Shown here piece by piece: positions 1-61,519 of a stretch of 61,519 nucleotides of DNA. How positions within the stretch are numbered: the stretch's first letter is position 1; every line of letters starts with the position of its first letter. The stretch is from positions 1 to 61,519 of the IMG/VR virus record IMGVR_UViG_3300042862_000334. One strand, written 5' to 3'. The notes under the pieces are model-generated. The model was not told the origin of the DNA and did no database searches. It worked only from the letters and a program-made list of their open reading frames with translations. This stretch comes from a virus. Its lineage: Duplodnaviria; Caudoviricetes. Both the position numbers and the translations under genes were made by a program.

Positions 1-3000
1 AGTCAACTCACACCCCAAGAAAAACAATTCATAGCTTCTCAAAAAGAATGGGAAAAAAGAATGGTAAGAGAAGCAATAAAAGAAGCATCACTAAGTGGAG
101 CAACTTCTCTACGTTTTCCTACACCATATACTTTGAGTGTTATTGAAGGGTATATTAAAGGTGGTGGGTTAACTTCAACTACAGCAGGAGATATTATTGA
201 GTATTTAGGAGAAGATTACATTATTTTAAATGGTAGTGAAGATGACGGCGTAAGAATTATTCCTGTTAGAAATATGACAAAAGTTCTAATAGAGGACTTT
301 GAACAATTGAGAGCAAAAGGAGAAGTAGGAGAAGACGAAGATATTTATGACTACTATCTTGGAGATATTGGAGAAGGTGTAGAATCATCTGACGGAGAAT
401 ATTTTTACTACAATCGTAACTATAGACCACAAGGATTAGAAACTATTGAACAAGGTAGTATAGATGGGGCAACAAAAGAAACATTTGACTTATCAGACCT
501 ATCAGAAACACAACAAACAGTTGCTCGTAAATACGAAGAAATCGCAGAAATACTAAAAAAAGAAAAACCTGTTGAAGTAGTAACAGATGAAAATGGATTT
601 GATTGGTATGAAGCACCTATAACACAAGAGGACACACAAAACCCTGTTGTAGCTTTCTCGTTATCAGAAGAATCTCCAACTCTAAAATACCAAACACAAG
701 ATGGACAAGTGTTTTCAGACTACGGACAAGCTTTAAGAAACACACAAGGAGAAGATTTAGAAGCAGGATTAAACACTACTGAAGGATTTAAACCGTTATT
801 CACTATTTCTACAAACACTAATATAAATACAACAGAGGGTATGATTAACAATTTAATCAAATCAGATTTGTTGTCAGGTGAGAAGTATATAGAGAACGGA
901 GTAAATTATTACAAACCACAAGGAAAATCAGAAGCTAAACAAGTGGCTAATGCACAAGTGGTAAAAGATTTACTGCAACAAAAGTTCGGCGTAAAAGCTG
1001 TAAAAGTAAGTAAAGATGGATTTATTTCTATTATAGAAGAAAACAAGAGAGAGAATATTTCTTTGGCGGGAAGAACAATAAAAATAGCAGACTTGCATAA
1101 AATGGACTTCAAAGAGTTGAAAGATAACTTTGGAGAAGACACTGCTATAAATATATTAGCCAACAAAGAGTTCTTAAACGCTTCAAAACAAACAACAGTT
1201 TCAAAACAAGAATTTATCCCTGAAAATGAACTACAAGAAAAGCTTATAAACTTACTAAAAAAGTTCGGCATAAAAACATTAGCTTTTGAAGAATATATTA
1301 AAAAATATGAGATAAGAAATAAACTTCCTATAAACGCAAGAGCTTTAGCTGATTTAGTAAATAAAGTGGTGGCATTTAAAGATGGAAATATTGAGGAAGA
1401 CGACTTATTAGAAGAAACAGCTCACCTTATTGAAGCCTCAATTCCGCAAGAACAAAAAGAAAATATTCTTAGAAATATTCATAAAACTAGAGAGTGGGGA
1501 CAGTTCTCAGAGCAATATAAACAAATATATGCAACAGAGGAAGAAGTAAGAAAAGAAATCTTAGGTAAAGTCATAGCTAATTCGTTTAAAGAACAGTTTC
1601 AAGCAAGAAATACCAATCAAACGGAAGATAGCATCATAAATAAAATTAAAGAACTTGTAAAAGAGTTTTTTGATAGAATTTCCGCATACTTCCAAGACAG
1701 CTTCCAAAAAGAATTAGATACACTTAATAAAGCGTTATATACTAACTTAATGCAAGAAACTTTGCAGTTAGATTTAGGTAATGCAAAAGGAGTGTTTTTC
1801 AATGCAACAGAAGCTTCACCAAAAATCGACAACTTAAAGAATAAGCTTGATAAAATGGTGGAAGGTCTAAGACAAACCACTAGAGAACTTTCTAAGTCAG
1901 CCACTAATTCGGCGGATAGAGCATCTTTAAATATAGCTGAAGAAGCCTTAGAGAGAGGAGAATCTGTAAGAGCTATTGCAACACTTACACAATTAATTGA
2001 TTCACAAGTTAACCAAATTAACAGGTCTTTAGAAAACACTAAAGAAGGAGAGCTTCCAATTTCGGCAGAGGAAAATGTTGTAGCACAAGCACTTAAAGAA
2101 ACTATGATTCCATCTTTGGCAGAAGTTTCGGCAAAGCTAAATCAAAAAGACCCAACAGAAAAAGCTTTGTTAAATGAAGTGCGAGAAGTAATTTCAAAAG
2201 CAAATACAGTTTTTGGAAAAGTTACAACAGCAAGAAAAGCTACTTTCAATGTTATGGTGGATAGCATGATTGAGAAGTATAATATGACAGATAAGGAAAA
2301 AGCTGAATATCAGAATATGATTAATTTAGCTTTGTCAGGAGTACAAGCAGATACAGACTTTTTACACGCACATATTGGTTCTTTGTTACTAGCTAAAAAT
2401 CCACTTTTGAATATGGCAGGACTTATAACCGAGAGAATGAATTTAAGAAAAAATACTCTTGCTCAACCTCTTGTTAAAAAACTTGTGGATGCCTTCGGTA
2501 AATTCTCAAATTCAGATTTGTTAAAATTAATTGACAATAAGACAGGAGATTTAATTCAAGAAAGAGATATTGAGTTAGAGAACAAACTAAAATCCGCAGA
2601 AAAAGTTAAAATAGCAAATAGTATTTTAGCAGAAGCAGGATTAGAAAAAAGAACAGATGAAAATACAGACTTTAAAGAGTTCTTCAACAACTTAGAAGAT
2701 AATAATTTAGGTGTAGCATTCAATGCACAATACCGTCAATGGGAAGAAGATAAGATTAATGTTTTCTACTTCACCGAGCAGTATAGAAAAGCTATGAAAA
2801 TACACCCTATTAAAAACTTCTTTGAAAAAGGTGGAACGCTTACAAATGAAGAAATATCTCCAAACGCAATAGAAACAGATAGAGCTTTACGCGGGCAATC
2901 AACTCAAATTAGAATGAACGCTAAAAATGGTGTTTTGACTAAATCAGATAAAGCCGAGCTTAAAAAAGTTGAGAAGTTAAGAGCAGAACTTTCTAATCCA

Positions 3001-5931
3001 AGAGATTCAGAGGGTAACTTACTTAAAGGTATTAAGGAACACTACAATGAAAACTTACAAAAGTGGGTGGTGGAAATTGATAATACAGATGAAGGATTTT
3101 ATTCTTTATCAGAAGAACAAAAAACAAAAGTAGCTGAAATAGTTGGTCTTAATCAATTAGCTTACTTAAAACAAGATTTTTTCAAAAATAAAGAAGCTCA
3201 AGACTTAGAAAGATTTATAGCAGAAGTAGAGTCTTTACCTATGGAAGAGCAGTGGAAATTCATTGAAGAAAATGCTACGGTTTCTTATCCTAGAGAATAT
3301 TTTGACAACTTTAAAGAAAATCCTAATTTAGTCCAAAAACTAACAGCTTTAGGAACACAGGATGCTTTAGAAAAAGTAAGACAAATTAGAGCTAAAGAAT
3401 CTTTAAGAAATAAAGTTATGCGTGAAATCTCGGTTTACAATAAGCCAGGAGAAACTAACTTTGTTGAGATGCATTCGACGCAAAAAGAAACTATAAAACT
3501 AGCTCAAACAGAATTAGAAAATCTTTACAGCCAAGCTAAAAAACTTCTACCAAAAGACGAAGCAGAAAGAACAGAACTAAATATCGATTCAAGAGTAAAT
3601 GATGCTTACTTAAATCACTTGGAAGATAGTGGAGAAGATGAGTTAACATTTATTATGAATAATGTAACTTCAACAGGTTTATCTGCTATTGAGGGTATGA
3701 GAGCTATTTTGACAGGAAGTAAGTCTACCAACAAAACGTTCAATAAGTATTTTACAGATGATTTAATAAATGAAAGAGGAGAATTAACATCACAAGCAAG
3801 ACAAGCTCTTATTGAATATGGAAAAACTCGTCTATTACCATATCTAAGAAAAACAGAACCTTTAGGCTATACGCAAGCTAAAAACACACTGTCCGCTTCA
3901 GAGTTTATAAAAAGAACGGATTTAGTTTCTATTTCGCCAAACATATCTTACAATGAAAGAATTAATCAAGATGTAAATCAAGAGTATTTAGACAATAGAG
4001 ATGCGGGAAGACCACAAATAAAACAGTCTTGGATAGAGAAAGTACGTTCAGAGCAATATGACAACTTATTTAAAAACGGCGCAAATAAAGAGTTAAAAGA
4101 AGGATATGAAACTCTAAAAACTCTTATGAAAGAAGCTGTTGAAATGCAAGGACTTACAGGTAGAAGAGATATTTATATGAGACCACAAGTAAGAGCAACA
4201 GAAATTGAGCGTTTTACAAGATTAAGTCCAACAGCAATATCTCAAAATATTCAAGAGTTCTTCCAATTCCGACCTGAAGAAAAAGAATTAGGAGAGCAAA
4301 TTAGTCAGGGTATATACACAATACCTAATTACTATAATCAACGATTAGAAGACCCAAAAGAGGTGTCTAACAACTTCTTATATTCATATTCGATGTATTT
4401 TGTCAAGTCGGCGGAAAATAAAGCTAGAAGAGAGAATATCGGAGACATGTTCGTAATAGATGATGTTCTAACAGATACAAAGTTTGAAAGTAAAAGAGCA
4501 GACGCTACTCAAACCTATAAGATGTTTAAAAATTTCAAAGAATTCAATTTCTATGGAGTTCAAGAATCATTCTCCTATGAAATACCTATTATGGGTAGAA
4601 CTATTGACGTAGGTAAGGTTATGAAAGTACTTAATAATTTTGGGAAGAAGATTAATTTGACCACTTTTAGTGTGCCAATCACATCTTTAGGGCAAAGTTT
4701 TACAGCGAAGGCTATGGAAAGATTCATCGGTCAATACATAACACCAACCGCTTCAAATGAAGGAAATAAACTATTTAAGCAACATGCAACAGATGCTATG
4801 AAGGAGTCTATGGGATTTCAGTCTAAATCTTTCTTGAATGTTACACTTGAAGCACTTGGGCTTTACTCGTTAACTCACAGGCTAGAAGATTCACAATACA
4901 ACAAAGCAGGTAGAACTCTCTATAATGTAGGAAGTAAGTTACATGAGATAGCCAATTTCCCTGTTGTGCCAAGAGCTGTTCTAGGAATTATCTGTGATTA
5001 TAGATATGTTGATGGAAAGATAATGGATGAGAAAACATTTAAAAAGCTTAATAAACAAGGCAATTGGACAGACTATAAAATGTTGAAGGACGATTGGGCT
5101 TTAGCTATTAAAGACGGAGTTTTAGATTTTAACAATGAGACTTTTGTAAATGCTGTAAAAGATAAGGTTACATTAAGAGAAGGACAGTCTTTGGAAAGTT
5201 ACTTAGAAGATGTACGACTTAATATTTCAACAAGAGCTCTAGCTTTCGTTCAACAAATTGACTCACAAATCCCGCAACACCAAAAATCTGTTGCACAAAG
5301 AGATGCAAGAATTAATTTTTTCCTGTCACATCAAAATTGGCTTCTTTCAGCTTTACCTCGTAGATTCCGTAACAGAAGTTTTAGTTATGCAGAAGGGGAG
5401 TTTCAAGAAGGTAGTTGGCGAACTGTTTGGGAACTGATTAGAAATTCCAAGGGCAATCCTAGAAAAATGCAAGAACTTTACAAAAACATGGACGATTTTC
5501 AGAAGAAAAATATTGTAAGGGGCGGGATGGAATTAGCTTTTGCAAATGCATTAGCTTTAGTTGCACTAGTGTTAGCTAATTATAATGACGATGATGAAGA
5601 CCCTAACTATTTATTAGCAGTAGCAGATATGTTTGCAACTAGAATAGCTAACGAACAAATATCATCAACTGTAGCTTTACCTAATTCAATATATAAGGCA
5701 ATGAGTCCTAGTATTATGTTGAAGCAGAAGATGGAAGCATGGGTAAAAGTAAATCAACTGTTTGATAGCGAGAAACAAGGTAAGTATTTAGGAAATTTAG
5801 TACCGTTTTTTAGAGATATTACTCGTTTTCAAGACCCTATTGAATATCGTCAAAGTTATCAGTACCTACAGATGGATAATAAAGATGTACTATATAACTA
5901 TGCTTGGTCGTCAAATTTCCTAAAAGAATAG
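1..5931 (+). CDS. Giant phage virion-associated/ejection-type protein (5'-partial, >1976 aa)
   Basis: Frame is open from base 1 (SQLTPQEKQF...) into the 1956-aa ORF. It is largely helical/coiled-coil, with a zincin-like EETAHLIE...EILGKVIA segment and a hydrophobic stretch near the C-terminus, as in giant virion proteins of Bacteroidota phages. Function is inferred. Confidence 0.6.
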   Translation, partial: SQLTPQEKQFIASQKEWEKRMVREAIKEASLSGATSLRFPTPYTLSVIEGYIKGGGLTSTTAGDIIEYLGEDYIILNGSEDDGVRIIPVRNMTKVLIEDFEQLRAKGEVGEDEDIYDYYLGDIGEGVESSDGEYFYYNRNYRPQGLETIEQGSIDGATKETFDLSDLSETQQTVARKYEEIAEILKKEKPVEVVTDENGFDWYEAPITQEDTQNPVVAFSLSEESPTLKYQTQDGQVFSDYGQALRNTQGEDLEAGLNTTEGFKPLFTISTNTNINTTEGMINNLIKSDLLSGEKYIENGVNYYKPQGKSEAKQVANAQVVKDLLQQKFGVKAVKVSKDGFISIIEENKRENISLAGRTIKIADLHKMDFKELKDNFGEDTAINILANKEFLNASKQTTVSKQEFIPENELQEKLINLLKKFGIKTLAFEEYIKKYEIRNKLPINARALADLVNKVVAFKDGNIEEDDLLEETAHLIEASIPQEQKENILRNIHKTREWGQFSEQYKQIYATEEEVRKEILGKVIANSFKEQFQARNTNQTEDSIINKIKELVKEFFDRISAYFQDSFQKELDTLNKALYTNLMQETLQLDLGNAKGVFFNATEASPKIDNLKNKLDKMVEGLRQTTRELSKSATNSADRASLNIAEEALERGESVRAIATLTQLIDSQVNQINRSLENTKEGELPISAEENVVAQALKETMIPSLAEVSAKLNQKDPTEKALLNEVREVISKANTVFGKVTTARKATFNVMVDSMIEKYNMTDKEKAEYQNMINLALSGVQADTDFLHAHIGSLLLAKNPLLNMAGLITERMNLRKNTLAQPLVKKLVDAFGKFSNSDLLKLIDNKTGDLIQERDIELENKLKSAEKVKIANSILAEAGLEKRTDENTDFKEFFNNLEDNNLGVAFNAQYRQWEEDKINVFYFTEQYRKAMKIHPIKNFFEKGGTLTNEEISPNAIETDRALRGQSTQIRMNAKNGVLTKSDKAELKKVEKLRAELSNPRDSEGNLLKGIKEHYNENLQKWVVEIDNTDEGFYSLSEEQKTKVAEIVGLNQLAYLKQDFFKNKEAQDLERFIAEVESLPMEEQWKFIEENATVSYPREYFDNFKENPNLVQKLTALGTQDALEKVRQIRAKESLRNKVMREISVYNKPGETNFVEMHSTQKETIKLAQTELENLYSQAKKLLPKDEAERTELNIDSRVNDAYLNHLEDSGEDELTFIMNNVTSTGLSAIEGMRAILTGSKSTNKTFNKYFTDDLINERGELTSQARQALIEYGKTRLLPYLRKTEPLGYTQAKNTLSASEFIKRTDLVSISPNISYNERINQDVNQEYLDNRDAGRPQIKQSWIEKVRSEQYDNLFKNGANKELKEGYETLKTLMKEAVEMQGLTGRRDIYMRPQVRATEIERFTRLSPTAISQNIQEFFQFRPEEKELGEQISQGIYTIPNYYNQRLEDPKEVSNNFLYSYSMYFVKSAENKARRENIGDMFVIDDVLTDTKFESKRADATQTYKMFKNFKEFNFYGVQESFSYEIPIMGRTIDVGKVMKVLNNFGKKINLTTFSVPITSLGQSFTAKAMERFIGQYITPTASNEGNKLFKQHATDAMKESMGFQSKSFLNVTLEALGLYSLTHRLEDSQYNKAGRTLYNVGSKLHEIANFPVVPRAVLGIICDYRYVDGKIMDEKTFKKLNKQGNWTDYKMLKDDWALAIKDGVLDFNNETFVNAVKDKVTLREGQSLESYLEDVRLNISTRALAFVQQIDSQIPQHQKSVAQRDARINFFLSHQNWLLSALPRRFRNRSFSYAEGEFQEGSWRTVWELIRNSKGNPRKMQELYKNMDDFQKKNIVRGGMELAFANALALVALVLANYNDDDEDPNYLLAVADMFATRIANEQISSTVALPNSIYKAMSPSIMLKQKMEAWVKVNQLFDSEKQGKYLGNLVPFFRDITRFQDPIEYRQSYQYLQMDNKDVLYNYAWSSNFLKE

Positions 5932-5983
5932 AAAGAGGTTTGTTTCAAACAAAAGAAAAAAGATTAATAAAATTATTAAATTT

Positions 5984-6013
5984 AAGGTGGGAGGTAAAAT
6001 TTCCACCTTTTTT
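5984..6013 (+). terminator. Rho-independent terminator after the giant gene
   Basis: AAGGTGGGA/TTCCACCTT stem followed by a T-run. Confidence 0.75.
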
Positions 6014-6063
6014 ATTTGTGTATGTTAATTATTTTTTGTATTATTGCACAATAAATTTTAAAA

Positions 6064-6414
6064 ATGAAACTAGCGGTGATAGGTAGCAGAAATTTCACAG
6101 AATATGACTTCTTCAAAGAAAAGTTAGAATATCTAACACAAAACATAGAAGAAGATATTGTATATGTAAGTGGTGGCGCTATCGGAACAGATAGTTTATG
6201 CAAAAAATACTGCCAAGAAAACAATTATGAACTAATAGAATTTTTGCCAGACTACAAACAATATGGTAAAGCTGCAACACACATAAGAAATAGTCAAATA
6301 GTTGAGTTTTCAGACGCTTTAATAGCGTTTTGGAATGGAAGTAGCCCAGGAACTAAATCAACGCTGGAAAAGGCTAAAAAGAAAGGAATAACAATTAAAA
6401 TAGTGAAGATATGA
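6064..6414 (+). CDS. SLOG/DUF2493 (YspA-like) protein
   Basis: Motifs AVIGSRNF, VSGGAIGTD, IRNSQIV, AFWNGSSPGTK. Confidence 0.8.
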   Translation: MKLAVIGSRNFTEYDFFKEKLEYLTQNIEEDIVYVSGGAIGTDSLCKKYCQENNYELIEFLPDYKQYGKAATHIRNSQIVEFSDALIAFWNGSSPGTKSTLEKAKKKGITIKIVKI

Positions 6415-7375
6415 AAGTAGTTATTAAAACATCTGATTTAGAAAAAGACCCAAACATAATATTAAGTATAGAAACTGCAAGATATTTAGCAAGTCTTTGT
6501 ACAATTGATTTTGATGAAAAATATATAGATATTCCAAAATACTTTAACGAAATAGAAAGATACCATGCAATCCACTATTTAAGATTTAAGCATATTGAAA
6601 AAGATTTTAAACAATTAAAATAGTAAAATTATGAGAGACTATTGGAAGGAATTAAACGACGAATACTTAAATTTCCCAAAAGAAGAAACAGACAAAAATA
6701 TTTTAGAATGGTCGGGAGAGTGGGGTAAAAAAAGTAAAAAACTGTTAGATAAATATGGAAACATATCTTGGTTAATGTTAGAAGCAGCAAATATGTTAAG
6801 AAACGAAGATATTTCAGAAGGAAAGTTTAGAGAATTAGTAAGGTTTTGTTTAGATAAAGAATTTGAAGATGAAAAATAAAGAACAGTTACCAGGAATAAA
6901 TCCACAAACATTTACATTAGTTTTTGATAAAGAGTTTCAAAAAGGAGATTACATTGTAGGGGTTGACCCTTACGAGAAAGAGTCTGAATCTAATTCTTTT
7001 GCCGCCGTAACAATAACAAAACCTAAAAAAAGAATACGGAATTCAAAAGATTAAAGGTTTCAACAGAGTAGTAAATACAGGATGGAGTTATATAACTAAA
7101 ATAGTAAAAATATGACAAAAGAAAAGTTAGCAGAAGAATATAGAAAAACAACTCCAAATCAAATGTATGGAGATAAGTTAGGATTTTTAGCAGGTTTTAA
7201 TTCCGCCGAAAAAGAAATAAAAAAGGAACTGAAAGATTTAAAAAACAAATACAACTCTTGGCTAAAAGAAATAGAAAATGTAAAACTAACTAAAACAATT
7301 AACCAAGAAGAAGTAATTAAATTAAGAGCTAAATTAGAAGTTCTTCAAGAATTAGAAAAGAAATTAAAATTATGA
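6411..7375 (+). CDS. Four small hypothetical proteins (6411-6623, 6631-6879, 6863-7054, 7112-7375)
   Basis: Tightly packed or overlapping ORFs with ATG starts. Confidence 0.6.
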
Positions 7376-7812
7376 CAAAAGAACAATTAGCAGAACAATA
7401 CTGCAACAAAATATATCAAGAAGCTGTTAAAGAAGATATGTATGCACCAGATGTGTACCAATCTAAAAAAGATTTTATTGCTGGATTTACCGCCGCCGAA
7501 CCAAAATGGATAAGTGTAGAAGACAAAACTCCAGAATACAATAAACAAGTTTTAGTAAAATACTTAAAAGGAAAGGAAGAAGTTATAACTCAAGGATATT
7601 TTCAAGATGTAGCACAAGAAACAGCAGATATATGCCATAAAAGTGCTGTAGAAAGAGGTAGATTTTCTGAAAATGGGATAGAGACAGTTGAATATTGGAG
7701 AAATTGTGGGTATGGTTTAACCTGGTTTGATTATGCAGGTAGACAAATTCAATCTTTGGTGGCAAAAACAAGTAAAAATAAGGTGATTACATTTATGGAT
7801 TTGCCGCAATAA
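7372..7812 (+). CDS. DUF551-like phage protein
   Basis: KWISVEDKTP...VLV...ITFMDLP pattern. Confidence 0.5.
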   Translation: MTKEQLAEQYCNKIYQEAVKEDMYAPDVYQSKKDFIAGFTAAEPKWISVEDKTPEYNKQVLVKYLKGKEEVITQGYFQDVAQETADICHKSAVERGRFSENGIETVEYWRNCGYGLTWFDYAGRQIQSLVAKTSKNKVITFMDLPQ

Positions 7813-7970
7813 AAGATAAAAAATAGAATGAAAGAAAAATTTTACTATTGCCAAAGAGAAATAGAAGGACAGTCAGAATGTAAACAACAATGCAACCACT
7901 GTAAAGAATACTATTATCCATTAGAACAAGAAAGAAAAATGGAAGATTTAAAAGAGTGGATAGAAAACAA

Positions 7971-8010
7971 AAACCCAAGTTGAAATTAATCTTCTTGGGT
8001 TTCTTTTTAT
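7971..8010. terminator. Bidirectional terminator at the +/- convergence point
   Basis: AAACCCAAG...CTTGGGTTT hairpin with A-rich left and T-rich right flanks, between converging gene blocks. Confidence 0.75.
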
Positions 8011-8026
8011 TTCAATTCTTTTATAT

Positions 8027-9740
8027 TTAATATATTTTAATGTCCGCCATCCAAAATAAGTCATTAATATCCCTTGAAGAAAGTTCGTTTGGGAACTCAA
8101 ACAACATATCAAACTCTTTACTCATTGCATCTTCACAGTGGAGTCTTAACATACACCAACCATTATCTACTTCAAGTTTAAAAATATCTTTGTGTTGTTT
8201 TAATAACATTAATTTTCCAATAAATTTCTTCTCATTAAAGCGTTTGGCTAATTCTCGCCATTGAGTTTCTGAGTATCTCATTTTAAAAAAATATAAGTTG
8301 TTACTATTTTTAAAAGATTGTGACTTTCTCTTAATTCTTTTTCCGTCCAATCGTTTCTACCTAATTTTAATTCGTACATTTTACCGCCAGAATAAAGGTA
8401 AACATCAAACCCCCAATACGTTATCAAATCAAATGACAACACACTTAAATCCGTTGTTATTAAATCTTTTTGACTATCATATTTTATTAAAGAGTCTACT
8501 TCTTGATGATAGTGAAGTGGGTTTGGATAATCCTTGTGTGGTTCTGTTAAAAATACTGCCTTCATAACAACTTTTTGTTTAAGTATAATTCTAACTTTTT
8601 AATTTCACTCAATTTCCAGTCATGTTGTTCGTTCAATATTAACTCAACCCCAACTAAATCTTCGAGAGTTTCTTGCTTCATTTTATTTTCGCGCAAAAAA
8701 GATAAAACAGAAACAGCAATTTTAGAAGAACTTTCAATCCAATAACTATTAGATTTTCTCCATTTAGCTTTCTCTAACCAACCAGAATCTTTAATAGAGA
8801 CTCTTTCTAGCCATTCTGTGACACTTTCTCCTTCTCTACGTCTATTATAACCTTCAGGTCTAAAAGAAGCTTCAAATGTGTGGAAATTAATTCCGTCTTT
8901 AAGTTCTATCATTACAGCTCTTTTAATAAGTTAATTACTTTTTCTATATTCTCAAATTTAATTACAAGACCTTCACTGTTATCGTGACTGTTCTTGTATA
9001 ATATCTCTGTTATTTTTTCTTTTTTGTCGGCATTTTATAACTCTTTTAACCGTTCAACAATTTCTAAAACTTCTTTTTCTGTTACGTCATATCCTTGAGC
9101 ACCTATTCTAGCATCATTCCCAAACCTTAAAAGAATAAGCTCGTCATCATCACTATTTTGATGTATTTCGTAGTATTCTCCATCCAAATGAAATCCTGGT
9201 AAAAATCCGTGATAGTCAAATGCGCGGGAAAGAGGGTAAAAGACAGAAAAAACTAAAACTTCCTCTAACCTTTCTAATTGTTGGTATAACTCAAATATAC
9301 CTTTTGTTAATGTTACTTTGTTCATATTTGTTTTGTTTTTAAATTTTACTTAATGAATGAAAAGAACCTTGTCCACAATAAGACTCTACTTGATACCCTC
9401 TCCATTCATACATACCTGAAGTAAATATATTATATTTTTTCTTTTTAGCTTTTTTACCTAATTTAGACAAAGCACTATAAAGAGGAGTATATAAAGAAGT
9501 TTCTCCGTCATAATGTTGATTCCAAAGAATATCTCTTCTTTTTTCTGCGTGTTTATGAAATTTCTCAAACAGTATTTCTAAACTTTCGTCAGTTTGTTCT
9601 TTTAAGAAGTTTTTAAATTTCTTTTTCCATCTTTTGTAGAATTCATCTTCTCTATTCCACTTTTCAGCCATTCTATCCATAGAAGCTTGACCTTCTTCAG
9701 AATCTAACCAATCTTTCCATTTTTCAAAATCTATTGCCAT
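8027..9740 (-). CDS. Cluster of hypothetical phage proteins (8027-8279/8350, 8278-8565, 8562-8912, 9035-9325, 9339-9740)
   Basis: Co-oriented, abutting ORFs; no recognisable motifs. Confidence 0.6.
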
Positions 9741-9777
9741 AATTGTTTTGTTTTTCGCCGCGTTAAAAATTAAAGTA

Positions 9778-9809
9778 CAAATATACGAATAAAAACTGAC
9801 ATAAACAAG
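9778..9809 (-). promoter_or_regulatory. Bacteroidota sigma-type promoter
   Basis: Minus strand reads cTTG-N20-TATATTTG (consensus TTTG-N19-21-TAnnTTTG). Confidence 0.7.
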
Positions 9810-9810
9810 A

Positions 9811-9842
9811 AAAACCTCCGAAAAATTAATTTCAGAGGTTTT
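9811..9842 (-). terminator. Terminator downstream of the GIY-YIG gene
   Basis: AAAACCTC...GAGGTTTT hairpin. Confidence 0.65.
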
Positions 9843-9860
9843 ATTTAGATTGAGTTTAAA

Positions 9861-10799
9861 TTAGACGTATATTAAAGATGTTTTGTTTTTACAAGGAGAG
9901 TTACCATTTAACATCTGTTTCATGTGGTTATAACTATATTCATAATATTTAGAAGCTTCACTCAAAGACTGATAAAAAATACCAGTTTCTGTATCGAGGA
10001 CATATTTCATCCAACCTCTTTTTTTATTTGCTCTTTTTAGATTATTGTTAAAATCTTCTAAATACTGTAAACAAGTATCATTACTATTTTTTAATTTATA
10101 ACCTAATGTTTGTGATGGCATATTTATACTTTTAGCAGCTTCTACTATAGTATTGAAAATATCCAATGTTTCTATATTTATAATTTTCCTAAAGTTTTTA
10201 CTTTCTTTCACAAAAGGTAAAAGTCCTTTTTCATAATCTTCTGCATATACGTAGGATGTATCATTATTTGTACGTCTATTTAACTTACTTTTAAAAGCAC
10301 TATAACATATAGGTAAGTTTTCAGAAGCATCTAAGGCACAATCATAAAAGATACCAGTTTCTAAATTTAACACTTCTTTTGCTAAATGATGTTTACCTCT
10401 TGTTTTACCAAACATTATATTTTTTTCTCCGTCTTGGTTACCCTTATTTGATTTTTTCCAATTATTAATCTGCTCTTGTGTTTTTATTACACCTACTGTT
10501 CCCTCACCACCATCTGTTAAATTAACCAATGTTCCGCCACAACAATCAGCACGTTTATAGTAGTCAATCAAAATACACTCTAGTTGACAAGCTGCATCCC
10601 ATGTTATATTATGAGATAAAATCTCTACTTCAAAGCCATATTTTTCAACAACTTTAGTCCACCACTTATTTCTGCCATTTTTTGTATAAGCTCTAGAGTA
10701 TTTTGGTTGATTTCCTATACCTATATAAAAAACCTCACTTGTACCTAATTTTGTATGTCTATAAACATAAGCATCTTTAACATCCTTTTTATCTCGCAT
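9861..10799 (-). CDS. Free-standing GIY-YIG homing endonuclease with NUMOD-type repeats
   Basis: N-terminal YVYRH...FYIGIG, E in LECILI, NLTDGGEG, and three repeats of (VLNL/IINI/VLDT)ET(G)IF. Likely start is MRDKKD at 10799. Confidence 0.8.
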   Translation of the reverse strand: MRDKKDVKDAYVYRHTKLGTSEVFYIGIGNQPKYSRAYTKNGRNKWWTKVVEKYGFEVEILSHNITWDAACQLECILIDYYKRADCCGGTLVNLTDGGEGTVGVIKTQEQINNWKKSNKGNQDGEKNIMFGKTRGKHHLAKEVLNLETGIFYDCALDASENLPICYSAFKSKLNRRTNNDTSYVYAEDYEKGLLPFVKESKNFRKIINIETLDIFNTIVEAAKSINMPSQTLGYKLKNSNDTCLQYLEDFNNNLKRANKKRGWMKYVLDTETGIFYQSLSEASKYYEYSYNHMKQMLNGNSPCKNKTSLIYV

Positions 10800-10815
10800 A
10801 GTATTTAAAAATGAA

Positions 10816-10949
10816 AAACTTCTAACAAAAACCACTACGAATAGTCTTTGAAAGAAGTTTCTCGGTAAAAATAATATCTTAAAAGTTAATCAGTGTTCGT
10901 AGCAAAAATTAACAATACAAATATACGAAAATTAATTCAGATTACCAAA
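10816..10949 (-). promoter_or_regulatory. Promoter plus two-hairpin kissing-loop 5' leader
   Basis: TTTG-N20-TATATTTG at 10949-10918; hairpins at 10816-10860 and 10885-10913 with complementary loops CTACGAA/TTCGTAG. Confidence 0.6.
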
Positions 10950-10968
10950 TTGTTTACAATATTTGTTA

Positions 10969-12222
10969 TTAAACTGCATAATAAAATACATTAGGAACTC
11001 CTTTTCCATTATCCTCTGTAATAACAAAACCGCTTTCAGAAGTGTAACCTAAAGATTCGCTAAAGAAATTGCCTGTAAAAAAACTAGGACAGTTCATTCT
11101 TCTGTGGTCTACCGCATCATCTTTAATAGTTTGATAACTGTCTCTTTGGTTTATGTTTAACTTTTGAATAATACTATGTAAATGTCCTTCACAAATTAAA
11201 TTATAATTACCTTGTACACCATAATCCCAACATAACTGTTTAGTACTTCTTTTACTTAATGCATGATGTCCATGTGTAAGAATGTGTGTAATTTTATCAA
11301 TAGTATGCGTAATAACTAAAGAATTAAATTCAACATTATAACCTAATAACTCTAATCCCCAGCAAACTAAATTTGCGGCTCCACCTTGAACATCTTCTTT
11401 GTTGTCTGACGTTGTTCGGTCATGATTTCCTGCTACAACTTTAACTTCTCCTAAATTTACTATTTTAGATAAAAAGTTATCGTGTAGAATTTTAACAACA
11501 AGTTTAACAGCTTCTGCTCCGACCATAGCTTTATCTAAACCTTTCCAAGTATTCTTGTGAGATAAACCTGTAAAACTTTCTATTAAATCCCCTAAGATAT
11601 GCACATGAACTGTTGAATAATTTCTTTCGTTTATATCGTTTACAGCTTCTAGTAACTTATTAGCTAAAATATCAATAGAGAAGTTTTTTGTTCTAATTAA
11701 GTTATCAACATACGAACCTAAATGCAAATCTGCTATTTTAACAACACCAATTTTATTTTTGGTATCTTTTGTTATAGGAGTGTATTTTACACCCTCAAAA
11801 CCTTTTAAAATAAGTTCTTTAAATTCTTCTTCTGTTACGGCAGGTTCAACTACTTCTTCATAGAACACTACATTATAAAAAGGGATTCCACTATGGCTAA
11901 TTAGTTTGTAACTTCTAATCTTATTTACATCTAATCCATAATGTGAACAGTACTGTTCTATATTCATTAAAGAACCGTCCTCTGAAATAGCTGTAAACCC
12001 TCTTTGTGGTTTTTCTTTATCGTTTGAATAGTTGTTACTATCTGTAACCGTATCATTCTCTAAATCTAAATCAACCTTTCCACTCCTAAGTAGCCTACTA
12101 AGTCTGTTTCGATATTTTTCAGAGTATTCAATTCCTAATTCTGTGCAATGTCTTCGACAAGCCTCTGAAATGTTTTGTTCTTGAGTGTAGTACTCTAATG
12201 CTTTTTCTATTTTAAATTCCAT
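10969..12222 (-). CDS. Calcineurin-like metallophosphoesterase with N-terminal extension
   Basis: Motifs DLHLG, LGDLIE, GNHDR, THGHH, GHLH. Confidence 0.8.
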   Translation of the reverse strand: MEFKIEKALEYYTQEQNISEACRRHCTELGIEYSEKYRNRLSRLLRSGKVDLDLENDTVTDSNNYSNDKEKPQRGFTAISEDGSLMNIEQYCSHYGLDVNKIRSYKLISHSGIPFYNVVFYEEVVEPAVTEEEFKELILKGFEGVKYTPITKDTKNKIGVVKIADLHLGSYVDNLIRTKNFSIDILANKLLEAVNDINERNYSTVHVHILGDLIESFTGLSHKNTWKGLDKAMVGAEAVKLVVKILHDNFLSKIVNLGEVKVVAGNHDRTTSDNKEDVQGGAANLVCWGLELLGYNVEFNSLVITHTIDKITHILTHGHHALSKRSTKQLCWDYGVQGNYNLICEGHLHSIIQKLNINQRDSYQTIKDDAVDHRRMNCPSFFTGNFFSESLGYTSESGFVITEDNGKGVPNVFYYAV

Positions 12223-12230
12223 CTATTTAT

Positions 12231-14709
12231 TTATTTAATTTTTATTCCCTTCAAATTTTCAAGAACCATCTTAAACTCTCTCATTATTGTATCTTCTAAC
12301 GGCTCATAGTCACCAGTTTCTTCTCTGTATTCTTGTTGCGAATTTTCACTATTCCACAAATCTATTTTTATATTGTGATTTTCGCCGAAAGAATTAAAAG
12401 AAACAGAATCTATAAGATTATCAAGTGTATATGAAAACCATACATCATCTCTCTCATATTTATTCCATAGTTTTTCGTTTAAGTCTTGTACTATTTCTAG
12501 GGGTGTTTTTTCTCTACTCATCTATTATTTATTTAATTCTAAAAATTCTTCTACTACTTCTTCAGTGTTATCAAATGCGTAAAACACATCTTCTTGCTCT
12601 CTTAACCAGTCTATGAATTCTATTAATAGTTCTTTTTTCATATTATAAGTTATTTAAATTAAAAATGATACTTTATCTTTTACTTTAAAAATAGCACTCT
12701 CTAGTTCCATTAAAGCATATCCTAAATCTTCTACATTACTGCCTTTTCCCATCATAAAGCTTTGGCTTTTACTATCTAAATAGTCGTCTATTTTAGTAGA
12801 CATTTTTTCTACATATTCTAAACTACTTTCTACAAAGCTGTCTATTTGTTCATAATCTTTTTTAGTCATTTTATAAAGTATTTAATCGTTTATTTAAAAG
12901 TTCAATTTGCCTCTTTATATCTTCTTTTTGCGCAATTCTGTCATTTTCTTGCTGTTCTAGTTGTTTTGCTATTTCTTCTTCCATCCAGTTTTCAATTTCT
13001 TTTTCGCCGAAACCTAAAACAGGAATAGGAACATAAGAAAAATCCCCTCGAGTAAAATCCTCGTAAGGAATTCCATCATCATTAAAAACTATAATACGGT
13101 CTTTTTCAACTTTGAAAGAATAGTGACTTAAAAAACTATCAAACTCCATAGTTAAATAATCCGAATTCATACCTAACAAAGATATATAACAATTTTGTTC
13201 TGAAAGTTCTGATTCTTTATCGGAAAGAATATTACACACTTCCCATAATTTTTTTAAATTAAGTATTTCCATTTTTATAAAAATTTTTATTTAAGTAGTG
13301 GCATTTAAATTGCATATCTTGAAACTTACCTTTACCTACTCTTTCATTTGTTTCAGTATCTGTTATGTACCAAAAACTGTTAATATTACCTTTATTTGCA
13401 GTATATTGAAACCTTCTTTTGTTTATTTCGGGCATTTCTACATGCTCTAAAATAATCTCTATCATAAATATCGTTTTTTAATTACTTTTGTCCAATAATC
13501 TGTTGTTACTTTACCTTTATCACTATGACTTGTCCAAACACAAGGGTGTTTTTCTTTTGCCTCTTTTAATCTTTCTTGCGCCGATTTAGATTTGTCTGTA
13601 TCGTGCTCAAACGCGAGGTAACATTCCCAAAAATGCATATCATCTTCTGGTCTAAAGATTAAAGCAATTTGATAACCAAAACAAACAAAGCTCCAAATAG
13701 GATTCCACTCATGTCTAAAAGAGTCGTATTTAGTTTTCCATCCTAGACCTACAAAATCAAATCCAAATTTTTTAGGGTCTGAAAATCTGTAGTTTAAATA
13801 CCTATCATATAGCTCTGAGAAAGACCATTCAGTTAATTTATAATTGCCCTCTCTTCTATTATGTTCTTTTATTCTTTTTAGTTCTTTTACCGCCTCATCA
13901 ATAGCTTTTTGCGGAGTTGCTTTTTTCCAGGTGCGGGGTAAAAATATAGGAGTACCTATTGCAACTTTTCCAAAATAAAACTTTAATTTGGGCGGCTTAA
14001 AAGGTGAAAAGTAAACAGACAGCCACTCAAAGTTTCTTAAAAACCAATATAGCTTTGAATATTTAAATTTTATCATTTTATATTAGTTAAAGGGTAACAG
14101 TTTAAAATATCTTCTTCATCTTGCTCTGTTACATAACCATCTCTCATATTATCAACAGCTTCTTTCAAAGCTTGTTCTACGTGATATTTAGCAAATTTTT
14201 TCATTGCGGTAAGTGTAACATTTCTATTAATGTTTCTTTGTTGTATATTGTATAAAAATTCTTCTGCTGTCATAATTTATCTCTATATTTAAAAGGGTGA
14301 TTTGATTCTTCTGGAATATTACTCATTCCTTCCATGTCTAATAGGTATAAAGCGTGCATATTATCAACAATAGTTACACCTTTGTCTTTAACCCTTTCGC
14401 ACACACTACAACTACAACCGTTACCATCTCTATAAACTACTTTTCCAACTCTATCTAAAAACCACTGTTTTCTTTTTTCGTATTCTGTCATAATTTATTT
14501 TCTTCTTTAAAAACGTTTAAATAATAATTAGCCGTTTCTTCAGACCAACTGCTCGTATTTTCTAATTCTTGGTTTTGTATTACCCATCTCCCAAACTTAA
14601 TAGCAAACTCTTCTGCTATTACTTCAAGCTGTTCTGCTACGTGTTTTCTGTTATAATCTTTATCAATCCAATCACATAGAGTATTAATAAAATTTTCTTT
14701 TATTGTCAT
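12231..14709 (-). CDS. Cluster of small hypothetical proteins (12231-12521, 12654-12869, 12871-13272, 13259-13465, 13462-14076, 14073-14273, 14270-14491, 14488-14709)
   Basis: Chain of overlapping start/stop ORFs. Confidence 0.6.
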
Positions 14710-14910
14710 TTTTATTTAATTTTTAGTTTACTACGTTGTAAATACACTAATTATTTTTCAATCTCGCAAATGTTTATTACTTTATTTCTATTTTCTGTTT
14801 TTTTGAGGTACTCCGTATTAACTTTTTGCGGGAAATTAGCAATACAATCTAAACAACAAAGTACAAATTTAGGTTTATAAGTTTTCCAATCTTCTCTTAA
14901 AAATATTTTT

Positions 14911-15825
14911 TTATCCATTATCTTCTAAGGTTAAAGGTGCTGACATTCCTAAGCTCTTCATATCTAAACAAGTTTTTTTATAAGATTTTGATTTCTGACT
15001 TAAATAATCATTATTTTCTATTAAATCAAACAAAATATCTTGCATTTCATCTTCTGTAAAATAACCTGCTCCACAATAACCCCAACCTAAAATACAAGTA
15101 CTTCTACAAATGTAGTGTCCGCTATCCGTGATTTTATTCATCATTGAAGTAAGTATCTTAATTATAGTTTGTCTTTCTTCTTCTGTCGCTTCTACTTCAA
15201 TTTTTTCTCCCGAATACTCTCTAAACTCATCTACTTTAATACCTCTTTTATCAAAGATAGCAGGTTCTTCCCTAATCAACACCTCTCTATCGTATGTAAG
15301 ATAAGCTGGCAGTGAGGGGTTTTGGGGTGCGAAGTCCATATTTTTAATATATTGCCACGAAGACATAAGACCGTAAAAATATGACTTAAAATCCTTAACA
15401 TCTAAAGCTACAGGAATACGCACAAGAACCTTAACACCTTTTTTAGAAACTGATAAAAATGAAGCTATAACAAAATCATAGGTATCAAATAAATACTGCT
15501 TTAAAGCTACAGCTACATCTTCCTCTAAATTGTCTATGTCAACTAAAAGAATACCTGTATAAGAAACTATATTTTCATATTTTCTACCTGTTCCGTCCAT
15601 TACACAACAAGGATTAAAATAGAACAGTTGGCTTTTTAATTTATCTTTTCGTTTTTTATCTCCAACTTTTGAAGCTTCTTCAATTTCTTTAAAGACCTTT
15701 AAGGTACTTTCTTTAGGCGACTGTATTGCGGAAAGCATTTCTTTAAGAGAGCACATTCCTAAGGGAATAGTTTCATAAACAGAACTTGGGTAATACTGGA
15801 ATTTAGTATCTAAAATATTATTCAT
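14911..15825 (-). CDS. VirE-N/BT4734-like primase-related protein
   Basis: LVDIDNL and FLSVSKKGVKVLV motifs typical of the Bacteroidota BT4734/VirE N-terminal family. Confidence 0.6.
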   Translation of the reverse strand: MNNILDTKFQYYPSSVYETIPLGMCSLKEMLSAIQSPKESTLKVFKEIEEASKVGDKKRKDKLKSQLFYFNPCCVMDGTGRKYENIVSYTGILLVDIDNLEEDVAVALKQYLFDTYDFVIASFLSVSKKGVKVLVRIPVALDVKDFKSYFYGLMSSWQYIKNMDFAPQNPSLPAYLTYDREVLIREEPAIFDKRGIKVDEFREYSGEKIEVEATEEERQTIIKILTSMMNKITDSGHYICRSTCILGWGYCGAGYFTEDEMQDILFDLIENNDYLSQKSKSYKKTCLDMKSLGMSAPLTLEDNG

Positions 15826-16519
15826 ATTTTTTTAAATCCTGTAGGAGCTGCTCCTAAAATTATACTTCGATATATTAACTTTTTATAATATTTTGATACT
15901 TTTTTAGTTTTTAAAATATCCCTTATTATTTCTTCTTGCCGCGAATCTTCTAAATAATAATTATTGAAAAAACCTTCTTTTTTAGATTTGCCACTTGCTA
16001 TTAATTCATCAATATTTGCACTTGGAGTAGCTTCTTTATATAATGCTCGATATATTTCCAACATTATTTCGTCTATTTTATTTGCTTTCATTTTTTTCGT
16101 GTTGTATGATACATTGAATATCTTGGATTATAACCAATAGGATAATACTCACCATTAGTGTGTAAAAAAGCGTCAACTTCAATCCAGTCATCAGTATTGT
16201 ATAAATTAGCCTCTATTTTACATCTCCTATCTTTATCGAATAAACATTTGATATACTCCCAATTTTCATCATCACAAGCCATACCTGCTTGACCAAATTC
16301 ATCTTGGTGTTCTTGAATCTCTTTAACTGTTCGATACTTAAAATCCCAAGGTAATAGATGTTCAACTCGCATTAACTCATTGCAAACTGATGATACCACA
16401 TACGTCTTTCTACCTAAAGCGTATCTAAAAGCACAAAATAAAACAATTTCTTGGTCTAACGATAAGGTTTCTTCAACCTCTACATATTTTCTTCCTATTT
16501 TTCTAAATAATTCTGCCAT
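15822..16519 (-). CDS. Two hypothetical proteins (15822-16091, 16088-16519)
   Basis: ORF track; the second has the AFRYALGR motif seen in phage hypothetical proteins. Confidence 0.6.
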
Positions 16520-16748
16520 AAGTATTTACATTTATTAGTTTCTTTATCAAAAGGTGGCTCTATAAAAAAAGATTGATAAAATTCATCTGCTTTCACCGTA
16601 TATTATTCTCTATAAATTATAAACCAATCTCTACTATTGCCTTTATCATAATGACATATCCACATTTTAGATTGTCTTATATATTCTATTTTCGGCGAAA
16701 AAAGCTTAAAAAGAAACAGAAAAATTACTGCCAAAATTAATAACTCTA

Positions 16749-16916
16749 TCATAACGGTAAATTTATTTTATGTTTTTGTATTGTTAATACTCTATAAGGG
16801 TCTTTACAACTAGTTTCTTTTAAATACTGAGATAGAGTTTGTACATAAACCTTAATTGTGTTTTGAGAGTAATTCTTATATCTCAATTTATTTTCAAAAA
16901 TTTCGAGAACTTTCAT
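16749..16916 (-). pseudogene. Internally deleted copy of the tyrosine recombinase (55 aa)
   Basis: Translates MKVLEIFENKLRYKNYSQNTIKVYVQTLSQYLKETSCKDPYRVLTIQKHKINLPL*. The first ~43 aa match the N-terminus and KINLPL matches the C-terminal KINLPI of 40833-41630. Confidence 0.85.
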
Positions 16917-16922
16917 CTGCTA

Positions 16923-16972
16923 AGTATTGATTTTATTAGTATTTTATTATAGTTGAGTATATATAATAGTTA
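16923..16972 (+). other. attI-like site of cassette array 1
   Basis: AGTATTGATTTTATT...TAGTTGAGTATATATAATAGTTA is shared with 41637-41686; identity stops right after the GTTA of the first cassette. Confidence 0.75.
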
Positions 16973-16981
16973 GCACCAATA

Positions 16982-17626
16982 CTACGAAACTGCACAACCG
17001 AGAACATATTGTCCTACATTTGGGTCAACGCAATTACGAATTATTTGGTCTTTTCTGTGTTTCATTTTATATTCTCGTAAATCAAAATAACCTTTTTCAG
17101 AACTTCCTCTTTGGTTGTGAGTTAATCCGTCTTTAATTTCAGTTTGTGGTATTTCAAAGTTTGCCCAAAATAAGTGTCTACCAAGTTTTGCAGTTGGTTT
17201 TACAAATGGTTCGTAATAAGGCTTTACATTTTCAACTACAAACTTTATATCTGTGTTCTTTGTAAAGTTCTGTAAAAAGGTTATTTCAGCCCACAATCTC
17301 ATATCAGGCATTACAGCATCGTAACTTCCGCTTTTACTTGCCATCATTCTTACTTTGCTATGGCTTTGGCAAGGTGGAGAACTCCATATAAAATCAAACT
17401 CTCTCCAATTTTTAGCCAAATAATCGTGTGCATCAGTAACTATTACATTATCGTTTGGGTGTAATTGCTTGTAAACATTTGCAATTTCTTCGTTGTATTC
17501 TATTGCAGTTACTTCTACATTTTCCCAATGTTTGCGGTTTCCTCCAATTCCAGCGTATAGGTTTAAAACCCGTACTGGTGCTAACATCGGTTTGGCAAAA
17601 TTGCCGTTTTCGTTTTCTTTTGACAT
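16982..17626 (-). CDS. C5-cytosine DNA methyltransferase (short form), cassette cargo
   Basis: Motif I VLNLYAGIGG, motif IV SPPCQSHS, motif VI VENV; start codon lies inside the attC-like site. Confidence 0.8.
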   Translation of the reverse strand: MSKENENGNFAKPMLAPVRVLNLYAGIGGNRKHWENVEVTAIEYNEEIANVYKQLHPNDNVIVTDAHDYLAKNWREFDFIWSSPPCQSHSKVRMMASKSGSYDAVMPDMRLWAEITFLQNFTKNTDIKFVVENVKPYYEPFVKPTAKLGRHLFWANFEIPQTEIKDGLTHNQRGSSEKGYFDLREYKMKHRKDQIIRNCVDPNVGQYVLGCAVS

Positions 17627-17696
17627 TTTATCTTAATTTAAACATTTGTAATTCTAATGAAGTTTTGTGTTCGGCAACTTCGCCAAGCCGTAGGCG

Positions 17697-17939
17697 TTAG
17701 GCAACATTTAAAGAAGCCCACCAAATATTAAACTTCTCCATAGCAATCTTTTCTGCATTTTTTCCACCGACACAATCTTCATAGTGATAAGGTGATTTAG
17801 TTTCTCCATCAGCGTGTCTTAATCCGCTTCTAATGCAGAAAAAACCAGCACCATCTGTAATTTCAAACCAATCTATCATTGTCATTCCAATCCCGAATTT
17901 AAATTCAGGTCGAAGTTTTAATATCTGTTTTTTAGTCAT
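17697..17939 (-). CDS. Hypothetical cassette protein
   Basis: Fills cassette 2; its TAA stop is the TTA of the GTTA core. Confidence 0.65.
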   Translation of the reverse strand: MTKKQILKLRPEFKFGIGMTMIDWFEITDGAGFFCIRSGLRHADGETKSPYHYEDCVGGKNAEKIAMEKFNIWWASLNVA

Positions 17940-18080
17940 AATAAACGTTGCCTAACAAAGTGTATAAGCAATAGCCGTTAGGCGTTTCAAACTATTGCAG
18001 TTGTTAATATTTAATTTTCTACATCTAATCAAGTTCTGTGTTCGGCTACTGCTCATACACTCGACCGTTATGTGTAATTG

Positions 18081-18893
18081 CTACCATTCCGTTCCAAATA
18101 AAGATTGCGCTTGTAAATCTTTTTCTTTTCTTTTTTCTTCCAACGCTTTTTTAATTCGTTCTTCAATCAAATTACAGTATTCATTTGATATTTCACTTCC
18201 AATCCAATTACGGTTGTTTAAAATACTCATTTTTGCAACTGTTCCGCTTCCCATAAAACAATCATAAACCAAATCACCTTCATTGCTCCAACTTAAAATG
18301 TGGTCATTTGCAAGTGCTTCTGGAAATACAGCAGGGTGTTCGCCTTTTTGTGGGGCTATATACCAATAGTTGTTTCTTCTGCTAAATTCCGCACTTGGTT
18401 TTCTACTCTCTATTTTATGTTCGCCAGTTACTAATCTTCTTCCTACTCCGCTTTTATCTTTGCCAAAAGAAGCATTTGGTTTGTCATAAATTAGATTTGT
18501 AGTATTTATTTTTCCTTTTGAAAACACGAACATATACTCAAAGTTTTGTGTATAGCATTTATTACTCCCTACTGCACCTCCACCATCTTTTATCCAAATC
18601 ATTGTGTCGTGTAAGTTGAATCCAATTTCTTTGAAATATAGTGCTTGTTTAAATGATGTTCCGCTTTCGTTTCCTTGAACAGTTGCATCCGAAATAACCC
18701 AAACTAATACCCCACCATCTTTGGTAATTCTAAACAACTCCTTTGCAATATCTTCAAAAGGGAAAGAATATCCATTGTAAGTTCTTAGTCCATCATAAGG
18801 TGGGCTTGTTACCGTTAAATCCACAAAGCAATCAGGCATCTTTGCCATTGTTTCTAAATTGCTTTCATTGTAATTCTTGTTTATATCAATCAT
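18081..18893 (-). CDS. N4-C/N6-A DNA methyltransferase (beta class), cassette cargo
   Basis: TSPPY precedes HPAVFP and DCFMGSGT; likely start is MIDINK at 18893. Confidence 0.85.
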   Translation of the reverse strand: MIDINKNYNESNLETMAKMPDCFVDLTVTSPPYDGLRTYNGYSFPFEDIAKELFRITKDGGVLVWVISDATVQGNESGTSFKQALYFKEIGFNLHDTMIWIKDGGGAVGSNKCYTQNFEYMFVFSKGKINTTNLIYDKPNASFGKDKSGVGRRLVTGEHKIESRKPSAEFSRRNNYWYIAPQKGEHPAVFPEALANDHILSWSNEGDLVYDCFMGSGTVAKMSILNNRNWIGSEISNEYCNLIEERIKKALEEKRKEKDLQAQSLFGTEW

Positions 18894-19086
18894 ATTTTTA
18901 AATTTTTCAAATTTATTTTTGCCATCGCTCAAAAAAGAAAAGAAAAAGTATTCCGTTTCAAATTGAACTTTCTGCTATTAAACCGCAACTACACATAACA
19001 AGGTATTTGCAAAATTGCCCACCAACATTTGTGCTTAATTTGAAGTATCTGCAAGGGCAACTTCGCAAATACCCAACCGTTATCAC

Positions 19087-19386
19087 TCAGCTTGGCGAGT
19101 CGGTTAAAAGAGATAACATTGCATCATATCCAAAAACCTGCTTTGTTGCTTCTTTTGTATCGTTTTCATCTGATTTTAGATTTAATGAATAGGAACTTCC
19201 GTAACAGGAAACCTTTTTATTTTCAGCATCTACTATACAAAATCCCGCAGAAACAGGATTTAAGTTTCTCATACTTGAATGCTCTACGAAACAAGGAAAT
19301 ATTATAATTCCGTTGTATTCTTTAATCTTAACATATTTTTGTTCTGTATTCATATTTAGTGGAATAAAAAGCCGAAGTGATAACAA
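19087..19386 (-). CDS. Hypothetical cassette protein
   Basis: Fills cassette 4; PVSAGF...GSSYSLNLKS pattern; start uncertain. Confidence 0.6.
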   Translation of the reverse strand: MLSLRLFIPLNMNTEQKYVKIKEYNGIIIFPCFVEHSSMRNLNPVSAGFCIVDAENKKVSCYGSSYSLNLKSDENDTKEATKQVFGYDAMLSLLTDSPS

Positions 19387-19523
19387 ATGATATAAAAGAT
19401 TTTCGGCTTGGTTTATAAATTTAATTTTTGGGTTTGTACTTTTTAATTTTGGTCTTAAACTGAAAGGTTCGGGATTTATCCTGCCGAAAAACCTCTCATA
19501 TCATCGACCGTTATAAGAAATAG

Positions 19524-19863
19524 CTACTTTACGTTTTCAATCAAATCTATTTCAACTCGATGTTTAGTATGTGAGTGATAAGAATAATTAGTCAATACTT
19601 GCGTTTCTGTTTTATAACCTAAACGGCTATCTTTTACCTTTTCAATTAATTCTTTTTCAAATTCATTTTCGGCGTGCAAAACTATCTTTGCTTTACCTTG
19701 CCATATTACTACCTCTGTTTTCATAATTCTATTTTGTTTATTTAGTTACTAATGTTGTTGCAAACCACATAAAGAATAATCTTGTATAGTTCTTACCGTT
19801 TACTTTATAAGTTGGAAATTTCTTAAAGCCCATCCATTGTGTGTGAAATTCTATTTTCATCAT
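19524..19863 (-). CDS. Two small cassette ORFs (19524-19724, 66 aa; 19738-19863, 41 aa)
   Basis: Both lie inside cassette 5; the second (MMKIEFHTQW...) was translated by hand. Confidence 0.5.
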
Positions 19864-19961
19864 ATTTAGTTTAAATTATCCGCTACTTCTTATAACAGCA
19901 ACTACAACTCACCAGCCGAAACTACTCACTGCATAGGCTGGCGTGATGTAGTTGCAAAACG

Positions 19962-20120
19962 TTAGAGCCGTTTAAGGGTGTTTACATTTACCGCAAAGAA
20001 TATTGCATTTACAACGATGTTGAGTATTCCGCTTGCAATTTTACCATCTACCAAAAAGTAAACACCCATACAAAATAGGATTACCTGAACAATCATTAGT
20101 GCTATTATGAACTTTCTCAT
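19962..20120 (-). CDS. 52-aa two-TM membrane peptide in the partial 6th cassette
   Basis: MRKFIIALMIVQVILFCMGVYFLVDGKIASGILNIVVNAIFFAVNVNTLKRL*; its stop is the TTA of the GTTA core. Confidence 0.55.
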   Translation of the reverse strand: MRKFIIALMIVQVILFCMGVYFLVDGKIASGILNIVVNAIFFAVNVNTLKRL

Positions 20121-20143
20121 TTTTAAATAATTTTTGTGTTTAA

Positions 20144-21800
20144 TTAATAATTTTCTTCAAGAACTGCCATCTGTAATTTTTCCAAAGCATTTTCGCTTAA
20201 AAATTGATAAACAGAATCGTCGTTAATTTTTACATCCATTATAGAGAATCCACCTTTGTAACCTGTTGTTGTGTCAGCTTTTTCATAATCTCCAATTACT
20301 TCAAAATTTACGTTGTCTAATTTAATGTTATGCGTTTCCATTGTTTTTGTTTTTTAAAACTTCGTTAGCTGACTTTTCTAATGCTTCCGATTGTAGTTTG
20401 TTTATAAATTGGTTCTTTAAATCTTGTTGTTTTTCTTCTGAAATACTATCTAATATTCCTGTTTCTACGAAAAACCTAAATACTTTTTTTTTGATTTTAG
20501 GCGGTTTCTAAATACTCTTCTTCTATTAACTTTTTTATATCTATGTCATTTAGGTCAGTGCAATCTTTTAATAGAGCTATAAACAGTTCTAATTGGTCTT
20601 GTGGAATTGCAAATCGCGCCAAAGAAAATGAAACATAGGGGAAACAGCTATCATCAAGTTCTACTTCTGCTAATTCACATCCAGAAATACCCTGCTTTTC
20701 GTGATAGTAAATATGAGTTATAGTATATTCATTATCTTTTTTAATCCATAAATGCTGTTTTATCTCTTGTGGCTTATTTTTGTCGTCTATGCAAATGACT
20801 TTAGGCTTGTTCATTTTCCTTTTTAAAAATTTCTAATAGTTGTTTTATGTTATATGTTTTACCATTATTAAAATCATCTTCACTTTTAGCATATTTATTG
20901 TTATCATATTTATGCTGATAGTATTTTTTATCAATAAATGAAGCAAATTTTATAGCAAAATCTTCAGCTATTTTTTCACATTTTTCAGCATCTAACATTA
21001 AGTAGTGCTTATTTTCATAATTAAATTGTTCTTTAAGATTCATAACTCTCAATTTTTTTTAAAACTTTTTTCCAATATTCTGTGGACTCTTCAATGTCAT
21101 TTACAAAATTCCCAGCATCTGATAGTATTGGTAAACTTGGACTTGCACTTATTATTTTTTTAACGGCGATTATTGCACATTGTTTGGCTGATTCTATATT
21201 TGAAGTTATCTCATAGCCGTCTTCACAACTTACCCAGCTATAATCTCTGAACATTTTTACTAATTCTTCAGCTTCTTGTTTTGGTGTTTTTATCATTTTT
21301 TAGGTCTTTTTATACAACTATTTTCAAAATCTAACAAATCTGAATCTTCTCTTTCAGCTACATAGTGTGGCAATTCACACCATAGACCATCATCATCAGT
21401 GCAATAATAATTGGTAAACTCAAATACCCCATTAAATTCTTTTACTTCTGGTTTACTACACCAACCAATACATCTGTCATTATGTGGATGATTTTCTTCA
21501 GGTGCAACCCAATCTATCCAATCTGGTACTCTACTCCAATCTATTTTCATAATTCTAATTTTAAATTTATTTTTTCGCGCATACGAGGCACGAGTGCTTA
21601 AAGATTAAAAAGACAGACTAAAAATAACAGCTTTTAAACCGTCTATAATCATGTATATAAGCAGTACTTCTTTCTTCCTGTCCTTCAATTAAAGGAGCTG
21701 TGCTACCATCAATCCATATTTCAAAAGCTTTCTGCTCTTCTACAGGTAGTTCATCAATGAAGATGTATGGTATCTCCGAACCTTCTTTATATATTTTCAT
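20144..21800 (-). CDS. Cluster of small hypothetical proteins (20144-20341, 20497-20814, 20801-21052, 21033-21296, 21293-21550, 21618-21800)
   Basis: ORF track; overlapping chain. Confidence 0.6.
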
Positions 21801-22249
21801 AACTTTTTTAAATTACAATATTGTTGATATTGTTTTTCTATTATACTTTCATCTACTTTTCTTTTTCGACCCATATTACGAGTTAAAGCCTCTTTTAAAG
21901 TTACATCAAAGTAAACTACTTCTGTAGGTACTTTAAACTTTTCAAAGTTTTTTTGGTACTCTATGCGTAAATTAGTTGCATCGACTATAACATCTTTTCC
22001 GCGCTTTAACCAAAAACTTATAAGATTATCTTGAACAGCTGTTATTTGATTCTCTAAATAATTAAAATCATTTCTACTGTAGTATTCTGATATTGTATCT
22101 TCAAGATATCCATAATGAGCCTCTCTTAACTTATCTCTATTTACGACAATATACCTTTCTGGATTGTGTCTAACTGTTGTAGAAGCAAATGTACTTTTCC
22201 CACTTCCACTAATTCCACATAAAATTATTATTTTACTCATGTCTTCCAA
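21797..22249 (-). CDS. Polynucleotide kinase-like P-loop protein (AAA_33)
   Basis: GISGSGKS, NRDKLR, VDATN, RNMGR. Confidence 0.8.
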   Translation of the reverse strand: MEDMSKIIILCGISGSGKSTFASTTVRHNPERYIVVNRDKLREAHYGYLEDTISEYYSRNDFNYLENQITAVQDNLISFWLKRGKDVIVDATNLRIEYQKNFEKFKVPTEVVYFDVTLKEALTRNMGRKRKVDESIIEKQYQQYCNLKKL

Positions 22250-22847
22250 TAGTTAATTTATTTTTTAGTAGTTGTTGTATTAGCTCGTAAGAAAACAAGC
22301 TGTATTCTCCAAACATATTATAGTAAGCATCAATTCCAACATCCATACTTTTATATTTTCTTATTTCCTTAATTACAGGATTTTCATCTCCATGTAAATG
22401 TCCACTTAAATGAAATGCGCCGTCCTCTTGGTAATTCCAGCAAAATTGCGGGAAATGTGAACAGCAAATAATTTGACCTTCAATATTTAATTCTAAATAG
22501 TCTCCTAAATAAATAAGCTTATCACATTCATGCCAAGTAGAAAATAACTTTCCTCTGTTACAATGATTGCCAAAAAGCATAATAACATTTTTACAAACTA
22601 AACTATTTAAAAACTGTTCGTAGTTTTTATCTTGCATCATCGTATCCCCGCACAAAACAAGTAAATCATTCTCTCTTACGAGTTTATTAGTTTCAACTAT
22701 AATGTGGTCATTCATGTGTTCTACGCTGTCAAACTTTCTACCAAAGTCTATCACTGCCTTATGGTCTATGTGAAAATCTGACGAAAAATAAACCTTATCT
22801 ACATTTAAGGTTTGTTTTGGGTAGCTTGTTAATATTTTAACTTTCAT
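22233..22847 (-). CDS. Metallophosphoesterase
   Basis: SDFH, CGD, GNH, SHFP, GHLH. Confidence 0.8.
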   Translation of the reverse strand: MKVKILTSYPKQTLNVDKVYFSSDFHIDHKAVIDFGRKFDSVEHMNDHIIVETNKLVRENDLLVLCGDTMMQDKNYEQFLNSLVCKNVIMLFGNHCNRGKLFSTWHECDKLIYLGDYLELNIEGQIICCSHFPQFCWNYQEDGAFHLSGHLHGDENPVIKEIRKYKSMDVGIDAYYNMFGEYSLFSYELIQQLLKNKLTIGRHE

Positions 22848-23827
22848 AACTTTTTATATTCTGGCTTAATTAATCTATATATCTGTTCATCTATTCTTTT
22901 ACCGTTTCTTAGAGAAAATAGGATATGTTTATATTTATAGTCTTTTATTATTTTGGCAAATTCTTTATCTGATTCTATATGTTTATATTTTAAATATTCT
23001 AATTTAATAGTAGATTCAAAAAAAGAGAATAAACCTATTAAATATTCCTCATACTCTCTAACAGAATTATAAAACTCATCTGGATATCCACTTAATAACT
23101 CTAAAATACTATCGCCGTTTCTCAAACAGTCCCAAACAGCTGTAGTTGACATTTGTGACATCATTTTGTGTAATCTCAAATATTCAGCTCCTTTTATTTT
23201 ACAACGCTCTCCGTTTGAAAATTTGACTACATATCCTTCTTCATTATCTTTTATATCCTCACATAGTTTTTCTAAAGGTGTATCTTTTCTGTGAATTCTT
23301 GCGTGAGGTAAAAGCCAACAATATATATCTTGTTCATCTCCTGTTTTAGTATTAAAAACTGCTGTTAAAATTACATCTTCATAATCTCCATAATCCACCA
23401 CAATTCTATTTTCTTTAAAAATTATTTCAAAACAGTATGTGTTATCTTTATCTAAAGATTTTAAATCATATTTTGAAAGTAATTCAAATCCTTTTATAGC
23501 CTGTTCAGAAGTAAAAGAACCTCTTGATGCAAAAACCCATTCGCCGCCAAAAAAGAATAAAATACCTAAAGAACCGTCGTATTTAGTATATATCTCATAA
23601 TCGTCAGTTACATTAGTTCTACCTTCAGATAAATTAAAAAACTTCTTAAAAGGTCTTGCAACTATATTTCCCGAATTATCTACAACAAGTCCACGACATT
23701 GTAAAGTTACTTCATCCCAAAGACCCTCATACTGCACTCTATCTGTATAATTGTAAACCGTTAAAGGTAATGTTGGATGAACTTGACTGTAAAGTAACCC
23801 ATCTGCTTCATATTGTTTTAAATTCAT
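22844..23827 (-). CDS. T4 Rnl1-like RNA ligase
   Basis: QCRGLV, RPFKKFFN, motif I KYDGSLG, EGYVV, KIK. Confidence 0.85.
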   Translation of the reverse strand: MNLKQYEADGLLYSQVHPTLPLTVYNYTDRVQYEGLWDEVTLQCRGLVVDNSGNIVARPFKKFFNLSEGRTNVTDDYEIYTKYDGSLGILFFFGGEWVFASRGSFTSEQAIKGFELLSKYDLKSLDKDNTYCFEIIFKENRIVVDYGDYEDVILTAVFNTKTGDEQDIYCWLLPHARIHRKDTPLEKLCEDIKDNEEGYVVKFSNGERCKIKGAEYLRLHKMMSQMSTTAVWDCLRNGDSILELLSGYPDEFYNSVREYEEYLIGLFSFFESTIKLEYLKYKHIESDKEFAKIIKDYKYKHILFSLRNGKRIDEQIYRLIKPEYKKL

Positions 23828-23883
23828 AATTCTTATTTTTAATTTATTCGCCGCCTAAAAAACTAAAACAGCAATTTCTTCTG

Positions 23884-23945
23884 CAAATATACAACATTTA
23901 TCTCAATTAAACAAATGATTGGCGTAATTTATATTGAGTCTAAAT
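23884..23945 (-). promoter_or_regulatory. Promoter with upstream 19-bp palindromic box
   Basis: TTTG-N20-TATATTTG (23915-23884); ATTTATATTGAGTCTAAAT at 23927-23945. Confidence 0.65.
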
Positions 23946-23970
23946 AGGAGATGATTTCTTTTTACAATAT

Positions 23971-25320
23971 TTACAAAGGGGTTTTATAATTTAACGTATT
24001 AAGTTCTTTAAAATTAATACAAGGGTTTACTGAAAAACACTCGGTATGTCCTTGGAAATAATTTAAAGGTTTGTATTTATGTTTTTTATATTTATTTAGT
24101 ATATACTGTTCTAAACTTACACAATCAAAAACATTCCAAACTAAAACAGACACATCTTTTATCTCATAACCGCTTTGTTTTAACAAATCTTTTTTACGTT
24201 TTTTATAGTTTGAAGATATACCTAATTTCCAAAAAATTTCATTCTCATTAGAAAATTCCATAACATACAGTAAGCACTTCATTTCTTTAGAAGTCTCTAT
24301 CTCACCATTGGTTAAATCTTTTCTATAAGATGACATTATTTTAGCACATGTCGGACATCCTCCATTATTATCAACGTGATTATTAGGTCTTTGAAAAAAA
24401 GAACCGTGGTATTTACATATTATTTCAACACGTATTCTGTTATTTTTATAATCTACTTTAGAATAATTATACTTATCACCATGAACTTCTTTTGCTTTTT
24501 CTATAAATTTTTCAGTGTTACCTGTATTCCAACTAACTCTCTTAGCACATTTACTACATTGTTTCCCTCTTAGATGTTTTTGAGCCCTTTGTTTAACATT
24601 ACCATGTATTTCACAGAAATAGCTTATAACAGAATTTGTGTTTTTATAATCTGACAGGTCATAAATAAGGTTATTACCAAACTCTTGAAATCTCTTTAAC
24701 ATTTCTTCTTTTGATATACTATAATCAACACCTCTTTTTTCATAGGAGCATTTTTCACAATCAGACCCTCTTATGTGGGAGTGCCCATTTTGTATATACT
24801 CTCCATGAATAGGACAGATAATAGTTAAATGTTCGTCTAATCTTTTAAAATCGTGTACTAAAGAGTAATCAAATTTAAAATTATGTATTTCATTACTTTT
24901 TCGTATAAAATCCTCTTTTGTTGTTCTATTTATTTTAGCTCTACTTTCCAAACCACACTTAGGACATCTATCACCTCTATCCGAATGAGCACTAGGAGCT
25001 TGTTCAAATTCACCGTGTAAAGGACAGACTATTTTAATTTTTGTATTATTGTTGACATAAACTGATAAAGAATAATCATAAAAGTTATTATGTTTTTTAG
25101 AGGCTTTTAAAATCCATTCTTCTGTTGTTAGTTTTTTACTCTTAGTTAAAGGGACTATTTCATAATTAAAATACTTTGTGATTTTTTCTAACATTTTTTG
25201 ACTTACTCCAAATTTTTTGTATAGGTTCTGCTTACAGAACTTAAAATCAGTCTCTTGTTTTAAAATGTCTAATGTTTCAGGATTTATTATTAAAATCCAC
25301 TCTTCAAATGTTTTAGGCAT
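23971..25320 (-). CDS. Homing-endonuclease-like protein: repeated CxxHG zinc modules (DUF723-like) plus C-terminal GIY-YIG/T5orf172-like domain
   Basis: Four CPxHG...H...CxxC repeats; LYVMEF...WKLGIS...LEQYIL...GHTECF. Confidence 0.7.
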   Translation of the reverse strand: MPKTFEEWILIINPETLDILKQETDFKFCKQNLYKKFGVSQKMLEKITKYFNYEIVPLTKSKKLTTEEWILKASKKHNNFYDYSLSVYVNNNTKIKIVCPLHGEFEQAPSAHSDRGDRCPKCGLESRAKINRTTKEDFIRKSNEIHNFKFDYSLVHDFKRLDEHLTIICPIHGEYIQNGHSHIRGSDCEKCSYEKRGVDYSISKEEMLKRFQEFGNNLIYDLSDYKNTNSVISYFCEIHGNVKQRAQKHLRGKQCSKCAKRVSWNTGNTEKFIEKAKEVHGDKYNYSKVDYKNNRIRVEIICKYHGSFFQRPNNHVDNNGGCPTCAKIMSSYRKDLTNGEIETSKEMKCLLYVMEFSNENEIFWKLGISSNYKKRKKDLLKQSGYEIKDVSVLVWNVFDCVSLEQYILNKYKKHKYKPLNYFQGHTECFSVNPCINFKELNTLNYKTPL

Positions 25321-25343
25321 ATTTTGACTTATAAAAACGCCAA

Positions 25344-25480
25344 AAACTTACTATCAACCAGAGCAGTGGTTTTCAAGTAAGTTTCAGCTATTATAATTTT
25401 TATATTTAAATTTGTTTTAAAATCAACCTGCTCGAAGAAATTAAAGCACAAATATACGAAAAATATTTTAATTATCCAAA
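25344..25480 (-). promoter_or_regulatory. Promoter plus two-hairpin kissing-loop 5' leader
   Basis: TTTG-N20-TATATTTG (25480-25449); hairpins at 25344-25384 and 25413-25448 with loops GAGCAG/CTGCTC. Confidence 0.6.
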
Positions 25481-25503
25481 TTATTTACAATATTTTTAAC
25501 ATC

Positions 25504-27918
25504 TTAGTGGCAATCAAACCATGTTCTACCTAGCATATATTCCATACCCATAGGAACATTAATTTTAAACATACTCTCTATTTCCCTCATACTATTTACA
25601 GTCTCTTTAGATATGATATTTGGTAAACAAACATAATAACCTTTTGTGCTGTGACCTATAGCACTTAGTTGCTCTCCAGTCCAGTCGCTCACAAAAGCCT
25701 CCGCATCTTCTTTAGTATTGAATATTTCAAACTTGAAAAAAGAGGGGTCTGCATACATATCAACCTCATCGTGATATTCTATCATACTGATAATCAATGG
25801 TTTAGCTGTAAAAGGGTCAATATCAACTTTATGTATTTTTTCCAATTTTTCCATAAGTAAGACTGTTGCGTATTTTGCATAGATAACTGCTGCCGACTGA
25901 AATAAGGCGTTTAAGATGCTGTGAGGGGAACGTACAAAAACTTTTCTACCATCAATGGCAGGTACAAATTTTTTATCTGTCGATTCCCAGTATTCTAACG
26001 CTTTCTCTTTAAACTCTTTTAAAGCTATAGCTGTATTCCAAAAACCATCTACAATATCTTTAGAATCTTGGTCACTTTTACCTGTCATTTTTTGTATTTT
26101 TCGCCAAGATGCACCATAGATAATTCCATAATTAATACTTTTTGCCTCCGAGCGAGGTACTCCCATAACTTCTGCCATTTTTGTATGTAAATCATTAGGT
26201 TTTTCAGCAACAAATGTTTTACCTAATTCTATACCATCTGTATAATTATACACATAGTGCGCCATAATTCTGGCTTCAATACTAGCGTAGTCGAATCCAT
26301 AAAAAACACCTCCGTCACCACAACCAAACAGACTTCTAAGTTCTTTTCCATAAACAGATGTTGGTCTAGCAATGTTACAAATGCCAATATGTCTGTATCT
26401 TGATGTATTTGAACCTATCTCGATAGAGGGCGTACTTACTCTTCCGTCTTCTTCTCTATACATAGAAAGAAAGCCTGTATTTGGGGCTTCTAAGTCAAAA
26501 TCCATATCTTCTACATCTCCTCCTGCGATAGATGCTTTTCTATGTTTGTAAGTTAAAAATAAGGCAAAAAATTTAGCAAACTCTACTTTCTCACCTAATT
26601 TATTTAGGTTAGGACATAATTCTTTTTCAACTCCTACTTTAACTTTCGGACTTGTAGGTAAACGAACAGGGAAATCTTCTCTTAACCTGTCTTTTACTTT
26701 TTCTGATAAATCTTCCCACCCTTTTGCTTTAAATAAATCAAAAGCTATTTTTAATCGTAAGTTAGTGTATTTACCACACATAGTTTCTGATAACCACTTT
26801 TCAAAAGCTTTCACTCTTTTTTCGTAAGATAAAGATTGTTTTTTGCTATCTTTTGTAAAATCCCGTTCAGCCCATTCCACAGGAATCCATCCATAGTCAT
26901 CAATAAGTGTCATTTTAACATGGTCAAGGTTACTTATATCTGCCTCTGTATGCGTCTTTAAAGGTAAATTAAAAGGGAGTTCATAGGTGTTATTTTCAAA
27001 CTCTATGAAGTATTTTTGTTCTTGGTTTTCTAGTATTTTTGCACCAATTCTTTCAGCGAATTTTATAATGTGTGTAGATGGTTTTCCATTTTTTAAAAAT
27101 TGTGTATTCGGAGGTGTAAAATTAGACAACTCTGTTTTTGTCATCGGTTTAGGAGGGAGTAAAGGATTTACCTTGTTTTGTAATTCCTCCATTTTTTGAG
27201 TTAAATCTTCCACACATTTAATAGCCAAATCCTTATCAAACCAAAAACCGAAAGTCTCTCTTCTAATTGCAAGGTCAGCCAGTTTGTGTTCCATTTTAAT
27301 AGCTTTATCCCAACCTTTGTAATCACCTTTTTCTTTCATAAGAGCAAAGAAAGTTCTTTTACCTACCTCTGTGTCCAAAATACAATATTGAGTCATTAGT
27401 GGTGTGTAGTTTTTAAACTCAAAACCTTTAGGAGAATCTTTAGGTATAATACCTCTTTTTATGCACTCACCTCTGAAATCCATTTTCGCACAACCTATTC
27501 TTTCTCCCCAATTTTCAAGAGAGTGTCCATTATATCTATCTGGATTAAAAAGACGAGATAAAATTAAAGTGTCAATATGTTTAACCTCTTCTCCGAATAA
27601 AGTATCAGGTTCATCTAAATAACCTACAGAGTAATCTAAAACACCAAATAACTTTAGACAAATCAAATCAAACTTAACTCCGTTATGTTGTACAAGGTAT
27701 TTACAGCCCTTTAGAGACTCTTTCATCCACTCTTTGGTAATCTTGTCCCCTTCAGCTACAAAAAGCTCGTCAGTATAAGCATCTCTAATTACAACAACAT
27801 GTAGTTTTGCATCTGGTTTTAGCTTGTAAGGAAAACTTGAATGGTCAACCATTTCTTCAAGTAATGACGATGTTTCTATGTCAATAACTTTTACTAAACC
27901 TTTATTCTCTAAATCCAT
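25504..27918 (-). CDS. Family A DNA polymerase with 3'-5' exonuclease (T7-like)
   Basis: Exo motifs DIET, HNGVKFD, YCILD; motif A FDYASIEARIMAHY; motif B RSEAKSINYGIIYG; motif C YHDE. Confidence 0.92.
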   Translation of the reverse strand: MDLENKGLVKVIDIETSSLLEEMVDHSSFPYKLKPDAKLHVVVIRDAYTDELFVAEGDKITKEWMKESLKGCKYLVQHNGVKFDLICLKLFGVLDYSVGYLDEPDTLFGEEVKHIDTLILSRLFNPDRYNGHSLENWGERIGCAKMDFRGECIKRGIIPKDSPKGFEFKNYTPLMTQYCILDTEVGKRTFFALMKEKGDYKGWDKAIKMEHKLADLAIRRETFGFWFDKDLAIKCVEDLTQKMEELQNKVNPLLPPKPMTKTELSNFTPPNTQFLKNGKPSTHIIKFAERIGAKILENQEQKYFIEFENNTYELPFNLPLKTHTEADISNLDHVKMTLIDDYGWIPVEWAERDFTKDSKKQSLSYEKRVKAFEKWLSETMCGKYTNLRLKIAFDLFKAKGWEDLSEKVKDRLREDFPVRLPTSPKVKVGVEKELCPNLNKLGEKVEFAKFFALFLTYKHRKASIAGGDVEDMDFDLEAPNTGFLSMYREEDGRVSTPSIEIGSNTSRYRHIGICNIARPTSVYGKELRSLFGCGDGGVFYGFDYASIEARIMAHYVYNYTDGIELGKTFVAEKPNDLHTKMAEVMGVPRSEAKSINYGIIYGASWRKIQKMTGKSDQDSKDIVDGFWNTAIALKEFKEKALEYWESTDKKFVPAIDGRKVFVRSPHSILNALFQSAAVIYAKYATVLLMEKLEKIHKVDIDPFTAKPLIISMIEYHDEVDMYADPSFFKFEIFNTKEDAEAFVSDWTGEQLSAIGHSTKGYYVCLPNIISKETVNSMREIESMFKINVPMGMEYMLGRTWFDCH

Positions 27919-28154
27919 ACTTACTCTACTAAATTAATTTTTTTTCTTCTGTTTTTAATTGTTTTCCGCTGATTTTAGATACCAATTATGTATAGACCTA
28001 CCTATATCTAAAGTTAAATGTTCTATGAAATAATCAACCTCTTCTACTTTTAAGTTATCAATTAGAATTTGTAATTGTGGGTTTGAAAGTAGTGCCACCC
28101 TTTTTAAAACTTCTATTTTCATATATTTTTGCTTTTAATCTTTTTCCGCCAAAA

Positions 28155-30427
28155 TTAATATAAATCCTCACTATAAAGTGTTCCCTCTCCGCCACTAACT
28201 CTTATAATTTGATTAGCTTTTTTAGCTATATCCCAACCTTCTTGTCTATCTACGAATCTGTTTAAATTTGTTAGAAATCCTTGAATATGTTCTCCACTTT
28301 CAGCATCTCTTAGTCCTGTTACGGCGCATTTAGAGTAGATACATTGACCGTGACGGTGTCCTGTAAAAACTACGCCACTATCACAATTTTTTGGTAAATA
28401 ACTACCTAATGGTACATCGCTGTTTTTAATGTGTGGAAATTCTTTATACCAAACTGCTGCACATAATATTCTTTCTTCCATGTTTATTCTACTTTAAACG
28501 ATTTATCAAAAGACTGTTCTTCTCTAACATACACTTCTAAACTATTTATATCTTGGTAACACACTGCTTCAAACCATTCTCCTTCGTGTTGATATTTGCA
28601 AGGGTGTAGCACTCGATACAGATTTTTATTTTTGTAGTGCGTATATAACGTTTCTTTCAATTTCATTCTGTTTTTATCTTTTTCGCGGCGATTTTCTTAT
28701 CCACATAACTATCTATTTCTTTTTCACACCCACTGCAAAATAAACCTTCTCCAACACCTTTGGTTAAGACAGGTTTTTGACAGCAGTATGTTACAATATC
28801 TTGGTGCAATTTATTTTCCATTTTTTATCGCCGAAATTAATCTGTTATTAAATTTTTCTTCTCTCTCTTTATACATCTTTAAAACATCTTCATGTCTATT
28901 ATCATCGAAAAATGTCTTACAAACAAGTTTTGATACTTTACTTCTAAATTTCTCTTCTATACTTGTTGGCGCGGATTCTAAAGGAGTAAAAAACAACTGC
29001 TCAATCTCATAATTATCAAAGATTAGTTTAGCTTTAAAAGAACGACTATATCTTTCAATTACTTCTATTTTAACTTCAATATAAACTGATATTCCTAATT
29101 TAACCCACAATAATTTACCATCTTCTGTTGGTTTAGGTAGTTGAACAAGTATTTTATCTTTTATAATATTATCTAAGATAAAGTCTCTGTATTTTTCTGT
29201 TATACTCATTCCCACCAATTTTTTATCCTTTCATTCATAATCTTAAATAACAAATCTTGAGCTCTTTGCTGATTTATATTTCCAATATTCATTGCAATAT
29301 ACTTCTTACTTTCTAAACTGAAAATACCTTCACCATTTAAAACTCTTTTGTAAATCAACGGATATTTCTTAAAATACTCGTCAAAGTTTTCCCAAATTTG
29401 TTCTGACTCCCAAGTTGAATATCCTTCCATATCACTACATTTTTCAAACCAATGTTTTTCTTTATGATAATCAAAATATTCATGTTCATAGAACTCATCT
29501 TGTATTTTCTCAATTAAGCTTACACAAATTCTCATATCTCTTGCATCTTTTTGTGCTTTTGTATAAAAATCTCTATCTCCAATGTATTTAGCTTGAGCTT
29601 TTAATTTGTGTTTTAAAACTTCAAAAATGTAATGACTGTCCCAATTTCTATCTTGCCAAATTACTTTTCGCCAATACCAAAAGTTTTTTACACCTTGTTT
29701 AAAGTCTTTTGGAATGAATCGCCAATTAAATTTCCATTTTAAAGATAATCTTCTGAATAGATTTGGTTTTGGTCTGTCTTCTATATAATCACAACCACAG
29801 TTTTGTCCACAACTATCTAAAAAGCAACCTTTACCTTCATTCCCTGTACAATTTATCTTTTTCATTGTATAAATATTTTTAAAGTTGACCCGCCATCTTG
29901 ATAACTAACTTCTACACCACCACGGTAAGTAAAAATTCTACCTATTGGGTGTTTATCTGAATTGTGGTTGATTATTTCTACCCTCGTTACAGATGGTTTT
30001 ATAACAGCCCATTGAATTCTTTCTTCGCCCAAATCAGTATAGATTTCAGTTTCTATTTCAAAGTTTACTTCTTTATTTTCTTTTACAGCAAATCCGCCGA
30101 AATAAGAAGAAGTTAAAGATAGAGGATAATCTACAAAAACAACATCGTCTCCTTCTAAAGAAGATACTGTTCTAGCCCAAAATGCATTTTCTTTTCTAAT
30201 TATTTTTCCTTTTGTCATTGTATAAATTCTTTTAAATCAACTGCGTTTAATATACTGTCTTTATCAATAATAGCACAATCATGTTCAACTTGTGCATAAG
30301 CTTTTTCCGCCACAATTTCAAGAAGTTCTTGGCATTTTAGTTCTGCAAATTCAGATAATGCTTCTTCAAACATCCAATCTCTACATCCTTCAGGATAATA
30401 TTTTTCTGTAAATTCTTCTGCTGTCAA
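28155..30427 (-). CDS. Cluster of hypothetical proteins (28155-28481, 28484-28666 DUF1653-like, 28811-29218, 29206-29865, 29862-30218, 30215-30427)
   Basis: ORF track; 28484-28666 has the YxHYK...Y...V.Y...YVR pattern. Confidence 0.55.
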
Positions 30428-30589
30428 AATTTAATTTTTAATTTCTAAATAATATTCACACTCTGTTTCACTTTTATTCGGCGGCGCAGAAAAATAAGAT
30501 TGCCTGTATTCGTTTGCAACCGCTGTAAATCTATAGCAAGTTTCTTTTAACTCGCAACCCGTACCTTTACATTTTGATATGTCCATTTT

Positions 30590-31885
30590 TTATTTTTTTA
30601 ATAGTTTACAACAGTATATAGCTAAATTTTCAATAACGTTTCCGTTTTTTGTTAAGTCTAAATATTCGACTAAAAAGGTGTGGAAATCATCTTCGATACT
30701 AAATGTCTCATCTATAATTAGACATTTTTCAAATTTATCAGCTACTACTTTACTACCTTTTAATTTAGCTGTTTTGACTTCAATATCTAAATTAAAGTTA
30801 TAATGTTTTTTAATTTCAAAAGCAAAAGGTGTTATATATTCCACCTTGTCTACCGTTATTGACGGTTCAGATAAAGGAGTAGGTGTGGTTTCAATTGTAA
30901 CTTCTCTACTATAACTCCACAGACTATCTTCTATTGTTTTTATTTTTTTACCGCCGATTTTACAATCCTTTTGTTTTCTAACTTTATCAATTAACCAATC
31001 ATAAGACCTAACTTCTCCAAATTCTTGATACACCTCATTTACAACCTTTTTAACAGATTCTGAAATATAATCTGAATAGTGGGTATTAGTGCTTAAAAAC
31101 TCTTTTTCTTCTGTTTGGAAATAAGGGGCTATAATACTTTTTAAGAAATCTTCGTTGTTAGTATTTTGGATAGCGTAACTAATGTTTTGTTCAACAGAAT
31201 ATAAATTACTTAAAATACGTCTTTCGTCTATATCTCCAAATTTAATATTCCATGCAAATCTACTAGGTTTGTCTTTATCTTCATACACTAATATATTTTG
31301 TTTGTAAATCCTAAGATACCTTTCTTTATTTTCTAAACATTCAACAGAACTTGAAACTTCACATAAAGGTTTTGATTGATTTATATATAAGTGTTTATTT
31401 TCCCAAACATTAAAAAACTCATTTTGCTCATCAAATTCTAAAGTAACAACTGTTCCGTAAGCAATCATAAATTCATCTTGCTCCTCACTGATATTACCTT
31501 TTTCATCTAACATGTTTGAATAAAGCTCTCTTAAAGCCATCCATAAACTCCAATTGTATCCCATCTGTAAAGCAAATCCTGTTTCTATTACCCCAGAAGT
31601 ATCGTCAGAATAGTCTATGTAATTTATATTAATAAGCTGTTTCTCTTTGATTGTATTGGGGCATTTCTTAACACTTGTAGAAAACTTATAAACATTTAAA
31701 ATACCATTGTCATCATAGGTTTTAATAGATATGTTTATATTATTTCTTAAAAGTAATGCTATTGCGTACTTTAATCCCGAATCAAACTGACCTATGGTGC
31801 TTTCATCCCCTCTTTTAGAAGAATCGCCCATAGAAGATAAGTCTAACCTTGATATTATAGTGGGTGTTATAAAATTTACTTTCAT
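30590..31885 (-). CDS. GHKL-ATPase-related protein (motifs apparently permuted)
   Basis: IGQFDSGLK G-box-like motif and RELYSNMLDE N-box-like motif. Confidence 0.5.
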   Translation of the reverse strand: MKVNFITPTIISRLDLSSMGDSSKRGDESTIGQFDSGLKYAIALLLRNNINISIKTYDDNGILNVYKFSTSVKKCPNTIKEKQLININYIDYSDDTSGVIETGFALQMGYNWSLWMALRELYSNMLDEKGNISEEQDEFMIAYGTVVTLEFDEQNEFFNVWENKHLYINQSKPLCEVSSSVECLENKERYLRIYKQNILVYEDKDKPSRFAWNIKFGDIDERRILSNLYSVEQNISYAIQNTNNEDFLKSIIAPYFQTEEKEFLSTNTHYSDYISESVKKVVNEVYQEFGEVRSYDWLIDKVRKQKDCKIGGKKIKTIEDSLWSYSREVTIETTPTPLSEPSITVDKVEYITPFAFEIKKHYNFNLDIEVKTAKLKGSKVVADKFEKCLIIDETFSIEDDFHTFLVEYLDLTKNGNVIENLAIYCCKLLKK

Positions 31886-31927
31886 ATTTTAGAAAAATAA
31901 GCCCTTAATTAAAAGGGCGTTTGTTAA

Positions 31928-32206
31928 TTACTCAGAGATAAATTCTTTTTCAAATGTTTTATAAAGCTCTAAAGTTGATTTAGTGTTTACAAGCTGATTA
32001 TAAAGATTTTCAACAACTGATTTATCCAATGGCTCTGTAGATGATAATCTGTTTTGTAATTGCTCTTGTAAATCCTCAATTTTGTCTTCTAAATCTCTTT
32101 TTGTTCTTTTTAAAAATTTAGCATCTGCTTTTGTAGTCACTTCTAATACTACGTTTACATTTTTCTCTTCTGATAATGTTGTCTCTAATAATTCTTTTCT
32201 TTTCAT
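31928..32206 (-). CDS. Coiled-coil hypothetical protein
   Basis: ORF track; preceded by a promoter at 32237-32244. Confidence 0.6.
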   Translation of the reverse strand: MKRKELLETTLSEEKNVNVVLEVTTKADAKFLKRTKRDLEDKIEDLQEQLQNRLSSTEPLDKSVVENLYNQLVNTKSTLELYKTFEKEFISE

Positions 32207-32366
32207 TTTTGTTTATTTTTTAAATTAATTACTCTGCAAATATACGAAAAAAATTCCGCGTAAAAAAATAAAACAGCAAGAATTTAATCTCACTGTCTTA
32301 ATTTATATTGATTCTAAATAACAGAATAATGCTATACATATTAATTATAACACTATTTTGCTATTT

Positions 32367-33515
32367 TTAAAAAGGAGGTGTAGTATCTCCATCACCAAAA
32401 ACTGAACTTAACTGGTCAAAACTAATTGGTGGTACAATCTCAGAAACTGTTTTTTCAAACACTGGAGTAGTGTTGAATGTTGGCGTTTGGAATGGTGTGG
32501 CTGTTTGTTTGGGCTCAATAGACTGTTTCATTTTTTCTATCTGTTCTGATGTTAAATCCATCTTTTTTACGAAAAGGTCTCGCCATGGGGAATCTGATTC
32601 CCTTACTTTTGTTACAAAATAAAATAAATTTGAAATTGTATTAAATGAAATTCTTCCGTTTTTATCTTCTTCCCCGAAAAATTCATCTAAATAATCATAC
32701 CTTTCTTTTGAAACTTTTAAATATTGTGTCACAGATTGTTTGAAAGGGTTTGTGATTATTATTATATAAGATGCTAACTGCTCCATAAAACTGCTACCAA
32801 AAATCCAAGAATTGTTAGGCATCATATCATTAGATTTCTCTTTTATATTACCACTGTGAATCCTATTAATTTGCGAAAGTAACAAGAAATATACGTTGTT
32901 GAACTCTAACTTCAGTAAATTTATAAATTCGCTTATTTTTTCTAAAACAGCTTGTTTATCAGAGCCTACGAACAATAAAATGTGGTCCGCTGATAATATT
33001 ATGCTATCAGCATCTTTGTGCTTAATACAAAAATCTCTTGTCATCTTATAAAAATCCTCTGGAGTAACAGGTGACTGAACTACAAACCTTCTGTTATCTT
33101 GTAAACTCTCATAATACTTTTTTACTTTTTCAGATTCCTCTTCATTAAATTCTTCAAATAATATTTTTGATTTCTTTTTACCAAGTAAGTTATGTGTTGT
33201 ACGTAGAAGTTTATTTAACATCTTCATCTCCATAGAAAACTCAAGACTGACAAAATTTTCAGCATTTGGGTTTACTTCTTTACTCATAATTTTTTCTATC
33301 ATTCTGTAAAGTGTCTCAGATTTACCTGAGGATGGAGCTCCAGCTATTAAAACACAATCACCTGGTAATAAGGTTCCTAAATGACAATCTAGCATTTCTT
33401 CCCCTGTGCGGAGTAATAGTTTTGTACCTTTTTGCAATTTTGCCATTTCAGCAAACGCCTCTGTAGCAACTACACCTACTTGTTGAATTCTACTATCTAA
33501 TTGTATTTCACTCAT
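32367..33515 (-). CDS. DnaB-like (SF4) replicative helicase
   Basis: Walker A GAPSSGKS, FSMEM, ADH, LLSQINR; acidic/PF C-terminal tail. Confidence 0.85.
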   Translation of the reverse strand: MSEIQLDSRIQQVGVVATEAFAEMAKLQKGTKLLLRTGEEMLDCHLGTLLPGDCVLIAGAPSSGKSETLYRMIEKIMSKEVNPNAENFVSLEFSMEMKMLNKLLRTTHNLLGKKKSKILFEEFNEEESEKVKKYYESLQDNRRFVVQSPVTPEDFYKMTRDFCIKHKDADSIILSADHILLFVGSDKQAVLEKISEFINLLKLEFNNVYFLLLSQINRIHSGNIKEKSNDMMPNNSWIFGSSFMEQLASYIIIITNPFKQSVTQYLKVSKERYDYLDEFFGEEDKNGRISFNTISNLFYFVTKVRESDSPWRDLFVKKMDLTSEQIEKMKQSIEPKQTATPFQTPTFNTTPVFEKTVSEIVPPISFDQLSSVFGDGDTTPPF

Positions 33516-34081
33516 TATAACGTTTTAAATTTCTCTATAAAATAATTTTCGTGCTTTTGGTAATATTGGTACAATCTTGAAGAGTGTAAATCAAAGCGCA
33601 CACTAAAAACAGATTCGCCCTTAAAAAAGAGATACTGTAAAACTTTTGAAAACTCCATCTCCTTTTCATCGTTAGCAAATGTCTGTATCAAAAATGCTAA
33701 TGCATTCTTTTCTATGCCACTTTCTGCCGAAAATTGAGCTATGAATTGTTTTGTCTTTTTTTGGTTCCCTAAACTCTTACCAGATGCTAAATATATGTTT
33801 TTTATCCACTCGAATATTCGCAATGAATCTTCTGTTACTTCAGCAATTGATAAGTTATTCAACAACTCAGAACCCTTTTTACTTAACCTAACATTATGTA
33901 AAGGATTATCTCCTTTTCTCCCTTTCACACTTGTTAATAGTCCAAGAGAGTTTAATCTGTTGAATGTTTGTTCTGTTAGTTCTTCTAAGACTGTCTTTTC
34001 TATTTGTTTTGCCGCGGCTAAAAAATAAATATCAGAATTTTCTAAACCGCTGTTCTTAAAAAGCTGAAAGTTTATGTACAT
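33515..34081 (-). CDS. Hypothetical protein (possible winged helix) coupled to the helicase
   Basis: Stop overlaps the helicase start. Confidence 0.55.
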   Translation of the reverse strand: MYINFQLFKNSGLENSDIYFLAAAKQIEKTVLEELTEQTFNRLNSLGLLTSVKGRKGDNPLHNVRLSKKGSELLNNLSIAEVTEDSLRIFEWIKNIYLASGKSLGNQKKTKQFIAQFSAESGIEKNALAFLIQTFANDEKEMEFSKVLQYLFFKGESVFSVRFDLHSSRLYQYYQKHENYFIEKFKTL

Positions 34082-34083
34082 TT

Positions 34084-34396
34084 TTAATTATTTTTTACGT
34101 AATCTCCATATTGTTGAGCCATAGCATCTGCAATACCTTGTTTACTTTTAAGTATTTTTGATTCTTTGGCGAAAAATGGAGTATTACATATTTTGCAATT
34201 ATAATTAGGAACTCTGTTAAATTTTATATCATACTCATAACAAGAGTAAGAGCAAAATTTTTCAGGGTAATTTCTTGTATTAGATACATAATTGGAATTA
34301 CCACATATTTTACAACATTTTTCCATAATATACTAATTCTGTTGCTTGTTTTGGTATAGTTGCGTTTGGATGTAATTTTTTAATTTTTACTTGCAT
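34084..34396 (-). pseudogene. Composite deletion scar (dUTPase N-terminus, zinc finger, methylase-like C-terminus)
   Basis: 34310-34396 = MQVKIKKLHPNATIPKQATE...; 34084-34326 = CxxC...FCSxxC...CxxC ending in GIADAMAQQYG. Confidence 0.5.
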
Positions 34397-34613
34397 AATT
34401 ATATTTTTCTGATTTTTTCGCCAAGGTCAAAATCATTTGGCGTTTTGTTAATTAACTCTTCTAAATCTTTTAACCAATTTGCAATGATGACATTATCGCT
34501 TTGTTTGGCTAAAAAAATAATATCGGATAGTGATAAATTACTCATTCTTTACTTTTTATTTGCGGCGTAATATTTAGTAAACCTATTGCTACTAAAAACC
34601 CAATTATTACTCA

Positions 34614-36558
34614 TTATTCTACAATTTTAATAAATTTACCACTACTATCTTCTAATCTTGTCAATTCAAATTTGCCGTCTAAAAAAGTTAAAACAGAGTT
34701 TAAATCAATCATTGAAAACAAACCATGAAAGGATTGTAAATTTATATTACTTCCACCATTCTCTATAAAATAGCTGTAAAACCATTCAATAGGATATTTT
34801 TGGGAGTTTCTTATTTTTATATATTCTTGTTTCATAATTAACTACACTGACAAGTGTCATAAGGATTGCTATTTAAATATGTTGACATCATTTGACATAA
34901 ATTACACTAATTTGTACAGGTCTTTTCTTCGTCTTCTATTATATTAATTTTTCTGTTTCTATTAGTCTTTTTACGGCGATTTTATCCTCAATAGATAACA
35001 ACCTAAAGAAGTCAAGAAAGTTTAAAACTTCTTTTGAGTATTGTTTCTCTGTTTCTTCCGACAACCTGTCTTCCCAATAATCTCTACTATTTGACATAAT
35101 AAATAAGTGCTCCTAAGATTAACAAAACTGTTCCTATAATGCTAAACGTTATTTTAGCTCTTTTGATGACTATTTTTCTCTCATCTAAATCTATTTCGCT
35201 CATAATTTATCTTTTAAAAATTCGTTTGCTTCCTACTCTGTCAATTCAACTCTACTCACCTTCTCATACTGCAAATATAGATAAGTTTTTGAGATATACA
35301 AGCTTTATTTCTAAATTTCTTTAAGGTTTAGTAATTATCCTATGTATTGTTGCTTCTGTTGTTTTTCTATCTCTTGCCCAAGCTTCTTCAAATTGTCCTT
35401 GTGCTATTTTATCAGGTATATTTAGAGGTGCTAAGTACTTAATATGCCTTTCATATTCATTTATTATTGATAAAGTTGTCTCTTGGTCAATTCCAAACAT
35501 TTTATTATAATTAGTTTGTACAATAGGGTCTAACTCTTTAATCAATTGTTTTATAAGCATTTTAACTTTTTGTTTGTTAAAAGGTGTTACTTGCAACCTT
35601 TCTAAGTTTTCTACCGACATTTGTAACGTAATGACAGTATCTAATAAAGTCATTGTATCTTCATTCTCCATCAGACTAAATTTATATTTTCTTCTTCTAT
35701 TTGTATTCTACTTAATTTTGATTCTACCACAATAAAACCTGTTTCTTTATACTCATTTATAGCTTCGTCAACTATACTTCTACTTATATTCATAAATTCA
35801 GCAACTTTTCTTGCACTTTTTCTTTTTAAGTAGAATTCTATTATTCTCAGTTTTCTTGGGTGATTCTTTTTACATCTTCTTTCAAAATGAGCTCTTGGAT
35901 TATAAGCCACTATTTCATCCACTTGTTCTTGAGTAAACCTTATTTCTCTGCCAACATATAACCCTTTTATTTTTAGTAAAAAAACTCTTCTGCTTATTGT
36001 AGAATAATTTATATTATGTTTTTCAGTTATCTGTCTATAGGTCATTTTTTAAACTTCTTTTCTTGCCGTGTAAAATATTGCTTTCGTCCGCCCAAGTTAA
36101 CAAACATGTTTCACAATTATTTAGCAATTCAAAATCGATGAAAAAATCTTCTTCGGCTAAATCATCTAAACTAAAGCTATAAATAGGTTCTACACCCTCT
36201 TCTAAAAGTAATATTAGGTGTTCACTTCCATATCCAATTACTGTTCCTACAACATCATCAGATAGTCTTACTAGTTTGTTTTTATATTTCTCGTAGAGTT
36301 TTTTCATTATTTTAAATTTTCTATCTTTTTATAAGTTTCATCTATTAATCTCACACAATCTTCTACATCTTTTGCTTTTTCTAAGCTCTTATCTAAGAAT
36401 GCTTTTAAACATTGTTGTATTGTTGAATAATAAAAAGGTTCTTCAAAGGTGTAAGTCTCCCCTTTGCTCTTACCATCTTTTCTTGTGCGGATTTCTGAAA
36501 ACACTAAAGTTGCGCCTTCTCCACTTGTGTCGATTCTAAAATTTTCTGTTATTTTCAT
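34614..36558 (-). CDS. Small hypothetical proteins (34614-34835, 35321-35671, 35671-36045 HTH-like, 36035-36307, 36307-36558)
   Basis: ORF track; 35671-36045 has SARKVAEFMNISRSIV, an HTH-like segment. Confidence 0.55.
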
Positions 36559-36563
36559 AGTTT

Positions 36564-36722
36564 TTATTTTTTAAGTTTTTCTAGTTCAGCTTTATAAGCC
36601 TCTATGAGTTTACCATTCTTTATAATTGTATCAGATATTAAACTTGGATATTGACTAATTGTGCGTTTAACATCATTTTTTAAATGTTCGATTATTATAA
36701 CTATTTCCTCATGTCTTTCCAT
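36564..36722 (-). CDS. 52-aa protein, paralogue of 46881-47039
   Basis: MERHEEIVIIIEHLKNDVKRTISQYPSLISDTIIKNGKLIEAYKAELEKLKK*, translated by hand. Confidence 0.6.
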   Translation of the reverse strand: MERHEEIVIIIEHLKNDVKRTISQYPSLISDTIIKNGKLIEAYKAELEKLKK

Positions 36723-36910
36723 ATAGTATTTGTTTTAAATTTATCTTCTGCAAATATACAACATTAATTTATATTGTGCAAGTGTTTATGCTTATTTATT
36801 ATTGTTCTAAATAATATTTCTGTTTTTAGTATTCTGACTTTTTTACATAACAATTTTCTCCAAATTACTTTAGAGAATTCTTTCTTGACCCAACTATTGA
36901 GAATATTATA

Positions 36911-37768
36911 TTATTGCTTAGATAGAAAGAAACAGAAATCAAAGTCTAAATGCTTTAATTCTTTTAGTTCTTTTGCGGGCTTATAAAATTCTGTTGTTGT
37001 GAATTTGGATATTAATTCTTTGTAAAGTTTTCCATTTTTAAAAACCAAGTTTCTGTATCCTGCATACCTTAAAGATAGGTATTCTTTTTGAGAACATTTC
37101 TTTATGAATTCAAACTGTCTTTTAGTTTTTATTATTCCTGCCGAAACTAATTTATTTTTCCAATATTTCCCGCTCCCTTTACTTTTTGTTTCTCCAAATT
37201 TTAATTTTGAAAATCCTTGATTAGATAAAACTGTATTAGCATTGAATGTATCTTGGTTTTGAGCGTATTCTTTATCCGCATCTCTCCAAGAATTTCTAAA
37301 CTTGAATTGTTGTGCTGTTAAAGTGTAGCCTTTAGCCATTTTCTCAATTATCTTATTTTGCTCGTGTCTTCTATCAATTCGATTCTTTTGTTGTTGCTCT
37401 ATTCTAAAAACTCTCACTCTGAAACTGAATAATTTTGTTTCTTGGTAAGAAGATATTTCTATTGGAACAACCTTTTTACTACCATATTTTTTATTAATTT
37501 TGTTTGTACCTATTAAAACAAAGTTTCCTTTAGTATCAAAATAACATAGTTTTTCTTTGATTAGTATCTTTATGTATTTTCTTAATGTTGTTACTGATAT
37601 ATCAGTTTTTTGTTTTAAAGTGTGGTATATGTTTCTGTTCTCTTTATAAATTTTTATTTCTCCATTTTTACCATATTTTAGTTTAGCATATATAGCCAAC
37701 AAATTATCACCGCCGACTTCAAATAAGTCAGAATATAGCTTTGAGTTAATGTTGGTGTAGTGTTGCAT
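36911..37768 (-). CDS. Basic winged-HTH DNA-binding protein (possible replication initiator)
   Basis: LKQKTDISVTTLRKYIKILIKEKL HTH-like segment; likely start is MQHY at 37768. Confidence 0.5.
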   Translation of the reverse strand: MQHYTNINSKLYSDLFEVGGDNLLAIYAKLKYGKNGEIKIYKENRNIYHTLKQKTDISVTTLRKYIKILIKEKLCYFDTKGNFVLIGTNKINKKYGSKKVVPIEISSYQETKLFSFRVRVFRIEQQQKNRIDRRHEQNKIIEKMAKGYTLTAQQFKFRNSWRDADKEYAQNQDTFNANTVLSNQGFSKLKFGETKSKGSGKYWKNKLVSAGIIKTKRQFEFIKKCSQKEYLSLRYAGYRNLVFKNGKLYKELISKFTTTEFYKPAKELKELKHLDFDFCFFLSKQ

Positions 37769-37786
37769 TGTATATAAATAAAAAAT

Positions 37787-37974
37787 GTCCTGAACGCAAA
37801 AATGAGACAAGAGCCACCACGCATCTTAAATCTCAATCTTTGTTTCAGGACGAACCTTACTATCTTAAATTGACTTTGGTGGTGGACAAAATCTTATATT
37901 TTCCGCTAAAAAAGTAAAAACAGAATAATCTATTTCTACCCTACAAAAATACAACAAAAACTGTAAACAACAAA
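37787..37974 (-). promoter_or_regulatory. Promoter plus two-hairpin kissing-loop 5' leader
   Basis: TTTG-N19-TATTTTTG (37974-37944); hairpins at 37787-37851 and 37872-37893 with loops CCACCAC/GTGGTGG. Confidence 0.6.
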
Positions 37975-38246
37975 ATTCGTTATATTATATAAAACAAAAG
38001 TACGACTTTTTATTCACACCTACAAAAACCTTATAAAGTTACTTTGTAATTAAGAAAACTCCAATCTACACAATGTATAACCGTTGTTAATACAACTGTA
38101 AGTTTAAAACAAAAATATAACCAAAGTAAAAGTCCTCTTCCTATTTAAGAATTCTATACAATCTTGTTATTAAAGAGTGCCTTACTTTTCTTCTGCAAAT
38201 ATACAACATTAATCTAAGAAATCAAAAAAACTAAAATTGGTTGTCA

Positions 38247-38966
38247 TTATTTAAATACTTTGTTATAAATAGCCCAGTATTCTGCAATCTTTTTAGCTGT
38301 TTCATCTACTTTCTTTAAAAATTTTTCCGCCCGCTCTCTTGAATATGGTGTATCAATATATTCAATATCTCCAGTTAGCCTTAAAACATTTTTATTGCCA
38401 GACTCAAGCGTATTCCCCTTCCTATCAAATAATATTACTTTTGAACTGTTTATTTCAAAACCCTCTTCTTCTAAAGCATAACAATACATTGTAGTTTGAT
38501 TATAATCTTCTGATGCATATTCTTTAGCTTTTTTCTCTATTGACCCTGTTTTAAAATCTATAACATCTGCTTTTTTATTTTTTACGCCGAAAATTCTGTC
38601 TACAAAACCGTACAAAATGTAAGAACCCCTGTCGATTAAAACCTCTCTCTCATATTCAGCTAAAGCATTACCTGGAATCTCTTTATCTAATACTTCCATA
38701 TCAAACTGAGAAAGATAAGGTTGCTCTAATCCTGTTTCTTGGTATGTACCCACAGAGCTACCAAACTCTGTGAAAATTGAACCTTCACTTGGAATACCTA
38801 AAAACTTATTAGCTAACCATTCTCCTCTATAACCCTCTTCATTAAAAGCTGTATAAGTAGAATAAGACATTGCTGGTCTACCAATGTATTTTTTATATCT
38901 TTCTGGTACAGGATTATTTGGACGTTCTTTATAAATACTTGGTAGTATTAGTTGTTTATTTGCCAT
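38247..38966 (-). CDS. PD-(D/E)xK RecB/Cas4-like exonuclease
   Basis: SYS, YERE, GFVDRI, IDFKTG, QTTMY. Confidence 0.8.
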   Translation of the reverse strand: MANKQLILPSIYKERPNNPVPERYKKYIGRPAMSYSTYTAFNEEGYRGEWLANKFLGIPSEGSIFTEFGSSVGTYQETGLEQPYLSQFDMEVLDKEIPGNALAEYEREVLIDRGSYILYGFVDRIFGVKNKKADVIDFKTGSIEKKAKEYASEDYNQTTMYCYALEEEGFEINSSKVILFDRKGNTLESGNKNVLRLTGDIEYIDTPYSRERAEKFLKKVDETAKKIAEYWAIYNKVFK

Positions 38967-39936
38967 TTACTAGTTGTTTAATTTCTAATTTTTTCTGTTC
39001 TTTTACTTCTGGTTTGTCCGAGGAAAACATGGTATTGTTAACATAAAGACTTGTTAAGATATCTTCTACAATTTCTTTATCTTTTTTAGTTAATTTAGAT
39101 TTACTTAACTTCTGTTCTATTTTTTCTTTTGTCGCCGAATCAATAGAAACAGCTTTATAGATGCGTTGTAATAGCGGTACCTCTTCTACGAAAGTTTCAT
39201 TTGAATTATTTTCTGTTTTATCTATAACTTTTCTAATAAAACCTTTTCTGCCTTGCAAGGCGCAAAACAATTCAGCAACAGCTTTAACATCTTTCTTGCA
39301 GTATTCTGAAATTCTACTAATGCCGTCTTTCTCTTCATAATAAACTCTTGAAACATCTGCTCCAGAAATATCGTCTTTAGGTGTATCAATACCTGCCAAC
39401 ATACACATTGAATCTAAAGATAAGTTGTAGTAATAAGTACCTTTTGTAATATCCATAGTGTCCATAAAGTTGTCCGCCAATACCCATGGTTTTTGTTGAC
39501 TATCACTATGTTTGTCTGAAAGAATAGATAAATCAACACCACTTTCAAATGCTTTTAAGCGAATTGTTGGCATATCAAATTGAATAATATTATGACCGCA
39601 AGGAATAAAACCTGTTGAGTTTAACATTGTGTAGAACTGCTCTATAATGTCTTTCTGTTCGCCTAAAAGAGATTTTAAAAATAGATTATTATCTTTAATA
39701 AAACCTACAGTTATACAAACTATTTTATTAAATGCTGGGTCTAAAGCACCGTTTAGTTTGTAATGCTCTAAGACTTCATTTGCTGGTGGTAGTTTTGATG
39801 TTTCTTTATCTCTTAACTTCCAAGCATATAAATCATATTCTTTTGAATTAATGTCTAATACATCGTTTCTACGTGTAGTTTCTATGTCTAGAAATAATAG
39901 TTTTTCTAAATCTTGTTTTCTTACTCTGTTATTCAT
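38956..39936 (-). CDS. DEDDy 3'-5' exonuclease (PolB-exo2-like)
   Basis: FLDIET, GHNIIQFD, MDTM, YCKKDV. Confidence 0.8.
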   Translation of the reverse strand: MNNRVRKQDLEKLLFLDIETTRRNDVLDINSKEYDLYAWKLRDKETSKLPPANEVLEHYKLNGALDPAFNKIVCITVGFIKDNNLFLKSLLGEQKDIIEQFYTMLNSTGFIPCGHNIIQFDMPTIRLKAFESGVDLSILSDKHSDSQQKPWVLADNFMDTMDITKGTYYYNLSLDSMCMLAGIDTPKDDISGADVSRVYYEEKDGISRISEYCKKDVKAVAELFCALQGRKGFIRKVIDKTENNSNETFVEEVPLLQRIYKAVSIDSATKEKIEQKLSKSKLTKKDKEIVEDILTSLYVNNTMFSSDKPEVKEQKKLEIKQLVNGK

Positions 39937-40816
39937 TTTTTATTTGTTTTATTAAGTTTTTAATTCCTCTGCCGTCTTTTATTGATTTACCTGTATGCCA
40001 ACCAGAGTATGGAAATATTGTTACTTTTTCGCCGCGAAAAAAAAATGAAAAAGAAGAGGAACTGATATCAAAAATATCAAATCCTAAATCAGAAACAGCA
40101 TTAGAAGCATATTCAAATCTTTTAGGTTCTAATTCTATTTGTTTTTCTTTATCTAATCTCATTTTTTAAATACAATTTCTTTTTCAATTTTACCATTAAC
40201 CAATCTACTAACTGTTGCTTCTTTTATATCATTTTCTTGATTGGTTAGAGAAACTATTTCAGATACAAATTTTTCATAATCTTCTTCTGTTTCTAATGTT
40301 CCGCAACTAGCCCCAACGCTTGATTCAACACGATAAGCACCAAAAGGATTTTCAATATGTTTTTCTTCTCTAATTACATTATCAACAGCTAACTCCTTAC
40401 TTTCATCCAACTTTATCATCTTACCTTGCTCATCTCTTTTTATGGTAAAAGACCTATGATATCCACAATCTGGACAATTTACATATTCCTCTCCTGTTTT
40501 GTAGTAGTAGTCCTCAAAGCACTCTTCGCTTTTACAGTTTGGGCACTCTATATTTCCAATTACACTTCCCATAGTTTTAATATACTTTTAATTCTTCTTT
40601 ACCTGTGTTTAACCAAGCTTCTATATTATTTGTACTACGAATTGATTCATTGTTATCCATCCAATAGAATAACTGGTATCTTAAATCACTATGTGCTAAT
40701 CTTTTCTTTTCGCCGAAAAAAGATTTAAAAGAAACCTCAAATATTACAGAAGTTCCATTTTTCTCTATTAATTTTAAATTAGTAATTTTCATATTTTTAA
40801 TTTTTATCTTCCGCAA
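39929..40816 (-). CDS. Three hypothetical proteins (39929-40162; 40159-40572 with a zinc ribbon; 40577-40792/40816)
   Basis: ORF track; CPNC...CPDC in the middle ORF. Confidence 0.55.
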
Positions 40817-40832
40817 ATATACGAAATTATTT

Positions 40833-41630
40833 TTAAATAGGCAAATTTATTTTACCTAAAGTTTTATTTGAAACGTGACAATAAATCTGAGTTGTTCTAA
40901 TGTTCTGATGTCCAGCTAATTGTCTTATTATTTGCAAATCTGTTCCTGATTCTAAAAGTGTTGTAAAACTACTATGACGTAGCAAGTGAAAATGATAGTC
41001 CTTACCTATATATTTTTTAACTATCTCGTTACAACTTCTGTGAGAATATTGCAGACCAAACTGCCCGTTAAACAAGAACTCTTTCGGTGTATACTCCTTA
41101 AAATATTCGCGTAAAAGATTTAAAACAACAGAAGATAAAGGTACAAACCTGTCCTTTCTTCCTTTACCGTTTTTAATTAAAATCAACATCCTTTTAGAAT
41201 CAATATCTTCTAATTTTAAATTACAAACTTCACTAACTCGCATCCCTGTAGAGAAAGCTAAAGTGATTATTGCTTTGTGCTTCAAATTCTCAATTTTTGA
41301 AATCTTATCTAACAAAAAATCTTTATCAATTACTCTTGGTAGTTTCTTTTCAGTTTTTGGTCTTTCTATTTTGTTTAGATGAACATCTTTTTTATTTAAA
41401 ATATATCGCGCAAAAAGCTTCAAACAACCAATAAACTGATTTTGTTGAGCAACAGATGAAAATTCCCTACTTTCAAGAAAACAAACAATGTCTTTAGTTG
41501 AAACTTTGTATGGGTCTTTACAATTTATTTCTTTTAGATATTGAAAAAGTACTTGTTTATAAACCTTAATTGTGTTTTGAGAATAGTTTTTATATCTCAA
41601 TTTATTTTCAAAAATTTCGAGAACTTTCAT
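40833..41630 (-). CDS. Tyrosine recombinase (XerD/IntI-related, no IntI-specific insertion)
   Basis: N-terminal YSQNTIKVY SAM-like domain; catalytic set GMRVSE, GKGRKDR, HLLRH, AGH, TTQIY. Start MKVLEIF is supported by the truncated paralogue. Confidence 0.92.
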   Translation of the reverse strand: MKVLEIFENKLRYKNYSQNTIKVYKQVLFQYLKEINCKDPYKVSTKDIVCFLESREFSSVAQQNQFIGCLKLFARYILNKKDVHLNKIERPKTEKKLPRVIDKDFLLDKISKIENLKHKAIITLAFSTGMRVSEVCNLKLEDIDSKRMLILIKNGKGRKDRFVPLSSVVLNLLREYFKEYTPKEFLFNGQFGLQYSHRSCNEIVKKYIGKDYHFHLLRHSSFTTLLESGTDLQIIRQLAGHQNIRTTQIYCHVSNKTLGKINLPI

Positions 41631-41636
41631 AGTTTG

Positions 41637-41686
41637 AGTATTGATTTTATTGATGTTTTTTATTAGTTGAGTATATATAATAGTTA
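41637..41686 (+). other. attI-like site of cassette array 2
   Basis: GTTGAGT (41666) and GTTATAAG (41683) are 17 bp apart with no hairpin; the core is identical to array 1. Confidence 0.75.
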
Positions 41687-41696
41687 TAAGCAAGTG

Positions 41697-42446
41697 CTAC
41701 ATTTCGTTTTCAAATAGAGATTGTGCTTGTAAATCTTTTTCTTTTCTTTTTTCTTCCCACGCTTTTTTAATACGTTCTTCTGAAATCTTGAAATAGTTTT
41801 CATCAAGTTCAACACCAATGTATTGTCTGTTTGATAATAAACTTGCAATACAAGTCGCACCCACACCCATAAAAGGTTCAAAAACTATTTCGTTTTCTTT
41901 TGATGAATTTTCAATTAGAATTTTCATCAACTCAACAGGCTTTTCTGTGTCGTGTAAATTTTTACCATCATCGTCTTTTGTTTTTTTATTTGGTATAGAA
42001 AGTATATCAGCAGTTCCACAATTATTTATTTTTACACCTGCACCTTTTCTAAAAAATAAGATATACTCAAATTGCGACATATAGTATTGACCCATTATCT
42101 TGTTTCCTTTATCCCATATAATTGACTTTATGAAGTGAAACCCTATATCAGTCAAAACATTAAGATATTCTTGCAGGTTTTTATGATTAGTCATTATATA
42201 GCAATGACCTGTTTCTTTTAGAACTTGATATAATTTTTCTCCCCATATTTTTACGTGAGTATCATTTTTTTCAAATACTTTACCTTTTTTATTAATATCT
42301 TTTTGCAACATTCCACCGCTATTTCCAGCACAACCTCTTGCAGTTGTTGGATATGGTGGGTCTGTTACAATTAAATCAACCTTATACTCCTTAGCAATCA
42401 TTCTATCTATTATTGCTATTGCATTATCATTAAATATTTTGTTCAT
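41697..42446 (-). CDS. N6-A/N4-C DNA methyltransferase (beta class), first cassette
   Basis: TDPPY, HDTEKP, EPFMGVG. Confidence 0.85.
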   Translation of the reverse strand: MNKIFNDNAIAIIDRMIAKEYKVDLIVTDPPYPTTARGCAGNSGGMLQKDINKKGKVFEKNDTHVKIWGEKLYQVLKETGHCYIMTNHKNLQEYLNVLTDIGFHFIKSIIWDKGNKIMGQYYMSQFEYILFFRKGAGVKINNCGTADILSIPNKKTKDDDGKNLHDTEKPVELMKILIENSSKENEIVFEPFMGVGATCIASLLSNRQYIGVELDENYFKISEERIKKAWEEKRKEKDLQAQSLFENEM

Positions 42447-42753
42447 TTTTCTTTATTTTTAAATTTTTATTTTCCCCGCACAAAAAAGAAAAGAAAAAGG
42501 TTTCGTCTTTCAAATCAAGTTCTGTGCTATAAAACCGCACCAGCTTATAACAGCGTGTATATGCAAGTGGTGGTTCTGTGGTTTATTCAACATTTGTTTT
42601 CTTATCAAACTTTCTACTGTATTGAAAGGTAAGTGCTTCTAATCACCACCTGACATATACACGCAAAACGTTATAAGTAACTTTAACCGAAGCTGTCCAA
42701 AAGATAATTCTGCTAAAAAGCTGTATAAATTTCTTTCTGCTTCGGAAAAGCTA

Positions 42754-43019
42754 CTATTTTTCTATAAAGTATGTATTTTTAAAAACTATATATGCTTTTC
42801 TATTCATAATAATTGTCTTTTCTCCGTACTTTTTACCCAACCATTCCACTATAAAAAATGGTAGTATTTTATAAATATTTCGTATCATAATTAAAAAGAT
42901 AAATCTTTGTTACTATTTTCTAAATCCTCTTTCAAACTTTCTAAAACTAACTCAATAATTTCAGATGGAATTTCTTCCCCATTTAAAAATTTTTCTTTAT
43001 AATCTTTTAAATATCCCAT
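42754..43019 (-). CDS. Two ~44-aa ORFs in cassette 2
   Basis: MGYLKDYKEKFLNGEEIPSEII... and MIRNIYKILPFFIVEWLGKKYGEK..., translated by hand; ends approximate. Confidence 0.45.
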
Positions 43020-43222
43020 AATAAAAGCTACTTATAACAGTGGTTTTGCTCAATGGCTATTTCAGGCAAAATTTATACACTGTTTTGTGTTTGTAAAATT
43101 TGTTTTTAATTCAATAATTTAGGATTGCTTTTCAGCCACTAAGCAAAGCCACGAAACGTTATAAGTAACCCTACGGGTCGCTATCGCTTACTTATAACAC
43201 GGGCTAAAACAAAATAAATTTG

Positions 43223-43435
43223 CTATCGTCCGTGCAAATATTCATCGTGGCGGTTTTCATAATCCACTTTTTTACTTTCGGTTTGTTTTGCTTCTTCAGT
43301 TTCTAATTCATAGCAGTATGAATGAAAGTTTGCGTTTCTAAATGTCATTGGAGATTCTGCATTAAAAGCAAAACCAGCATCGTAGTCGTGGATTTCTATT
43401 TTCTCTTTACAAACTTTACATTTCATAATCCGCAA
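43223..43435 (-). CDS. ~70-aa Cys/His protein nested in an attC-like loop
   Basis: CKVC...FHSYC; lies between hairpin arms 43200-43223 and 43432-43455. Confidence 0.6.
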   Translation of the reverse strand: MRIMKCKVCKEKIEIHDYDAGFAFNAESPMTFRNANFHSYCYELETEEAKQTESKKVDYENRHDEYLHGR

Positions 43436-43473
43436 ATTTTACTTCGTTTAGCCCGAAACCGTTAGCGGTAATA

Positions 43474-43710
43474 CTATGACAGTGCTTCAAATCTAATTCT
43501 GTGGTTATAAAAATCGCCATCTCCTCCAGCGTGTACAGCATATTTTTGACCATCGCCATTTTCAACTTCTGCATAAGTTCCATCTTCTAATGTAATTTGT
43601 GCTTCATCATCAAATCTTGCATAGAAATGTTTATTTTCATTTAAAAAAAATGCCATAGTATCGCTATTTGTTGGCATTGGCTCTATTGTTGAGAATCTAT
43701 AATCTTCCAT
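43474..43710 (-). CDS. Hypothetical cassette protein
   Basis: Fills cassette 4. Confidence 0.65.
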   Translation of the reverse strand: MEDYRFSTIEPMPTNSDTMAFFLNENKHFYARFDDEAQITLEDGTYAEVENGDGQKYAVHAGGDGDFYNHRIRFEALS

Positions 43711-43884
43711 TTTGTATGTTTTAAATTATTAATAATAAGTACTACCGCTAACAAGGGTTTTATGAAATTGGGGCTTCGGTGCTTAATTTTGGCTTTTGGT
43801 ATTCTATTGAACTTTGGTGCTTTATTCAACATTCGGTTTTCAAAAACCCCAACTTCATAAAGCCCCGAGACGTTATAAGCCATT

Positions 43885-44256
43885 TTAGGACGACACACCG
43901 TTAATAGAAAGTAAATTTTCCCAACCACAAGAAACATCATAACCTAAATCATCGGCTTGGTTTACAGTCAATGCTTTTAATTCAATTGTTTCAGTTGGTT
44001 CTTTTGGCATTTCTTTATAATCCCACCATTCCGAACCATCATACTCGCCTCTTTCAAGCCACCAATTTTCGCCAACCACTAATAAATCTTGTGCAACTTT
44101 AGATGAACCAAATCCACTTTCATAATCAACATCAGCAGTTTTTTTGAAATCTTCCCAAGTTGTTTTATGAGTTGAAGTTCCTACCCATTTTACATCAGTT
44201 TCTTTTTTGTTATTACTCTCTAATAATTCAAGAGTTTCTTTTAATAAATTGCTCAT
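43885..44256 (-). CDS. Conserved phage hypothetical cassette protein
   Basis: DYESGFG...WWLERGEYDGSEWW pattern. Confidence 0.65.
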   Translation of the reverse strand: MSNLLKETLELLESNNKKETDVKWVGTSTHKTTWEDFKKTADVDYESGFGSSKVAQDLLVVGENWWLERGEYDGSEWWDYKEMPKEPTETIELKALTVNQADDLGYDVSCGWENLLSINGVSS

Positions 44257-44391
44257 TGTTTTTTAATTATATTGTTACGCCAAACACGAATAAAAACGGC
44301 TTATAACAGTGGTTTGGCAAAATACCGCCACAAGCCTTTGTACTATAATTCAACATTTGTGCAAGGCGGTACTTCGCCAAGCCACCAAACG

Positions 44392-45051
44392 TTACAGGCA
44401 AGTGTTAGCACCCTGCACATCAACGACAGACTGCGGGATATTACGTTCCTGTTTACGTTCTTTCATTTGCCAATCGTAATCCAATAAATAGTTATGGCTG
44501 TTACCAATCAAATCATATTTGTCTTTACTAATTGACACTTTTAAAAAGGCTCTCATTCCACCTTTGGTAATTGGTGCAACTTTATGAATGTTAAATTGAT
44601 TAAGTCTTATAAGTTGATTTTCTTTGTAAGCAACATCATTAAATGGCATCGCTTGTTTTTCCATTTCTTCCATTGAAAGCAAATCGTCTAATGGCAAATC
44701 AAAATCTGTTTTATTAAAAATGGTTGGGTATTTGTCGCACCACACATAGTTAATATCATTAGTCAAAAAACCATCGCTATGCCATCCTGTTCTATTAAAA
44801 GAACAATTAGGCATTTGATAAAGAAATTTTGCAGTCAAATACACGTATGAATTTACATAATTATCCAAGCCAAATTCGCCAATAAAATCACAACATATTG
44901 CACCAATCAATTTATCAAAGCATTTTAATCGTGGCTCATAAATCGGTTGTGTTTCATTTGGCATTTTAATAGGTAAATATTGGTAGAACATCATTTCTTT
45001 ACATTCTACTTCAAATATTCCTAATTCCGTTGGTAGTTCACCGTATTTCAT
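44392..45051 (-). CDS. Putative 2OG-Fe(II) dioxygenase-like cassette protein
   Basis: GWHSDG (HxD), distal NIH, then RAFLKV. Confidence 0.5.
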   Translation of the reverse strand: MKYGELPTELGIFEVECKEMMFYQYLPIKMPNETQPIYEPRLKCFDKLIGAICCDFIGEFGLDNYVNSYVYLTAKFLYQMPNCSFNRTGWHSDGFLTNDINYVWCDKYPTIFNKTDFDLPLDDLLSMEEMEKQAMPFNDVAYKENQLIRLNQFNIHKVAPITKGGMRAFLKVSISKDKYDLIGNSHNYLLDYDWQMKERKQERNIPQSVVDVQGANTCL

Positions 45052-45353
45052 ATTGCATTGATTTTAACAGTTTCAAAAGTGTTTTCAAAAACGTAAAGGC
45101 ACAATTCCTGCATTATAAATAGTTTGCAAGTTCCCATATAATTAAGCCTTTCAAGTGGCGTTTTTATTGGTTGCCCTGTTTTATAAAATTCTAAACACCT
45201 TTTTTCTTTTGGGTGTTCTTCATCTGTTTCAACTATTGCCCACAGAAAAAACAATCCATCTACATCTTCAATGCGGATTATTTGAGCATCTTTTGGAAGT
45301 TCTATTGTGTACTTCTCTTTTGTTGGTATTGAGTATTTATATATTGCTTTCAT
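45048..45353 (-). CDS. Hypothetical protein, same cassette as the dioxygenase-like gene
   Basis: IYKY...LWAIV...TG...YMGT pattern; overlaps the next gene by 4 nt. Confidence 0.6.
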   Translation of the reverse strand: MKAIYKYSIPTKEKYTIELPKDAQIIRIEDVDGLFFLWAIVETDEEHPKEKRCLEFYKTGQPIKTPLERLNYMGTCKLFIMQELCLYVFENTFETVKINAI

Positions 45354-45523
45354 TACGAAAAATTTTAAAGATTAACCCACACCTGCCTGTAACATCGGTT
45401 TGCCAAAAGCTGGGCAGACGTAGTAAATTCAGCTTTTGTTCCTTTAATCGGCTTTAGTGCAAGGGGTGATCAGTTGTGCTTCTAATCCCAGCCTTCGGCA
45501 AGCCGTAGCCGTTAGCATCAATG

Positions 45524-45739
45524 CTACAATTTGTTTTCAAAAGATATTTTAGGCTCTTTTGGAATTGGAATTTTCATAACGTGGGTTGGCACTTTTCTGC
45601 CACAAAAACCGTAATTAAAAGAAAAAGTATTTTTTAAAAACTTTGCTTTTTTAACTTTGTTGTCCATAAAAATATAACAATCAAAATCAGTTTCTTTTTC
45701 AAAATCGAATTTATCTATTTCAATCCATCTGCAATTCAT
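45524..45739 (-). CDS. DUF551-like cassette protein
   Basis: WIEI...PTHVMKIPIP. Confidence 0.5.
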   Translation of the reverse strand: MNCRWIEIDKFDFEKETDFDCYIFMDNKVKKAKFLKNTFSFNYGFCGRKVPTHVMKIPIPKEPKISFENKL

Positions 45740-45907
45740 AGTATTTCAGTTTTAAGAACCGCACTAATGCTAACACATGTTTGTGTCAATAGCTACGGCA
45801 GTTATTAATTTAATGTTTTGCGTTTTCTTTTATGTTCAGTCTTAAACCGAAACGATAGTGTGTGTCAGAACGCTACTGAACACAAGCACTCGGAAGTTAT
45901 GTGAGAT

Positions 45908-46081
45908 TTACTCGTCAGAAGTATCAAAATTAAAATCATCTTCTTCTTCTACTATAACTTCTCCTTTATATGAAAAAGAAACAGAAGGAGAACCACAACA
46001 ACCACAACCACCTACTGACATTTGTATATCATTAGCCTTTAAAATTTCTTTTACTTTTTTAATTCTTTCTTCTATTCCCAT
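45908..46081 (-). CDS. 57-aa cassette protein with GGCGCCGSP motif
   Basis: MGIEERIKKVKEILKANDIQMSVGGCGCCGSPSVSFSYKGEVIVEEEDDFNFDTSDE*, translated by hand. Confidence 0.6.
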   Translation of the reverse strand: MGIEERIKKVKEILKANDIQMSVGGCGCCGSPSVSFSYKGEVIVEEEDDFNFDTSDE

Positions 46082-46229
46082 TTTGTTTTAATTTAAAAAC
46101 CTCACATAACAGCATATTACCGCTATGGCTTGGCTTTGGTTAATCCGAAATGTGTCGGCTCACTTTTTGTTTGTTGTTTATTTGTTGTCGTTTGTGTTCA
46201 AATACGCCACATAGTTAATATGCATAACG

Positions 46230-46481
46230 TTATAAGCAAGGTGGCTTTGGAAGTTCCATCCACCAAGTTTCATCTACATTACAATACTTTACCATTGAAG
46301 TTTCGTGTATAGAAATTGCCAAACTTTCTTGGCTATCATTCATTATTCTATAAATCAAAACTTTGTTACCGTTTTGTTCTACTGATGGCAATTTCTCCGA
46401 AGCCGCCACCCAGCTTATAACAGCACCTATATTCAATTGCGGTTTTTGTGGTTCATTCAACTTTTGTTCTTCTATTTTCAT
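46230..46481 (-). CDS. DUF551-like cassette protein starting inside the attC loop
   Basis: WVAASEKLP...WWMELPKPP; likely start is MKIEEQ at 46481. Confidence 0.6.
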   Translation of the reverse strand: MKIEEQKLNEPQKPQLNIGAVISWVAASEKLPSVEQNGNKVLIYRIMNDSQESLAISIHETSMVKYCNVDETWWMELPKPPCL

Positions 46482-46550
46482 TTGTTCTAAATTTAAAGTT
46501 TTCGTTTTTAAAGTCCGCAACTAAATATAGCTGCATCACGTTGGCAGTAA

Positions 46551-46820
46551 TTATTTGAAGAACTCGCTAAATTCAACAAGCCTTAATCCTTCTGCTTTTT
46601 GATATTCGGAACTTCCAGTACTACCAGTTGAAAAAAAACTTTCATAGTCTGCGTAAACTACTACTGCTGTTTCCGTTGTTGCCATTTGTGGTACAAAATC
46701 TAAATATAAATTTTCAGCACCTAAAAAATCTTTTACTTTATCAAACTCTTTTTTATCTCTAATAATAATTGATAATCCTTTGTAATCCATCACGTTTAGT
46801 ATTATAACTACTGCTAACAA
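46551..46820 (-). CDS. Hypothetical protein of the last cassette
   Basis: Fills cassette 10; start uncertain (46790 or 46820). Confidence 0.55.
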   Translation of the reverse strand: MLAVVIILNVMDYKGLSIIIRDKKEFDKVKDFLGAENLYLDFVPQMATTETAVVVYADYESFFSTGSTGSSEYQKAEGLRLVEFSEFFK

Positions 46821-46880
46821 CGGCTATACAATAGTTGGGTTAATTGTTTAATTTAAAGTCTGTTTTGTTTCATATCTTAT

Positions 46881-47039
46881 TTATTTTTTAAGTTTTTCTA
46901 ATTCAGCTTTATAAGCTTCGATAAGCTTGCCATTTTTTATAATTATATCAGATGCTAAACTTGGATATTGACTAATTGTACGTTTAACGTCATTTTTTAA
47001 ATACTCAATTAATATAACTATTTCTTCACATCTTTCCAT
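46881..47039 (-). CDS. 52-aa paralogue of 36564-36722
   Basis: Clear nucleotide and protein similarity. Confidence 0.6.
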   Translation of the reverse strand: MERCEEIVILIEYLKNDVKRTISQYPSLASDIIIKNGKLIEAYKAELEKLKK

Positions 47040-47102
47040 ATCTTATTTATTTTTCTTTTATCCAATTATAGCATCACTTCCTAATAGTAGTCTTTTCATA
47101 TC

Positions 47103-48341
47103 TTATTTGTTTTTAAATTGTTTAAAGAATTGTTTAATTTTTTCTTCCCTAATTAATCCTTGCATACCTCTATTATCTAATAAAAATTTGTCAAATTCAT
47201 TAATCATCACTATAACTTCTTCATCACTATACATTTTCTTGTCTTGTTCTTGTTTTTTAAGAAGATACTCTATTGCTTTTTCTAGTGTTTTTACTCTATC
47301 ATCATTAAAGAATTGTTCAGGCTCTTGTTGCCATTTAGCACCTGTTAAAAAAGCAGATTGTAAATAACCACTAATATCATAATCATTTACTATTTCTTCT
47401 TCTCCATAAAATCTTTCAGCAACTTCTTCAAGTGTTTCTTTTTTCATAACTTATTTCTTTTTAAATTGTTCAAACCATTCCTTTGGTAACATTGGAATTT
47501 TAAGTATTTTTTCAGCAGAACACATCAAGCAGTAATCTGCGTATTTATCCATGTAACTATACATCCTTTCCTCTTGCCATTCAGCTCCAGCTATAAAATA
47601 GTGACGTGATATTTCCGCAGCATTCACTTTTTGTTTTGGTGCTACTTCAATAAAGTTATCAGGTATCGCTCTTTTAGCTGCTTCTTCAAGTGTTTCTTGT
47701 TCAAGTTCGTATGAATACTTTTCTAAACCTTGTTGCTCATATTCTTTAACTGATTGTTTAGGTTCTTCTTTTTTACTAAACATAGAATTAGCAATAGACA
47801 TAATATTTATTGAATTTTCAATAGAATCTTCAAATTTAGTTTCTTCTTTTGGAATAATTATCATATATTCATAAGGACTATGTATTTCTTTAAAACTTCT
47901 AAACTTTTCAACTTCAACAAACTCACAACTCGGATGAGCCACAAACCACTCTAAAAAATCATTATCAATAGCTTGTACACCATCTTTGATTAAGTCTTGG
48001 TCTGTTGTTAGGATGATTTCTCTTATATGATTATAATTCCAAATATCTTGTTTATTTGACCATTCAATTCCAATTAATTTACAAGAACCTTTAAAAAATC
48101 TATTTTTACAAGTTAGTTTACCAATATTTCCATTTTGAACATCAATAACATAAATTGATTTTGTTAAATTTTCTTCTTTTATTTCTTTATCTGAAGTAAT
48201 GCAGATGTTTTGAGGTTTAACATACGCAACACCTGTTCTAGCAAATTTATCAAATATTAAATAATGTTTTCGTCTTGTTGATAACCATAACCTACTTGGT
48301 TTATCTGTTGGTATTACCCATAAATTTCTTTTTTGTTCCAT
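47103..48341 (-). CDS. Two hypothetical proteins sharing the ETLEE(V/A)A...GA(K/E)WQ(Q/E)E...FEQFK module (47103-47447, 47451-48341)
   Basis: Module is visible in both translations. Confidence 0.6.
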
Positions 48342-48448
48342 ATAAAATTATTTGTTTTTAAATTATTTGACAAATATAACAAATAAATGTTAACGATTAA
48401 CATATACGCATAAAAAAAACCGCTTTTTATTGCTCATTTTTTCCATAA

Positions 48449-49394
48449 CTACTTATTTAAAAACTGTTCTAAAACTTCCTTTTCTCTACTAACTTTTTCA
48501 AGCTGTTCTTTCATTTTTCCCACAAAAACAGATGAAACAGATGAAAATAAGTTAACACTCTCCTCAATAGATAAATCTTTCTTTAGTAAACTCATAATAA
48601 GAGTCTTCTTATCTTTAAATTCAGTTTCTTTTTCTGTCTTTTGTAAGTAATTTGCCAATCTAATTCTCCAACTTTTTAAACACTTTGTCATTTTTATTTC
48701 TTATTTTGTTTGTAAATGTATTAATTAATTTTTAATCTCACAAGATTATTCTGTTTTATTTTTTCGTGTGGTGGTAAAACTACTTCTGTTTTTATAATCT
48801 ATTTCTTTACAGGCGGGCTTGAAATTGTAGCATATTTTCCATTATCAAAGACTAATACTCCGTCTAAATAAGCTACATTCAAATGATATTTACTTACTGT
48901 TATTTTATTGTTTTCTATTTTTCTTAATACTCCATTAGGTGTTTCAACCCAACATGGTATTGGATACATATCTAGTAGTTCTCTGTATAACATTTATTAA
49001 TTTAATTGTTGATAATTACTTTTTCCGCCCAAACATTATTCTCTCCGCAATAAATAACTCCACCCTCTGAATTAATAACATCTTTTGGTAAAGACTGTAA
49101 GTATTCAATTTCTTCTTTAAGTTTCATTACTCTATTTTCATTTTCCGCTAAAAAAGAATAAGAACTGAATTTAACTTCTTCATACTTCACTGCAAACTTA
49201 TTAAAATGCTCATTATACAGCTCTATAACTTTTGATTGCATTTCTTTAATTCTGTTGGTTCTGTCTTCATGTTCTGCATATCTTAAATTTACTACTTTAA
49301 GTGGTTTTTTAATGTTTTTTGTGGCAGATAAAAAGTAAGTTTCTGTTGGATATGCTTTATTGATTTCTTTTAATGTTACTACGTCTTTTTGCAT
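48449..49394 (-). CDS. Three hypothetical proteins (48449-48691, 48799-48993, 49002-49394)
   Basis: ORF track. Confidence 0.55.
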
Positions 49395-49398
49395 AATG

Positions 49399-49818
49399 TT
49401 ATTTTATTAATGCTTCTTCAAGCGTTACTATTCTATTGTAAAATCTAATTACTTGTTTTGATTCTGTTAGTCTTAAATTTATTCTTTCTTTGAGTAATTG
49501 CCTACTTTCTTTAGTTTCTTGCCAGTCGTTGAACAAGTGTGGTGGTATGTTTTTATATGATTCTGAATAATCCATTATATTAAATCCCCTAATTTCAGCT
49601 TCACTTACTAAACCTTTATGCCTATTAACTAAATATTTCAAGCGTCCATAGAAAAAAGTTGTGTGATTTGTTCCTAATTTAAACACATCTGTTTTATTTT
49701 CTATTTTAGCTTTGCCACTTTTTACTGTGTTCAAAATTCTAGGTAACTCTCTAATTTCTGCTAGTAAGTGGGCGTTAGTCAACTCGATAGGTCGTATTGA
49801 AGCGTTTATTCTTGTCAA
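49399..49818 (-). CDS. denV: Pyrimidine dimer DNA glycosylase (T4 endonuclease V-like)
   Basis: MTRIN...HLLAEIRELPRI...FKLGTNHTTFFY; TTG start. Confidence 0.85.
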   Translation of the reverse strand: MTRINASIRPIELTNAHLLAEIRELPRILNTVKSGKAKIENKTDVFKLGTNHTTFFYGRLKYLVNRHKGLVSEAEIRGFNIMDYSESYKNIPPHLFNDWQETKESRQLLKERINLRLTESKQVIRFYNRIVTLEEALIK

Positions 49819-49822
49819 AATA

Positions 49823-52800
49823 TTATTGTTTTTTATTAATTAAAAATTTATCTGCTAAATATAAATCCATGCAATCGTAAGTGGAAGTGTTTAATTCTGC
49901 AAATTTAGAGTTTAAAAATCTATCGTATTCTACAAACACTAAACCCCACTGTAAATCATATTCTAATTTCTTAAACTTTTTATCTCTTAATTTCCATAGA
50001 TTAGAGAATAAGTATTGGTCGTATGTCATCTTAATACAAATTTATGATTATTAACCTGTTCTTCTGTTTTTATTTCAAATTTTTCTCCGCGCATTTCACA
50101 ACCTCTAAACTGCTCGGCTTGTTCTAAAGTGCAAGGTTTTGAAAGTAAAACCCAATAGTTGTCTTTTATTGCTACTGCTACGTGCATAATTAATCTTCTT
50201 TTCTTGTTAAACCTATTTCTTCTGCCTCTAAAGAAATTATATCAAAAACTGTTTCCATAATATAATCTCTCCCTAATGCTTCAATTAAAACTTCCATAGC
50301 TTCTTCGTCTGTGCAATTATAGTTCTGTTTTACATCGTCTATGTGCCAAAGGTTGTCTACTTGATAACCTGCATTTTCTAATACTTGTTTTGCTTTTTCT
50401 ATTTCGTTCATAACTTTACTTTTTAAAATAATCTTTTACAAATTCTACAATTTCTTCTTCCCAATCTAAATCCACATCTTCCCAATTAAATGTTTCAGGG
50501 TATTTTATTAAAAACTTTTTTGCTATTTTAATACACTCGTCTATTTTTGAGAAAAACGAACCTCTTACGTCATCTTTTAATAAATCATAGTACATTATGT
50601 ATCCTACTACTTCTTCCATAACTTTATCTGTTTAAAATTATAATTCCGCCTAAACAAATTAAAGATAAAAGAAGATAAATAACTGTTTTTAATAAATAAA
50701 TTCTTTTTTCCGCCATTCCAATATATCTTAAAACAGAAATTGGCGTTGTTAAATAATCTTCTTCTGCGTTTTCTTTGTAATATCTTAAATCTTTTTCCAT
50801 ATTAGTTTACTTTTTTGTTTTCACTATACAATTTTCTTGGTTTGTATTGATAACTCCCAAAACTAACAATATGCTTTTCAACTAAATTATGAATAGTTGC
50901 GTTATTAGTTCCTGTTGCTTTTGCTAATCTGCCTATAAAAACTTTATAAGTTAAACAACCGTTATTAAAATCTTCTATTGCTTTTGTTGTTTTCCAATAG
51001 TTTTGATTTTCTGTTGTGCCGTGATTTTCATTTGCAAAATAATTTACTCTAATGTCTGTTGCTACTTTGTTGTAGAAATCTTGTGTTGTGTGTATCATAT
51101 CTTTTTTATTTTGTTAGTGGCGAAATTTTATTAACAAGAAGTATCTACTATATCAAAGTTATAACTTCCATTTTCGTAAGCGTGTTTGTTTATAGTATTA
51201 AGATAGATACTGTATCTACTATCAGGATTTTCATCTCTACTTATTTCTATCCTATCTGTGTAATGCTGAATAGTATAATCATCACTTTCTTCGTAATCAA
51301 TATTTCCTAAATACTCAATCAAAGCTGTTTCAATAGCATCTTCAAAACTTTCTTTGAAACCAATCCCCAAACCGTCTAAATCAATATCGTTATTCCAACG
51401 TAAATTAACTACATCTTTTACTTTTTCTACGGCATCATCATAAGAAAGACCGTTTAAATCTTCTATTTTTAAATCGGTTATAGTGTGCCAAATTTTAAAC
51501 CTACTATCTGGATTATCTGAAAGGTGTTTAGAATTTCTATCGTCTAACCAATTAGCACCTAAAAACTTATGGCAATAATTCATACCTTTACCTTCGTGTT
51601 GATAAGCTATAACTAAATTGCCGTACAAAGGTGAATAATCAAAATTTGAGTAAAAACTATCTATAACTTCATCGTTTAGCCAAAAGTCTGTTATAATTTG
51701 CCCACCTTGTTGTGTGTTGTTTTTAATTTCATCAAAATACTTTAAGGAATCTTTTTTATTCGCAAAAGATTGTGTTAAACTTTCGTCTTGTTCTGTATTG
51801 TTTTCTGTTGAAAATGATTGTGTTACTAAATATTTCATAATTCTAATTTTAAAGTGTTACTTTCTATTTTATTAATCTGTTGTTGTATGTAGTTTTCTAT
51901 TAGTGGCTCTAAATCTTTTTTCCAAATGAATGTATTTTCAAAATCTATGCTGTCATATCCGTCATATTCTACTATACTTTCTAAAATCTGTTGTTTTGTT
52001 TTGAAAGTGTAGTTATTTTGAACCTCTTTTTTAATTTTTTCGCGCAAAGAAAGGAAATAAAACTGCAAATATAAGAAATCTATTCTATTATTCAAAGAAA
52101 AATAATTACTTTTTTGCACCCAACTCATTTTGTTTAATTTCTGTTTTGACCGAAAATTAACTGCTTTTTGTAAGATTTTTAGTTTCAAAGTTATATATTT
52201 TGTTTACTTTGTAAAATGTCTTCTACACTTGGTTGATTACCTTCTCCGATATACTCTTCAATAACTAAAAGTAATTTCTTTATATTATTTAAAGATATAT
52301 CTTCTCTATTTTGTTTTAATTCTCTTGCTATTTGATTTTTCGCCAAAATAGCGTCAAAATGTTTATCTTTCATAACTAATCTTTTAATAGAATAAATCTG
52401 TTATTTTTATTTTTTAATTATTTCATATTCAAAACTCCAATGACAAAAACCTGTTTCATCTGATATTTTATCTTCTATTTCACATAAAGAAGTTACTTCT
52501 AAAGTTAATTCTTGTGGTAAATCAACTTCTTCTCCGTCTGTATCATAATCTATGTTAAAAACCCTTACTTTCATAATTTCACTAATTTATAATTTTCTCC
52601 TGCAAAAATATGTTTTATCTGTATTCTATTAAGCATATTATCTGTTGCTCTTAAAACTGTTTCTTTTCCTATTTTTACGTGTAAATTGTATTTTGGATTA
52701 AATGTGTTCATAGTTCTATAAATTATAATTTTTAATTAATTCTTTTTTCGTGCATCTATCAAAACCATAATACTCTAAAAAGTCGTTTATGTGTTTGATA

Positions 52801-55800
52801 GTAGTTTGACTTTGACAATTATAAACACTCATTTCATTTGTTAAATGATTATAACTGGCTACTCTTGTTGTGTAAGAAATTAAATCTGAATAGTGGTCGC
52901 CATCTTGGTTTACATATTCGTTTACGTGGTTGTTTGCTAATTTATTGATATAAAATGTTTTCATAATTATTCTTCTGTGTTAATTTCTTGCCACGCTTGA
53001 CAAAGTTCTAAAATTTCTTCTAAAGTTTCAACATCTAATTCCTCATAAGTTAAAGAATAGTCATCAACACTTTCTCCTAATTGTTCACTCCAAACTTCAA
53101 CATCAACTGATTCTTTATTAAAATGCTCAATCAAATGGTTTAAATTTCCCTTTTGGTTAGGTACACTTGGACTACAACTTGCTTCAACTTCTCCTACTCC
53201 AAATGTTCCATAATTATCAATAATTTCTTTTATTTCTACTATTAAATCTGTTTTTGTAGAATTGTCAATTAAATTTCCGTCTTGTTCTTGGTCTGTGTAA
53301 ATTCCCATAATTTTATATTTTTTGCTCCTCTAAAGTTTCTAATAAGTATAATAATTCTCCTACTCCTACAACATCTTCATCAAAACTAAAGGCGTTACCA
53401 TTAATAGTAGTTAAATAACCTTCTTCATCAATCCCGATAATCTCCTCCGTATATCTATCTACTATCTCGATATTGATAGGTTCTTTAAAAGTTTGAGGAA
53501 ATTCTAATTGATAACATAAACTTAATACTTTACCTCTTAAATCGTTGTATTCGTTTGATAGTTTTTCTAAATTTTTCATAGTTTATTTTTTGTTAAAATT
53601 ATTTCGGTAGTATTCAGAATGTTTTAACTTATTTCAACCCTGCAAAATTCAAAATCTGAATATCTTGTAAGATATAAGTCTAATATCACTACATCGGTAA
53701 TATAATCAAATTGTAAAGGTATTTCATCTAAACTTCTATCTGTTTCTTTTTCAATATCTTCTATAAGATTTTTTAAATCCTGTAATGTTTTCATAATACT
53801 ATATTTTTATTTTTGTCGCAATTTTTAAAAATTATAAATTTCATTTGATAATGAAAATGTTATTGTTCCGTTTGTATCTACTTTATTGCTTATTAATCTT
53901 TTTACGGCGGTTTCTATGCCTTTCAAAGAAGTGTATTTTTGTCTGTTTGTTCCTTTGTTACTGCGACAAAATAAATTCGCCCCAAAACTTGAAAGCATAA
54001 AGTCTGGCTCTTTATCTCGCCCAACTAAAACTAAATGAAAAACATAACTTTTATCTGACAAGTGTACGTTAATTTGCTTCTCCTCGTTGTATAACTGCTC
54101 TAATGTTATACCTAAATTTTTAATTGTTTTCATAGTACAAATGTAATTATTAATTTATAATGATTTTAAATTATTAACTGATTTTTTAATATAGTCTTTA
54201 TTATACCCTTTAAACACATTTTCATTCAATAAATAATCTATTGCATCTTCTCTTGAAAATTCTACTTCGTGTTGATTTTCCCAAACATTTTCTTTATTTA
54301 ATACCATTAAAAGTATAGATTTTAAATGTGCATTATCATCTAAAATATCGCTTATTTCTGTTTCTTTTAAAGTGTTTGTATAAAATCCTCTGTTTACTTT
54401 TATAGTTTTTTCGCCCGAAACAGAATTTTCAATATCCTCACTTGTAATATCCACTTCTAAATTAAAAAAATCTTCTACTTCTTTTGAATCCTTACCATAT
54501 TTTAATACAAGTTCATCTAATTGCTTATCTAAACTTTTATATTCCTTGCTTCTTCTGTCTAAATGTTCTGCTAAATACTTATACATTTTCATTTTGTTAG
54601 TTTTTAGGTGTTATTTTAGTTGTTGTCATAATTCAAATTGTTTAAAATTAAAATTCCGCCAATAAAAATTAAAAATAGTGATTTAAACCGATTATATTTT
54701 AAAGTTAAAATTATAGTGCTTATTGTACTTTACTTTATCCTCTTTATCAAAGTATTTAAACCACTCTTTTACACCGTCATAATGTTCTCCCATCTCTATA
54801 TATAGATAATCATCATCTTTAAATGTTGCGATTTTATAAGAGTATTGACCTATAAATGTACGTAAAACACCACATGTTAACCAGCTATCGTAATCTTCTA
54901 ATTTTATAAATTTTTTATTATATTCTTTTAAAATATCTTTTATTTCTTTAAATGTTATTTTAGTTGTTGTCATAATTCAAATATTTAATTATTGTTATCT
55001 TTATTTCTTGTACAAATATACAAACTAATATTGAAATAAAAAACTTTTAAGTTAATTTTTTTGTTAAAATTTCAATTACTTCTTTTGGCTTAATTCCAAA
55101 CAAAGAAACTCTTTGAGAATTTAGATTTTCTCCACCAATACAATAACGTATATCTATTGTAGTTTTAGAGGCGGGTTTTTTAATCATATATTTGCTAAAC
55201 TCTTTAATTATATAGTTTATAGCGTTTTCGTGCGTTGTGTCTTGTAAGTTTAAGTATTCTGTATCTTGACAATTACCTTTTACTGTTAATCTTACAAGTT
55301 CTAATTTTATTGGTGTGTATATTTTCATTTTGTTGTTTTTAATTAAATCCTTTTAACTTTTCTTCTACTTTTAATAATCTAACTTTAAGTTTTTCAATCA
55401 TTCCTTTATCTGAATGAGGGTTTTTGATTAATTCTTCAATGGTATTTTTTATTTGTTCAAAATCTTCTCTTGTTTTAGGTTCTTCTAAAATCATAGTTTT
55501 AAAGTGTTATTTTTATCAAAGGTATATATCAATACCAAAATTATATTAAAGTGTCTTACAATCGTTTTAAATAGTGTCTGTTAAGTAAGCATCTGTTTTA
55601 CAATGCGGACAAGCCCAAAAACTATTTTCATAATCGTTTATGTACTCCATTGAATAAACTTTTATACCTTTAATATCGTACTTCTTTGCGTTTATTTGTG
55701 GGTTTTCGTCTATTAACAACCTTTCACAATTATTGCATTTACAAAGTTCTGTTCCGTTTTCTTTTAGTTTCATAATTTAGTACATTTTACCGTTAGACAA

Positions 55801-58800
55801 AAATTCCCAACCATTAGCAAGTATAGTTTCTATTATCGCTTCATCGCTACGTTGATACTCAATTTCTGAATAACCTTGCTTTTCTAAATCTTTGCACAAT
55901 TCCATATAAAGATTTTCTATTTTTTTCTCCACTTGTGAAACTACTTCGTGTACATTGTATCTTTTACCATAATAATCATCAAATTCATAACTAACATCGC
56001 CTTTACTCGCATAACAATAATGATTCCCTTTGTTACCTGTATTTTCAAAACTACAATTGTCAATAATTACTTTTGCCGTTTTTTCTTTGCCCTCGCCCAA
56101 AATTTCCGCAAAAAAAGATAAAAGTAAAGATTCTTCAATTCTATCACAACCGAAACTTAAACCATCGCCTTGACAATAAGATAAACTATATTGTAATTCT
56201 ACATTACCGTAAAATCCTGCTTTTTCGATTTGTTCTACTGCATCATCATGGAAAAAATCTAAATGGACGTGGTCTTCACTTCTATATTCTTCAATTGCCA
56301 CTTGTTTAGCTTCATCGCTTAATTCGTTAAAGGTATATAGCTTTGTACGTATCGTTCTCATAATTTAGTTTTTTAAATTGATTAATAAATTTACTTTTTC
56401 TACTACGTTATTTTTACTTATTTTGTAGTGGTGTGAAGTTCCATTAATACCTACTCCAAAATAGTTATCTTTTTCTTTCCATAAGTAAACGTCGTTCAAT
56501 CCGTTTATATTTCTAAATCTTTGCTCTTTTTTTCTAAAGTCTATTTTCATTTTTTTCACGCCTTTTTATACAGAAGCGTCTAACTGGTTTTTAAATTAAT
56601 TATTGTTATGCGTCACCTTGCAGACGCTCCGAAACATAATCCTTTACTATTTTTTTAATCGGTTCAACAAATTCGACACGAACACGAAAGGCAATAGTTT
56701 TAGTCAATACTTGAACGTTATTTGTTTTTAATTCGTGCCAAAGATATTAATAATTTCCGCCTAAAAAAATAAAAAGACAGAAATATTTTAATTTATAATA
56801 AGTCTAAATAAAGATTATTTTTGTTCGTTATACCATTTTACAAATTCTACACAAGCGTTGTAAACTGCCTCTATTTTAGTTAGCCCTTTAAAATAGTTTC
56901 TACTATCATAGTTAAATAAAGTATCTTTATAACCTATTCTGCACCAATTAAGGGAAATATCTATTTGACAATGTTTTAAACTCTCAATCTTTTCTACAAT
57001 TTCCATAAGCCAATTCCAATCTGTATCAAAATAGCATTCATTAAATTGAAATATACCTTGCATACATTCTGCATTACGGTTAAACATTAATTGATTAGGT
57101 ACAAAAACATCTGCTCCATATTCGTCTGTACTATTGCCTAAAAATTCTGCTAATAGTTTGTTATTTTCTGTGTTCATAATATTAAATTTTTAAATTGTTG
57201 TTTTAAATTTCGCGCGAAAAAAGATTAAAAAGAAACTGATTAAAACTTCAATAACTCTTTATACTCAACCCCAAATTAATATTAAATAAAAATTTAATTA
57301 AATAAAGGAATACACTCTCCTGTTAATTCTGTATTAATTCTTTGCCATATAGTAAAGTTATCAAAAAATCCGTTTCTTACTTTTTCAGCTAATTCGATAC
57401 TTTTATTTAAAGCAAAATCTTTTTTCGATTCTGTTACGTGGTCAGCATAGCTTCCAACCCTTACTGCTTTTGCATTTTCAATCATTTTACCTGCAACTGT
57501 ATTGAGTGCATCAACTAATCTTTTACCTTCAACAACTTCTTTTGTGTGTGTTATAAATTTCATAATGTTTTAAATTTCTTGTACAAATATACAAATTAGT
57601 TTTTAATTGCACAAGTGTTTTTATTAATTTATATTGGTTCTAAATAATTTCGCCCGAAAAATTTATCACAACCCTCTTTAAACTCTTGAGTAAAAATTAA
57701 GTTACTTGGGTGTGTTTCTGTTAATACTCCACAACCGCATTTACATTTTTCTGTTGGTGCTATATAAAATAGCTTACAATTATTACAAATTAATACTTTT
57801 ACTTCTTCCATTTTGTTATTATTTTATGTTTAAATTTCGCGCGAAAAAAGATTAAAAAGAAGTTCCATTAATCAAATTAAAATCATCAACTAAAACTAAA
57901 TAACTTTCATAAGCTAAACCAATCCTATTACCATTAACCTCTTTAGTAGAATAACGTAAACTATCATCTAACAAATTATTATACTTATCAAAAGCAAAAT
58001 CTATTTTAGTAATAATATCAATTCGAGAAGTATTAACCGTTTCTGAATTAATATCTTTAGGCACTCTACTACTACCGTTTTTAAACCAAAATACTCTTTG
58101 CCCTCTCTTAAATTTAGTTTCTTGTAATATAGATAACAAAGTTTCGTACTGCTCCAAATTCAAATAAGCGTATTTAAGACCTCGTTTTTCAATCTTAATA
58201 CCTGAATATCTATTATCTGATAAAAGTACTTCTAATGGTACTCTAACGGTGTTATTTTCTACTTTATACATAATTGTTTATTTATTTTTTTACCATACTA
58301 TAATATACTTGTTTTTAATAGATTAAAGATGGCAAAAATTTAGTGGTTTTGGGGGTTTTGGTGTTAAAGTGTTATTTTTATCAAAGGTATATATCAATAC
58401 CAAAATTATATTAAAGTGTCTTACAATCGTTTTAAATAGTACCTATCAATTTAAAGATAAGTTAATTCTTTTATACTTTCCACCATTATTTATATCGTGG
58501 ACAATAGAAATTAAATCATTGTATAAATTATCTCTTATTGGTAAATCTTCATAATACATTAATAACCATTCAATAATACTTTCAGAAACATATTTACAAG
58601 TATATTTATTACCATAATTCCAATTCTCGCAATTTTTTATAAGTCTTTTTACGCGAGTAACACTTATTGGATAAAACCCACTTTTAATTTTTGTTTTCAT
58701 AATATTTTCGCCGAAAAAAGAATTAATAAAAATATATGTTAGTCATATTATAAATCTCAATAGCTTTTTTAACTAATTTAAAACTATATTTCTTTTTGTG

Positions 58801-61095
58801 TCTGATTAATAGTTTAGAATAAATACCTGTTAATTCTGGACAAGGTTTTGTATCTAAAAATATGTCATCTATTCCCATATTGTAGTTAATACCATTTTCA
58901 AAAATGTATATAACTCTATCGTGCTGTTTTTGTATGATTATTTTTTTCATAGTGTTTTTCGCCGTTAAAAAATTAAAAAGAAACTGATTAACTATTATAA
59001 ATAATATCAACAATATCCCCACATTTTAACCAAAAAATTCTTTTTAAATTTTGGTTATGGTCTTCAAGTTCTTCATCTTCCCAAACTCCATAATCGTTTA
59101 GTTCGTCTATAAGTTCTTGCTTATCTATTTTGTCAAGTTGTTTTTTATAATATGGTAAACTTGTATAATAGTCTACACTATATTCGTTGTTTCCACTTTT
59201 ACTACATTCTTCTGCTACTGCTTTTGCAATGTTTAAATTTGCTGTAATGTAATTGAAAGGTGCTATCATAATATTAATATCTTAATTGGTCTGCTATTTT
59301 CTGTTCTTTTTTACTATATAAACTACTTTGTTTAGGTAACCAAACGTTTGATAATTTATCATAAAAATAATCAATCATTAATAAATCATCACTATCTTCT
59401 AAATCATAACCTAAATTAGTGCAAATTTCTTCCGTTGTTTGCCCCCAATCTTCTATAAACTTTTCTACTTCACTCATAACTATTTAATTTGAAAATTTAT
59501 AAAATCCTTTGTTCGTCTGTAATGTTAAATCTTTATTGCGGTGTTTAATAACCTTAATTAGTTTACAATCATCTTTAAACCTAACTAACTTACTTGTTGG
59601 TAAAGTTCTACTTCCTGCGGTTGGTATTGAATTTTCCGCAAAAGAAATAAAAAGAAACTGTTTTTTCAACTGCTCTAATAAAACATCTAATCCGTATAAA
59701 TCAATGTTTGCTAAAATGTTTTCCATAACTATTGGTTTTTAAAGAGGGCTAAACAATAACCCTCTTACCTGTTTGTATATCTATTAAAAAACTTTCAATT
59801 TCTGTTTTATAACTTCTTGGCAATTTTTCAAAATATTTTACTTTACCATTATCTAAAACTTCTGCAACTTTTTTACCTTGATACTCAAAAAATAAATCTG
59901 TTTCGTTGCACGTTAAGAATAAATCTGCTTTGTCTAATTTAATGTAGTTCATAATATTTGTGTTTTAAATTCATTACAAATGTATAAATAATTTCCGCAA
60001 TAAAAAAATAAAAAGACAGAAATATTTTAATTTATAGTTATTCTAAATAAAGATTACTATTCTTTATACCTTGTTAAATTCAGTTTATAACCTTGTCTTG
60101 TATATCGAGGTTTCAACCAAAATAAACTATTTTCTGCATCAAAAAATGGTCTTGCTTTAAAAGGCTCTTTACCTAAACCAACAACTGTAACATAAGTTTT
60201 ATTTTTGGCTAACCCTTTTATTTTTTCTTCTGTTGGTTGTTGCCAATCTTTATAGGTTTCTTTGTAATTCTCTATTTGTTCAAAAGAATTTTTATTGTTT
60301 AGATAGCTTTGAGAATTATAAACAAATCTACTTAATATTTTTTCATCTAAATTCAAGTGTTTACAATGTTCGGCAACTGTTGAGTTATAACAATATATGC
60401 CTTTACTTTTCAAATCCTCAATTACTTCAACTATTTCTTTTAAGTAGTGTTTAAAACTGTCTTTGTAATTTTCAACTTCGCTTAAATTAATAAGTACCAT
60501 TTGTTCAAATGCTTTTGCTTGTAATATTATTTCTATCATTTTGTTATTGTTTTTAAATTTTTGCCCGAAAAAAGATTAAAAAGAACTGTTAATTTTTAGG
60601 GTGCAACTTACAAGCATAATCACTTAATAAGTTTCTTTGATAGTCTGAAAGGTTTAAATCCTTTGAAAGATAATCAACGCTATCATTAATTAACATTCTA
60701 ATCATTGGTTTATCGTTTTTATGTTTACTCTTTACTGTAATAGTATAAGTTTTAAGCGTTTGTTTTGCTTGTTGATACTTTGATATTGTTTTCATAAGAT
60801 AATGTTTTAAAATGGTTAAAAATAGTGTTAGATTAAATGTTTGAGGGTTTTGTTAGAATAAATCCGCCGTGAAAAGAAATTAAACAACCTCAAACTCATA
60901 CTCATATAAAGAATAAGGAACACTTAAACCACTTTCCAATACTTCTAAATCACAAAGATACATACCATTCATACTACTGTCATAAAATTGATTTTCTCTT
61001 ACAGAATTAACTGATTCAACAATAATTAAATCAATCCCTAAAAATTCTGTGTAATTATCATTATCTGATATAATACGAACTACTTTATTTATCAT
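49823..61095 (-). CDS. Early-type region: ~30 small co-oriented hypothetical proteins with multiple host-type promoters
   Basis: ORF track (e.g. 51131-51838, 55777-56361, 60057-60539); no motifs recognised. Confidence 0.55.
55499..55575. repeat. 77-bp perfect direct repeat, copy 1 (copy 2 at 58364-58440)
   Basis: Identical by eye alignment; contains minus-strand TACCTTTG. Confidence 0.85.
56815..57177 (-). CDS. Phage hypothetical protein, paralogue of 61254->61519
   Basis: DWNWLMEIVEKIE...KIEAVYNACVEFVKWYNE is shared with the terminal ORF. Confidence 0.65.
   Translation of the reverse strand: MNTENNKLLAEFLGNSTDEYGADVFVPNQLMFNRNAECMQGIFQFNECYFDTDWNWLMEIVEKIESLKHCQIDISLNWCRIGYKDTLFNYDSRNYFKGLTKIEAVYNACVEFVKWYNEQK
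58364..58440. repeat. 77-bp perfect direct repeat, copy 2
   Basis: Identical to 55499-55575. Confidence 0.85.
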
Positions 61096-61218
61096 ACTTC
61101 AAATGTTAACGGTTGTTAATGTTTTTTATTTATTTAAGAACAAGCCACTTTTTACTTTATGTTTCAAAGTGCTTTGTAGAATAAAGGATTTTGTTTGGTG
61201 GGGGTTGTCCTCCCCTAT

Positions 61219-61234
61219 TGTTCCACGTGGAACA
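61219..61234. promoter_or_regulatory. parS-like palindrome TGTTCCACGTGGAACA
   Basis: Perfect 16-bp intergenic palindrome matching the bacterial parS consensus TGTTNCACGTGNAACA. Confidence 0.75.
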
Positions 61235-61253
61235 CTATAATTTTTAGACTTGT

Positions 61254-61519
61254 CTAAATTTTATTTTCGTTATACCATTTAACAAACGATATACAAGCGT
61301 TATAAACTGCCTTTATTTTAGTATCTCTATTTAATTCGACAATAAATTCAATGTTTTCATGGTCGTATATTCTTACATTATATTGGTTTATTTGAAAATC
61401 AAAACGTGTGTTTTCTATACTTTCAATCTTTTCAACTACTTCCATTAACCAATTCCAATCTGAATGAAACTTTAAATCCCCTAATCGGAATGCTCTTTCA
61501 AATTTCGGAAAATAGTAAT
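61254..61519 (-). CDS. 5'-partial paralogue of 56815-57177
   Basis: Frame is open to the window edge: ...FHSDWNWLMEVVEKIES...KWYNENKI. Confidence 0.65.
   Translation of the reverse strand, partial: YYFPKFERAFRLGDLKFHSDWNWLMEVVEKIESIENTRFDFQINQYNVRIYDHENIEFIVELNRDTKIKAVYNACISFVKWYNENKI

Follow-up and report, generated by a model that had tools for sequence, protein, structure and literature searches.

Promoter-proximal leaders with two hairpins and covarying, complementary loops precede nuclease and DNA-binding genes in a group of uncultured freshwater phages

Three nuclease or DNA-binding genes of an uncultured phage are separated from their promoters by two hairpins whose loops are complementary to each other, raising the question of whether such leaders are copies of one RNA element and how that element would act on the genes behind it. 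The stretch of DNA analysed here (the window) is a 61.5-kb IMG/VR virus record of 29% G+C with an estimated completeness of 43%, and nearly all of its genes from 8.2 kb onward lie on the minus strand. Its DNA polymerase (PolA) is 50% identical to that of phi4:1 and phi17:2, two Cellulophaga phages with genomes of 145 kb that infect a marine flavobacterium. Near-identical DNA is present in 24 metagenome runs, all of lake-water or metagenome DNA, and the phages that carry the element are a group of uncultured freshwater phages. A 1956-aa ORF at 61-5931 (plus strand) runs opposite to the rest of the window; it probably encodes a large virion protein, and the 143-kb record of a related phage (G003) contains a counterpart with 23.5% identity. 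A tyrosine-integrase-like ORF at 40836-41630 (minus strand; phrog_1, E=3e-44) and another at 43888-44256 (minus strand) that weakly matches the excisionase family could reflect a temperate lifestyle or a mobile insert; the rest looks like a large lytic-type phage.

A regular-expression search for the Bacteroidetes-type promoter motif (TTTG, 17-22 nt, TAnnTTTG) returned ten sites in the window, nine of them on the minus strand. These motifs fit the consensus of Flavobacterium johnsoniae, in which the available text of PMC6847099 places a G at -5, and from this fit we infer a host among the Bacteroidota. The three genes in question have the motif (TTTG-N19-21-TAnnTTTG) 115-170 nt upstream of their ATG, as against only ~15-55 nt, judged by eye, for the remaining promoters. 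On the minus strand, which is gene-sense, each leader has, between promoter and start codon, first a hairpin on the 5' side (hp2), then a spacer rich in A/U and finally a long hairpin on the 3' side (hp1). The parts of leaders 1, 2 and 3 (W1, W2 and W3) are as follows.

10918-10949, minus strand: promoter of leader 1, Bacteroidetes type, found by regular expression; TTTG, 20 nt, TATATTTG
10885-10913, minus strand: hp2 of leader 1 (MFE fold), 5'-terminal; 6-bp stem, 17-nt loop, sense word CTACGAA at 10896-10902
10864-10884, minus strand: A/U-rich spacer of leader 1, containing TTTAAGATA, which recurs in other members
10813-10863, minus strand: hp1 of leader 1 (MFE fold), long; apical sense word TTCGTAG at 10835-10841; U-run at 10800-10812 after it
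9861-10799, minus strand: ORF behind leader 1, 312 aa; GIY-YIG/NUMOD-like nuclease, all matches below threshold
9811-9842, minus strand: simple intrinsic terminator (terminator scan) closing the cassette of leader 1; 13-bp stem, U-rich tail
25449-25480, minus strand: promoter of leader 2; TTTG, 20 nt, TATATTTG; promoter region 85% identical to that of leader 1
25417-25444, minus strand: hp2 of leader 2 (MFE fold); sense word GAGCAG at 25428-25433
25344-25384, minus strand: core of hp1 of leader 2 (MFE fold); exact 6-nt loop CTGCTC (sense) at 25361-25366, 5-bp closing stem, U-run after the base
23971-25320, minus strand: ORF behind leader 2, 449-aa endonuclease; DUF723 modules and T5orf172/MUG113 domain; PHROG phrog_681 'endonuclease', E=1.8e-73
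37944-37974, minus strand: promoter of leader 3, found by regular expression; -7 box conserved in orthologues
37913-37940, minus strand: hp0 of leader 3, an extra 5'-terminal hairpin present only in wHTH-type leaders; pairs with compensatory changes
37872-37893, minus strand: hp2 of leader 3; 7-bp stem with one G-U pair, sense word CCACCAC at 37879-37885
37787-37851, minus strand: hp1 of leader 3, a 65-nt hairpin; loop GTGGTGG (sense) at 37814-37820, G/C-rich base, then A and U6
36911-37768, minus strand: ORF behind leader 3, 285-aa conserved phage protein (wHTH family); weak HTH_11 match (Pfam)

The sequence bears out the layout given in a preliminary description of this locus: on the plus strand the complementary words lie at 10835 and 10896 (CTACGAA/TTCGTAG), 25361 and 25428 (GAGCAG/CTGCTC), and 37814 and 37879 (CCACCAC/GTGGTGG), the AAACTT/AAGTTT stem base is common to the first two leaders, and the hairpins lie between upstream promoter motifs and the ATGs at 10799, 25320 and 37768 (minus strand). 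With promoter, leader, ORF and terminator, the first unit is therefore a self-contained, autonomous cassette. Directly downstream of the second cassette, polynucleotide kinase, phosphoesterase and RNA ligase genes stand side by side at 21800-23827 (minus strand), a cluster that is likely an RNA (tRNA) repair module. The third leader lies in a stretch of ~480 nt (37769-38246, minus strand) that has no ORF of at least 60 aa and separates a PD-(D/E)XK nuclease gene from gene 3; among the promoter-like motifs there (38226-38196, 38026-37995 and 37974-37944), only the last is conserved in relatives.

In MFE folds of the minus-strand RNA, the words of all three leaders are found in or at the apex of separate hairpins, in agreement with the two complementary loops described before, except that the 3' word of leader 1 is not in an open loop: it straddles the hp1 apex and is partly paired via weak U-A/U-G pairs. 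The loops of hp2 and hp1 are complementary over 6-7 G/C-rich bases. Leaders 1, 2 and 3 fold with energies of -29.4, -25.8 and -34.7 kcal/mol; against 200 dinucleotide shuffles, these correspond to z-scores of -4.97, -2.34 and -3.91. The first paired base of hp2 in leader 1 is 4 nt past the -7 box, that is, at the predicted +1, and in the seven nuclease-type leaders (W1, W2, G1a, G2a, G3a, G6a and G7a) this distance is 4-8 nt. With the G of the -7 box at -5 (PMC6847099, available text), the predicted +1 therefore falls on the first hp2 base or up to 4 nt earlier, and a nuclease-type transcript is predicted to begin with a hairpin; in wHTH-type leaders, hp0 occupies the 5'-terminal position ahead of hp2. 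The spacer is A/U-rich, frequently with TTTAAGATA or a near variant. The hp1 hairpin, with internal loops and a G/C-rich base, spans 41-65 nt in the window and up to ~90 nt elsewhere, and 4-30 nt separate its 3' base from the AUG. In the MFE folds the start codon is unpaired, preceded by an unpaired A/U-rich stretch of 13-18 nt (W1 and W3), ~28 nt (W2) or ~6 nt (G2c). The wHTH-type leaders have an ATG in the hp1 stem as part of a conserved GATG(C/T) that adjoins the loop on its 5' side (for example, window 37821-37825). Leader-peptide attenuation was rejected: by eye, the frames opened by this ATG differ in length and share no conserved peptide, and nuclease-type leaders lack the ATG.

How often this architecture recurs was examined by several routes, which between them brought the total to 22 elements. 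Their loop pairs are of 16 distinct kinds, and they are spread over 12 records, namely 11 from viruses and one metagenome contig. These counts are lower bounds, since the MFE-based detector misses members, G3c, L139 and L140 having been found otherwise. Two relatives of gene 3, at 92% and 78% protein identity, carry the same leader with the loops changed on both sides, and scanning their two records returned three additional promoter-hairpin-hairpin-ORF units. The nuclease-type leader pattern matched 28 stretches of viral contigs, two of them real; among the other 26, a loop complement of at least 7 was seen in none and one of 6 in two. The wHTH-type pattern matched six stretches of viral contigs, five of them real, and 39 stretches of metagenome contigs, of which three were real and the other 36 had a complement of at least 7 in no case and of 6 in one. 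A promoter-anchored scan of eight virus records (603 kb) detected the hairpin pair after 14 of 266 promoter-like sites (13 elements), against 3 of 1064 offset control windows, one of the three being a true element. Three further leaders with wholly new complementary loop words were found at wHTH homologues of 31-34% protein identity, and inspection of nuclease paralogues added one element. A combinatorial detector, defined by a complementary word with short flanking stems, gave 57 minus-strand and 39 plus-strand matches in the window and, being too permissive, was dropped for genome scans and kept only as a second look at nuclease paralogues. Distant nuclease homologues in other phage groups (L009-L019) have no such leader, a candidate in L016 being rejected as a match in coding-looking DNA, and phi4:1, the closest cultured relative, has none at 52 promoter-like sites. 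Upstream of one distant wHTH-type leader, L139 ~860-1000 looks by eye like tRNA genes.

The proteins encoded behind the elements are diverse, comprising at least four recognised nuclease families plus a GIY-YIG-like gene, the wHTH family and a primase-like gene.

Behind W1: GIY-YIG/NUMOD-like ORF (sub-threshold)
Behind W2, G1b and G2a: phrog_681 endonucleases with DUF723 and T5orf172 domains
Behind G1a and G3a: Endonuclease VII/HNH zinc-ribbon proteins
Behind G6a, and G6d by tblastn: phrog_953 HNH endonucleases
Behind G7a: LAGLIDADG enzyme
Behind V41: primase-like protein (BT4734-like_N and DUF5906)
Behind W3, G1c, G2c, G7c, L137, L139 and L140: wHTH family
Behind G3c, G4c/G6c and G6b: no adjacent ORF

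The GIY-YIG label previously given to the first gene holds only below the Pfam cut-offs (I-TevI_DNA-bd E=0.004, NUMOD1 E=0.018, GIY-YIG E=0.27), and its product has no sequence match in the PDB. The wHTH family has 104 unnamed homologues, none of them in cultured phage records or GTDB genomes, and matches no PHROG and no Pfam family, apart from the weak HTH_11 match of the protein behind leader 3. An ORF without a promoter of its own follows within ~30 nt behind 18 of the 22 copies (L099, on a short contig, is not judgeable). Behind the four stand-alone copies (G3c, G4c/G6c and G6b), the next 480-760 nt contain neither an ORF of at least 60 aa nor a wHTH remnant, G6c having a 42-aa ORF 386 nt downstream. 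Such stretches may represent long 5' UTRs, further non-coding RNAs or genes in decay; the G003, G004 and G6c loci gave no Rfam match there, and the sequence is somewhat G/C-richer downstream of the element (G003 ~131990-131590, G004 ~8560-9300, G006 ~61450-60900). The same leader variant stands before different nucleases in G2a and G6a, where similarity stops just after the U-run, and between the records of G4c and G6c similarity breaks right after the element. Nucleases do not carry the element as a rule: it is present at only 9 of the 25 nuclease-like loci that the eight scanned records contain (three of the 25 short or weak), and the remainder either have short leaders of the ordinary kind or directly adjoin the gene before them. 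None of the 62 other window ORFs of at least 85 aa is a recognised homing endonuclease. Autogenous control, raised earlier as a possible role, is unlikely because unrelated protein families share the module, in one case behind the same leader variant, and four copies have no adjacent ORF.

If the paired loops matter, they should change together, and the claim that they differ yet stay complementary held across the 16 distinct pairs, with compensatory changes in the loop-loop helix and the stems of orthologues. RNAalifold applied to seven wHTH-type leaders predicted hp0, hp2 and hp1, with compensatory changes in 20 of 36 pairs, and on an alignment of eight orthologues (A5) the consensus helix that it chose was the loop-loop helix itself. 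When the hp2 stem, the kissing helix and the apical hp1 stem were scored on A5, 93.3% of cells paired, as compared with 35-48% when partners were slid by 1-3 columns. The covariation score was 0.229 versus 0.120 ± 0.022 in shuffles, none of 500 reaching it, a control that overstates significance because the eight sequences are related, whereas the slide control is free of that weakness. Both sides have changed in three of the seven kissing pairs. The six unpaired cells of this helix all come from G1c, whose 3' loop MAFFT had shifted by one column at an indel; in its own register G1c forms eight pairs. Cognate loop duplexes have energies of -10.1 to -15.1 kcal/mol (-10.1, -11.0 and -13.1 for leaders 1, 2 and 3) versus -3.1 ± 2.5 for 406 non-cognate combinations, and in each of the 21 elements the cognate partner ranks first, a comparison that shows orthogonality rather than significance because the windows were centred on the cognate words. 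Among the three leaders of the window cross-pairs are weak, except for hp2 of leader 1 with hp1 of leader 3 (-7.7). Judged from the sequences, the two hairpin loops have a Watson-Crick complementarity that is maintained by covariation, as expected of kissing loops. The kissing complex is modelled as intramolecular, joining the hp2 loop and the apical hp1 loop by 6-9 bp, with a cognate pair of its own in each copy.

The subtypes are less readily united by sequence, only the short spacer motif and stem bases being conserved across them, and a MAFFT alignment of nine leaders of all subtypes together was structurally meaningless. A covariance model of the kind proposed earlier, built for the wHTH-type leader (R1), recovered its eight training sequences (E of 7e-13 or better) but gave only E=0.15 for L139 and did not find nuclease-type leaders; a common origin of the subtypes therefore rests on shared architecture and short motifs.

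Could such loop pairs simply be chance complements in A/T-rich intergenic DNA? In dinucleotide shuffles, a loop-loop complement at least as long as that observed arose in 6 of 1000 for leader 1, 80 of 1000 for leader 2 and 2 of 1000 for leader 3, so that leader 2 is weak and by itself unremarkable. Short complements are also common, since MFE folding in windows slid along the entire minus strand yielded 58 pairs of loops complementary over at least 6 nt. However, 55 of these are A/T-rich; three or more G/C occur only in the pairs of the three leaders, which belong to the most stable folds of the set. Chance is contradicted by the counts from shuffles and controls as well as by the covariation among orthologues, and we regard it as practically negligible. 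A feature acting at the DNA level, such as protein-bound inverted repeats, a cruciform or a homing/recombination site, would suit the mobility of nuclease genes and the breaks of similarity right after the element (G2a versus G6a, G4c versus G6c), as at recombination junctions. However, the sense strand has the lower MFE in 18 of 18 elements tested (mean difference -7.8 kcal/mol, Wilcoxon p=2e-4), compared with a mean difference of -1.4 ± 6.3 in 252 other promoter-downstream windows, and the G-U pairs that favour sense-strand folding argue for an RNA on the gene-sense strand. Sixteen loop words would moreover demand sixteen binding specificities, and stems and loop-loop helix keep pairing by compensatory changes despite sequence drift, which makes a DNA-level feature very improbable. 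We are thus confident, on sequence grounds, that these loci are copies of a conserved structured kissing-hairpin RNA, which would be transcribed from a Bacteroidetes sigma-A promoter on the gene-sense strand. The cis-regulatory RNA family put forward in the preliminary description is upheld insofar as a recurrent, covarying, structured sense-strand RNA lies between promoters and nuclease or DNA-binding genes, whereas simple occlusion of the start site is doubtful, since an unpaired stretch is left ahead of the AUG.

As to what the RNA does, we tentatively read hp1 as an intrinsic terminator between promoter and ORF, because its G/C-rich base is followed at once by a U-run, which would make the leader a promoter-proximal attenuator; we give this slightly less than an even chance. 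By eye, a run of at least five T at or adjoining the 3' base of hp1 is present in 17 of 21 elements, whereas a comparable run occurs in 11.5% of 453 ORF-upstream regions used as background, and hp1 shares its G/C base and T-rich tail with 30 simple hairpin-plus-T-run terminators detected in four of these phage records. Most transcripts would then end at hp1 as a leader RNA of ~100-150 nt, and the nuclease, wHTH or primase-like gene behind it would be expressed weakly, by read-through alone; contact between the loops would pre-organise the long terminator hairpin or tune the way it folds. Such a module would be portable, as when one leader variant precedes different nuclease ORFs, and could stand alone. 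An attenuator would account for the U-run, the terminator likeness, the stand-alone copies and the portability, and it fits the precedent of the terminators and hairpins that restrain T-even homing endonucleases (PMC2988022, available text). In this or another way, the kissing-hairpin leader probably throttles expression of the genes downstream. A structured RNA that is also an attenuator is, as the best single explanation, an evenly balanced proposition. Against an attenuator, the U-rich stretch could be merely the A/U-rich initiation region without a Shine-Dalgarno (SD) sequence that Bacteroidetes use, as described in the available text of PMC6847099. In addition, hp1 is atypically long and irregular beside the simple terminators of these phages and is not called by the consensus terminator scan, 4 of 21 elements lack the T5 run, there is no demonstrated reason for a terminator to need a kissing partner, and no alternative antiterminator fold was found in the leaders.

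An RNA that acts after transcription, as a 5' UTR element that stabilises the mRNA against 5'-end-dependent decay or tunes ribosome loading without any termination, is distinctly less probable, though several observations are in its favour. The hp2 hairpin starts at the predicted +1, as in 5' stabiliser hairpins, and the 3' base of hp1, at 4-30 nt from the AUG, is partly within the -20 to +20 zone that tunes initiation in Flavobacterium according to the available text of PMC6847099. T-even phages, moreover, control homing endonucleases by hairpins at the ribosome-binding site, the hairpin of seg43(25) lying just upstream and leaving that site uncovered (PMC2988022, available text). On the other hand, the start codon and the 13-18 nt (W1 and W3) or ~28 nt (W2) before it are unpaired, four copies have no adjacent ORF to regulate, and the G/C base and U-run of hp1 match those of real terminators. 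The stand-alone copies, which have a promoter, a terminator-like end and then 480-760 nt without an ORF, point instead to a separate small RNA gene, composed of a promoter, the hairpins and a terminator, whose product would act in trans, for example via the single-stranded spacer, the downstream genes riding on read-through. The conserved spacer motif and the shared leader of G2a and G6a, in which similarity ends after the U-run before different ORFs, are consistent with this, but a promoter-less ORF follows within ~30 nt in 18 of 22 copies, and loop words that vary between copies fit cis folding better than a shared trans target. We therefore consider a small RNA gene rather unlikely, and keep the attenuator as our working explanation.

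Known RNA families offer no home for the element. The Rfam scan proposed in the preliminary description, run on the leaders, matched no Rfam 15 family, which leaves the putative cis-regulatory RNA outside the families described there; the whole window gave no match at gathering thresholds, and nothing credible lay over the leaders at E up to 10 (W1 and W2 loci, W3 region) or up to 0.1 (five related loci). The sole overlaps were with four eukaryotic families in the W3 region, at E of 1.4-7.8 and about half the gathering score or less. Since the scan covered mini-ykkC, the purine riboswitch, the pistol, hammerhead and twister ribozymes, Flavo-1 and HEARO, a ribozyme or riboswitch identity is without Rfam support. 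In the G003 record (L079, 13408-13440, minus strand), Rfam does report a DUF805b RNA motif (48.7 bits versus a gathering score of 35.6, E=5e-11). Guanidine-II (mini-ykkC) and purine riboswitches are 5' leaders in which two hairpins kiss through their loops. Their loops are conserved ligand-binding sequences, whereas the loop words here, which differ in 16 ways, are free to change while remaining complementary, arguing against a ligand pocket; no conserved ligand-binding core was found, and a riboswitch was rejected.

Other leader RNAs of phages and plasmids are closer in design. The rep genes of plasmids pT181 and pIP501/pAMbeta1 are controlled by transcription attenuation driven by an antisense RNA, and those of IncI/IncB plasmids by an activator pseudoknot between a loop and a distal site. 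As is predicted here, a loop-loop contact precedes the gene of a DNA-binding protein and, in the plasmids, is coupled to a terminator or to translation, but there the partner is a separate countertranscript or the pairing opens the ribosome site, whereas both loops here belong to one transcript. The put RNA of phage HK022 and the nut sites of lambdoid phages, which suppress downstream terminators, are likewise nascent-RNA hairpins that lie directly behind phage promoters, early ones in their case; they act on termination, have no described kissing loops, and share neither sequence nor Rfam similarity with the element. The T-even homing-endonuclease genes (I-TevI/II/III, segB, mobE, segF and seg43(25)) are restrained by RNA hairpins or internal terminators (PMC2988022, here and below its available text), with intrinsic terminators near the 5' end of mobE and segF, and with a stable hairpin just upstream of an uncovered start region in seg43(25). 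Both systems thus place stable RNA structure before or in phage homing-endonuclease genes, where in T-even phages it limits expression (PMC2988022). The T-even structures, however, are single SD-sequestering hairpins or simple terminators that depend on the choice of early versus late promoter (PMC2988022), unlike the present elements, which have no SD, join two hairpins by a covarying loop-loop helix, follow directly on a host-type promoter and also serve non-nuclease genes. A translational repressor hairpin of the T-even type was rejected, the AUG and the stretch before it being unpaired in the MFE folds. Searches on kissing loops and on phage homing endonucleases found no description of such a leader in the part of the literature available to them. 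In its presumed action the element resembles leader-RNA controls already described for genes of phages and plasmids, yet it belongs to none of them; what is new is the covarying intramolecular kissing pair, the Bacteroidetes-phage context and a module shared by several nuclease families.

A broader and doubtful extension is that these leaders form a new class of portable, individually 'addressed' promoter-proximal RNA modules in Bacteroidetes phages, in which a private kissing pair would set the leak into selfish or dosage-sensitive genes. Unrelated homing-endonuclease ORFs would then be exchanged behind the element, which would serve them as a landing pad or reusable expression socket; private loop pairs would stop paralogous copies within one genome from cross-pairing, and the abundant short RNA may also act in trans. 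The molecular detail of homing-endonuclease gene control comes mainly from T-even coliphages, and we know of nothing comparable described for Bacteroidetes phages, whose hosts initiate translation without a leading Shine-Dalgarno sequence and use different promoters. With a drifting, always complementary loop-loop helix as its only strongly selected feature, the leader is a clean natural test case for the effect of a tertiary RNA contact on termination, stability or translation, and its loop pairs could be reused as mutually orthogonal regulatory parts. The element also marks the module boundaries of nuclease ORF exchange, and so bears on the spread of selfish genes in environmental phage populations. 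A simpler promoter-proximal, terminator-like design is seen in the related record G002 at ~17150-17200 (plus strand), upstream of a nuclease ORF like that behind leader 1, where the promoter motif lies 50 nt before the ATG and is followed by one short hairpin without a kissing partner and a T6 run.

Follow-up and report, generated by a model that had tools for sequence, protein, structure and literature searches.

A second integron-like cassette platform behind a deleted recombinase gene in a freshwater phage, probably served by an enzyme encoded 24 kb away

Introduction

A specialised integrase is the defining feature of integrons, which are usually seen as bacterial systems with a single promoter for the expression of their cassettes. 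Bacterial chromosomal integrons with decayed integrase genes also occur, e.g., in Xanthomonas. Clusters of attC sites without an integron integrase are called CALINs, and they have been reported in virulent phages, e.g., Polaribacter phage P12002L (Qi et al. 2023, PMC9892861). No partner recombinase is named in that paper, and the word Xer appears 0 times in its text.

The DNA described here is a 61.5-kb stretch of viral sequence, called the window. Two cassette loci, A and B, were found in it, 24 kb apart. Locus A (16749-20139) comprises a 23-nt attI core, a 55-aa recombinase stump, five complete cassettes and one truncated cassette. Locus A is thus the second of two integron-like platforms in a freshwater phage of virulent type, and its own recombinase gene has been gutted. 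Both arrays probably draw on one enzyme.

Array A has five attCs (17573-19973) and no functional integrase nearby, and thus corresponds to a CALIN, i.e., at least two attCs without such an integrase. It also resembles the phage CALINs of PMC9892861 in its orphan DNA methyltransferase cargo and in a similar flavobacterial phage setting. Unlike CALINs, array A retains an attI and a recognizable stump, and the genome that carries it also encodes a compatible enzyme. In P12002L, hairpins of similar form were found, yet no recombinase or attI of the family described here was detected. The persistence of an array behind a broken recombinase gene is shared with the decayed integrons of Xanthomonas. 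Unlike decayed chromosomal integrons, the phage has an intact paralogue in the same small genome, and the decay is a clean in-frame deletion.

Results

The intact recombinase gene was located at 40836-41630 on the minus strand. Its product is a 265-aa Xer-like tyrosine recombinase, presumed to be the helper enzyme of array A, and was matched to Pfam PF00589 at 1e-35 and also to PF13495. R131, H215, R218, H241, and Y250 were present in the alignment to XerA. Archaeal XerA (PDB 4a8e and 5hxy) gave the best matches, i.e., E 2.9e-33 and 1.1e-25, with the same length and catalytic residues. The best NCBIfam matches were all below the cut-offs, i.e., XerA_Arch (179.9 vs 220), XerC (161 vs 335), and XerD (152 vs 330). 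TIGR02249, the IntI family, was matched with 140.5 bits in two stretches against a cut-off of 265. Unlike IntI, it is built without the IntI-specific insertion; its residues 178-207 (30 aa) correspond to 182-259 (78 aa) in VchIntIA (2a3v). By tblastn, it was the only intact homologue in the contig, which is a genome fragment, and a further copy may be located elsewhere.

As in classical integrons (IntI; Vibrio, class 1), the recombinase gene adjoins attI. Array B extends over 41684-46830 on the minus strand and has ten cassettes, including an atypical one (B3), and its last attC is truncated. Approximately 80 viral contigs share this recombinase, attI and layout, and the cassette array is the conserved neighbour of the gene in them. 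This conserved neighbour would explain the recombinase gene without lysogeny, and a lysogeny integrase is the less favoured reading. Unlike the setting of Xer proteins, the gene stands beside an attI and a cassette array rather than a dif site, and a chromosome-dimer role is inconceivable here. A hijacker of Xer/dif was set aside. An inverton or shufflon was also set aside, since no inverted attI-like pairs were seen and the hairpins are all of one polarity.

In the preliminary description, the 5' end of the recombinase gene and an attI-like core were said to recur at locus A. The alignment of the two loci proposed there was run by self-BLAST and the repeat is real, i.e., 16783-16972 was 83.7% identical to 41497-41686 over 190 nt (E 2.5e-52). 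The attI core of locus A (16950-16972) is identical in 23 of 23 positions to the 23-nt core of locus B (41664-41686), and two direct TAGTT(G/A) repeats, 17 nt apart, were recognized in the locus A site. Directly after GTTA (16969-16972), the two loci differ at once, i.e., GCACC in A and TAAGC in B. The end of identity was therefore placed correctly in the earlier account, with the crossover core at GTTA. The spacer that separates the attI core from the start codon of the stump (16917-16949, minus strand) contains a 15-nt block (16924-16938) that is identical in locus B and conserved in many relatives.

Between the recombinase copies of the two loci, pS was 0.45 and pN was 0.12 (48 codons). The attI cores have remained identical despite this divergence. 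Judging by pS, platforms A and B are old paralogues, not a recent duplicate. A duplicated platform had been proposed previously; the second platform behind an in-frame-deleted recombinase is real, but the synonymous divergence argues against a recent event.

The cassettes of array A were all found on the minus strand. Cassette A1 (16970-17696) contains a short C5 cytosine methyltransferase-like ORF (16982-17626; Pfam PF00145 at 7e-11, PHROG methyltransferase) and a hairpin attC at 17573-17708 (covariance model 68.3 bits, E 5e-13; end complementarity 13/16). Cassette A2 (17697-18067) contains an 80-aa ORF (17697-17939), which matched no known family in Pfam or PHROG and has the core TAA as its stop codon. 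The A2 attC (17944-18079; E 1.4e-9, end complementarity 14/16) is 87-95% identical to attCs in four other contigs, where it is accompanied by other ORFs. Cassette A3 (18068-19079) encodes an N6/N4 DNA methyltransferase (18081-18932; Pfam PF01555 at 7.5e-41), and its attC is at 18987-19091 (E 5.7e-11). Cassette A4 (19080-19510) has a 99-aa ORF (19087-19386) and an attC at 19372-19522 (E 1.9e-9), and its ends, compared by eye, are complementary over 9 nt, followed by a 1-nt indel. Cassette A5 (19511-19961) has two small ORFs (19524-19724 and 19738-19863) and an attC at 19884-19973 (E 2.9e-6, end complementarity 14/16). Four of the five cassettes thus showed end complementarity at 13 or more of 16 positions, A4 being the exception.

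The truncated cassette A6 (19962-20139, minus strand) encodes a 52-aa hydrophobic ORF (19962-20120), with the core TAA again as the stop codon. It has no attC, and no model match was found past 19973, so the distal end of array A is degenerate. In a minor contig of another sample (X2), a hairpin arm abuts 20139/20140. Five full cassettes and a partial one had been counted before, and both the five hairpins from an independent model and the end-complementarity rule agree with this number. The cargo of the two arrays, however, is not completely different as had been stated; A3 and B1 are both N6/N4 methyltransferase cassettes, and their ends are 87% identical.

The covariance model, R1, was trained on eight attCs of array B only. 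In the 61.5-kb window it gave 13 matches below E 1e-5, i.e., the eight training sites and exactly the five sites of array A. All 13 were on the minus strand, and the next best match had an E of 0.0077. The hairpins of array A belong to the same class as those of array B and have the same polarity. Across 65 sources, 296 of 296 model matches were on the recombinase strand, a number which includes a few duplicates because some loci overlap. With the default filters, the model search missed both hairpins of one relative (L188), and these were recovered with the filters off.

Pairing cells amounted to 96.5% compared with 65.9% in shuffles, and compensatory cells to 945 compared with 269. The consensus attC fold has 24 pairs, 16 of them compensatory, and two G-T pairs are nearly invariant (142/144 and 143/144). 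The bottom strand formed the more stable fold in 260 of the 276 hairpins. The screen for end complementarity was noisy (451 matches vs 207 in shuffles), and only its signal at position 11 (263/451) was used. The hairpins thus have the properties of attC sites, i.e., imperfect inverted repeats, RYYYAAC/GTTRRRY ends, single-strand folding and strand-specific irregularities.

As in classical integrons, the insertion point of the cassettes is G|TT within a GTTRRRY-like core, and each cassette is ended by an imperfect hairpin (RYYYAAC...GTTRRRY), the outer part of which is complementary to the cassette start. The hairpins likewise have a constant polarity with respect to attI, and folding favours the bottom strand. 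Unlike in classical integrons, the host is a phage, and the strand of the attC is marked by irregularities of another kind, namely the two conserved G-T pairs together with an asymmetric spacer (4-5 nt vs 1-2 nt). With a strict pattern, 72 of 80 relatives were found to have a family-wide core, TAAC|TAT(T/C/A)ATATAT, at a distance of 55-80 nt upstream from the start codon. Cassette-specific sequence starts right at TAAC/GTTA, as at both loci of the window, and the site behaves as an attI in this respect.

The orientation of the genes is a further difference. Among the ORFs between hairpins in 50 loci, 183 of 188 shared the strand of the recombinase gene and pointed to attI, so that each attC is located upstream of its ORF. 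This is the opposite of the classical order, in which the ORF precedes the attC and reads away from attI. All ORFs of arrays A and B are likewise on the recombinase strand and point to attI, and the neighbouring phage genes are all encoded on this strand as well. From this layout, phage transcription that reads through the arrays is the probable source of cassette expression, and not a promoter on the attI side.

The 55-aa remnant of the tyrosine recombinase is encoded at 16749-16916 on the minus strand. Residues 1 to approximately 48 are fused in frame to the last six to seven codons. Residues 1-45 of the intact enzyme were matched with 84.4% identity (tblastn, E 1.3e-17), and the homology reaches approximately residue 48 by eye. 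The C-terminal tail is KINLPL in the stump and KINLPI in the full gene. Approximately 640 nt are missing in frame, i.e., about 213 codons with the whole catalytic domain, and zero catalytic residues are left. The fusion of the N-terminus to the terminal KINLPL, noted in the preliminary description, is thereby upheld, with a homology of 45 to approximately 48 residues.

Directly 3' of the stump, a 49-aa ORF was found (16603-16752, minus strand), the ATG of which overlaps the TGA stop of the stump (ATGA). No Pfam family was matched by it. Downstream of both recombinase loci, a weak DNA match was detected (16681-16728 and 40699-40747, score 46), compared with a mean of 24, an sd of 3.7 and a maximum of 37 in the shuffle control. 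The proteins of the ORFs downstream of the two recombinases showed no significant likeness (score 25 vs a shuffle mean of 22). The weak match extends into the downstream gene, which fits an internal deletion within a once complete copy.

Secondary platforms with deleted recombinases recur in relatives, which have several arrays and fewer recombinases. One relative (G004) has an orphan array with a perfect attI and a 6-codon remnant, and 57 of 59 nt at this site agree with the intact copy in the same relative over its attI and 5' end. In the complete genome G003, three attC clusters are accompanied by one recombinase; no attI or remnant was found in the stretches examined of the two recombinase-less clusters. 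The second array of G001 extends to the contig end, and its attI end is therefore not visible. In the complete 35-kb genome G006, an attI, a 28-aa remnant and two good attCs were found, and no intact recombinase was present anywhere in this genome. A search based on the stump added L188 as one more truncated case, together with two further cases of full length. In an exact 29-mer scan of viral contigs, the L002 contig was the only match. The backbone relative L082 shares a 304-aa gene with 89% identity; its gene order departs from that of the window around locus A, and a counterpart of the locus is not visible there. No match was found by megablast of 22-42 kb against isolated phages.

Cassette A3 was found again in other contigs. 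In L074, whose recombinase is 53% identical, positions 5030-6047 are 90.3% identical to A3 over exactly 18066-19083, and this copy sits between two attCs. In a contig of X2, another lake metagenome, A3 occurs with 0 differences over 1017 nt and with other neighbours, i.e., 882 nt upstream compared with 375 nt in the window, and an unlike sequence beyond 19082 downstream. The left backbone and stump (14715-16905) are also present in X2 with 2 differences. Position 19509 is the exact point at which contigs of X9 and X2 end or become different. The runs were read as k-mer contigs, and the X2 contigs were tied to locus A by their similar depth (approximately 15). Contig joints with sides shorter than 30 nt were disregarded as repeat artefacts. 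Cassettes A1 and A4 had little or no cover in X2, X9, and X14, and this was left unused, as holes in k-mer contigs prove nothing. Neither excision circles nor attI junction variants were seen directly in these contigs.

Discussion

Array A is left with a stump, and the contig has only one working recombinase, so the array is probably dependent on this enzyme, the gene of which is 24 kb away. Service in trans is the best reading and a fairly likely one. The 265-aa recombinase, or the enzyme of a co-infecting relative, would bind attC hairpins folded from the bottom (coding) strand and cut at TAA|C. Cassettes would be excised by attC x attC recombination and inserted at either attI, and one enzyme could feed both arrays in this way. 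Several points weigh against it. Among these, the conservation of attI may be older than the deletion, and homologous recombination among related phages could swap blocks that end near conserved hairpins.

The strongest alternative is that array A is a fossil, which was built under its own intact recombinase, has ceased to recombine site-specifically and differs among strains through phage mosaicism and ordinary homologous recombination. High mosaicism is indeed seen in L082, a close backbone relative, and array A has already degenerated at its distal end (A6). G006 keeps its attI, remnant and attCs without any intact enzyme; intact sites therefore do not prove current activity. The hairpins of array A scored 38-68 bits, below the training set; sites outside the training set should score lower in any case, but drift would have the same effect. 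However, the break points in other samples (18066, 19082, and 19509) coincide with cassette cores, and the match of A3 in L074 spans exactly one cassette. The five hairpins have also all retained the polarity and pairing of the family, and the contig itself encodes a compatible enzyme. Continued cassette traffic is indirectly supported by the recurrence of A3, with exact ends in the array of a distant phage and between other neighbours in X2, and by the relatives with several arrays and fewer recombinases. Array A thus does not look like a dead fossil, and the fossil explanation is considered unlikely.

For the 55-aa stump, a relic is the most likely reading. The frame and the native stop were perhaps kept by chance, or through the stop/start overlap (ATGA) with the next gene. 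Other remnants have 6, 28, 29-31, or 41 residues with unrelated tails, and such different junctions fit random decay. A functional peptide, e.g., one that modulates recombination at array A as an N-terminal fragment bound to attI or to the full enzyme, is improbable. It would account for the open frame ending at the native stop, for the exact peptide being on record from 13 contigs, and for codons 1-24, which show 3 synonymous and 0 non-synonymous differences from locus B. A second in-frame form of 57 aa, i.e., 53 N-terminal residues with an NIPL tail, is also known elsewhere. However, codons 25-48 carry 14 non-synonymous differences, and less than half of the SAM-like domain is covered, i.e., profile positions 2-39 of 85 in Pfam PF13495, with 25.5 bits under a cut-off of 27. 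The recurrence of truncated forms is no evidence for selection, because the search could detect only forms that keep the N-terminus. Of the two roles offered in the preliminary description, relic or modulator, nothing favours the modulator.

An assembly chimera, in which the stump and the array would be joined through the repeat shared with locus B, is very improbable: a 41-nt exact repeat (16876-16916) is common to both loci and all k-mer contigs break there, but it is shorter than an ordinary read, the deletion junction (approximately 16770-16782) lies inside contigs of X1, X2, and X14, the 55-aa protein was called on 13 contigs, and even with the right-hand sides swapped one array would still stand behind the stump. 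This objection had been raised beforehand; the contigs of three runs answer it for the deletion, while the repeat keeps k-mer contigs from phasing which array adjoins the stump.

The chances are about even that the loci belong to a widespread, so far undescribed class of phage integrons. This class would have a small Xer-like enzyme without the IntI insertion, inverted cassettes, i.e., attC upstream and ORFs transcribed by the phage, and strand choice by G-T pairs. One enzyme would routinely serve several arrays, and redundant copies would decay, as in the 55-aa stump here, the 6-codon remnant of G004 and the 28-aa remnant of G006. With its DNA methyltransferases and numerous small proteins of unknown function, the cargo has the look of accessory and counter-defence genes.

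Conclusions

Cassette logic here extends to virulent-type phages, with a plain Xer-like enzyme, reversed gene orientation and several arrays per genome. If one enzyme serves several arrays, the pool of swappable genes grows without copying the enzyme, and the phage CALINs gain a concrete partner to seek. Locus A would then be a natural trans-complementation experiment, and Polaribacter phage Freya, the ten isolates of which vary only upstream of their 'integrase', may provide a cultured model. The system would be a living analogue of the transition from Xer to IntI, and a testable one for the origin of folded-DNA recognition in tyrosine recombinases.

Two recombinase platforms, one truncated

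Locus A (16749-20139) is a real second platform, in which the insertion site (attI) and five cassettes are intact and the recombinase is destroyed. Locus B carries the intact 265-aa recombinase. The two loci were aligned, as the preliminary description had proposed. In self-BLAST of the window, 16783-16972 matched 41497-41686 with 83.7% identity over 190 nt (E 2.5e-52). The recurrence of the attI-like core and the end of identity right after GTTA, both described earlier, were confirmed, i.e., the 23-nt copies at 16950-16972 and 41664-41686 were identical, and the similarity stopped directly after GTTA in the alignment. The 55-codon ORF at 16749-16916 (minus strand) was also correctly recognized as a reduced recombinase gene with its N-terminus fused to the terminal KINLPL.

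This stump was 84% identical to residues 1-45 of the 265-aa recombinase (tblastn, E 1.3e-17), and its KINLPL tail corresponds to KINLPI of the full gene. About 640 nt, the entire catalytic domain, were gone in frame, and none of R131, H215, R218, H241, and Y250, all present in the intact enzyme, was retained. A weak, above-chance similarity of the loci extended into the downstream gene, the pattern expected from internal deletion of a complete copy. In 48 aligned codons, 12 synonymous and 14 non-synonymous differences were counted (pS 0.45, pN 0.12). These values contradict a fresh duplicate, as which the "duplicated platform" could be understood. Therefore, the platforms are either old paralogues, or one of them came in from a related phage.

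The intact gene (40836-41630, minus strand) showed the Pfam Phage_integrase domain (1e-35) and a SAM-like N-terminal domain. The best curated model was archaeal XerA (180 bits, below the cut-off of 220), followed by XerC, XerD, and then IntI, whose match of 140 bits (cut-off 265) was split in two. XerA structures, i.e., 4a8e and 5hxy, were the closest solved ones. The alignment to VchIntIA was split, with 30 residues of the phage enzyme facing 78; thus, the IntI-specific insertion is absent.

Phage setting

The window, an entire virus record (61.5 kb, G+C about 30%), carried nearly all genes from 8 kb onward on the minus strand. PHROG matches, i.e., a 1956-aa virion structural protein, DNA polymerase, DnaB-like helicase, exonucleases, RNA ligase, polynucleotide kinase, and endonuclease V, indicate phage DNA. 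Terminase and capsid genes were absent from the 61.5 kb, so the window is considered a genome fragment. Public runs holding the stretch were labeled as lake-water metagenome. Many short intergenic repeats unrelated to the cassette hairpins were found at 54000-61500, e.g., 55496-55575 and 58361-58440 (98.8%). A 204-nt direct repeat (85% identical) was located at 36545-36745 and 46859-47062. Between its copies lies a block of about 10.3 kb in which array B and the intact recombinase are found together with seven genes, and this platform may have arrived or moved as one module.

Cassettes of arrays A and B

Array B comprised ten cassettes (41684-46830). The preliminary count for array A, five full cassettes and a partial one, was upheld: A1 to A5 bear hairpins, and A6 has none. 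A short C5 methyltransferase-like gene (A1), an 80-aa ORF (A2), an N6/N4 methyltransferase (A3), a 99-aa ORF (A4), two small ORFs (A5), and a 52-aa hydrophobic ORF (A6) were assigned. The cargo had been called completely different from that of array B, which does not hold for A3 and B1. Both are N6/N4 methyltransferases, 31% identical overall with the last 25 residues near-identical, and their cassette ends are related (87% identical).

On the plus strand, each unit starts with GTTA and about 12 specific bases, and ends with the reverse complement of these bases, TAAC, the hairpin, and the next GTTA. Such an architecture is characteristic of a circularly permuted integron cassette. The end complementarity covered at least 13 of 16 positions in four of the five array-A units and in nine array-B units; in A4, nine bases followed by an indel were seen by eye. 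The core TAA (TAA|C, coding strand) is the stop codon of A2 (17697), A6 (19962), B6 (44392), and B9 (46230), which couples these reading frames closely to the crossover site.

B3 was atypical in that it contains a tiny palindromic unit (43158-43199) with the matching ends GTTATAAGTAA and TTACTTATAAC, after which, within 43158-43465, a 70-aa ORF (43223-43435) lies between short hairpin arms, as if inside an attC loop, i.e., that of a cassette hairpin. At the distal end of array A, a hairpin arm abuts 20139/20140 in a low-depth contig of the public run X2; therefore, the 65-aa ORF at 20144-20341 may once have been a cassette that has since become a fixed part of the backbone.

Hairpin class and folded strand

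A covariance model (R1) was built from eight array-B hairpins only, aligned on the minus strand. Its consensus has a 5-bp core helix, a 5-nt one-sided spacer, and a 19-bp stem, with 16 of 24 pairs compensatory. With filters off, R1 recovered all eight training sites in the whole window; exactly five further sites were detected, each of them in array A and on the minus strand (E 5e-13 to 3e-6). The next-best match (E 0.0077) was the opposite strand of a training site. The array-A cassettes share the site class of array B.

In the relatives, 65 sources were searched with R1, i.e., 64 of 80 loci, some overlapping, and the locus stretch L094; the 16 omitted loci were apparent duplicates or had almost no upstream DNA. 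All 296 matches at E <=1e-4 lay on the recombinase strand, a lower bound since default filters missed two hairpins of the locus stretch L188. These (L188 5686-6275; 51 and 80 bits) were recovered with filters off and by genome search. In the best 150 matches (144 distinct), pairing held in 96.5% of cells versus 65.9% shuffled and 35-52% slid, and compensatory cells numbered 945 versus 269, in an alignment fitted to R1 and thus biased toward the structure. Two G-T pairs were almost invariant among these matches. By DNA parameters, the bottom strand was more stable in 260 of 276 distinct hairpins, the top in 15, and one was equal. One side of the spacer measured 1-2 nt and the other 4-5 nt. At position 11 of the outer box, a conserved A against C on the top strand, i.e., G-T on the bottom, was present in 263 of the 451 pairs of candidate cassette ends from a noisy screen, which also gave 207 candidates in shuffled DNA.

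Relatives of the platform

The IMG/VR scan yielded 99 relatives among 111 candidate stretches, and 80 (50-70% identity) were kept. By hairpin finder, their arrays lay nearly always directly upstream of the recombinase gene. By strict pattern, the conserved attI core (a cassette-specific end, then TAAC|TAT(T/C/A)ATATAT) was recognized in 72 of 80 loci at a distance of 55-80 nt from the start codon, on its upstream side, and the remaining eight carried close variants. Recombinase, attI, and attC polarity are arranged as in classical integrons, but the genes are inverted, since in 183 of 188 intervals between hairpins (50 loci) the longest ORF shared the strand of the recombinase. Here attC precedes the ORF, and ORFs read toward attI, aligned with all neighboring phage genes.

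In cellular genomes, relatives above 50% identity were confined to MAG contigs, which show this layout too, and no upstream arrays were found beside Bacteroidota homologs of about 40% identity. Four such chromosomal homologs on Bacteroidota contigs (L103, L138, L157, and L160) have no room for the IntI insertion, and the few hairpins of similar form near them lie on the downstream side of the gene instead. This may be a cellular, inverted variant of the system, or the matches may be due to chance.

Qi et al. (2023, PMC9892861) report IntI-type integrons in a few phages and 17 CALINs (attC clusters without integron integrase), one CALIN with methyltransferases being in Polaribacter phage P12002L; IntI1 recombined five of six tested phage attCs, and no Xer-like partner is named. 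The present family was not found in P12002L. A full-text search, with most subscription journals beyond its reach, gave this study as the one paper on phage integrons and found no published description of the present family. The "integrase" of phage Freya, taken as a sign of temperate lifestyle by Bartlau et al. (2021, PMC8776804), is related to the window enzyme (38% identical). Among ten Polaribacter phage Freya isolates, length varies between 43,978 and 48,920 bp, and the "integrase" position shifts accordingly. From a point 67 nt upstream of this gene, Freya_1 (L192) and Freya_10 (L001, 1-10959) share 99.8% identity; before it they are unrelated, and the break lies directly 5' of an AAC core. 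These isolates may be a cultured example of gain and loss at an attI-like site.

Recurrent loss of the recombinase

Genome G004 (92% complete) carried two intact recombinases. It also has an orphan array (156570-160079), after which come a perfect attI and no more than six codons of recombinase gene; 57 of 59 nt of this stretch agree with one of the intact copies at its attI and 5' end. One recombinase and three hairpin clusters were found in G003 (complete). In G006 (complete, 34,984 nt), attI and a 28-aa remnant were accompanied by two good hairpins, with no intact recombinase in the genome; thus, arrays can outlive any resident enzyme. Thirteen contigs in the protein collection encode the 55-aa stump without any difference. 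In other truncated forms, detectable only where the N-terminus is retained, the recombinase part ended at 29-31, 41, 51, and 53 residues, and the tails were unrelated or another in-frame tail followed. In the proteins P0006, P0008, and P0009 from other metagenome contigs, the recombinase N-terminus (41 residues) passes, in all three variants at one shared point, into an unrelated G+C-rich frame, and something may have been inserted in the gene there.

Possible mobility of array A

A3, at exactly 18066-19083, was 90.3% identical to 5030-6047 of L074, a relative with a 53% identical recombinase, where it is flanked by two R1 matches. The A2 hairpin was 87-95% identical to hairpins in four other contigs carrying different genes. 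At least one array-A cassette occurs in other arrays.

Contigs of four runs were compared over 14000-23000. They are k-mer contigs, those of X2 were tied to locus A by equal depth, and coverage holes carry no weight; X1 may be the source run. One X2 contig joined the left backbone to the stump (14715-16905, two differences). A second held an A1-like hairpin (12 differences), 882 nt in place of 375 nt in the window, A3 without difference over 1017 nt, and unlike DNA from 19082. The third ran from 19509 through A5, A6, and the backbone, and three X9 contigs diverged upstream of 19509. The break points 18066, 19082, and 19509 are all cassette cores.

Array A could be a fossil reshuffled by homologous recombination alone; the persistence seen in G006 limits what intact sites prove, and, with the breaks at cassette cores, this reading is considered rather unlikely. 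A functional mini-protein is improbable; the stump is most likely a relic. A chimeric assembly of the stump-array junction is highly improbable. One compatible intact enzyme is encoded in the same contig. Judged from sequence comparison, this enzyme, or that of a co-infecting phage, probably still services array A, and the cassettes would be expressed by read-through.

Follow-up and report, generated by a model that had tools for sequence, protein, structure and literature searches.

The window analysed here is the whole 61,519-nt stretch of the IMG/VR virus record IMGVR_UViG_3300042862_000334 (Duplodnaviria; Caudoviricetes). The source of the phage was lake water. Two cassette arrays are found in the window, array 1 at 16969-19961 and array 2 at 41683-46818, and the roughly 21 kb between them (about 20000-41630) hold phage replication genes and the recombinase gene; a sequence-only reading of this DNA had given the single interval 17572-46818, which is not one array. 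The recombinase gene lies on the minus strand (40836-41630) and encodes a Xer-type tyrosine recombinase of 265 aa without the IntI insertion. Its start is adjoined by the attI, a conserved block on the plus strand (41631-41683) that ends in G|TT at 41683. Array 1 is headed by an attI-like junction (16945-16969, plus strand), whose sequence agrees as far as GTTA with that of the attI at 41683, and the first cassette begins after G 16969. A truncated second copy of the 5' end of the recombinase gene, covering residues 1-45 with 84% identity, is located on the minus strand at 16782-16916. Fifteen cassettes with both ends were tabulated, five in array 1 (from G 16969) and ten in array 2 (from G 41683). 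Each cassette unit begins with the TT just past the G of G|TT, carries a minus-strand gene and closes with its AAC core, its inner hairpin and then the G that follows. All cassette ORFs of the window are carried by the minus strand, and three of the cassettes encode DNA methylases.

The fourteen hairpin sites are all assigned to the minus strand. Array 1 contains a1s1 (17579-17702; AAC 17583, GTT 17696) and a1s2 (17950-18073; AAC 17954, GTT 18067), both with spacers of 2/5, a1s3 (18993-19085; AAC 18997, GTT 19079), which moves with the N6/N4 methylase cassette 18068-19079, a1s4 (19378-19516; AAC 19382, GTT 19510), and the final site a1s5 (19890-19967; AAC 19894, GTT 19961), for whose GTT end at 19961 no partner was found anywhere in the window. 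Array 2 begins with a2s1 (42545-42676; AAC 42549, GTT 42670) and a2s2 (43032-43164; AAC 43036, GTT 43158), followed by an empty cassette body of 40 nt together with a2s3 (43159-43467; AAC 43196, GTT 43461). The loop of a2s3 contains a 70-aa ORF (43223-43435), and the empty cassette and a2s3 were found as a single unit in other metagenomes. The remaining sites are a2s4 (43746-43878; AAC 43750, GTT 43872), a2s5 (44301-44397; AAC 44305, GTT 44391), a2s6 (45387-45517; AAC 45391, GTT 45511), a2s7 (45768-45902; AAC 45772, GTT 45896), which has the weakest stem of the set, a2s8 (46104-46235; AAC 46108, GTT 46229) and a2s9 (46415-46546; AAC 46419, GTT 46540). Array 2 closes with the AAC end of its last cassette (46804-46818, plus strand), which has C at position 11 and after which no inner hairpin was seen.

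Positions in the cassette ends were numbered from the G of GTT as position 1, and the GTT end of each cassette was aligned to its AAC end. The earlier claims that A stands opposite C at position 11 and that pairing continues beyond it were both confirmed: the mismatch was present in 14 of the 15 two-ended cassettes, and pairing resumed past it for 3-6 bp. Ungapped alignment gave A opposite C in 13/15 cassettes, and the chance of at least 13/15 is 4e-15 at the base composition used (A 0.293, C 0.188). In cassette a1c4 (19079-19384) the A meets the C after one extra A on the AAC side, and the sole exception is the empty 40-nt cassette 43159-43198. Positions 1-10 are paired in the window cassettes, with a single mismatch in four of them. 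The spacers between the cores and the inner stem were determined by a register search in the 14 window sites, each spacer being allowed 0-8 nt. The best registers were (1,5) in six sites, (2,5) in five, and (1,4), (2,6) and (0,4) in one each, so that 0-2 nt after AAC stand against 4-6 nt before GTT, in agreement with the lopsided spacing described before (about 1-2 versus about 5 nt). An A directly follows AAC in all 14 sites, and a C directly precedes GTT in 13 of them.

The inner stems were also reported to be rich in A.C mismatches, and over 18 positions in the 14 window sites 26 of the 50 mismatches were indeed A.C or C.A on the plus strand, 7 were G.T or T.G, and 17 were of other kinds. 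The proposed folding bias toward the bottom strand was likewise found with DNA parameters, as the minus strand was more stable in 13/13 sites in array form. Reconstruction and folding of the circular forms gave the same result (13/13), with a mean difference of 4.3 kcal/mol, an energy difference that restates the mismatch asymmetry and is no independent measure of it; the site with a 265-nt loop was omitted from both folding sets.

Relatives of the recombinase are encoded on 99 viral stretches. The homologue set was built from 56 related viral contigs and comprises 188 distinct cassettes (24 of 80 loci yielded none), selected by at least 6/7 pairs at positions 4-10 and with a stem score that half-credits transition mismatches; because the related contigs share ancestry, these 188 cassettes are not 188 independent events. 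Disappearance of the pattern in a larger homologue set had been named as evidence against it, and the pattern persisted. Position 11 on the GTT side was A in 180/188 cassettes and A.C in 139/188, and only 6% had a Watson-Crick pair; some of the 49 cassettes that are not A.C may be register shifts. Positions 12-15, which had no part in cassette selection, were paired in 80, 77, 84 and 65% of the 188 cassettes with varied pair types, as compared to a background of 32-41% at positions 16-22. The variable positions 4-10 and 12-15 thus covary across ends that lie hundreds of bases apart. Among the 285 homologue hairpins, A follows AAC in 256, C precedes GTT in 254, and the two spacers differ by 3 or 4 nt in 217, unlike the near-symmetric unpaired central spacer of integrons. 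A second fixed A.C was found in the inner stem, in 88/95 and 63/66 hairpins of the two main registers. In more than 90% of the sites the inner-stem mismatch falls on one or two shared positions, the neighbouring positions being 94-100% Watson-Crick, and all fixed mismatches are transitions. In the 161 of 285 hairpins examined for extrahelical bases, the 18 stem positions stay in one ungapped register, with no shift of the kind that would mark such bases, and the fixed mismatches are the only departures from pairing. The bottom strand was more stable in 247/266 homologue sites. Contigs with recombinases of just 50-70% identity have their mismatches at the same fixed places.

In 136 of the 188 cassettes the longest ORF is directed toward attI and in 11 away from it, and no ORF of half the cassette length was found in 41. 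The grammar also occurs on chromosomes, in arrays of Maribacter, Salegentibacter and Croceivirga. The flavobacterial chromosomal arrays L162, L153 and L125 share both this grammar and the attI-to-array polarity, with their genes on the top strand. Since the flavobacterial genes lie on the opposite strand and the attI polarity is unchanged, the polarity of the sites follows recombination, not transcription.

Exchange and loss of the cassettes, and their placement beside a conserved attI, take place exactly at G|TT. In most of the 43 loci inspected by eye, the attI block lies 50-60 nt upstream of the recombinase start and ends in TAAC beside a variable cassette end, and a regular expression for attI matched somewhere within the locus in 69/80 loci. 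A 315-nt cassette is 100% identical in loci L004 and L047, with the identity running from CGTTA to CGTTAT between unrelated flanks, and the methylase cassette 18066-19086 is 90% identical to a cassette of L075 with the same borders. Of the 31 matches kept after filtering for the analysis of cassette borders, 10 have their left end at G|TT, one at the AAC of the left-hand hairpin and two elsewhere, and 18 extend to the query start; of the right ends, six fall at the next G, none at AAC, nine elsewhere and 16 at the query end. The cassette content also varies among lake samples at exact site borders. In other lake metagenome contigs the attI at 41682 is joined straight to 43158 (runs X3 and X9), 43459 is joined to 46228 (X3), and exactly the cassette 44392-45511 is omitted (X9; shorter side 255 nt, pieces otherwise identical). 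As in integrons, the recombinase gene has an attI beside it, cassettes are attached to this attI at G|TT, and they are bounded by AAC/GTT imperfect palindromes and mobile as G|TT-cut units.

The recombinase matches Pfam Phage_integrase (1.8e-35) and a SAM-like N-terminal domain, and its alignment to XerA covers the conserved catalytic blocks. The best profile match is the XerA model (179.6 bits versus a cut-off of 220), followed by XerC (160.7 versus 335) and XerD (151.7 versus 330), and the family scores were not reached. The integron-integrase model TIGR02249 gave 140.1 bits against a cut-off of 265, with the match in two stretches. The top structure match is 4a8e (E 2.9e-33). The IntI insertion is missing as claimed, the query having 30 residues (178-207) where VchIntIA (2a3v) has 78 (182-259). 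This insertion is called essential for integron function in the available text of PMC8138268. The hairpins, whose rules differ from those of bacterial integron sites, match a simpler recombinase, so gene capture in the manner of integrons seems possible even where the supposedly essential part of the enzyme is absent.

Based on these results, the sites are probably the attC counterparts of an integron-like cassette system of phages, which is run by its own Xer-type tyrosine recombinase and in which fixed G.T wobbles, together with a one-sided bulge, would mark the folded bottom-strand sites instead of extrahelical bases. Of the different hairpin recognition code proposed earlier, the grammar unlike that of a classical array and the missing insertion both stood, and that the recombinase reads a wobble-and-bulge code on folded single-stranded DNA is what we infer from the sequences. 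The substrate would be the folded bottom strand, i.e., the minus strand of the window, on which the fixed A.C mismatches of the top strand would become G.T wobbles and a near-continuous helix could form. The outer arm is predicted to have 10 bp closed by a wobble on each side (by AAC/GTT and at position 11) and then about 4 bp, the cleaved AAC would be followed by a one-sided bulge of 3-4 nt, and the inner arm would have TAT/ATA as its conserved core and, 13-14 bp in, a fixed wobble. Each arm may hold one recombinase monomer. The wobble T of each arm would be on the strand running 5' to 3' into the centre, which would make the arms pseudo-symmetric. The wobbles and the bulge may replace the extrahelical bases and the IntI insertion in marking the folded site and favouring one strand. 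By analogy with integrons, a single strand would be exchanged and the junction resolved by replication.

It is unlikely that the sites are a taxon-specific variety of ordinary integron attC sites, shaped by lineage drift with the reading by the enzyme unchanged. The AAC/GTT cores, the G|TT crossover, the attI on the recombinase side and the imperfect palindromes are all integron-like, the classical cassette ends of our Vibrio-type control array likewise pair past 7 bp, and attC sequence is known to vary widely according to the available part of PMC8946536. However, the enzyme lacks what the accessible text of PMC8138268 calls essential, and IntI1 failed on the single tested site of such a kind in the available part of PMC9892861. 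The mismatch positions that are constant among contigs with divergent recombinases, the 161 hairpins without a shift of the extrahelical type over their 18 stem positions, and the absence of all three features (position-11 mismatch with resumed pairing, lopsided spacer and strand bias) from the control also argue against drift. It is rather improbable that Xer-like recombination acts here on double-stranded or cruciform sites, with the fixed A and C as sequence contacts in duplex half-sites. Xer enzymes usually act on duplex dif sites, and both profiles and solved structures place the enzyme nearest to XerA, XerC and XerD. Recognition of a duplex, however, does not need the covariation of distant ends at positions 4-10 and 12-15, and the half-sites would differ at the marked positions (C versus T), whereas the arms of a folded bottom strand would share the T.G wobble.

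The strand asymmetry might also reflect a function in RNA, the sites being terminators, processing sites or stabilisers in the transcript in which G.U is tolerated, and the better-folding strand is indeed the sense strand of the phage cassette genes. This explanation is very doubtful, because flavobacterial arrays of the same grammar have their genes on the other strand and the asymmetry keeps the attI/G|TT polarity, and because the wobbles are at fixed positions and not scattered. Three terminator-like sites were found in 41600-46900 versus 2.6 expected by chance; one of them lies within hairpin a2s8 and spans just a part of it, and no intrinsic terminator (a short G+C-rich stem, a small loop and a T run) makes up a whole hairpin site in this region. 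Mutational bias, in which cytosine deamination on the more exposed single strand makes G.T pairs without selection, would fit with every fixed mismatch being a transition, but such a bias would spread the mismatches, while over 90% of the sites share one or two positions, and it is hardly credible as an explanation.

Returning to the wobble-marked cassette system, a wider reading is plausible but tentative, a little short of an even chance: cassettes may be captured as folded single-stranded DNA without the IntI insertion by a widespread Xer-type family of phages and Flavobacteriia, which would read a different structural code, with a single G.T wobble toward the distal end of each binding arm and a one-sided bulge after the cut. 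Such a family could represent the ancestral form of integron recombination or else a second solution to it, and phages, with the cassette polarity reversed, could use it to keep counter-defence genes, DNA methylases among them, in an exchangeable store. The methylase cassettes and the differing lake samples point to a rapid exchange of genes with a possible role against host restriction. If the enzyme does read such a code, wobble pairs alone can set the strand choice of a hairpin, and the long-held requirement for the IntI insertion becomes directly testable. Current integron detection relies on the IntI insertion and the classical attC model, as described in the available part of PMC9024848. 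Arrays of the wobble-marked kind would escape detection or appear only as stray attC clusters. The compact recombinase and the short structured sites could serve as a gene-moving tool.

As compared to published phage sites, the present ones are similar to the integrase-less attC clusters of Qi et al. 2023 (PMC9892861) in being phage-borne and lying between DNA methylase genes. The available text of that paper treats such sites as classical attC, found by IntegronFinder and HattCI and tested with IntI1, which recombined 5/6 phage sites into attI1; that text describes neither a phage-encoded recombinase of the Xer type nor an attI, and no grammar set apart from the classical one, and no published description of wobble-marked hairpin cassette sites was found in the literature. 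The site on which IntI1 failed in that portion of the study, P12002L_attC1 (about 30000-30058 of NC_028924), has lopsided spacers as judged by eye on this single site, and Polaribacter phage P12002L carries more sites of the same grammar. The classical Vibrio-type control array had spacers of 6/6 in 16/16 sites, its end pairing faded after 8-11 bp without resumption, and the same analysis gave no bottom-strand stability bias in it; the contrast drawn earlier with canonical attC thus held for the symmetric spacer, but not for ends pairing over only 7 bp. The phage system and classical integrons are alike in the recombinase gene beside attI, the AAC/GTT imperfect palindromes, the G|TT crossover, the hairpin at the cassette end distant from attI and one strand that folds better. 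They differ in that the phage system has no IntI insertion, spacers of 0-2 and 4-6 nt, fixed G.T wobbles with no sign of extrahelical bases, and an outer arm of 10 + 4 bp around a fixed mismatch. The phage cassette genes point toward attI, the reverse of classical cassettes, and the analogy with integron expression therefore fails. Archaeal XerA and bacterial XerC/XerD are the closest enzymes by profile and structure, yet all scores are below the family cut-offs, and unlike XerA or XerC/XerD with dif, the phage gene sits at a cassette array and not at a chromosomal site of dimer resolution. The CTX phage integrates at dif via XerCD as a one-strand hairpin with an unpaired centre, of which a single strand is exchanged. 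That case differs in having one integration site, host enzymes and a whole phage genome, with no cassette array, attI or dedicated enzyme, but it is akin to the system proposed here in that an Xer-type recombinase lacking the IntI insertion works on folded single-stranded phage DNA.

The window spans the whole of a 61,519-base IMG/VR virus record, equivalent to 43% of a genome by CheckV estimate; its G+C content is about 30% and the minus strand carries nearly all genes beyond 8 kb. Pfam detected a family A DNA polymerase, a DnaB-like helicase, an RNA ligase, a PD-(D/E)XK nuclease and a pyrimidine dimer glycosylase, and the polymerase was about 50% identical to those of the Cellulophaga phages phi4:1 and phi17:2 and of some Acinetobacter phages. 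No Pfam match was obtained for the open reading frame (ORF) at 1-5931, which continues past the window start and encodes at least 1976 aa. Cassette sites were present in the interval 17572..46818 proposed by the sequence-only reading, but they form two arrays (16969-19961 and 41683-46818) rather than one. A tyrosine recombinase of 265 aa is encoded on the minus strand at 40836-41630, and the conserved block to the right of its start codon, referred to as attI, ends with G|TT at 41683, from where array 2 extends to 46818. At 16782-16916 lies a second, truncated recombinase 5' end, which covers residues 1-45 at 84% identity and is followed by a copy of the attI block that ends with G|TT at 16969 and heads array 1, so the phage has two docking sites and one intact enzyme. 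The stretch between the arrays is about 21 kb long and carries replication genes. A reading of it as one giant cassette was rejected, because no sequence in the window complements the GTT end at 19961. The last feature of array 2 is the AAC end of its final cassette, and neither an inner hairpin nor a closing GTT was seen beyond it (46804-46860). Just past array 2, at 46887-47323, many joints of contigs from other metagenomes skip 74-435 nt and lie near short direct repeats (47031-47114), which is a second variable spot of a different kind. A weak AAC...GTT hairpin with spacers 2/5 at 50620-50745, far from both arrays, looks degenerate and may be a decayed site or chance.

The cassette ends were compared without gaps, 22 bases from the G of GTT against 22 bases ending in AAC, for the 15 two-ended cassettes. 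Positions 1-10, counted from the G of GTT, were paired, with a single mismatch there in 4/15. The A opposite C previously noticed at position 11 was found in 13 of the 15 ungapped and in a fourteenth with one extra A on the AAC side, and the exception was a 40-nt empty cassette; the chance of at least 13/15 was 4e-15 as calculated from base composition. Past position 11, pairing resumed for 3-6 pairs in the 13 ungapped cassettes. The lopsided spacers of the sequence-only reading were also recovered when both lengths were left free (0-8 nt): 11 of 14 sites had 1-2 nt after AAC and 5 nt before GTT, and the remaining three had registers (nt after AAC, nt before GTT) of (1,4), (2,6) and (0,4). The base after AAC was A in 14/14 sites and the base before GTT was C in 13/14. 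Many inner-stem mismatches were A.C on the plus strand as described earlier (A.C or C.A 26/50, G.T or T.G 7/50), and the suspected folding bias was borne out with DNA energy parameters, the minus strand being more stable at 13/13 sites in the array form. In the circular form, in which a cassette's own two ends are joined, the minus strand was again more stable at 13/13 sites with a mean difference of 4.3 kcal/mol. The circular form was more stable than the array form at all 13 sites, which fits the long outer stem belonging to the excised cassette. The strict textbook cores RYYYAAC and GTTRRRY matched none of the real sites in the window, Rfam at gathering thresholds gave zero matches in the window, and a generic repeat finder caught just a few of the hairpins.

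The same grammar was examined in a scan of viral contigs, which yielded 111 pattern matches, 99 of them encoding a recombinase relative. The best 80 of these 99 (50-70% identity) were kept, turned to the window orientation and scanned for hairpins between AAC and GTT, with spacer lengths left free and a stem of 18 bp without gaps. A 12-bp ungapped stem was too unspecific (64 hits vs 17-33 in shuffles) and was replaced by the 18-bp stem with end-pairing validation, in which cassettes were accepted with at least 6/7 pairs at end positions 4-10; random end pairs passed in 1109/195,587 cases. The 415 pairs were reduced to 258 unique pairs and 218 nearest neighbours, of which 209 lay outside the window in 56/80 loci, and removal of 21 with identical ends left 188 homologue cassettes. 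The position-11 pattern, which the sequence-only reading had staked on a larger homologue set, persisted there: the pair was A.C in 139/188 cassettes (A.G 23, A.A 11, A.T 7, others 8), Watson-Crick pairs made up only 6%, and the GTT side was A in 180/188. Positions 12-15, which were outside the selection, were paired in 80, 77, 84 and 65% of the cassettes with varied pair types, and positions 16-22 in 32-41%. Registers (2,5) and (1,5) accounted for 161/285 validated hairpins, and the two spacers differed by 3 or 4 nt in 217/285; the first base after AAC was A in 256 hairpins, the base before GTT was C in 254 and the seventh base after AAC was T in 256. Within those 161 hairpins an inner-stem A.C was near-invariant at stem position 13 (88/95) or 14 (63/66), which is the 15th base after AAC in both. 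In register (2,5) (n=95) stem positions 5-7 formed a TAT core (93/95, 91/95 and 88/95), A.C was partly conserved at position 8 (36/95), the other stem positions were 91-100% Watson-Crick to position 18, and no register shift was found over this length. Of the core, only the T was near-invariant in register (1,5) (n=66), where it takes stem position 6 (65/66). The bottom strand, i.e., the minus strand in window orientation, was more stable in 247/266 homologue hairpins, equal in 3 and less stable in 16, with 19 hairpins spanning >200 nt left out.

Three lines of evidence bear on where these sites are cut. By eye, in most of 43 loci whose upstream regions were compared, the junction of the conserved attI block and the variable cassette end is at TAAC, 50-60 nt upstream of the recombinase start, and an attI-block regular expression matched in 69/80 loci, counting a match anywhere in the locus. 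The homologous loci L004 and L047 share a 315-nt cassette that is 100% identical from CGTTA to CGTTAT between unrelated flanks, and L075 holds a counterpart, 90% identical and with identical borders, of the methylase cassette at 18066-19086 of the window. Among 31 kept matches, left ends fell at G|TT in 10 and at the other core in 1, right ends fell at the next G in 6 cases and never at AAC, and the remaining ends extend into shared context or stop within a unit. The sequencing runs bearing array 2 are lake-water metagenomes, and contigs from other lake metagenomes were compared over 40800-47400, using those parts of array 2 that had contig cover. Joints were found from 41682 to 43158 (runs X3 and X9), from 44389 to 45510 (X9) and from 43459 to 46228 (X3); the second removes exactly cassette 44392-45511, with a shorter side of 255 nt and both pieces free of differences. 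All three joints sit at G|TT within a few letters common to both sides, and being known from contigs they indicate that such forms exist and do not give their frequency. At the level of sequence, attI, the shared cassettes and the contig joints agree on real recombination sites with the cut at G|TT, so that a cassette reads TT...gene...AAC-hairpin-G. The unit at 43159-43461, a cassette whose gene position is empty (40 nt) and whose hairpin loop holds an ORF of 70 aa, was seen whole in other lake metagenomes, attached directly to attI.

The cassettes encode N6/N4 DNA methylases in two cases and a C5 methylase fragment in one, and the others encode small unknown phage proteins. The C5 methylase ORF (16982-17626) begins in the loop of the first hairpin of array 1 (17583-17696) and reads through the inner and outer arms; its Pfam match starts from residue 19 and spans only the first third of the family model. 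All cassette genes of the window lie on the minus strand and therefore point toward attI and the recombinase. The longest ORF likewise pointed toward attI in 136/188 homologue cassettes and away in 11, while 41 had no ORF covering half of the unit. With genes in this direction the hairpin precedes the gene, which is the reverse of the order in classical cassettes. Among bacteria (one genome per species), recombinase relatives of at least 50% identity were found in only 4 contigs, all from metagenome bins; relatives of about 40% identity are common in Flavobacteriia and other phyla, and 17/80 bacterial loci yielded at least one cassette by the hairpin scan. Chromosomal arrays with the same grammar, i.e., 2 nt after AAC, 5 before GTT, the TAT core, the inner-stem A.C and the position-11 A.C, were present in Maribacter (L162, 8790-16420), Salegentibacter (L153 and L148) and Croceivirga (L125). 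The recombinase lies upstream of these arrays and is co-directional with them, the first cassette of the Maribacter array beginning just past the recombinase stop codon, and an 18-bp perfect palindrome was observed between the two. In the seven Maribacter sites the bottom strand folded better in 5, equally in 1 and less stably in 1. The genes of the bacterial arrays are on the top strand, which is the classical integron orientation. The strand asymmetry could be read as the trace of an RNA function, in which case it should go with transcription; but the bacterial arrays combine the opposite gene strand with the same grammar, so, judged from sequence, the mismatch polarity follows attI and G|TT rather than the direction of transcription, which argues against an RNA role. 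Terminator-like patterns in array 2 were at chance level (3 vs 2.6 expected).

The sites most likely work by folding of the bottom strand, on which every fixed A.C mismatch is a G.T wobble. The outer arm of the folded site would then consist of 10 bp, a wobble closing each side and an extension of about 4 bp, a bulge of 3-4 nt would lie directly after the cut AAC, and the inner arm would carry a fixed wobble 13-14 bp in. The wobble T of both arms would be on the strand running 5' to 3' into the centre, and this same placement would make the arms pseudo-symmetric and suited to two recombinase monomers arranged head to head. The top strand would retain mismatches at those positions and fold more poorly, which may determine the strand choice. 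Single-strand exchange, with replication resolving the junction, is borrowed by analogy from integrons. The recombinase was nearest to the archaeal XerA model of NCBIfam (179.6 bits vs a cut-off of 220), followed by XerC and XerD, and the integron integrase model reached 140.1 bits in two stretches vs a cut-off of 265. The best solved structure was the Pyrococcus XerA-type protein 4a8e (E 2.9e-33). In the comparison with the integron integrase of Vibrio (2a3v), query residues 12-177 and 208-258 aligned to 14-181 and 260-310, and this split leaves the recombinase about 48 residues shorter at the place of the IntI insertion, the catalytic-domain segment that the enzyme had been said to lack. In the 2a3v structure the IntI insertion holds extrahelical bases, and stems without bulged bases fit a recombinase without this insertion. 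One paper describes the insertion as essential for integron function and as not fully conserved in an 'integron-like' subgroup (PMC8138268).

In the full-text literature within reach, which excludes most subscription journals, no description was found of this site grammar, or of cassette systems in phages or flavobacteria that include a Xer-type recombinase. The sections consulted of Qi et al. 2023 (PMC9892861) report a screen of 10,705 phage genomes with IntegronFinder and HattCI that found phages with attC clusters, among them Polaribacter phage P12002L, whose cluster is accompanied by methylase genes. Of six phage sites tested, five were recombined by IntI1, and the exception was P12002L_attC1, predicted by HattCI alone (PMC9892861, same sections). 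We mapped the P12002L_attC1 primer sequence to about 30000-30058 of NC_028924, between two methylase genes; by eye, this one site has on the gene-sense strand a long spacer after AAC and a short one before GTT. Its failure with IntI1 is consistent with a site code that IntI1 does not accept, as far as one site viewed by eye can tell. Several further hairpins of the same grammar occur in P12002L (L163) at 32492-32922 and 39516-39707, where they sit among small genes and methylases, and P12002L has no annotated integrase. For Bacteroidetes, the IntegronFinder 2.0 paper names nothing, in the portion available, beyond earlier In0 elements and a single complete integron, that of Salinibacter ruber.

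As a classical control we used the integron fragment of Vibrio phage Va_90-11-286_p16, named a complete integron with Vibrionales-type sites in the consulted sections of Qi et al. 2023 (PMC9892861). Its 16 sites were missed by strict patterns and energy cut-offs and were located by a pattern read off the intergenic sequence. The spacers were 6 and 6 nt in 16/16 sites, the cassette ends (n=15) were paired in 15/15 at positions 1-8, 12/15 at position 9, 8/15 at positions 10-11 and at most 3/15 at positions 12-15, and the top strand was more stable in 12/16 sites. Thus none of the three features of the window is seen in the classical Vibrio array: pairing does not resume after a mismatch at position 11, the two spacers are equally long, and folding does not favour the bottom strand. 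The earlier claim of a difference from canonical attC therefore stands for the spacers, the mismatch and the bias, but not for the length of the paired ends, since classical ends also pair beyond the textbook 7 bp. Textbook attC is characterized, in the passages seen of PMC8946536, by an unpaired central spacer, extrahelical bases, a variable terminal structure and bottom-strand selectivity. As in integrons, the hairpin of a phage cassette sits at its attI-distal end.

What the first reader, a model, noticed from the sequence alone, without database searches (positions are those of the whole stretch)
40833..46850. Phage-encoded non-canonical integron-like system: tyrosine recombinase, attI-like site and 10 gene cassettes
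Seen: an intact tyrosine recombinase, an adjacent hairpin-free GTT site, then 10 units. Each unit has the form GTT-X...cargo...X'-AAC followed by an imperfect hairpin. X differs between units but is always complementary to the X' of the same unit, e.g. GTTAGCGGTAATACT/AGTACTACCGCTAAC, GTTATAAGCCATTTT/AAAACGGCTTATAAC, GTTACAGGCAAGTG/CACCTGCCTGTAAC. Established: this is the signature of integron cassettes that circularise and integrate at G/TT. Unusual: it is in a lytic-looking Bacteroidota phage; the recombinase lacks the IntI-specific insertion (only ~25 aa between GKGRKDR and FLF); cargo genes point towards the recombinase; the cargo is phage-type. Inference: a cassette-shuffling device that diversifies phage accessory and anti-restriction genes.
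Basis: partly seen in the sequence, partly recalled or inferred. Interest (0 to 1): 0.96.

Follow-up and report, generated by a model that had tools for sequence, protein, structure and literature searches.

The report
Phage integron-like gene cassette platform
This phage carries a working-looking "integron" of its own kind, a Xer-like recombinase plus two arrays of small swappable gene cassettes, each tagged by a folded DNA hairpin; the same system recurs in many phages and some Bacteroidota chromosomes and looks like a way to trade anti-defence genes.

Summary
The window holds an intact 265-aa Xer/IntI-like tyrosine recombinase, a hairpin-free attI-like site and 10 cassettes. A second array has 5 cassettes next to a truncated recombinase copy.

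- **Sites in the window:** a covariance model built from 6 sites found the 7 held-out sites (E 3e-13 to 1e-7). Apart from weaker opposite-strand echoes of these same sites, nothing else in 61.5 kb fell below E 0.1.
- **Sites in relatives:** the model found 285 sites, all on the recombinase strand, in 49 of 74 related IMG/VR loci, with heavy compensatory covariation.
- **Cassette signature:** in 211 cassettes, the 12 nt after GTT pair with the 12 nt before that cassette's own AAC (8.8 of 12, against 4.9 for other cassettes).
- **Mobility:** homologous cassettes sit in unrelated arrays with homology ending at the AAC. Lake-metagenome contigs and four near-identical cultured Polaribacter phages (Freya_1, 5, 8, 10) differ by whole cassettes at this junction.

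The recombinase lacks the IntI insertion, and the cassette genes point toward it with the site upstream of each gene. It therefore works like an integron but is not a canonical one. Catalysis and the single-strand pathway are inferred. The closest print precedent I found is CALINs in phages (Qi et al. 2023).

The parts
40833..41630 (-). Tyrosine recombinase, 265 aa, Xer/IntI-like, without the IntI insertion. Catalytic R131, K159, H215, R218, H241 and Y250 are present.
   Evidence: ORF and sequence are. Pfam gives Phage_integrase 1.1e-35 plus SAM_4. NCBIfam best hits are XerA_Arch, XerC and XerD, all below cut-off; the integron-integrase model matches in two stretches. The alignment to IntI4 (2a3v) breaks at residues 178-207, against 182-259 in IntI4.
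41631..41685 (-). attI-like site of array 1. On the - strand it reads AAC followed by the conserved core TATTATATAT, about 52 nt before the recombinase ATG. There is no hairpin.
   Evidence: Sequence is. The same AAC+core lies 39-57 nt before the ATG in 56 of 61 distinct upstream regions of relatives. Conservation starts at (T)AAC and the sequence before it is variable.
41684..42670 (-). Cassette 1: N6/N4 DNA methyltransferase (41697-42446) plus folded site s1 (42549-42672).
   Evidence: Pfam N6_N4_Mtase 1.5e-35. Site scores R1 E 1.1e-29 (training site). X/X' is 10 of 12. Cassettes 1-2 are skipped in a contig of run X3, joint 41682->43158.
42671..43158 (-). Cassette 2: two small ORFs (44 and 42 aa) plus site s2 (43036-43160).
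   Evidence: X/X' 11 of 12.
43159..43461 (-). Cassette 3: an empty 41-nt X/X' unit (43158-43198) plus site s3 (43196-43463), whose loop holds a 67-aa ORF (43223-43426).
   Evidence: (I2). s3 was not used for, or found by, R1 because of its long loop.
43462..43872 (-). Cassette 4: 78-aa ORF plus site s4 (43750-43874).
   Evidence: 11 of 12.
43873..44391 (-). Cassette 5: 123-aa ORF (PHROG 3972, function unknown) plus site s5 (44305-44393).
   Evidence: R1 held-out hit E 2.2e-12. X/X' 11 of 12.
44392..45511 (-). Cassette 6: 219-aa ORF (PHROG 1843) and 101-aa DUF7352 ORF, plus site s6 (45391-45513).
   Evidence: 11 of 12. The whole cassette is skipped in a contig of run X4, joint 44389->45510.
45512..45896 (-). 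Cassette 7: 71-aa ORF plus site s7 (45772-45898). This is the weakest hairpin.
   Evidence: R1 held-out hit E 1.2e-7. X/X' 9 of 12. Loose ends at 45510 in X3 and X13 show other cassettes joined here.
45897..46229 (-). Cassette 8: 57-aa ORF plus site s8 (46108-46231).
   Evidence: 10 of 12.
46230..46540 (-). Cassette 9: 83-aa ORF (weak DUF551) plus site s9 (46419-46542).
   Evidence: 10 of 12. The X3 joint 43459->46228 puts this cassette directly after s3.
46541..46840 (-). Cassette 10: 79-aa ORF (PHROG 37600). It ends with X'-AAC (46816-46818), followed by a 12-nt copy of the attI core instead of a hairpin. This is the distal end of array 1.
   Evidence: The attI-core likeness was read. It is unexplained.
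16782..16971 (-). Truncated copy of the recombinase N-terminus (45 aa, 84% identity) with a second, intact attI-like core.
   Evidence: E 1.8e-19. Sequence.
16970..19963 (-). Array 2: five cassettes. Cargo is a C5-MTase fragment, an 80-aa ORF, an N6/N4 MTase, a 99-aa ORF, and 66+41-aa ORFs. Sites lie at 17583-17698, 17954-18069, 18997-19081, 19382-19512 and 19894-19963.
   Evidence: R1 held-out hits E 2.9e-13 to 1.1e-7. Pfam. X/X' 8-11 of 12. The MTase cassette 18069-19081 is 89% identical to L075 5032-6043, with homology ending at both AACs.

Best explanation
This is an integron-like cassette platform encoded by the phage itself.

ANATOMY. Read on the - strand (the coding strand), each cassette is: C, then the folded site, then GTT-X, the gene(s), and X'-AA. 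When a cassette is circular, X' and X close a long R stem. That stem has conserved TAAC/GTTA, 5 variable bp, and a conserved A-G.T-T box. The R stem continues, across a 5-nt/1-nt asymmetric spacer, into the imperfect L stem and a variable loop.

SHOWN.
- The site is a structure-conserved, sequence-variable family.
- Cassettes are independent units that occur in different arrays and are gained or lost exactly at the AA|C (= G|TT) junction.
- The attI-like site next to the recombinase start is the conserved array end.

INFERRED.
- The adjacent Xer-like recombinase binds the folded coding strand and cleaves between A and C.
- It exchanges one strand with attI or with another folded site.
- Replication resolves the junction, as in integrons and in CTX-phage/XerCD integration.
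- New cassettes enter next to the recombinase gene and are read with the phage's own leftward transcription.
- The cargo (DNA methyltransferases, a Thoeris inhibitor in a relative, many small unknown proteins) is a tradable stock of anti-defence and accessory genes.
For: (1) SITE FAMILY.
- R1, built from 6 sites, recovers 7 held-out sites and nothing else in the window.
- It finds 339 matches at E<=0.01 in 80 loci, and 285 at E<=0.001 in 49 of 74 distinct loci, all on the recombinase strand.
- 269 of the 285 lie upstream of the recombinase.

(2) COVARIATION on 107 sites of relatives.
- 96.2% of cells are paired, against 61.2% in shuffles and 33-46% when partners are slid.
- 761 cells carry a change on both sides, against 232 in shuffles.
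- 18 of 20 L-stem pairs carry compensatory changes.
- One G.U/G.T wobble is kept in 104 of 106 sites.

(3) STRAND BIAS. The coding-strand fold is more stable in 218 of 251 distinct sites and in 10 of 14 window sites.

(4) CASSETTE SIGNATURE.
- In 211 cassettes of 49 loci, X pairs with the X' of the same cassette at 8.78 of 12.
- The figure is 4.92 for other cassettes and 5.02 across a site.
- In the window it is 9.7 against 4.6.
- The two homologous methylase cassettes of the window carry different, mutually compensating X/X'.

(5) MOBILITY.
- In 3 of 3 inspected homologous cassette pairs, homology starts at the AAC of the upstream site. In 2 of 3 it ends at the next AAC. Flanks are unrelated.
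- Lake-metagenome contigs join 41682->43158, 43459->46228 and 44389->45510, each at a G|TT. Loose ends at 45510, 41686 and 43199 show other partners.
- Cultured Polaribacter phages Freya_1, 5, 8 and 10 have 100% identical flanks. They differ by 0, some, or all of a 4.9-kb array inserted directly after an AAC about 50 nt before the integrase. Freya_8 lacks exactly one cassette.

(6) attI. The AAC+core is present in 56 of 61 distinct relatives.

(7) RECOMBINASE. It is intact and Xer/IntI-like.

(8) CARGO.
- Three methyltransferases are in the window.
- In 150 cassette ORFs of relatives there are 6 DNA MTases, Tad6, ART-PolyVal and others.
- 200 of 211 cassettes have their longest ORF on the site strand.
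Against: - No experiment and no read-level circle. The runs laid were contigs, which cannot show circles or rare forms.
- Two of the three cassette joints have only 25 letters on the short side. The tool warns that this can mislead.
- The recombinase lacks the I2 segment, which print holds to be essential for attC recognition (PMC8138268 and PMC7790495, passages).
- 13 of 51 relatives with at least 2 kb of upstream sequence show no site within 2 kb.
- Polaribacter phage P12002L has related sites but no recombinase relative at E<=1e-20. A host or other enzyme could therefore act.
- The distal end of array 1 does not fit the simple model. It has an attI-like core where a hairpin is expected.
- The conserved wobbles would serve an RNA structure equally well.
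Confidence: 0.85

Rival explanations
1. Same cassette platform and same recombinase, but recombination runs on double-stranded sites in the classical two-exchange Xer/Cre manner (like dif modules). The hairpin potential would serve something else.
For: The enzyme is Xer-like and lacks the IntI I2 segment. Xer enzymes normally act on duplex sites. attI here is an ordinary duplex site.
Against: Partner sites share only about TAAC(G) at the crossover. A 6-8 bp overlap would therefore be heterologous. Structure is conserved but sequence is not. The fold is strand-biased, 218 of 251, and wobbles are conserved. XerCD is known to use a folded single strand for CTX phage (PMC3442271, abstract from the search listing; PMC7790495, passages).
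Confidence: 0.1
2. The hairpins are mainly RNA or regulatory elements (terminators, processing sites, promoters) between early genes. The modular gene swapping would come from illegitimate or short-homology recombination at these elements, as proposed for promoter-stem-loop cassettes of T4-type phages (recalled, not from a call). The recombinase would be unrelated.
For: The folding strand is the mRNA strand, and the conserved G.T would be G.U in RNA. Sites lie in every intergenic gap of the arrays. P12002L has sites without the recombinase.
Against: X/X' pairing spans whole genes, up to 2 kb, and is cassette-specific. That makes sense for a circle, not for an mRNA. All nine inspected breakpoints fall at one trinucleotide with at most 4-5 nt of shared sequence. 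The attI core lies at a fixed distance from the recombinase start in 56 of 61 relatives. 269 of 285 sites sit just upstream of the recombinase. No Rfam family matches.
Confidence: 0.04
3. The recombinase is simply the phage's lysogeny integrase, as print assumes for Freya, Leef and Ingeline. The arrays would be relics (CALIN-like) picked up from Bacteroidota chromosomal arrays and moved, if at all, by host enzymes.
For: Bartlau et al. read these integrases as signs of a temperate life (PMC8776804, passages). Bacteroidota chromosomes carry the same site family next to ~40%-identical recombinases.
Against: The array always abuts the recombinase start through a conserved attI. Freya isolates with identical backbones differ only there. 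A second, orphan attI in this window also carries an array. The window shows a replication module and no other lysogeny gene among those scanned, though only 9 large ORFs were scanned. A dual role is not excluded.
Confidence: 0.05

Closest known systems
Integrons (IntI integrase, attI, attC cassettes)
   Same: A tyrosine recombinase of the Xer/IntI branch sits next to a hairpin-free attI. The array consists of mostly single-gene, highly diverse cassettes. Each cassette site has an R stem (AAC/GTT core), an unpaired spacer, an imperfect L stem and a variable loop. The crossover is at G|TT. The R arms of one cassette pair with each other. Structure is conserved without sequence conservation, and one strand is favoured.
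   Different: The recombinase has no I2 insertion. Cassette genes lie on the folding ('bottom'-equivalent) strand, so the site is upstream of its gene and genes point toward the recombinase. No Pc-type outward promoter logic applies. The spacer is asymmetric (5 nt against 1-2 nt). The R stem is long (about 13-15 bp) with a fixed G.T wobble. Hosts are phages and Bacteroidota, where IntegronFinder surveys report almost no integrons (PMC9024848, passages).
CALINs (attC clusters without integrase) in phage genomes, Qi et al. 2023 (PMC9892861; section 3.4 and passages read)
   Same: Virulent phages, including Polaribacter phage P12002L, carry attC-like sites flanking DNA methyltransferase genes. 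One P12002L site was recombined into attI1 by IntI1 at G|TT. R1 hits P12002L at 39117-39250 (E 6e-9), 32792-32930 (5e-7) and 38874-38941 (1e-4), with weaker hits between MTase genes.
   Different: That paper reports no dedicated recombinase, no attI and no large family. P12002L has no relative of this recombinase, and its X/X' pairing is weak (4-9 of 12). Their site coordinates are in supplements I could not open, so identity of their attC1/attC2 with R1 hits is not verified.
CTX-phage / IMEX integration by XerCD at dif (PMC3442271, abstract from the search listing; PMC7790495, passages)
   Same: A Xer-type enzyme without I2 exchanges one strand pair between a folded single-stranded hairpin and a duplex site. 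Replication resolves the junction.
   Different: CTX uses host XerCD, a dif mimic and whole-phage integration. Here the enzyme is phage-encoded, the sites are not shown to be dif-like, and the units are gene cassettes in arrays.
dif modules of Acinetobacter plasmids and promoter-stem-loop (PeSL) cassettes of T4-type phages (both recalled, no call)
   Same: Small gene modules are bounded by short recombination or stem-loop elements, giving modular shuffling of accessory genes.
   Different: Those elements are sequence-conserved sites or repeats. Here only a few bases and the fold are conserved, and a dedicated recombinase and attI are attached.

Membership tests
Integron (sensu IntegronFinder / Mazel) | Integrase of the IntI type with the additional I2 segment in the catalytic domain | tested here: not met
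   Alignment to IntI4 (2a3v): query 12-177 matches 14-181 and query 208-258 matches 260-310. That leaves 30 residues against 78. The integron-integrase NCBIfam models score 140.5 and 94.7 bits, against cut-offs of 265 and 435.
Integron (sensu IntegronFinder / Mazel) | attI site adjacent to the integrase gene, at which cassettes are inserted | tested here: met
   A conserved AAC+core lies 39-57 nt before the ATG in 56 of 61 relatives, with variable sequence before it. An empty and a filled attI are seen in Freya_1 against Freya_10.
Integron (sensu IntegronFinder / Mazel) | attC sites: R''-L''...L'-R' imperfect palindromes conserved in structure, with crossover at G|TT of R' | tested here: met
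   Breakpoints at the AAC/GTT are. Differences are the asymmetric spacer, the long R stem and the fixed wobbles. The IntegronFinder attC model itself was not available.
Integron (sensu IntegronFinder / Mazel) | Cassette = ORF followed by its attC, read outward from a promoter at the integrase/attI end | tested here: not met
   The site co-inherited with a gene is the one upstream of it. Genes point toward the recombinase in the window, and in 200 of 211 cassettes of relatives the longest ORF is on the site strand.
Integron (sensu IntegronFinder / Mazel) | Recombination of the folded bottom strand, one strand exchange, replicative resolution | not testable with these tools
   Only indirect evidence exists: strand-biased fold in 218 of 251 sites, and no shared overlap sequence between partners.
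Xer/dif systems (XerC, XerD, XerA) | Equivalog-level match to XerC, XerD or XerA | tested here: not met
   XerA_Arch scores 179.9 against a cut-off of 220. XerC scores 161 against 335. XerD scores 152 against 330. The protein is Xer-like but a clade of its own.
Xer/dif systems (XerC, XerD, XerA) | A 28-bp dif-type duplex site (two 11-bp arms, 6-8 bp spacer) as substrate | not tested
   No dif model was run. The conserved parts of the sites do not have that layout by eye.
IS / MITE ends | Dispersed copies with conserved terminal sequence and target duplications | tested here: not met
   There is no copy outside the two arrays in 61.5 kb. Site sequences differ from one another.

The most novel reading that the evidence does not exclude
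These platforms are a separate, I2-less branch of integron-like systems. They are widespread in phages of Bacteroidota and in Bacteroidota chromosomes. In them a plain Xer-like recombinase already carries out folded-single-strand cassette recombination. They would then be either the long-sought pre-I2 (possibly viral) stage of integron evolution or an independent reinvention of it. They would also serve as a phage-to-phage exchange network for anti-defence genes.
Probability: 0.4. Interest if true: 0.95.

Novelty: new variant of a known kind. Interest (0 to 1): 0.88.

Why it matters
Integrons are the textbook device for capturing and shuffling genes. Print ties their single-strand chemistry to the I2 helix of IntI, and surveys report them as nearly absent from Bacteroidota (PMC7790495 and PMC9024848, passages).

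- **A second solution or an ancestor:** here the same logic runs with a Xer-like enzyme lacking I2, with inverted gene polarity, and on phage genomes. That makes the origin of integrons directly testable. Does a plain Xer-like enzyme do one-strand exchange on folded sites, and what replaces the extrahelical-base reading?
- **Hyperplastic phage regions:** it offers a mechanism for how lytic-looking phages turn over small early or anti-defence genes. Methyltransferases and Tad6 are among the cargo.
- **A discovery handle:** the site model and the attI core can mine thousands of cassettes of unknown function that are probably enriched in counter-defence proteins.
- **A ready experimental system:** the Freya isolates are cultured.

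Tried and rejected
- **No close GenBank relative.** Megablast of the region against GenBank phages found none (one 129-bp chance-like hit).
- **Hand-written stem scanner.** It was too loose: 297 hits against about 160 in shuffles. I dropped it in favour of the covariance model.
- **MAFFT alignment of all 13 sites.** It misaligned the 5' arms of the short sites, so the model was built from 6 equal-length sites.
- **Loop motif.** A motif seen by eye in several window loops is not general. The best 7-mer occurs in 45 of 251 loops. I make no claim of a promoter.
- **Third attI.** A candidate at window about 61301 came from a loose regex. It has no recombinase remnant or site beside it and I treat it as chance.
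- **Rfam.** Nothing at gathering score.
- **tRNAs.** None.
- **Nucleotide BLAST among 223 cassettes.** It gave only 4 homologous pairs, so order comparisons between arrays were not possible beyond these.
- **P12002L.** The X/X' signature is weak. I do not claim its arrays are active.
- **Other joints.**
  - Joint 40853->41605 (X4) is probably the array-2 paralog, or a recombinase deletion. It was not resolved.
  - Joint 46888->47034 lies outside the array, between direct repeats.
- **Uncovered bins.** They are not used as evidence.
- **Not attempted.** No recombinase tree against IntI, XerC and XerD (no reference sequences at hand), no structure prediction and no complex prediction.
- **Print searches for this system.** Searches found only Qi et al. 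2023 as a precedent. Subscription journals are not covered.
- **Closed material.** The supplements of Qi et al. (site coordinates) were closed.

Full report
**WHAT IS THERE**

The window is a 61.5-kb IMG/VR virus record, estimated 43% complete. It has a replication module (DNA polymerase, DnaB-like helicase, exonucleases) and a large virion protein. Almost all its genes are on the - strand.

At 40833-41630 (-) lies an intact 265-aa tyrosine recombinase.
- Pfam gives Phage_integrase plus an N-terminal SAM-like domain.
- NCBIfam ranks it nearest XerA/XerC/XerD and then the integron-integrase models. All are below their cut-offs.
- The catalytic residues R131, K159, H215, R218, H241 and Y250 can be read.
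- Against IntI4 of Vibrio (2a3v) the alignment splits. Query 12-177 pairs with 14-181, and query 208-258 pairs with 260-310. So 30 residues stand where IntI4 has 78.
- Against archaeal XerA-type structures the alignment is continuous. The IntI-specific segment is absent.

**THE SITES**

To the right of the recombinase start comes a hairpin-free stretch ending in GTT (41683). Then come ten units GTT-X...cargo...X'-AAC. Nine of them are followed by an imperfect hairpin.

A window-wide scan for GTT-X/X'-AAC pairs turned up a second array at about 16,970-19,963. It lies next to a 45-aa remnant of the recombinase N-terminus (84% identity) and a second copy of the attI-like core.

Read on the - strand, every site has these parts in order:
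- AAC
- a 5-nt spacer
- a roughly 20-bp stem with fixed irregularities
- a loop of 20-90 nt
- the returning stem
- 1-2 nt
- GTT

A covariance model (R1) made from six array-1 sites found the seven sites left out, at E 2.9e-13 to 1.2e-7. With filters off, nothing else in the window fell below E 0.1, apart from weak opposite-strand echoes of the same sites. The fourteenth site (43196-43463) has a 67-aa ORF in its loop and was recognised by eye and by folding. Rfam has no family for these elements.

**A FAMILY, TIED TO THE RECOMBINASE**

IMG/VR holds 99 relatives of the recombinase. The 80 best were fetched, at 50-70% identity.
- R1 finds 339 matches at E<=0.01 in those 80 loci.
- In 74 loci (six repeats of the same stretch left out: L007, L053, L054, L061, L078, L081) it finds 285 matches at E<=0.001, in 49 loci. 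Every match is on the recombinase strand.
- 269 matches lie upstream of the gene. 16 lie downstream in five loci, which probably hold second arrays as this window does.
- Of 51 loci with at least 2 kb of upstream sequence, 38 have a site within 2 kb and 13 do not.

Covariation was measured on 107 sites of relatives.
- 96.2% of pair cells are standard pairs. Shuffles give 61.2%, and sliding the partners gives 33-46%.
- 761 cells carry changes on both sides, against 232 in shuffles.
- 18 of 20 L-stem pairs show compensatory change.
- One G.U/G.T wobble is kept in 104 of 106 sites.
- Caveat: that alignment was fitted to the model.

An unfitted check agrees. The coding-strand fold is more stable than its complement in 218 of 251 distinct sites.

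**THE CASSETTE SIGNATURE**

262 of the 285 sites had AAC and GTT at the expected columns; the other 23 were dropped before this count. That gave 211 cassettes between consecutive sites.
- The 12 nt after GTT pair with the 12 nt before the next AAC at 8.78 of 12 (mode 11).
- The figure for X and X' of different cassettes is 4.92.
- The figure for the two flanks of one site is 5.02.

In the window the figures are 9.7 against 4.6 (one unit was mis-set by one base).

The single recurrent non-pair is at position 11. It is a G.T wobble on the coding strand in 13 of 15 window units. It corresponds to an invariant T eight bases before the AAC in relatives.

The window's two homologous N6/N4 methylase cassettes have different X and X' that compensate each other. 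Pairing between sequences up to 2 kb apart that flank a gene is what a circular intermediate closed at this point predicts.

**WHERE THE UNITS BREAK**

Only 4 of 223 cassettes have a nucleotide-level homologue elsewhere, so diversity is very high.
- The window's array-2 methylase cassette (18069-19081) is 89% identical to L075 5032-6043. Homology starts at the AAC of the site upstream of the gene and stops at the next AAC. The flanks are unrelated.
- L024/L046 behave the same way.
- L004/L047 share the upstream site and the gene's first part at 100% identity from the AAC on.

So, on the coding strand, a cassette is the site followed by its gene.

The attI side fits. In 56 of 61 distinct relatives an AAC followed by a conserved 10-nt core lies 39-57 nt before the recombinase ATG. 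Conservation begins at the (T)AAC.

**NATURAL GAIN AND LOSS**

(a) Lake metagenomes.
- Twenty-four lake-water metagenome runs hold parts of the region.
- In the contigs of four of them, one X3 contig joins 41682 to 43158. That links attI directly to cassette 3 and skips cassettes 1-2.
- Another X3 contig joins 43459 to 46228 and skips five cassettes.
- An X4 contig joins 44389 to 45510 and skips cassette 6.
- All three joints are at a G|TT.
- Loose ends at 45510 (X3, X13), 41686 (X4) and 43199 (X2) show other sequences attached at the same junctions.
- Caveat: these are contigs, and two joints have only 25 letters on the short side.

(b) Cultured Freya phages.
- GenBank holds ten Polaribacter phage 'Freya' isolates whose integrase is 38% identical to this recombinase.
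- With 100% identical flanks, Freya_1 has an empty site: an AAC directly followed by the conserved stretch before the integrase.
- Freya_10 has 4.9 kb with 12 ORFs inserted exactly after that AAC.
- Freya_8 lacks exactly one cassette of Freya_10.
- Freya_5 lacks everything from an internal AAC to the last AAC.
- The junction partners share only about 4 nt. That argues for site-specific cutting, not homologous exchange.
- Freya cassettes show the same position-11 wobble.
- The paper describing these phages reads the integrase as a sign of a temperate life and does not mention cassettes (PMC8776804, passages found by term search).

**BEYOND PHAGES**

In one genome per GTDB species, only four contigs have relatives at 52% identity or more. 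All four are MAG contigs, and three of them carry phage-style arrays.

Many Bacteroidota chromosomes carry ~40%-identical recombinases of the same length.
- R1 finds 56 sites in 19 of the 80 fetched loci.
- In the 16 loci with ~40% enzymes the sites lie beyond the 3' end of the gene, on the opposite strand. Examples are Oceanihabitans sediminis, Croceivirga radicis, Aquimarina longa, and Crocinitomicaceae and Prolixibacteraceae MAGs.
- The cassette signature is present (mostly 8-11 of 12).
- In the two of the four examined loci (L147, L093) where I found the last cassette's closing X'-AAC, it abuts the recombinase stop.

So the same site family exists in chromosomes with an inverted recombinase.

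**CARGO**

In the window:
- two N6/N4 DNA methyltransferases
- a C5-methylase fragment
- DUF7352
- small proteins with only 'unknown' PHROG matches or none

In relatives, 150 of 159 distinct cassette ORFs of at least 49 aa were scanned.
- Six are DNA methyltransferases.
- Single instances include Tad6 (a Thoeris inhibitor), ART-PolyVal, RNA ligase, YopX and GNAT.
- About nine in ten have no Pfam match.
- The median spacing between sites is 289 nt.

**HOW IT MOST LIKELY WORKS**

Shown:
- a structure-defined site family
- cassette-specific R-arm pairing
- breakpoints at a single trinucleotide
- a conserved attI at the recombinase
- natural whole-cassette polymorphism

Inferred:
- The adjacent recombinase is the catalyst.
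- It recognises the folded coding strand, which has the polarity of the integron 'bottom' strand: 5'-...AA|C-spacer-L stem...-GTT...-3'.
- It makes one strand exchange with attI or another site, and replication finishes the job.

The single-strand route is favoured for three reasons. Partner sites share no overlap sequence. The fold, not the sequence, is conserved. One strand folds better. Xer enzymes without I2 are known to do this for CTX phage (PMC3442271, abstract from the search listing; PMC7790495, passages).

I put 0.85 on 'recombinase-driven cassette platform' and about 0.6 on the single-strand detail.

**COMPARISON AND NOVELTY**

The system works like an integron but fails two defining features. 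It has no IntI I2 segment. It also lacks the ORF-then-attC polarity read outward from the integrase end.

Qi et al. 2023 (PMC9892861; outline, section 3.4 and passages read) reported attC clusters without integrase in phages.
- These include Polaribacter phage P12002L, with methyltransferase cassettes.
- They showed IntI1 can recombine one of its sites.
- R1 hits P12002L in just those intergenic gaps. But P12002L lacks this recombinase and its R-arm pairing is weak.
- I could not match their sites to mine because the supplements are closed.

IntegronFinder 2 reports one complete integron in Bacteroidetes proper (PMC9024848, passage). Six literature searches found no description of a dedicated I2-less recombinase with attI and cassette arrays in phages or Flavobacteriia.

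I therefore rate it a new variant of a known kind, of high interest.

**UNEXPLAINED**

- The attI-like core at the distal end of array 1.
- The ORF inside site s3, and the empty unit before it.
- The role of the two fixed wobbles.
- Why chromosomal versions invert the recombinase.
- Why 13 of 51 relatives show no site.

Noticed in passing
window 16782-19963: A second cassette array (5 cassettes, 5 sites) lies next to a 45-aa remnant of the recombinase N-terminus and an intact attI-like core. It is an orphan attI, presumably served in trans by the intact enzyme 24 kb away.
   Followed up: yes
window 46816-46840: The distal end of array 1 has, after the last X'-AAC, a 12-nt near-copy of the attI core instead of a hairpin, followed by GTT-GTT. 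It may be a vestige of an attI x attI or secondary-site event.
   Followed up: partly
window 43158-43463: An 'empty' 41-nt cassette (X and X' with nothing between) is followed by a site whose loop contains a 67-aa ORF. This stretch has very high contig depth in run X2 (about 260 at 43173-43183), as if shared by many genomes.
   Followed up: partly
window 46881-47039: A 52-aa ORF just outside the array is flanked by ~18-nt direct repeats. It is absent from contigs of runs X2 and X13 (joint 46888->47034). This is a different, repeat-mediated kind of gene loss.
   Followed up: no
L147, L093, L150, L128 and 12 other GTDB loci: Bacteroidota chromosomes (Oceanihabitans, Croceivirga, Aquimarina, Arenibacter, Salegentibacter and several MAGs) carry arrays of the same site family. 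The arrays are convergent with a ~40%-identical I2-less recombinase. In L147 and L093, where I located the closing X'-AAC, the array end abuts the gene's stop. One Leptospira MAG locus (L096) also has a strong site.
   Followed up: partly
L083/L166-L171 (Polaribacter phages Freya_1, 5, 8, 10): Published, cultured isolates with identical backbones differ by 0 to 12 ORFs inserted after one AAC, about 50 nt before the integrase. They are a ready experimental system. Isolates 2-4, 6, 7 and 9 were not examined.
   Followed up: partly
L085 (Polaribacter phage P12002L) 30003-40954: Related but degenerate sites flank four DNA-modification genes in a phage without the recombinase. This is probably the CALIN of Qi et al. 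2023.
   Followed up: partly
window 40853-41605: A contig of run X4 skips 751 nt of the recombinase gene. It is either a natural deletion like the array-2 remnant, or the array-2 paralog laid on array 1.
   Followed up: no
window, all sites: The conserved TAAC at each cassette end contains a TAA stop on the coding strand. At least four cassette ORFs (for example 44392-45051, 46230-46481 and 17697-17939) end in it, as does the 52-aa ORF 19962-20120 that abuts the distal end of array 2.
   Followed up: no

Follow-up and report, generated by a model that had tools for sequence, protein, structure and literature searches.

Can a mobile gene cassette carry its gene inside the hairpin loop of its own recombination site? 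The question is raised by a locus in the genome of an uncultured phage (Duplodnaviria; Caudoviricetes), where an inverted repeat that encloses no open reading frame (ORF) is followed by a pair of hairpin arms that encloses one. The original prediction, made from the letters of the DNA, described positions 43158 to 43463 as an inside-out cassette with an empty 41-bp body and its gene in the hairpin loop, and suggested that genes can be captured on either side of a dumbbell-like single-stranded circle. The window analyzed here is the whole of IMG/VR record IMGVR_UViG_3300042862_000334, 61,519 bases of linear DNA with about 29% G+C, and the phage record is estimated to be ~43% complete. Almost all genes of the window are carried on the - strand, and phage genes for a DNA polymerase, a DnaB-like helicase, exonucleases and a large virion protein were recognized. 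The source runs with matching DNA are lake-water metagenomes. Searches of cultured phages for near-identical DNA gave nothing of substance and no close cultured relative, and Rfam and tRNA scans across the window returned no match.

The locus comprises the following features:

43159..43461, + strand: predicted inside-out cassette, 303 bp, starting with the TT of one GTT box and ending with the G of the following box
43158..43198, no strand assigned: 41-bp "empty body" module, made of a GTT box, 19 nt and a complementary AAC box
43196..43463, + strand: long attC-like site, 268 nt, consisting of AAC, a 1-nt spacer, an arm, a 208-nt loop, an arm, a 5-nt spacer and GTT
43200..43223, + strand: left arm of the long site, 24 nt
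43432..43455, + strand: right arm of the long site, 24 nt
43223..43426, - strand: loop-borne gene, 67 aa, with the pattern CxxC...HSxC, supported by homologues and dN/dS, its function unassigned by Pfam and PHROG

All of the elements first described from the letters are present where they were placed. The box GTTATAAGTAA (43158-43168) and the box TTACTTATAAC (43188-43198) are perfect reverse complements separated by 19 nt, with no ORF inside. The two arms that follow are 79% complementary without gaps and stand 208 nt apart; on the minus strand their pairing is nearly full when one bulge per side and two G.T pairs are allowed. The left arm finds its best partner within 2.5 kb in the right arm (-23.3 kcal/mol, with the runner-up at -17.1), which answers the concern that the arms might pair better elsewhere, and in the identical copy found on contig L002 no nearer partner beats -12.4 for either arm. 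Pairing energy alone is a weak criterion, given that 17 of 239 ordinary left arms have a distant partner at -20 or below, mostly the arm of a neighbour. When the 303-nt unit is folded alone, either strand closes the loop by means of the arms. In the context of three cassettes (871 nt) the arms still close the loop and none of 20 shuffled sequences folds as well, with the module halves now pairing with neighbouring R boxes and not with each other. The arm pairing of the long site exceeds chance.

The long site shares its AAC and GTT triplets, arm motifs and spacers with the other 12 sites of the window and with 310 sites in related loci. Family motifs are borne on both arms, the fixed mismatch positions are also common to the family, and the spacer asymmetry is that of ordinary sites. 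Judged by these features, 43196-43463 is a genuine member of the attC-like hairpin family. Because a left-type and a right-type arm stand in their proper order, a deletion between neighbouring sites could not have yielded it.

The ORF in the loop (43223-43435, - strand) codes for 70 aa when read from a TTG and for 67 aa from the ATG at 43426. With this ATG 5 nt past one arm and a stop codon that shares 1 nt with the other, the ORF fills 204 of the 208 loop bases, in line with the predicted ~70-aa ORF in a loop of ~210 bp. The 67-aa protein contains the motifs CKVC and HSYC. Eight full-length homologues (63-99% identity) and one fragment of 41 aa were identified, the whole set ranging over 63-100% identity, with relatives of the gene encoded at four metagenome loci, and dN/dS was 0.11 against the version in L003 and 0.09 against that in L005. 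The gene is conserved and, with ratios of ~0.1, is under purifying selection; lack of conservation would have counted against the original prediction. Neither a Pfam nor a PHROG family was found for the protein, the AlphaFold2 model has a mean pLDDT of 69, and the Atlas matches were viral hypothetical proteins only. No relatives of the loop ORF were found among viral contigs. The most distant relative, in L005, has 67% amino-acid identity; there the gene is found in an ordinary phage context and the arms are absent. This copy (4001-4219 of a 25.8-kb contig) overlaps the end of the upstream ORF and is located outside any cassette.

Whether body and long hairpin belong together can be read from related contigs. 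Metagenome contig L002 has 100% identity to the window over 43156-43464 exactly, with unrelated flanks on both sides and with the boundaries at GTT boxes of the + strand, which makes the 303-bp piece a discrete unit; body (41 bp) and long hairpin belong to a single unit, as the inside-out description had it. Contigs L003 (94%) and L004 (78%) retain the order AAC, arm, ORF, arm, GTT, followed by a short GTT...AAC palindrome. In L004 the changes are paired, with a G missing in one arm and a C missing in the other, and an extra T pairs with the base that is bulged in the window version. The neighbour at the GTT side of the long hairpin differs in each of the four (the window, L002, L003 and L004). 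Contigs assembled from four other runs span the same junctions, among them contigs from X3 (43211-43527), X17 (43185-43382) and X2 (43372-44305).

A broader comparison of the loci yielded 95 high-identity blocks, of which 15 left and 32 right ends fall within 8 nt of the GTT end of a hairpin; at the AAC start the corresponding numbers are 0 left and 4 right, and the remainder lie away from the listed sites. The AAC side thus accounts for 4 of the 51 mapped ends and the GTT side for 47. Sequence comparison of this kind shows junctions that are biased to the GTT side. The 29-bp and 41-bp palindromes lie wholly within shared units and are therefore not the crossover point.

The locus is part of the second of two arrays, called A and B, for which the main features are:

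41684..46830, + strand: array B, with an attI-like box, nine hairpins and an orphan left arm at 46816
41684..41697, + strand: attI-like GTT box with no hairpin before it, by the 5' end of the recombinase gene and at the start of array B
40833..41630, - strand: short Xer-type tyrosine recombinase, 265 aa from ATG, the presumed cassette recombinase
41697..42446, - strand: N6/N4 DNA methyltransferase, cargo of the first cassette (Pfam N6_N4_Mtase, 1.5e-35)
AAC at 42549, 43036, 43196, 43750, 44305, 45391, 45772, 46108 and 46419, + strand: the hairpins of array B, from the AAC...GTT scan
43036..43160, + strand: ordinary attC-like hairpin of 125 nt (-25.2 kcal/mol) that ends the preceding cassette
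43474..43710, - strand: 78-aa ORF from the ORF list, ordinary body cargo of the next cassette (43462-43872)
43750..43874, + strand: ordinary attC-like hairpin of the next cassette
16969..19963, + strand: array A, with five hairpins (AAC at 17583, 17954, 18997, 19382 and 19894)

A scan for AAC...GTT with complementary flanks gave 13 hairpin sites and one orphan arm in the two arrays. Read on the + strand, the sites have a common anatomy of AAC, 0-1 nt, an imperfect arm, a loop, a second arm, 4-5 nt and GTT. Imperfect AAC...GTT hairpins with paired R and L boxes, as found at the 13 sites and in the orphan arm, are a likeness to integrons. In both arrays the sites are chained, in that what follows each GTT is complementary, in reverse, to what precedes the next AAC. 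The post-GTT bases belong to the next cassette and pair with its own AAC box, again as in integrons, and this complementarity is the mark of integron cassettes for which the cut lies at G|TT. Junctions at G|TT are likewise indicated comparatively by the chains, the block ends (47 against 4) and the L002 copy. The box GTTATAAGCAAGTG, which has no hairpin, is nearly the reverse complement of the bases preceding the AAC of the first hairpin at 42549, and the methyltransferase gene 41697-42446 lies between this box and the hairpin 42549-42672. A hairpin-less, attI-like box by a divergently placed tyrosine recombinase gene is a further likeness, as is the fact that one strand folds better than the other.

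At the far end of array B, the orphan left arm (46816-46860) has a proper AAC box and a chain match; no right arm for it was found within 2.5 kb, the best candidate reaching -13.5. A similar left arm in L023 has a candidate right arm 742 nt off. Array A has no recombinase alongside and contains two methyltransferase cassettes, whose cargo is a dcm-like fragment (16982-17626) and an N6 adenine methyltransferase (18081-18932). Together with 41697-42446 this makes three methyltransferases carried as cassette cargo in the phage.

All cassette ORFs in the window are on the - strand and point at the recombinase gene. Among the loci with at least three chained sites, taken from 80 kept of 99 loci with relatives of the recombinase, the chained sites are opposite to the recombinase strand in 37 and on the same strand in 8. 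This polarity and the GTT-side boundaries make the + strand the "top" strand in integron terms and place the genes on the "bottom", which means that each hairpin stands ahead of its own gene. Integron ORFs, in contrast, are on the top strand and point away from attI/Pc. With DNA parameters, it is the - (gene-sense) strand that gives the more stable arm duplex at 261 of 310 distinct sites.

The recombinase has the Pfam domains Phage_integrase and Phage_int_SAM_4 and is closest in sequence to XerA, XerC and XerD. Its best NCBIfam match is XerA, under the cut-off, and the integron-integrase models score well below theirs (TIGR02249 at 140 bits against a cut-off of 265, NF011946 at 96 against 435). 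Archaeal XerA (4a8e) aligns in one piece from end to end, whereas Vibrio IntI4 (2a3v) aligns in two pieces with ~48 IntI4 residues skipped. The break falls at IntI4 residues 181-260, where 30 residues of the query face 78, and we take the skipped residues to be the integron-specific insertion. An integron has an IntI-clade integrase with the IntI extra domain, and the recombinase of array B is not of this kind. The closest recombinases of cultured phages are integrases of Polaribacter and Cellulophaga phages, which at 33-38% identity are uninformative. From its adjacency to the array we infer that this enzyme catalyzes cassette exchange.

Likeness to Xer does not extend to the DNA site. Xer recombinases act on a double-stranded site of ~28 bp, made of two 11-bp half-sites and a central region of 6-8 bp. 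The recombinase is nearest to XerA/XerC/XerD, yet no dif-like site is present at the cassette junctions; a junction consists of the foot of a hairpin, arm plus 5 nt, and its other side is a cassette-specific R box instead of an inverted half-site. The phage sites also differ from attC in detail, having a one-sided bulge of 4-5 nt and fixed mismatches where attC has a symmetric, unpaired central spacer and extrahelical bases. The phage system is integron-like, yet it departs from integrons in the IntI insertion, in gene orientation and in the fine structure of attC. With at least two attC-type sites and no IntI-type integrase by NCBIfam thresholds, arrays A and B correspond to the definition of a CALIN.

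A further difference from attC is a terminal loop of 208 nt that holds a whole gene, and its recurrence was surveyed in 266 distinct, non-overlapping sites from the window and related loci, all with an arm energy of -20 or below. Most (245) are no longer than 160 nt, 6 are 161-200 nt and 15 exceed 200 nt. Since energy alone is unsafe, as the 17 decoys among 239 left arms indicate, a long site was accepted as robust only if it exceeded 200 nt and neither arm had a nearer partner; 12 were kept and 3 dropped. Long-hairpin detection is noisy in that palindromic sites are found on both strands and weak candidates are plentiful. Sites in L067, L041 and L027 (at 7531) were rejected for nearer partners of -17 to -19 kcal/mol, and L072 was set aside as an inside-out case for a left arm with an equally good partner at 126 nt. 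Other loop-borne ORFs, the existence of which the original prediction had left to be checked, were indeed found: among the 12 robust long loops of the 266 sites, 8 contain a complete ORF of 67-181 aa, 3 have one that begins inside the loop and continues through the arm, and 1 has no evident ORF.

The bodies of these cassettes are short. All 10 that could be measured are 23-121 nt long, compared with a median of 295 nt in 221 ordinary cassettes, of which 3% have a body below 130 nt. A full loop goes with an empty body. In the 161-200-nt class, ORFs have their start in the loop and extend across the GTT into a body of ~100 nt, which makes for a continuum from body cargo to loop cargo. In L015, L033, L013, L027 and L034, with hairpins of 186-200 nt, the ORF from the loop crosses the arm and the GTT core, so that the recombination site is translated. 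Recurrence of the layout in related phages makes it a regular design and not an accident.

Cassettes with cargo on neither side were also encountered. In L066 (10851-11004, - strand) and L072 (3299-3453, - strand), a 29-bp body is joined to a hairpin of ~125 nt with no ORF on either side, and the blank cassette of L066 comes directly after an attI-like box. The 104-nt body of one cassette in L077 and the loop of L072 looked tRNA-like by eye and were dropped when neither ARAGORN nor Rfam made a call. A DUF551 match was obtained above the Pfam cut-off for the loop ORF of L077 (45 bits) and below it for a body-cargo ORF of the window, 46230-46415 (20.5 against 22); one family in both slots is a lead only.

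The 41-bp module is itself a conserved element and is found beyond this locus. Abundant contigs in two runs match the module only and then enter a different arm. A pattern search located it in 13 viral contigs and 2 MAG contigs, and the likeness starts exactly at GTT and stops exactly at AAC. One of the 15 contigs is cut off; in each of the 14 assessable ones a hairpin of 203-420 nt comes after the module and has arms and an ORF (46-107 aa) of its own, which reads through past the arm in 2 of the 14. The two MAG contigs, L099 and L100, are short, carry the module and a long hairpin, and were binned to a Flavobacteriia MAG and a Pseudomonadota MAG respectively; they probably derive from phages, and their binning does not point to a host. 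Read on the - strand, the window module contains stops in all three frames (two TAA within the GTT box and one TAG within the 19-nt centre). In L089 and L094 the module-linked ORFs run from the loop into the module, and some variants are without the third stop.

Two of the shells invite direct comparison. L092 and L095 have in common 45 nt at the 5' end, up to and including the ATG, and 33 nt at the 3' end, beginning with the stop codon, and enclose different ORFs of 46 and 80 aa. Differences in cargo between shells were judged from ORF lengths, from the translations as read and from Pfam, global-alignment identity of the loop middles being uninformative in AT-rich DNA. A second type of module, of 29 bp, has a stem of 9 bp that covaries and a loop of 11 nt that stays constant, and it stands before four long and two ordinary hairpins. 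It corresponds to an ordinary cassette reduced to its two conserved ends, joined to each other, and in L072 these ends are split by a cargo of 78 nt. A model with crossover at G|TT only does not predict a module that occurs with 14 other hairpins and whose likeness ends at AAC. The comparison suggests that re-assortment of modules would call for an additional, less frequent crossover on the AAC side, or for another form of exchange, for example by short homology.

Our main reading, to which we give a probability of roughly 0.7, is that the 303-bp piece is a genuine and mobile gene cassette, belonging to an integron-like system that the phage carries, with its gene in the terminal loop and not between the two R boxes. 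On the + strand an ordinary cassette reads TT-xxxxx, cargo on the - strand, xxxxx-AAC, arm, short loop, arm, G. A single-stranded circle of the 303-nt cassette would be a dumbbell, with one continuous helix and a loop at each end; the helix would consist of the R stem, the one-sided bulge of 4-5 nt and the arm stem, and cargo would fit into either loop. The R stem, the bulge and the base of the arm stem would be the constrained part. The Xer-type recombinase would recognize this folded core on the - strand, which is the gene's sense strand, and exchange strands at AA|C (G|TT on the + strand), after the manner of integron integrases. The length of the terminal loop would be irrelevant to the enzyme as long as the arms can meet in single-stranded DNA. 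The cassette would presumably fold in vivo and be excised as a circle. Among the joints in assembled contigs, where rare forms do not show up, none listed goes back at this cassette or corresponds to its circle, its deletion or an empty site, and this is no evidence either way. Since the layout recurs with other genes, cargo can occupy either side of the dumbbell. The proposal that genes are captured on either side holds as far as two-sided cargo is concerned, and for capture it stays a proposal.

Several features of the locus could be expected of something other than a cassette. The hairpins might be conserved intergenic linkers, in other words terminator or promoter stem-loops, with the genes shuffled by homologous recombination and the inside-out unit being a gene between two halves of a linker. 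The PeSL elements of T4-type phages are stem-loops of this kind. One shell with different cargo (the 45 nt and 33 nt common to L092 and L095), a module likeness that stops at both GTT and AAC, and genes that are all co-directional with phage transcription would be at home under this explanation. It is nevertheless unlikely in view of the variable 5-8 bases after the GTT, which in each cassette complement those before its own AAC; this would be expected of a fixed crossover in a folded site and a circular intermediate, and not of homologous exchange. Block ends that cluster within 8 nt of GTT point the same way, as does the fixed polarity (37 loci against 8) with which a tyrosine recombinase is placed by the array end that has no hairpin.

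Arm pairing might instead act mainly at the RNA level, where arms enclosing an ORF in the mRNA would form a stem for processing or translation control and the likeness to recombination sites would be secondary. The strand bias in folding fits such a role too because the favoured strand (261 of 310 sites) is the mRNA strand, and the ATG 5 nt past one arm and the stop codon in the other would suit it as well. DNA-level features, namely the AAC/GTT triplets, the complementarity of the R boxes and the mobility of the unit, speak against it, no Rfam match was found, and an empty body whenever the loop is full is left unexplained; as the main function we consider it quite unlikely, though roles in DNA and RNA are compatible. 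Far less probable is an accident or artefact, be it an inverted repeat that arose by chance, an assembly error or a pair of half-sites that a deletion left behind. Ungapped arm complementarity is just 79%, and distant decoy partners are not rare in the arrays (17 of 239). Against this, the layout is preserved in three independent contigs (100%, 94% and 78% identity), with paired changes that preserve or improve the pairing, and the left-type and right-type arms are correctly ordered. The layout copies, together with the contigs of runs X3, X17 and X2 that span the junctions, largely refute it.

The cassette reading permits a further and more doubtful step. We put forward, as a tentative possibility that we hold to be improbable on balance, that the hairpin loop serves as a further slot for cargo, one that can be exchanged separately. 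Blank dumbbells would be loaded with genes between the arms of shells that are themselves conserved, the boundaries of exchange would fall at start and stop codons as in L092 and L095, and gene-bearing hairpins would be re-assorted among R-side modules by AAC and GTT crossovers. The origin of integron cassettes is a long-standing open question. If the second slot were real, a new cassette would arise when a gene enters a pre-existing empty dumbbell, and not when a site is added to a gene.

To our knowledge, in all described cassettes the gene stands next to the recombination site, and search tools expect the terminal loop to be short. The default upper limit of IntegronFinder is ~200 nt. A gene inside the folded site would mean that only the core of R stem, bulge and arm is constrained, and sites of 200-800 nt would still be exchangeable in the loop-cargo family. 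Current surveys would miss such loop-cargo cassettes or mis-parse them. In the open-access literature we found no description of whole genes in attC loops, nor of an Xer-type phage cassette platform. The variable terminal structure of attC is given as 20-100 nt in a passage of Cury et al. (2016, PMC4889954), and passages of a review (PMC8876359) mention only short ORFs within attC. Qi et al. (2023, PMC9892861) describe attC-type sites and cassettes from phages, among them phages that infect Bacteroidota (Polaribacter), and also note DNA methyltransferases as cassette cargo in phages. Section 3.4 of that article makes no mention of an adjacent Xer-type recombinase, of reversed orientation as a rule or of loop genes.

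The small accessory cargo and the neighbouring DNA methyltransferases indicate that the system probably serves phage adaptation to host defences. With a short Xer-type recombinase, blank cassettes and loaded loops, it also offers a test system for cargo acquisition and for the effects of loop length.

Two observations concern the surroundings of the cassettes in run X17. Just past array B, at 47076-47500, contig depth in this run reaches ~1200 with many joints, and one joint goes back from 47474 to 47218; the segment is an element that is repeated or widely shared. Contigs from the same run skip 42683-43016 and 43476-43737, both of them cassette bodies, with sides of only 21-24 nt and the intervening letters not given. 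These skips may represent the same cassette ends around other cargo, or none, in more abundant relatives of the phage.
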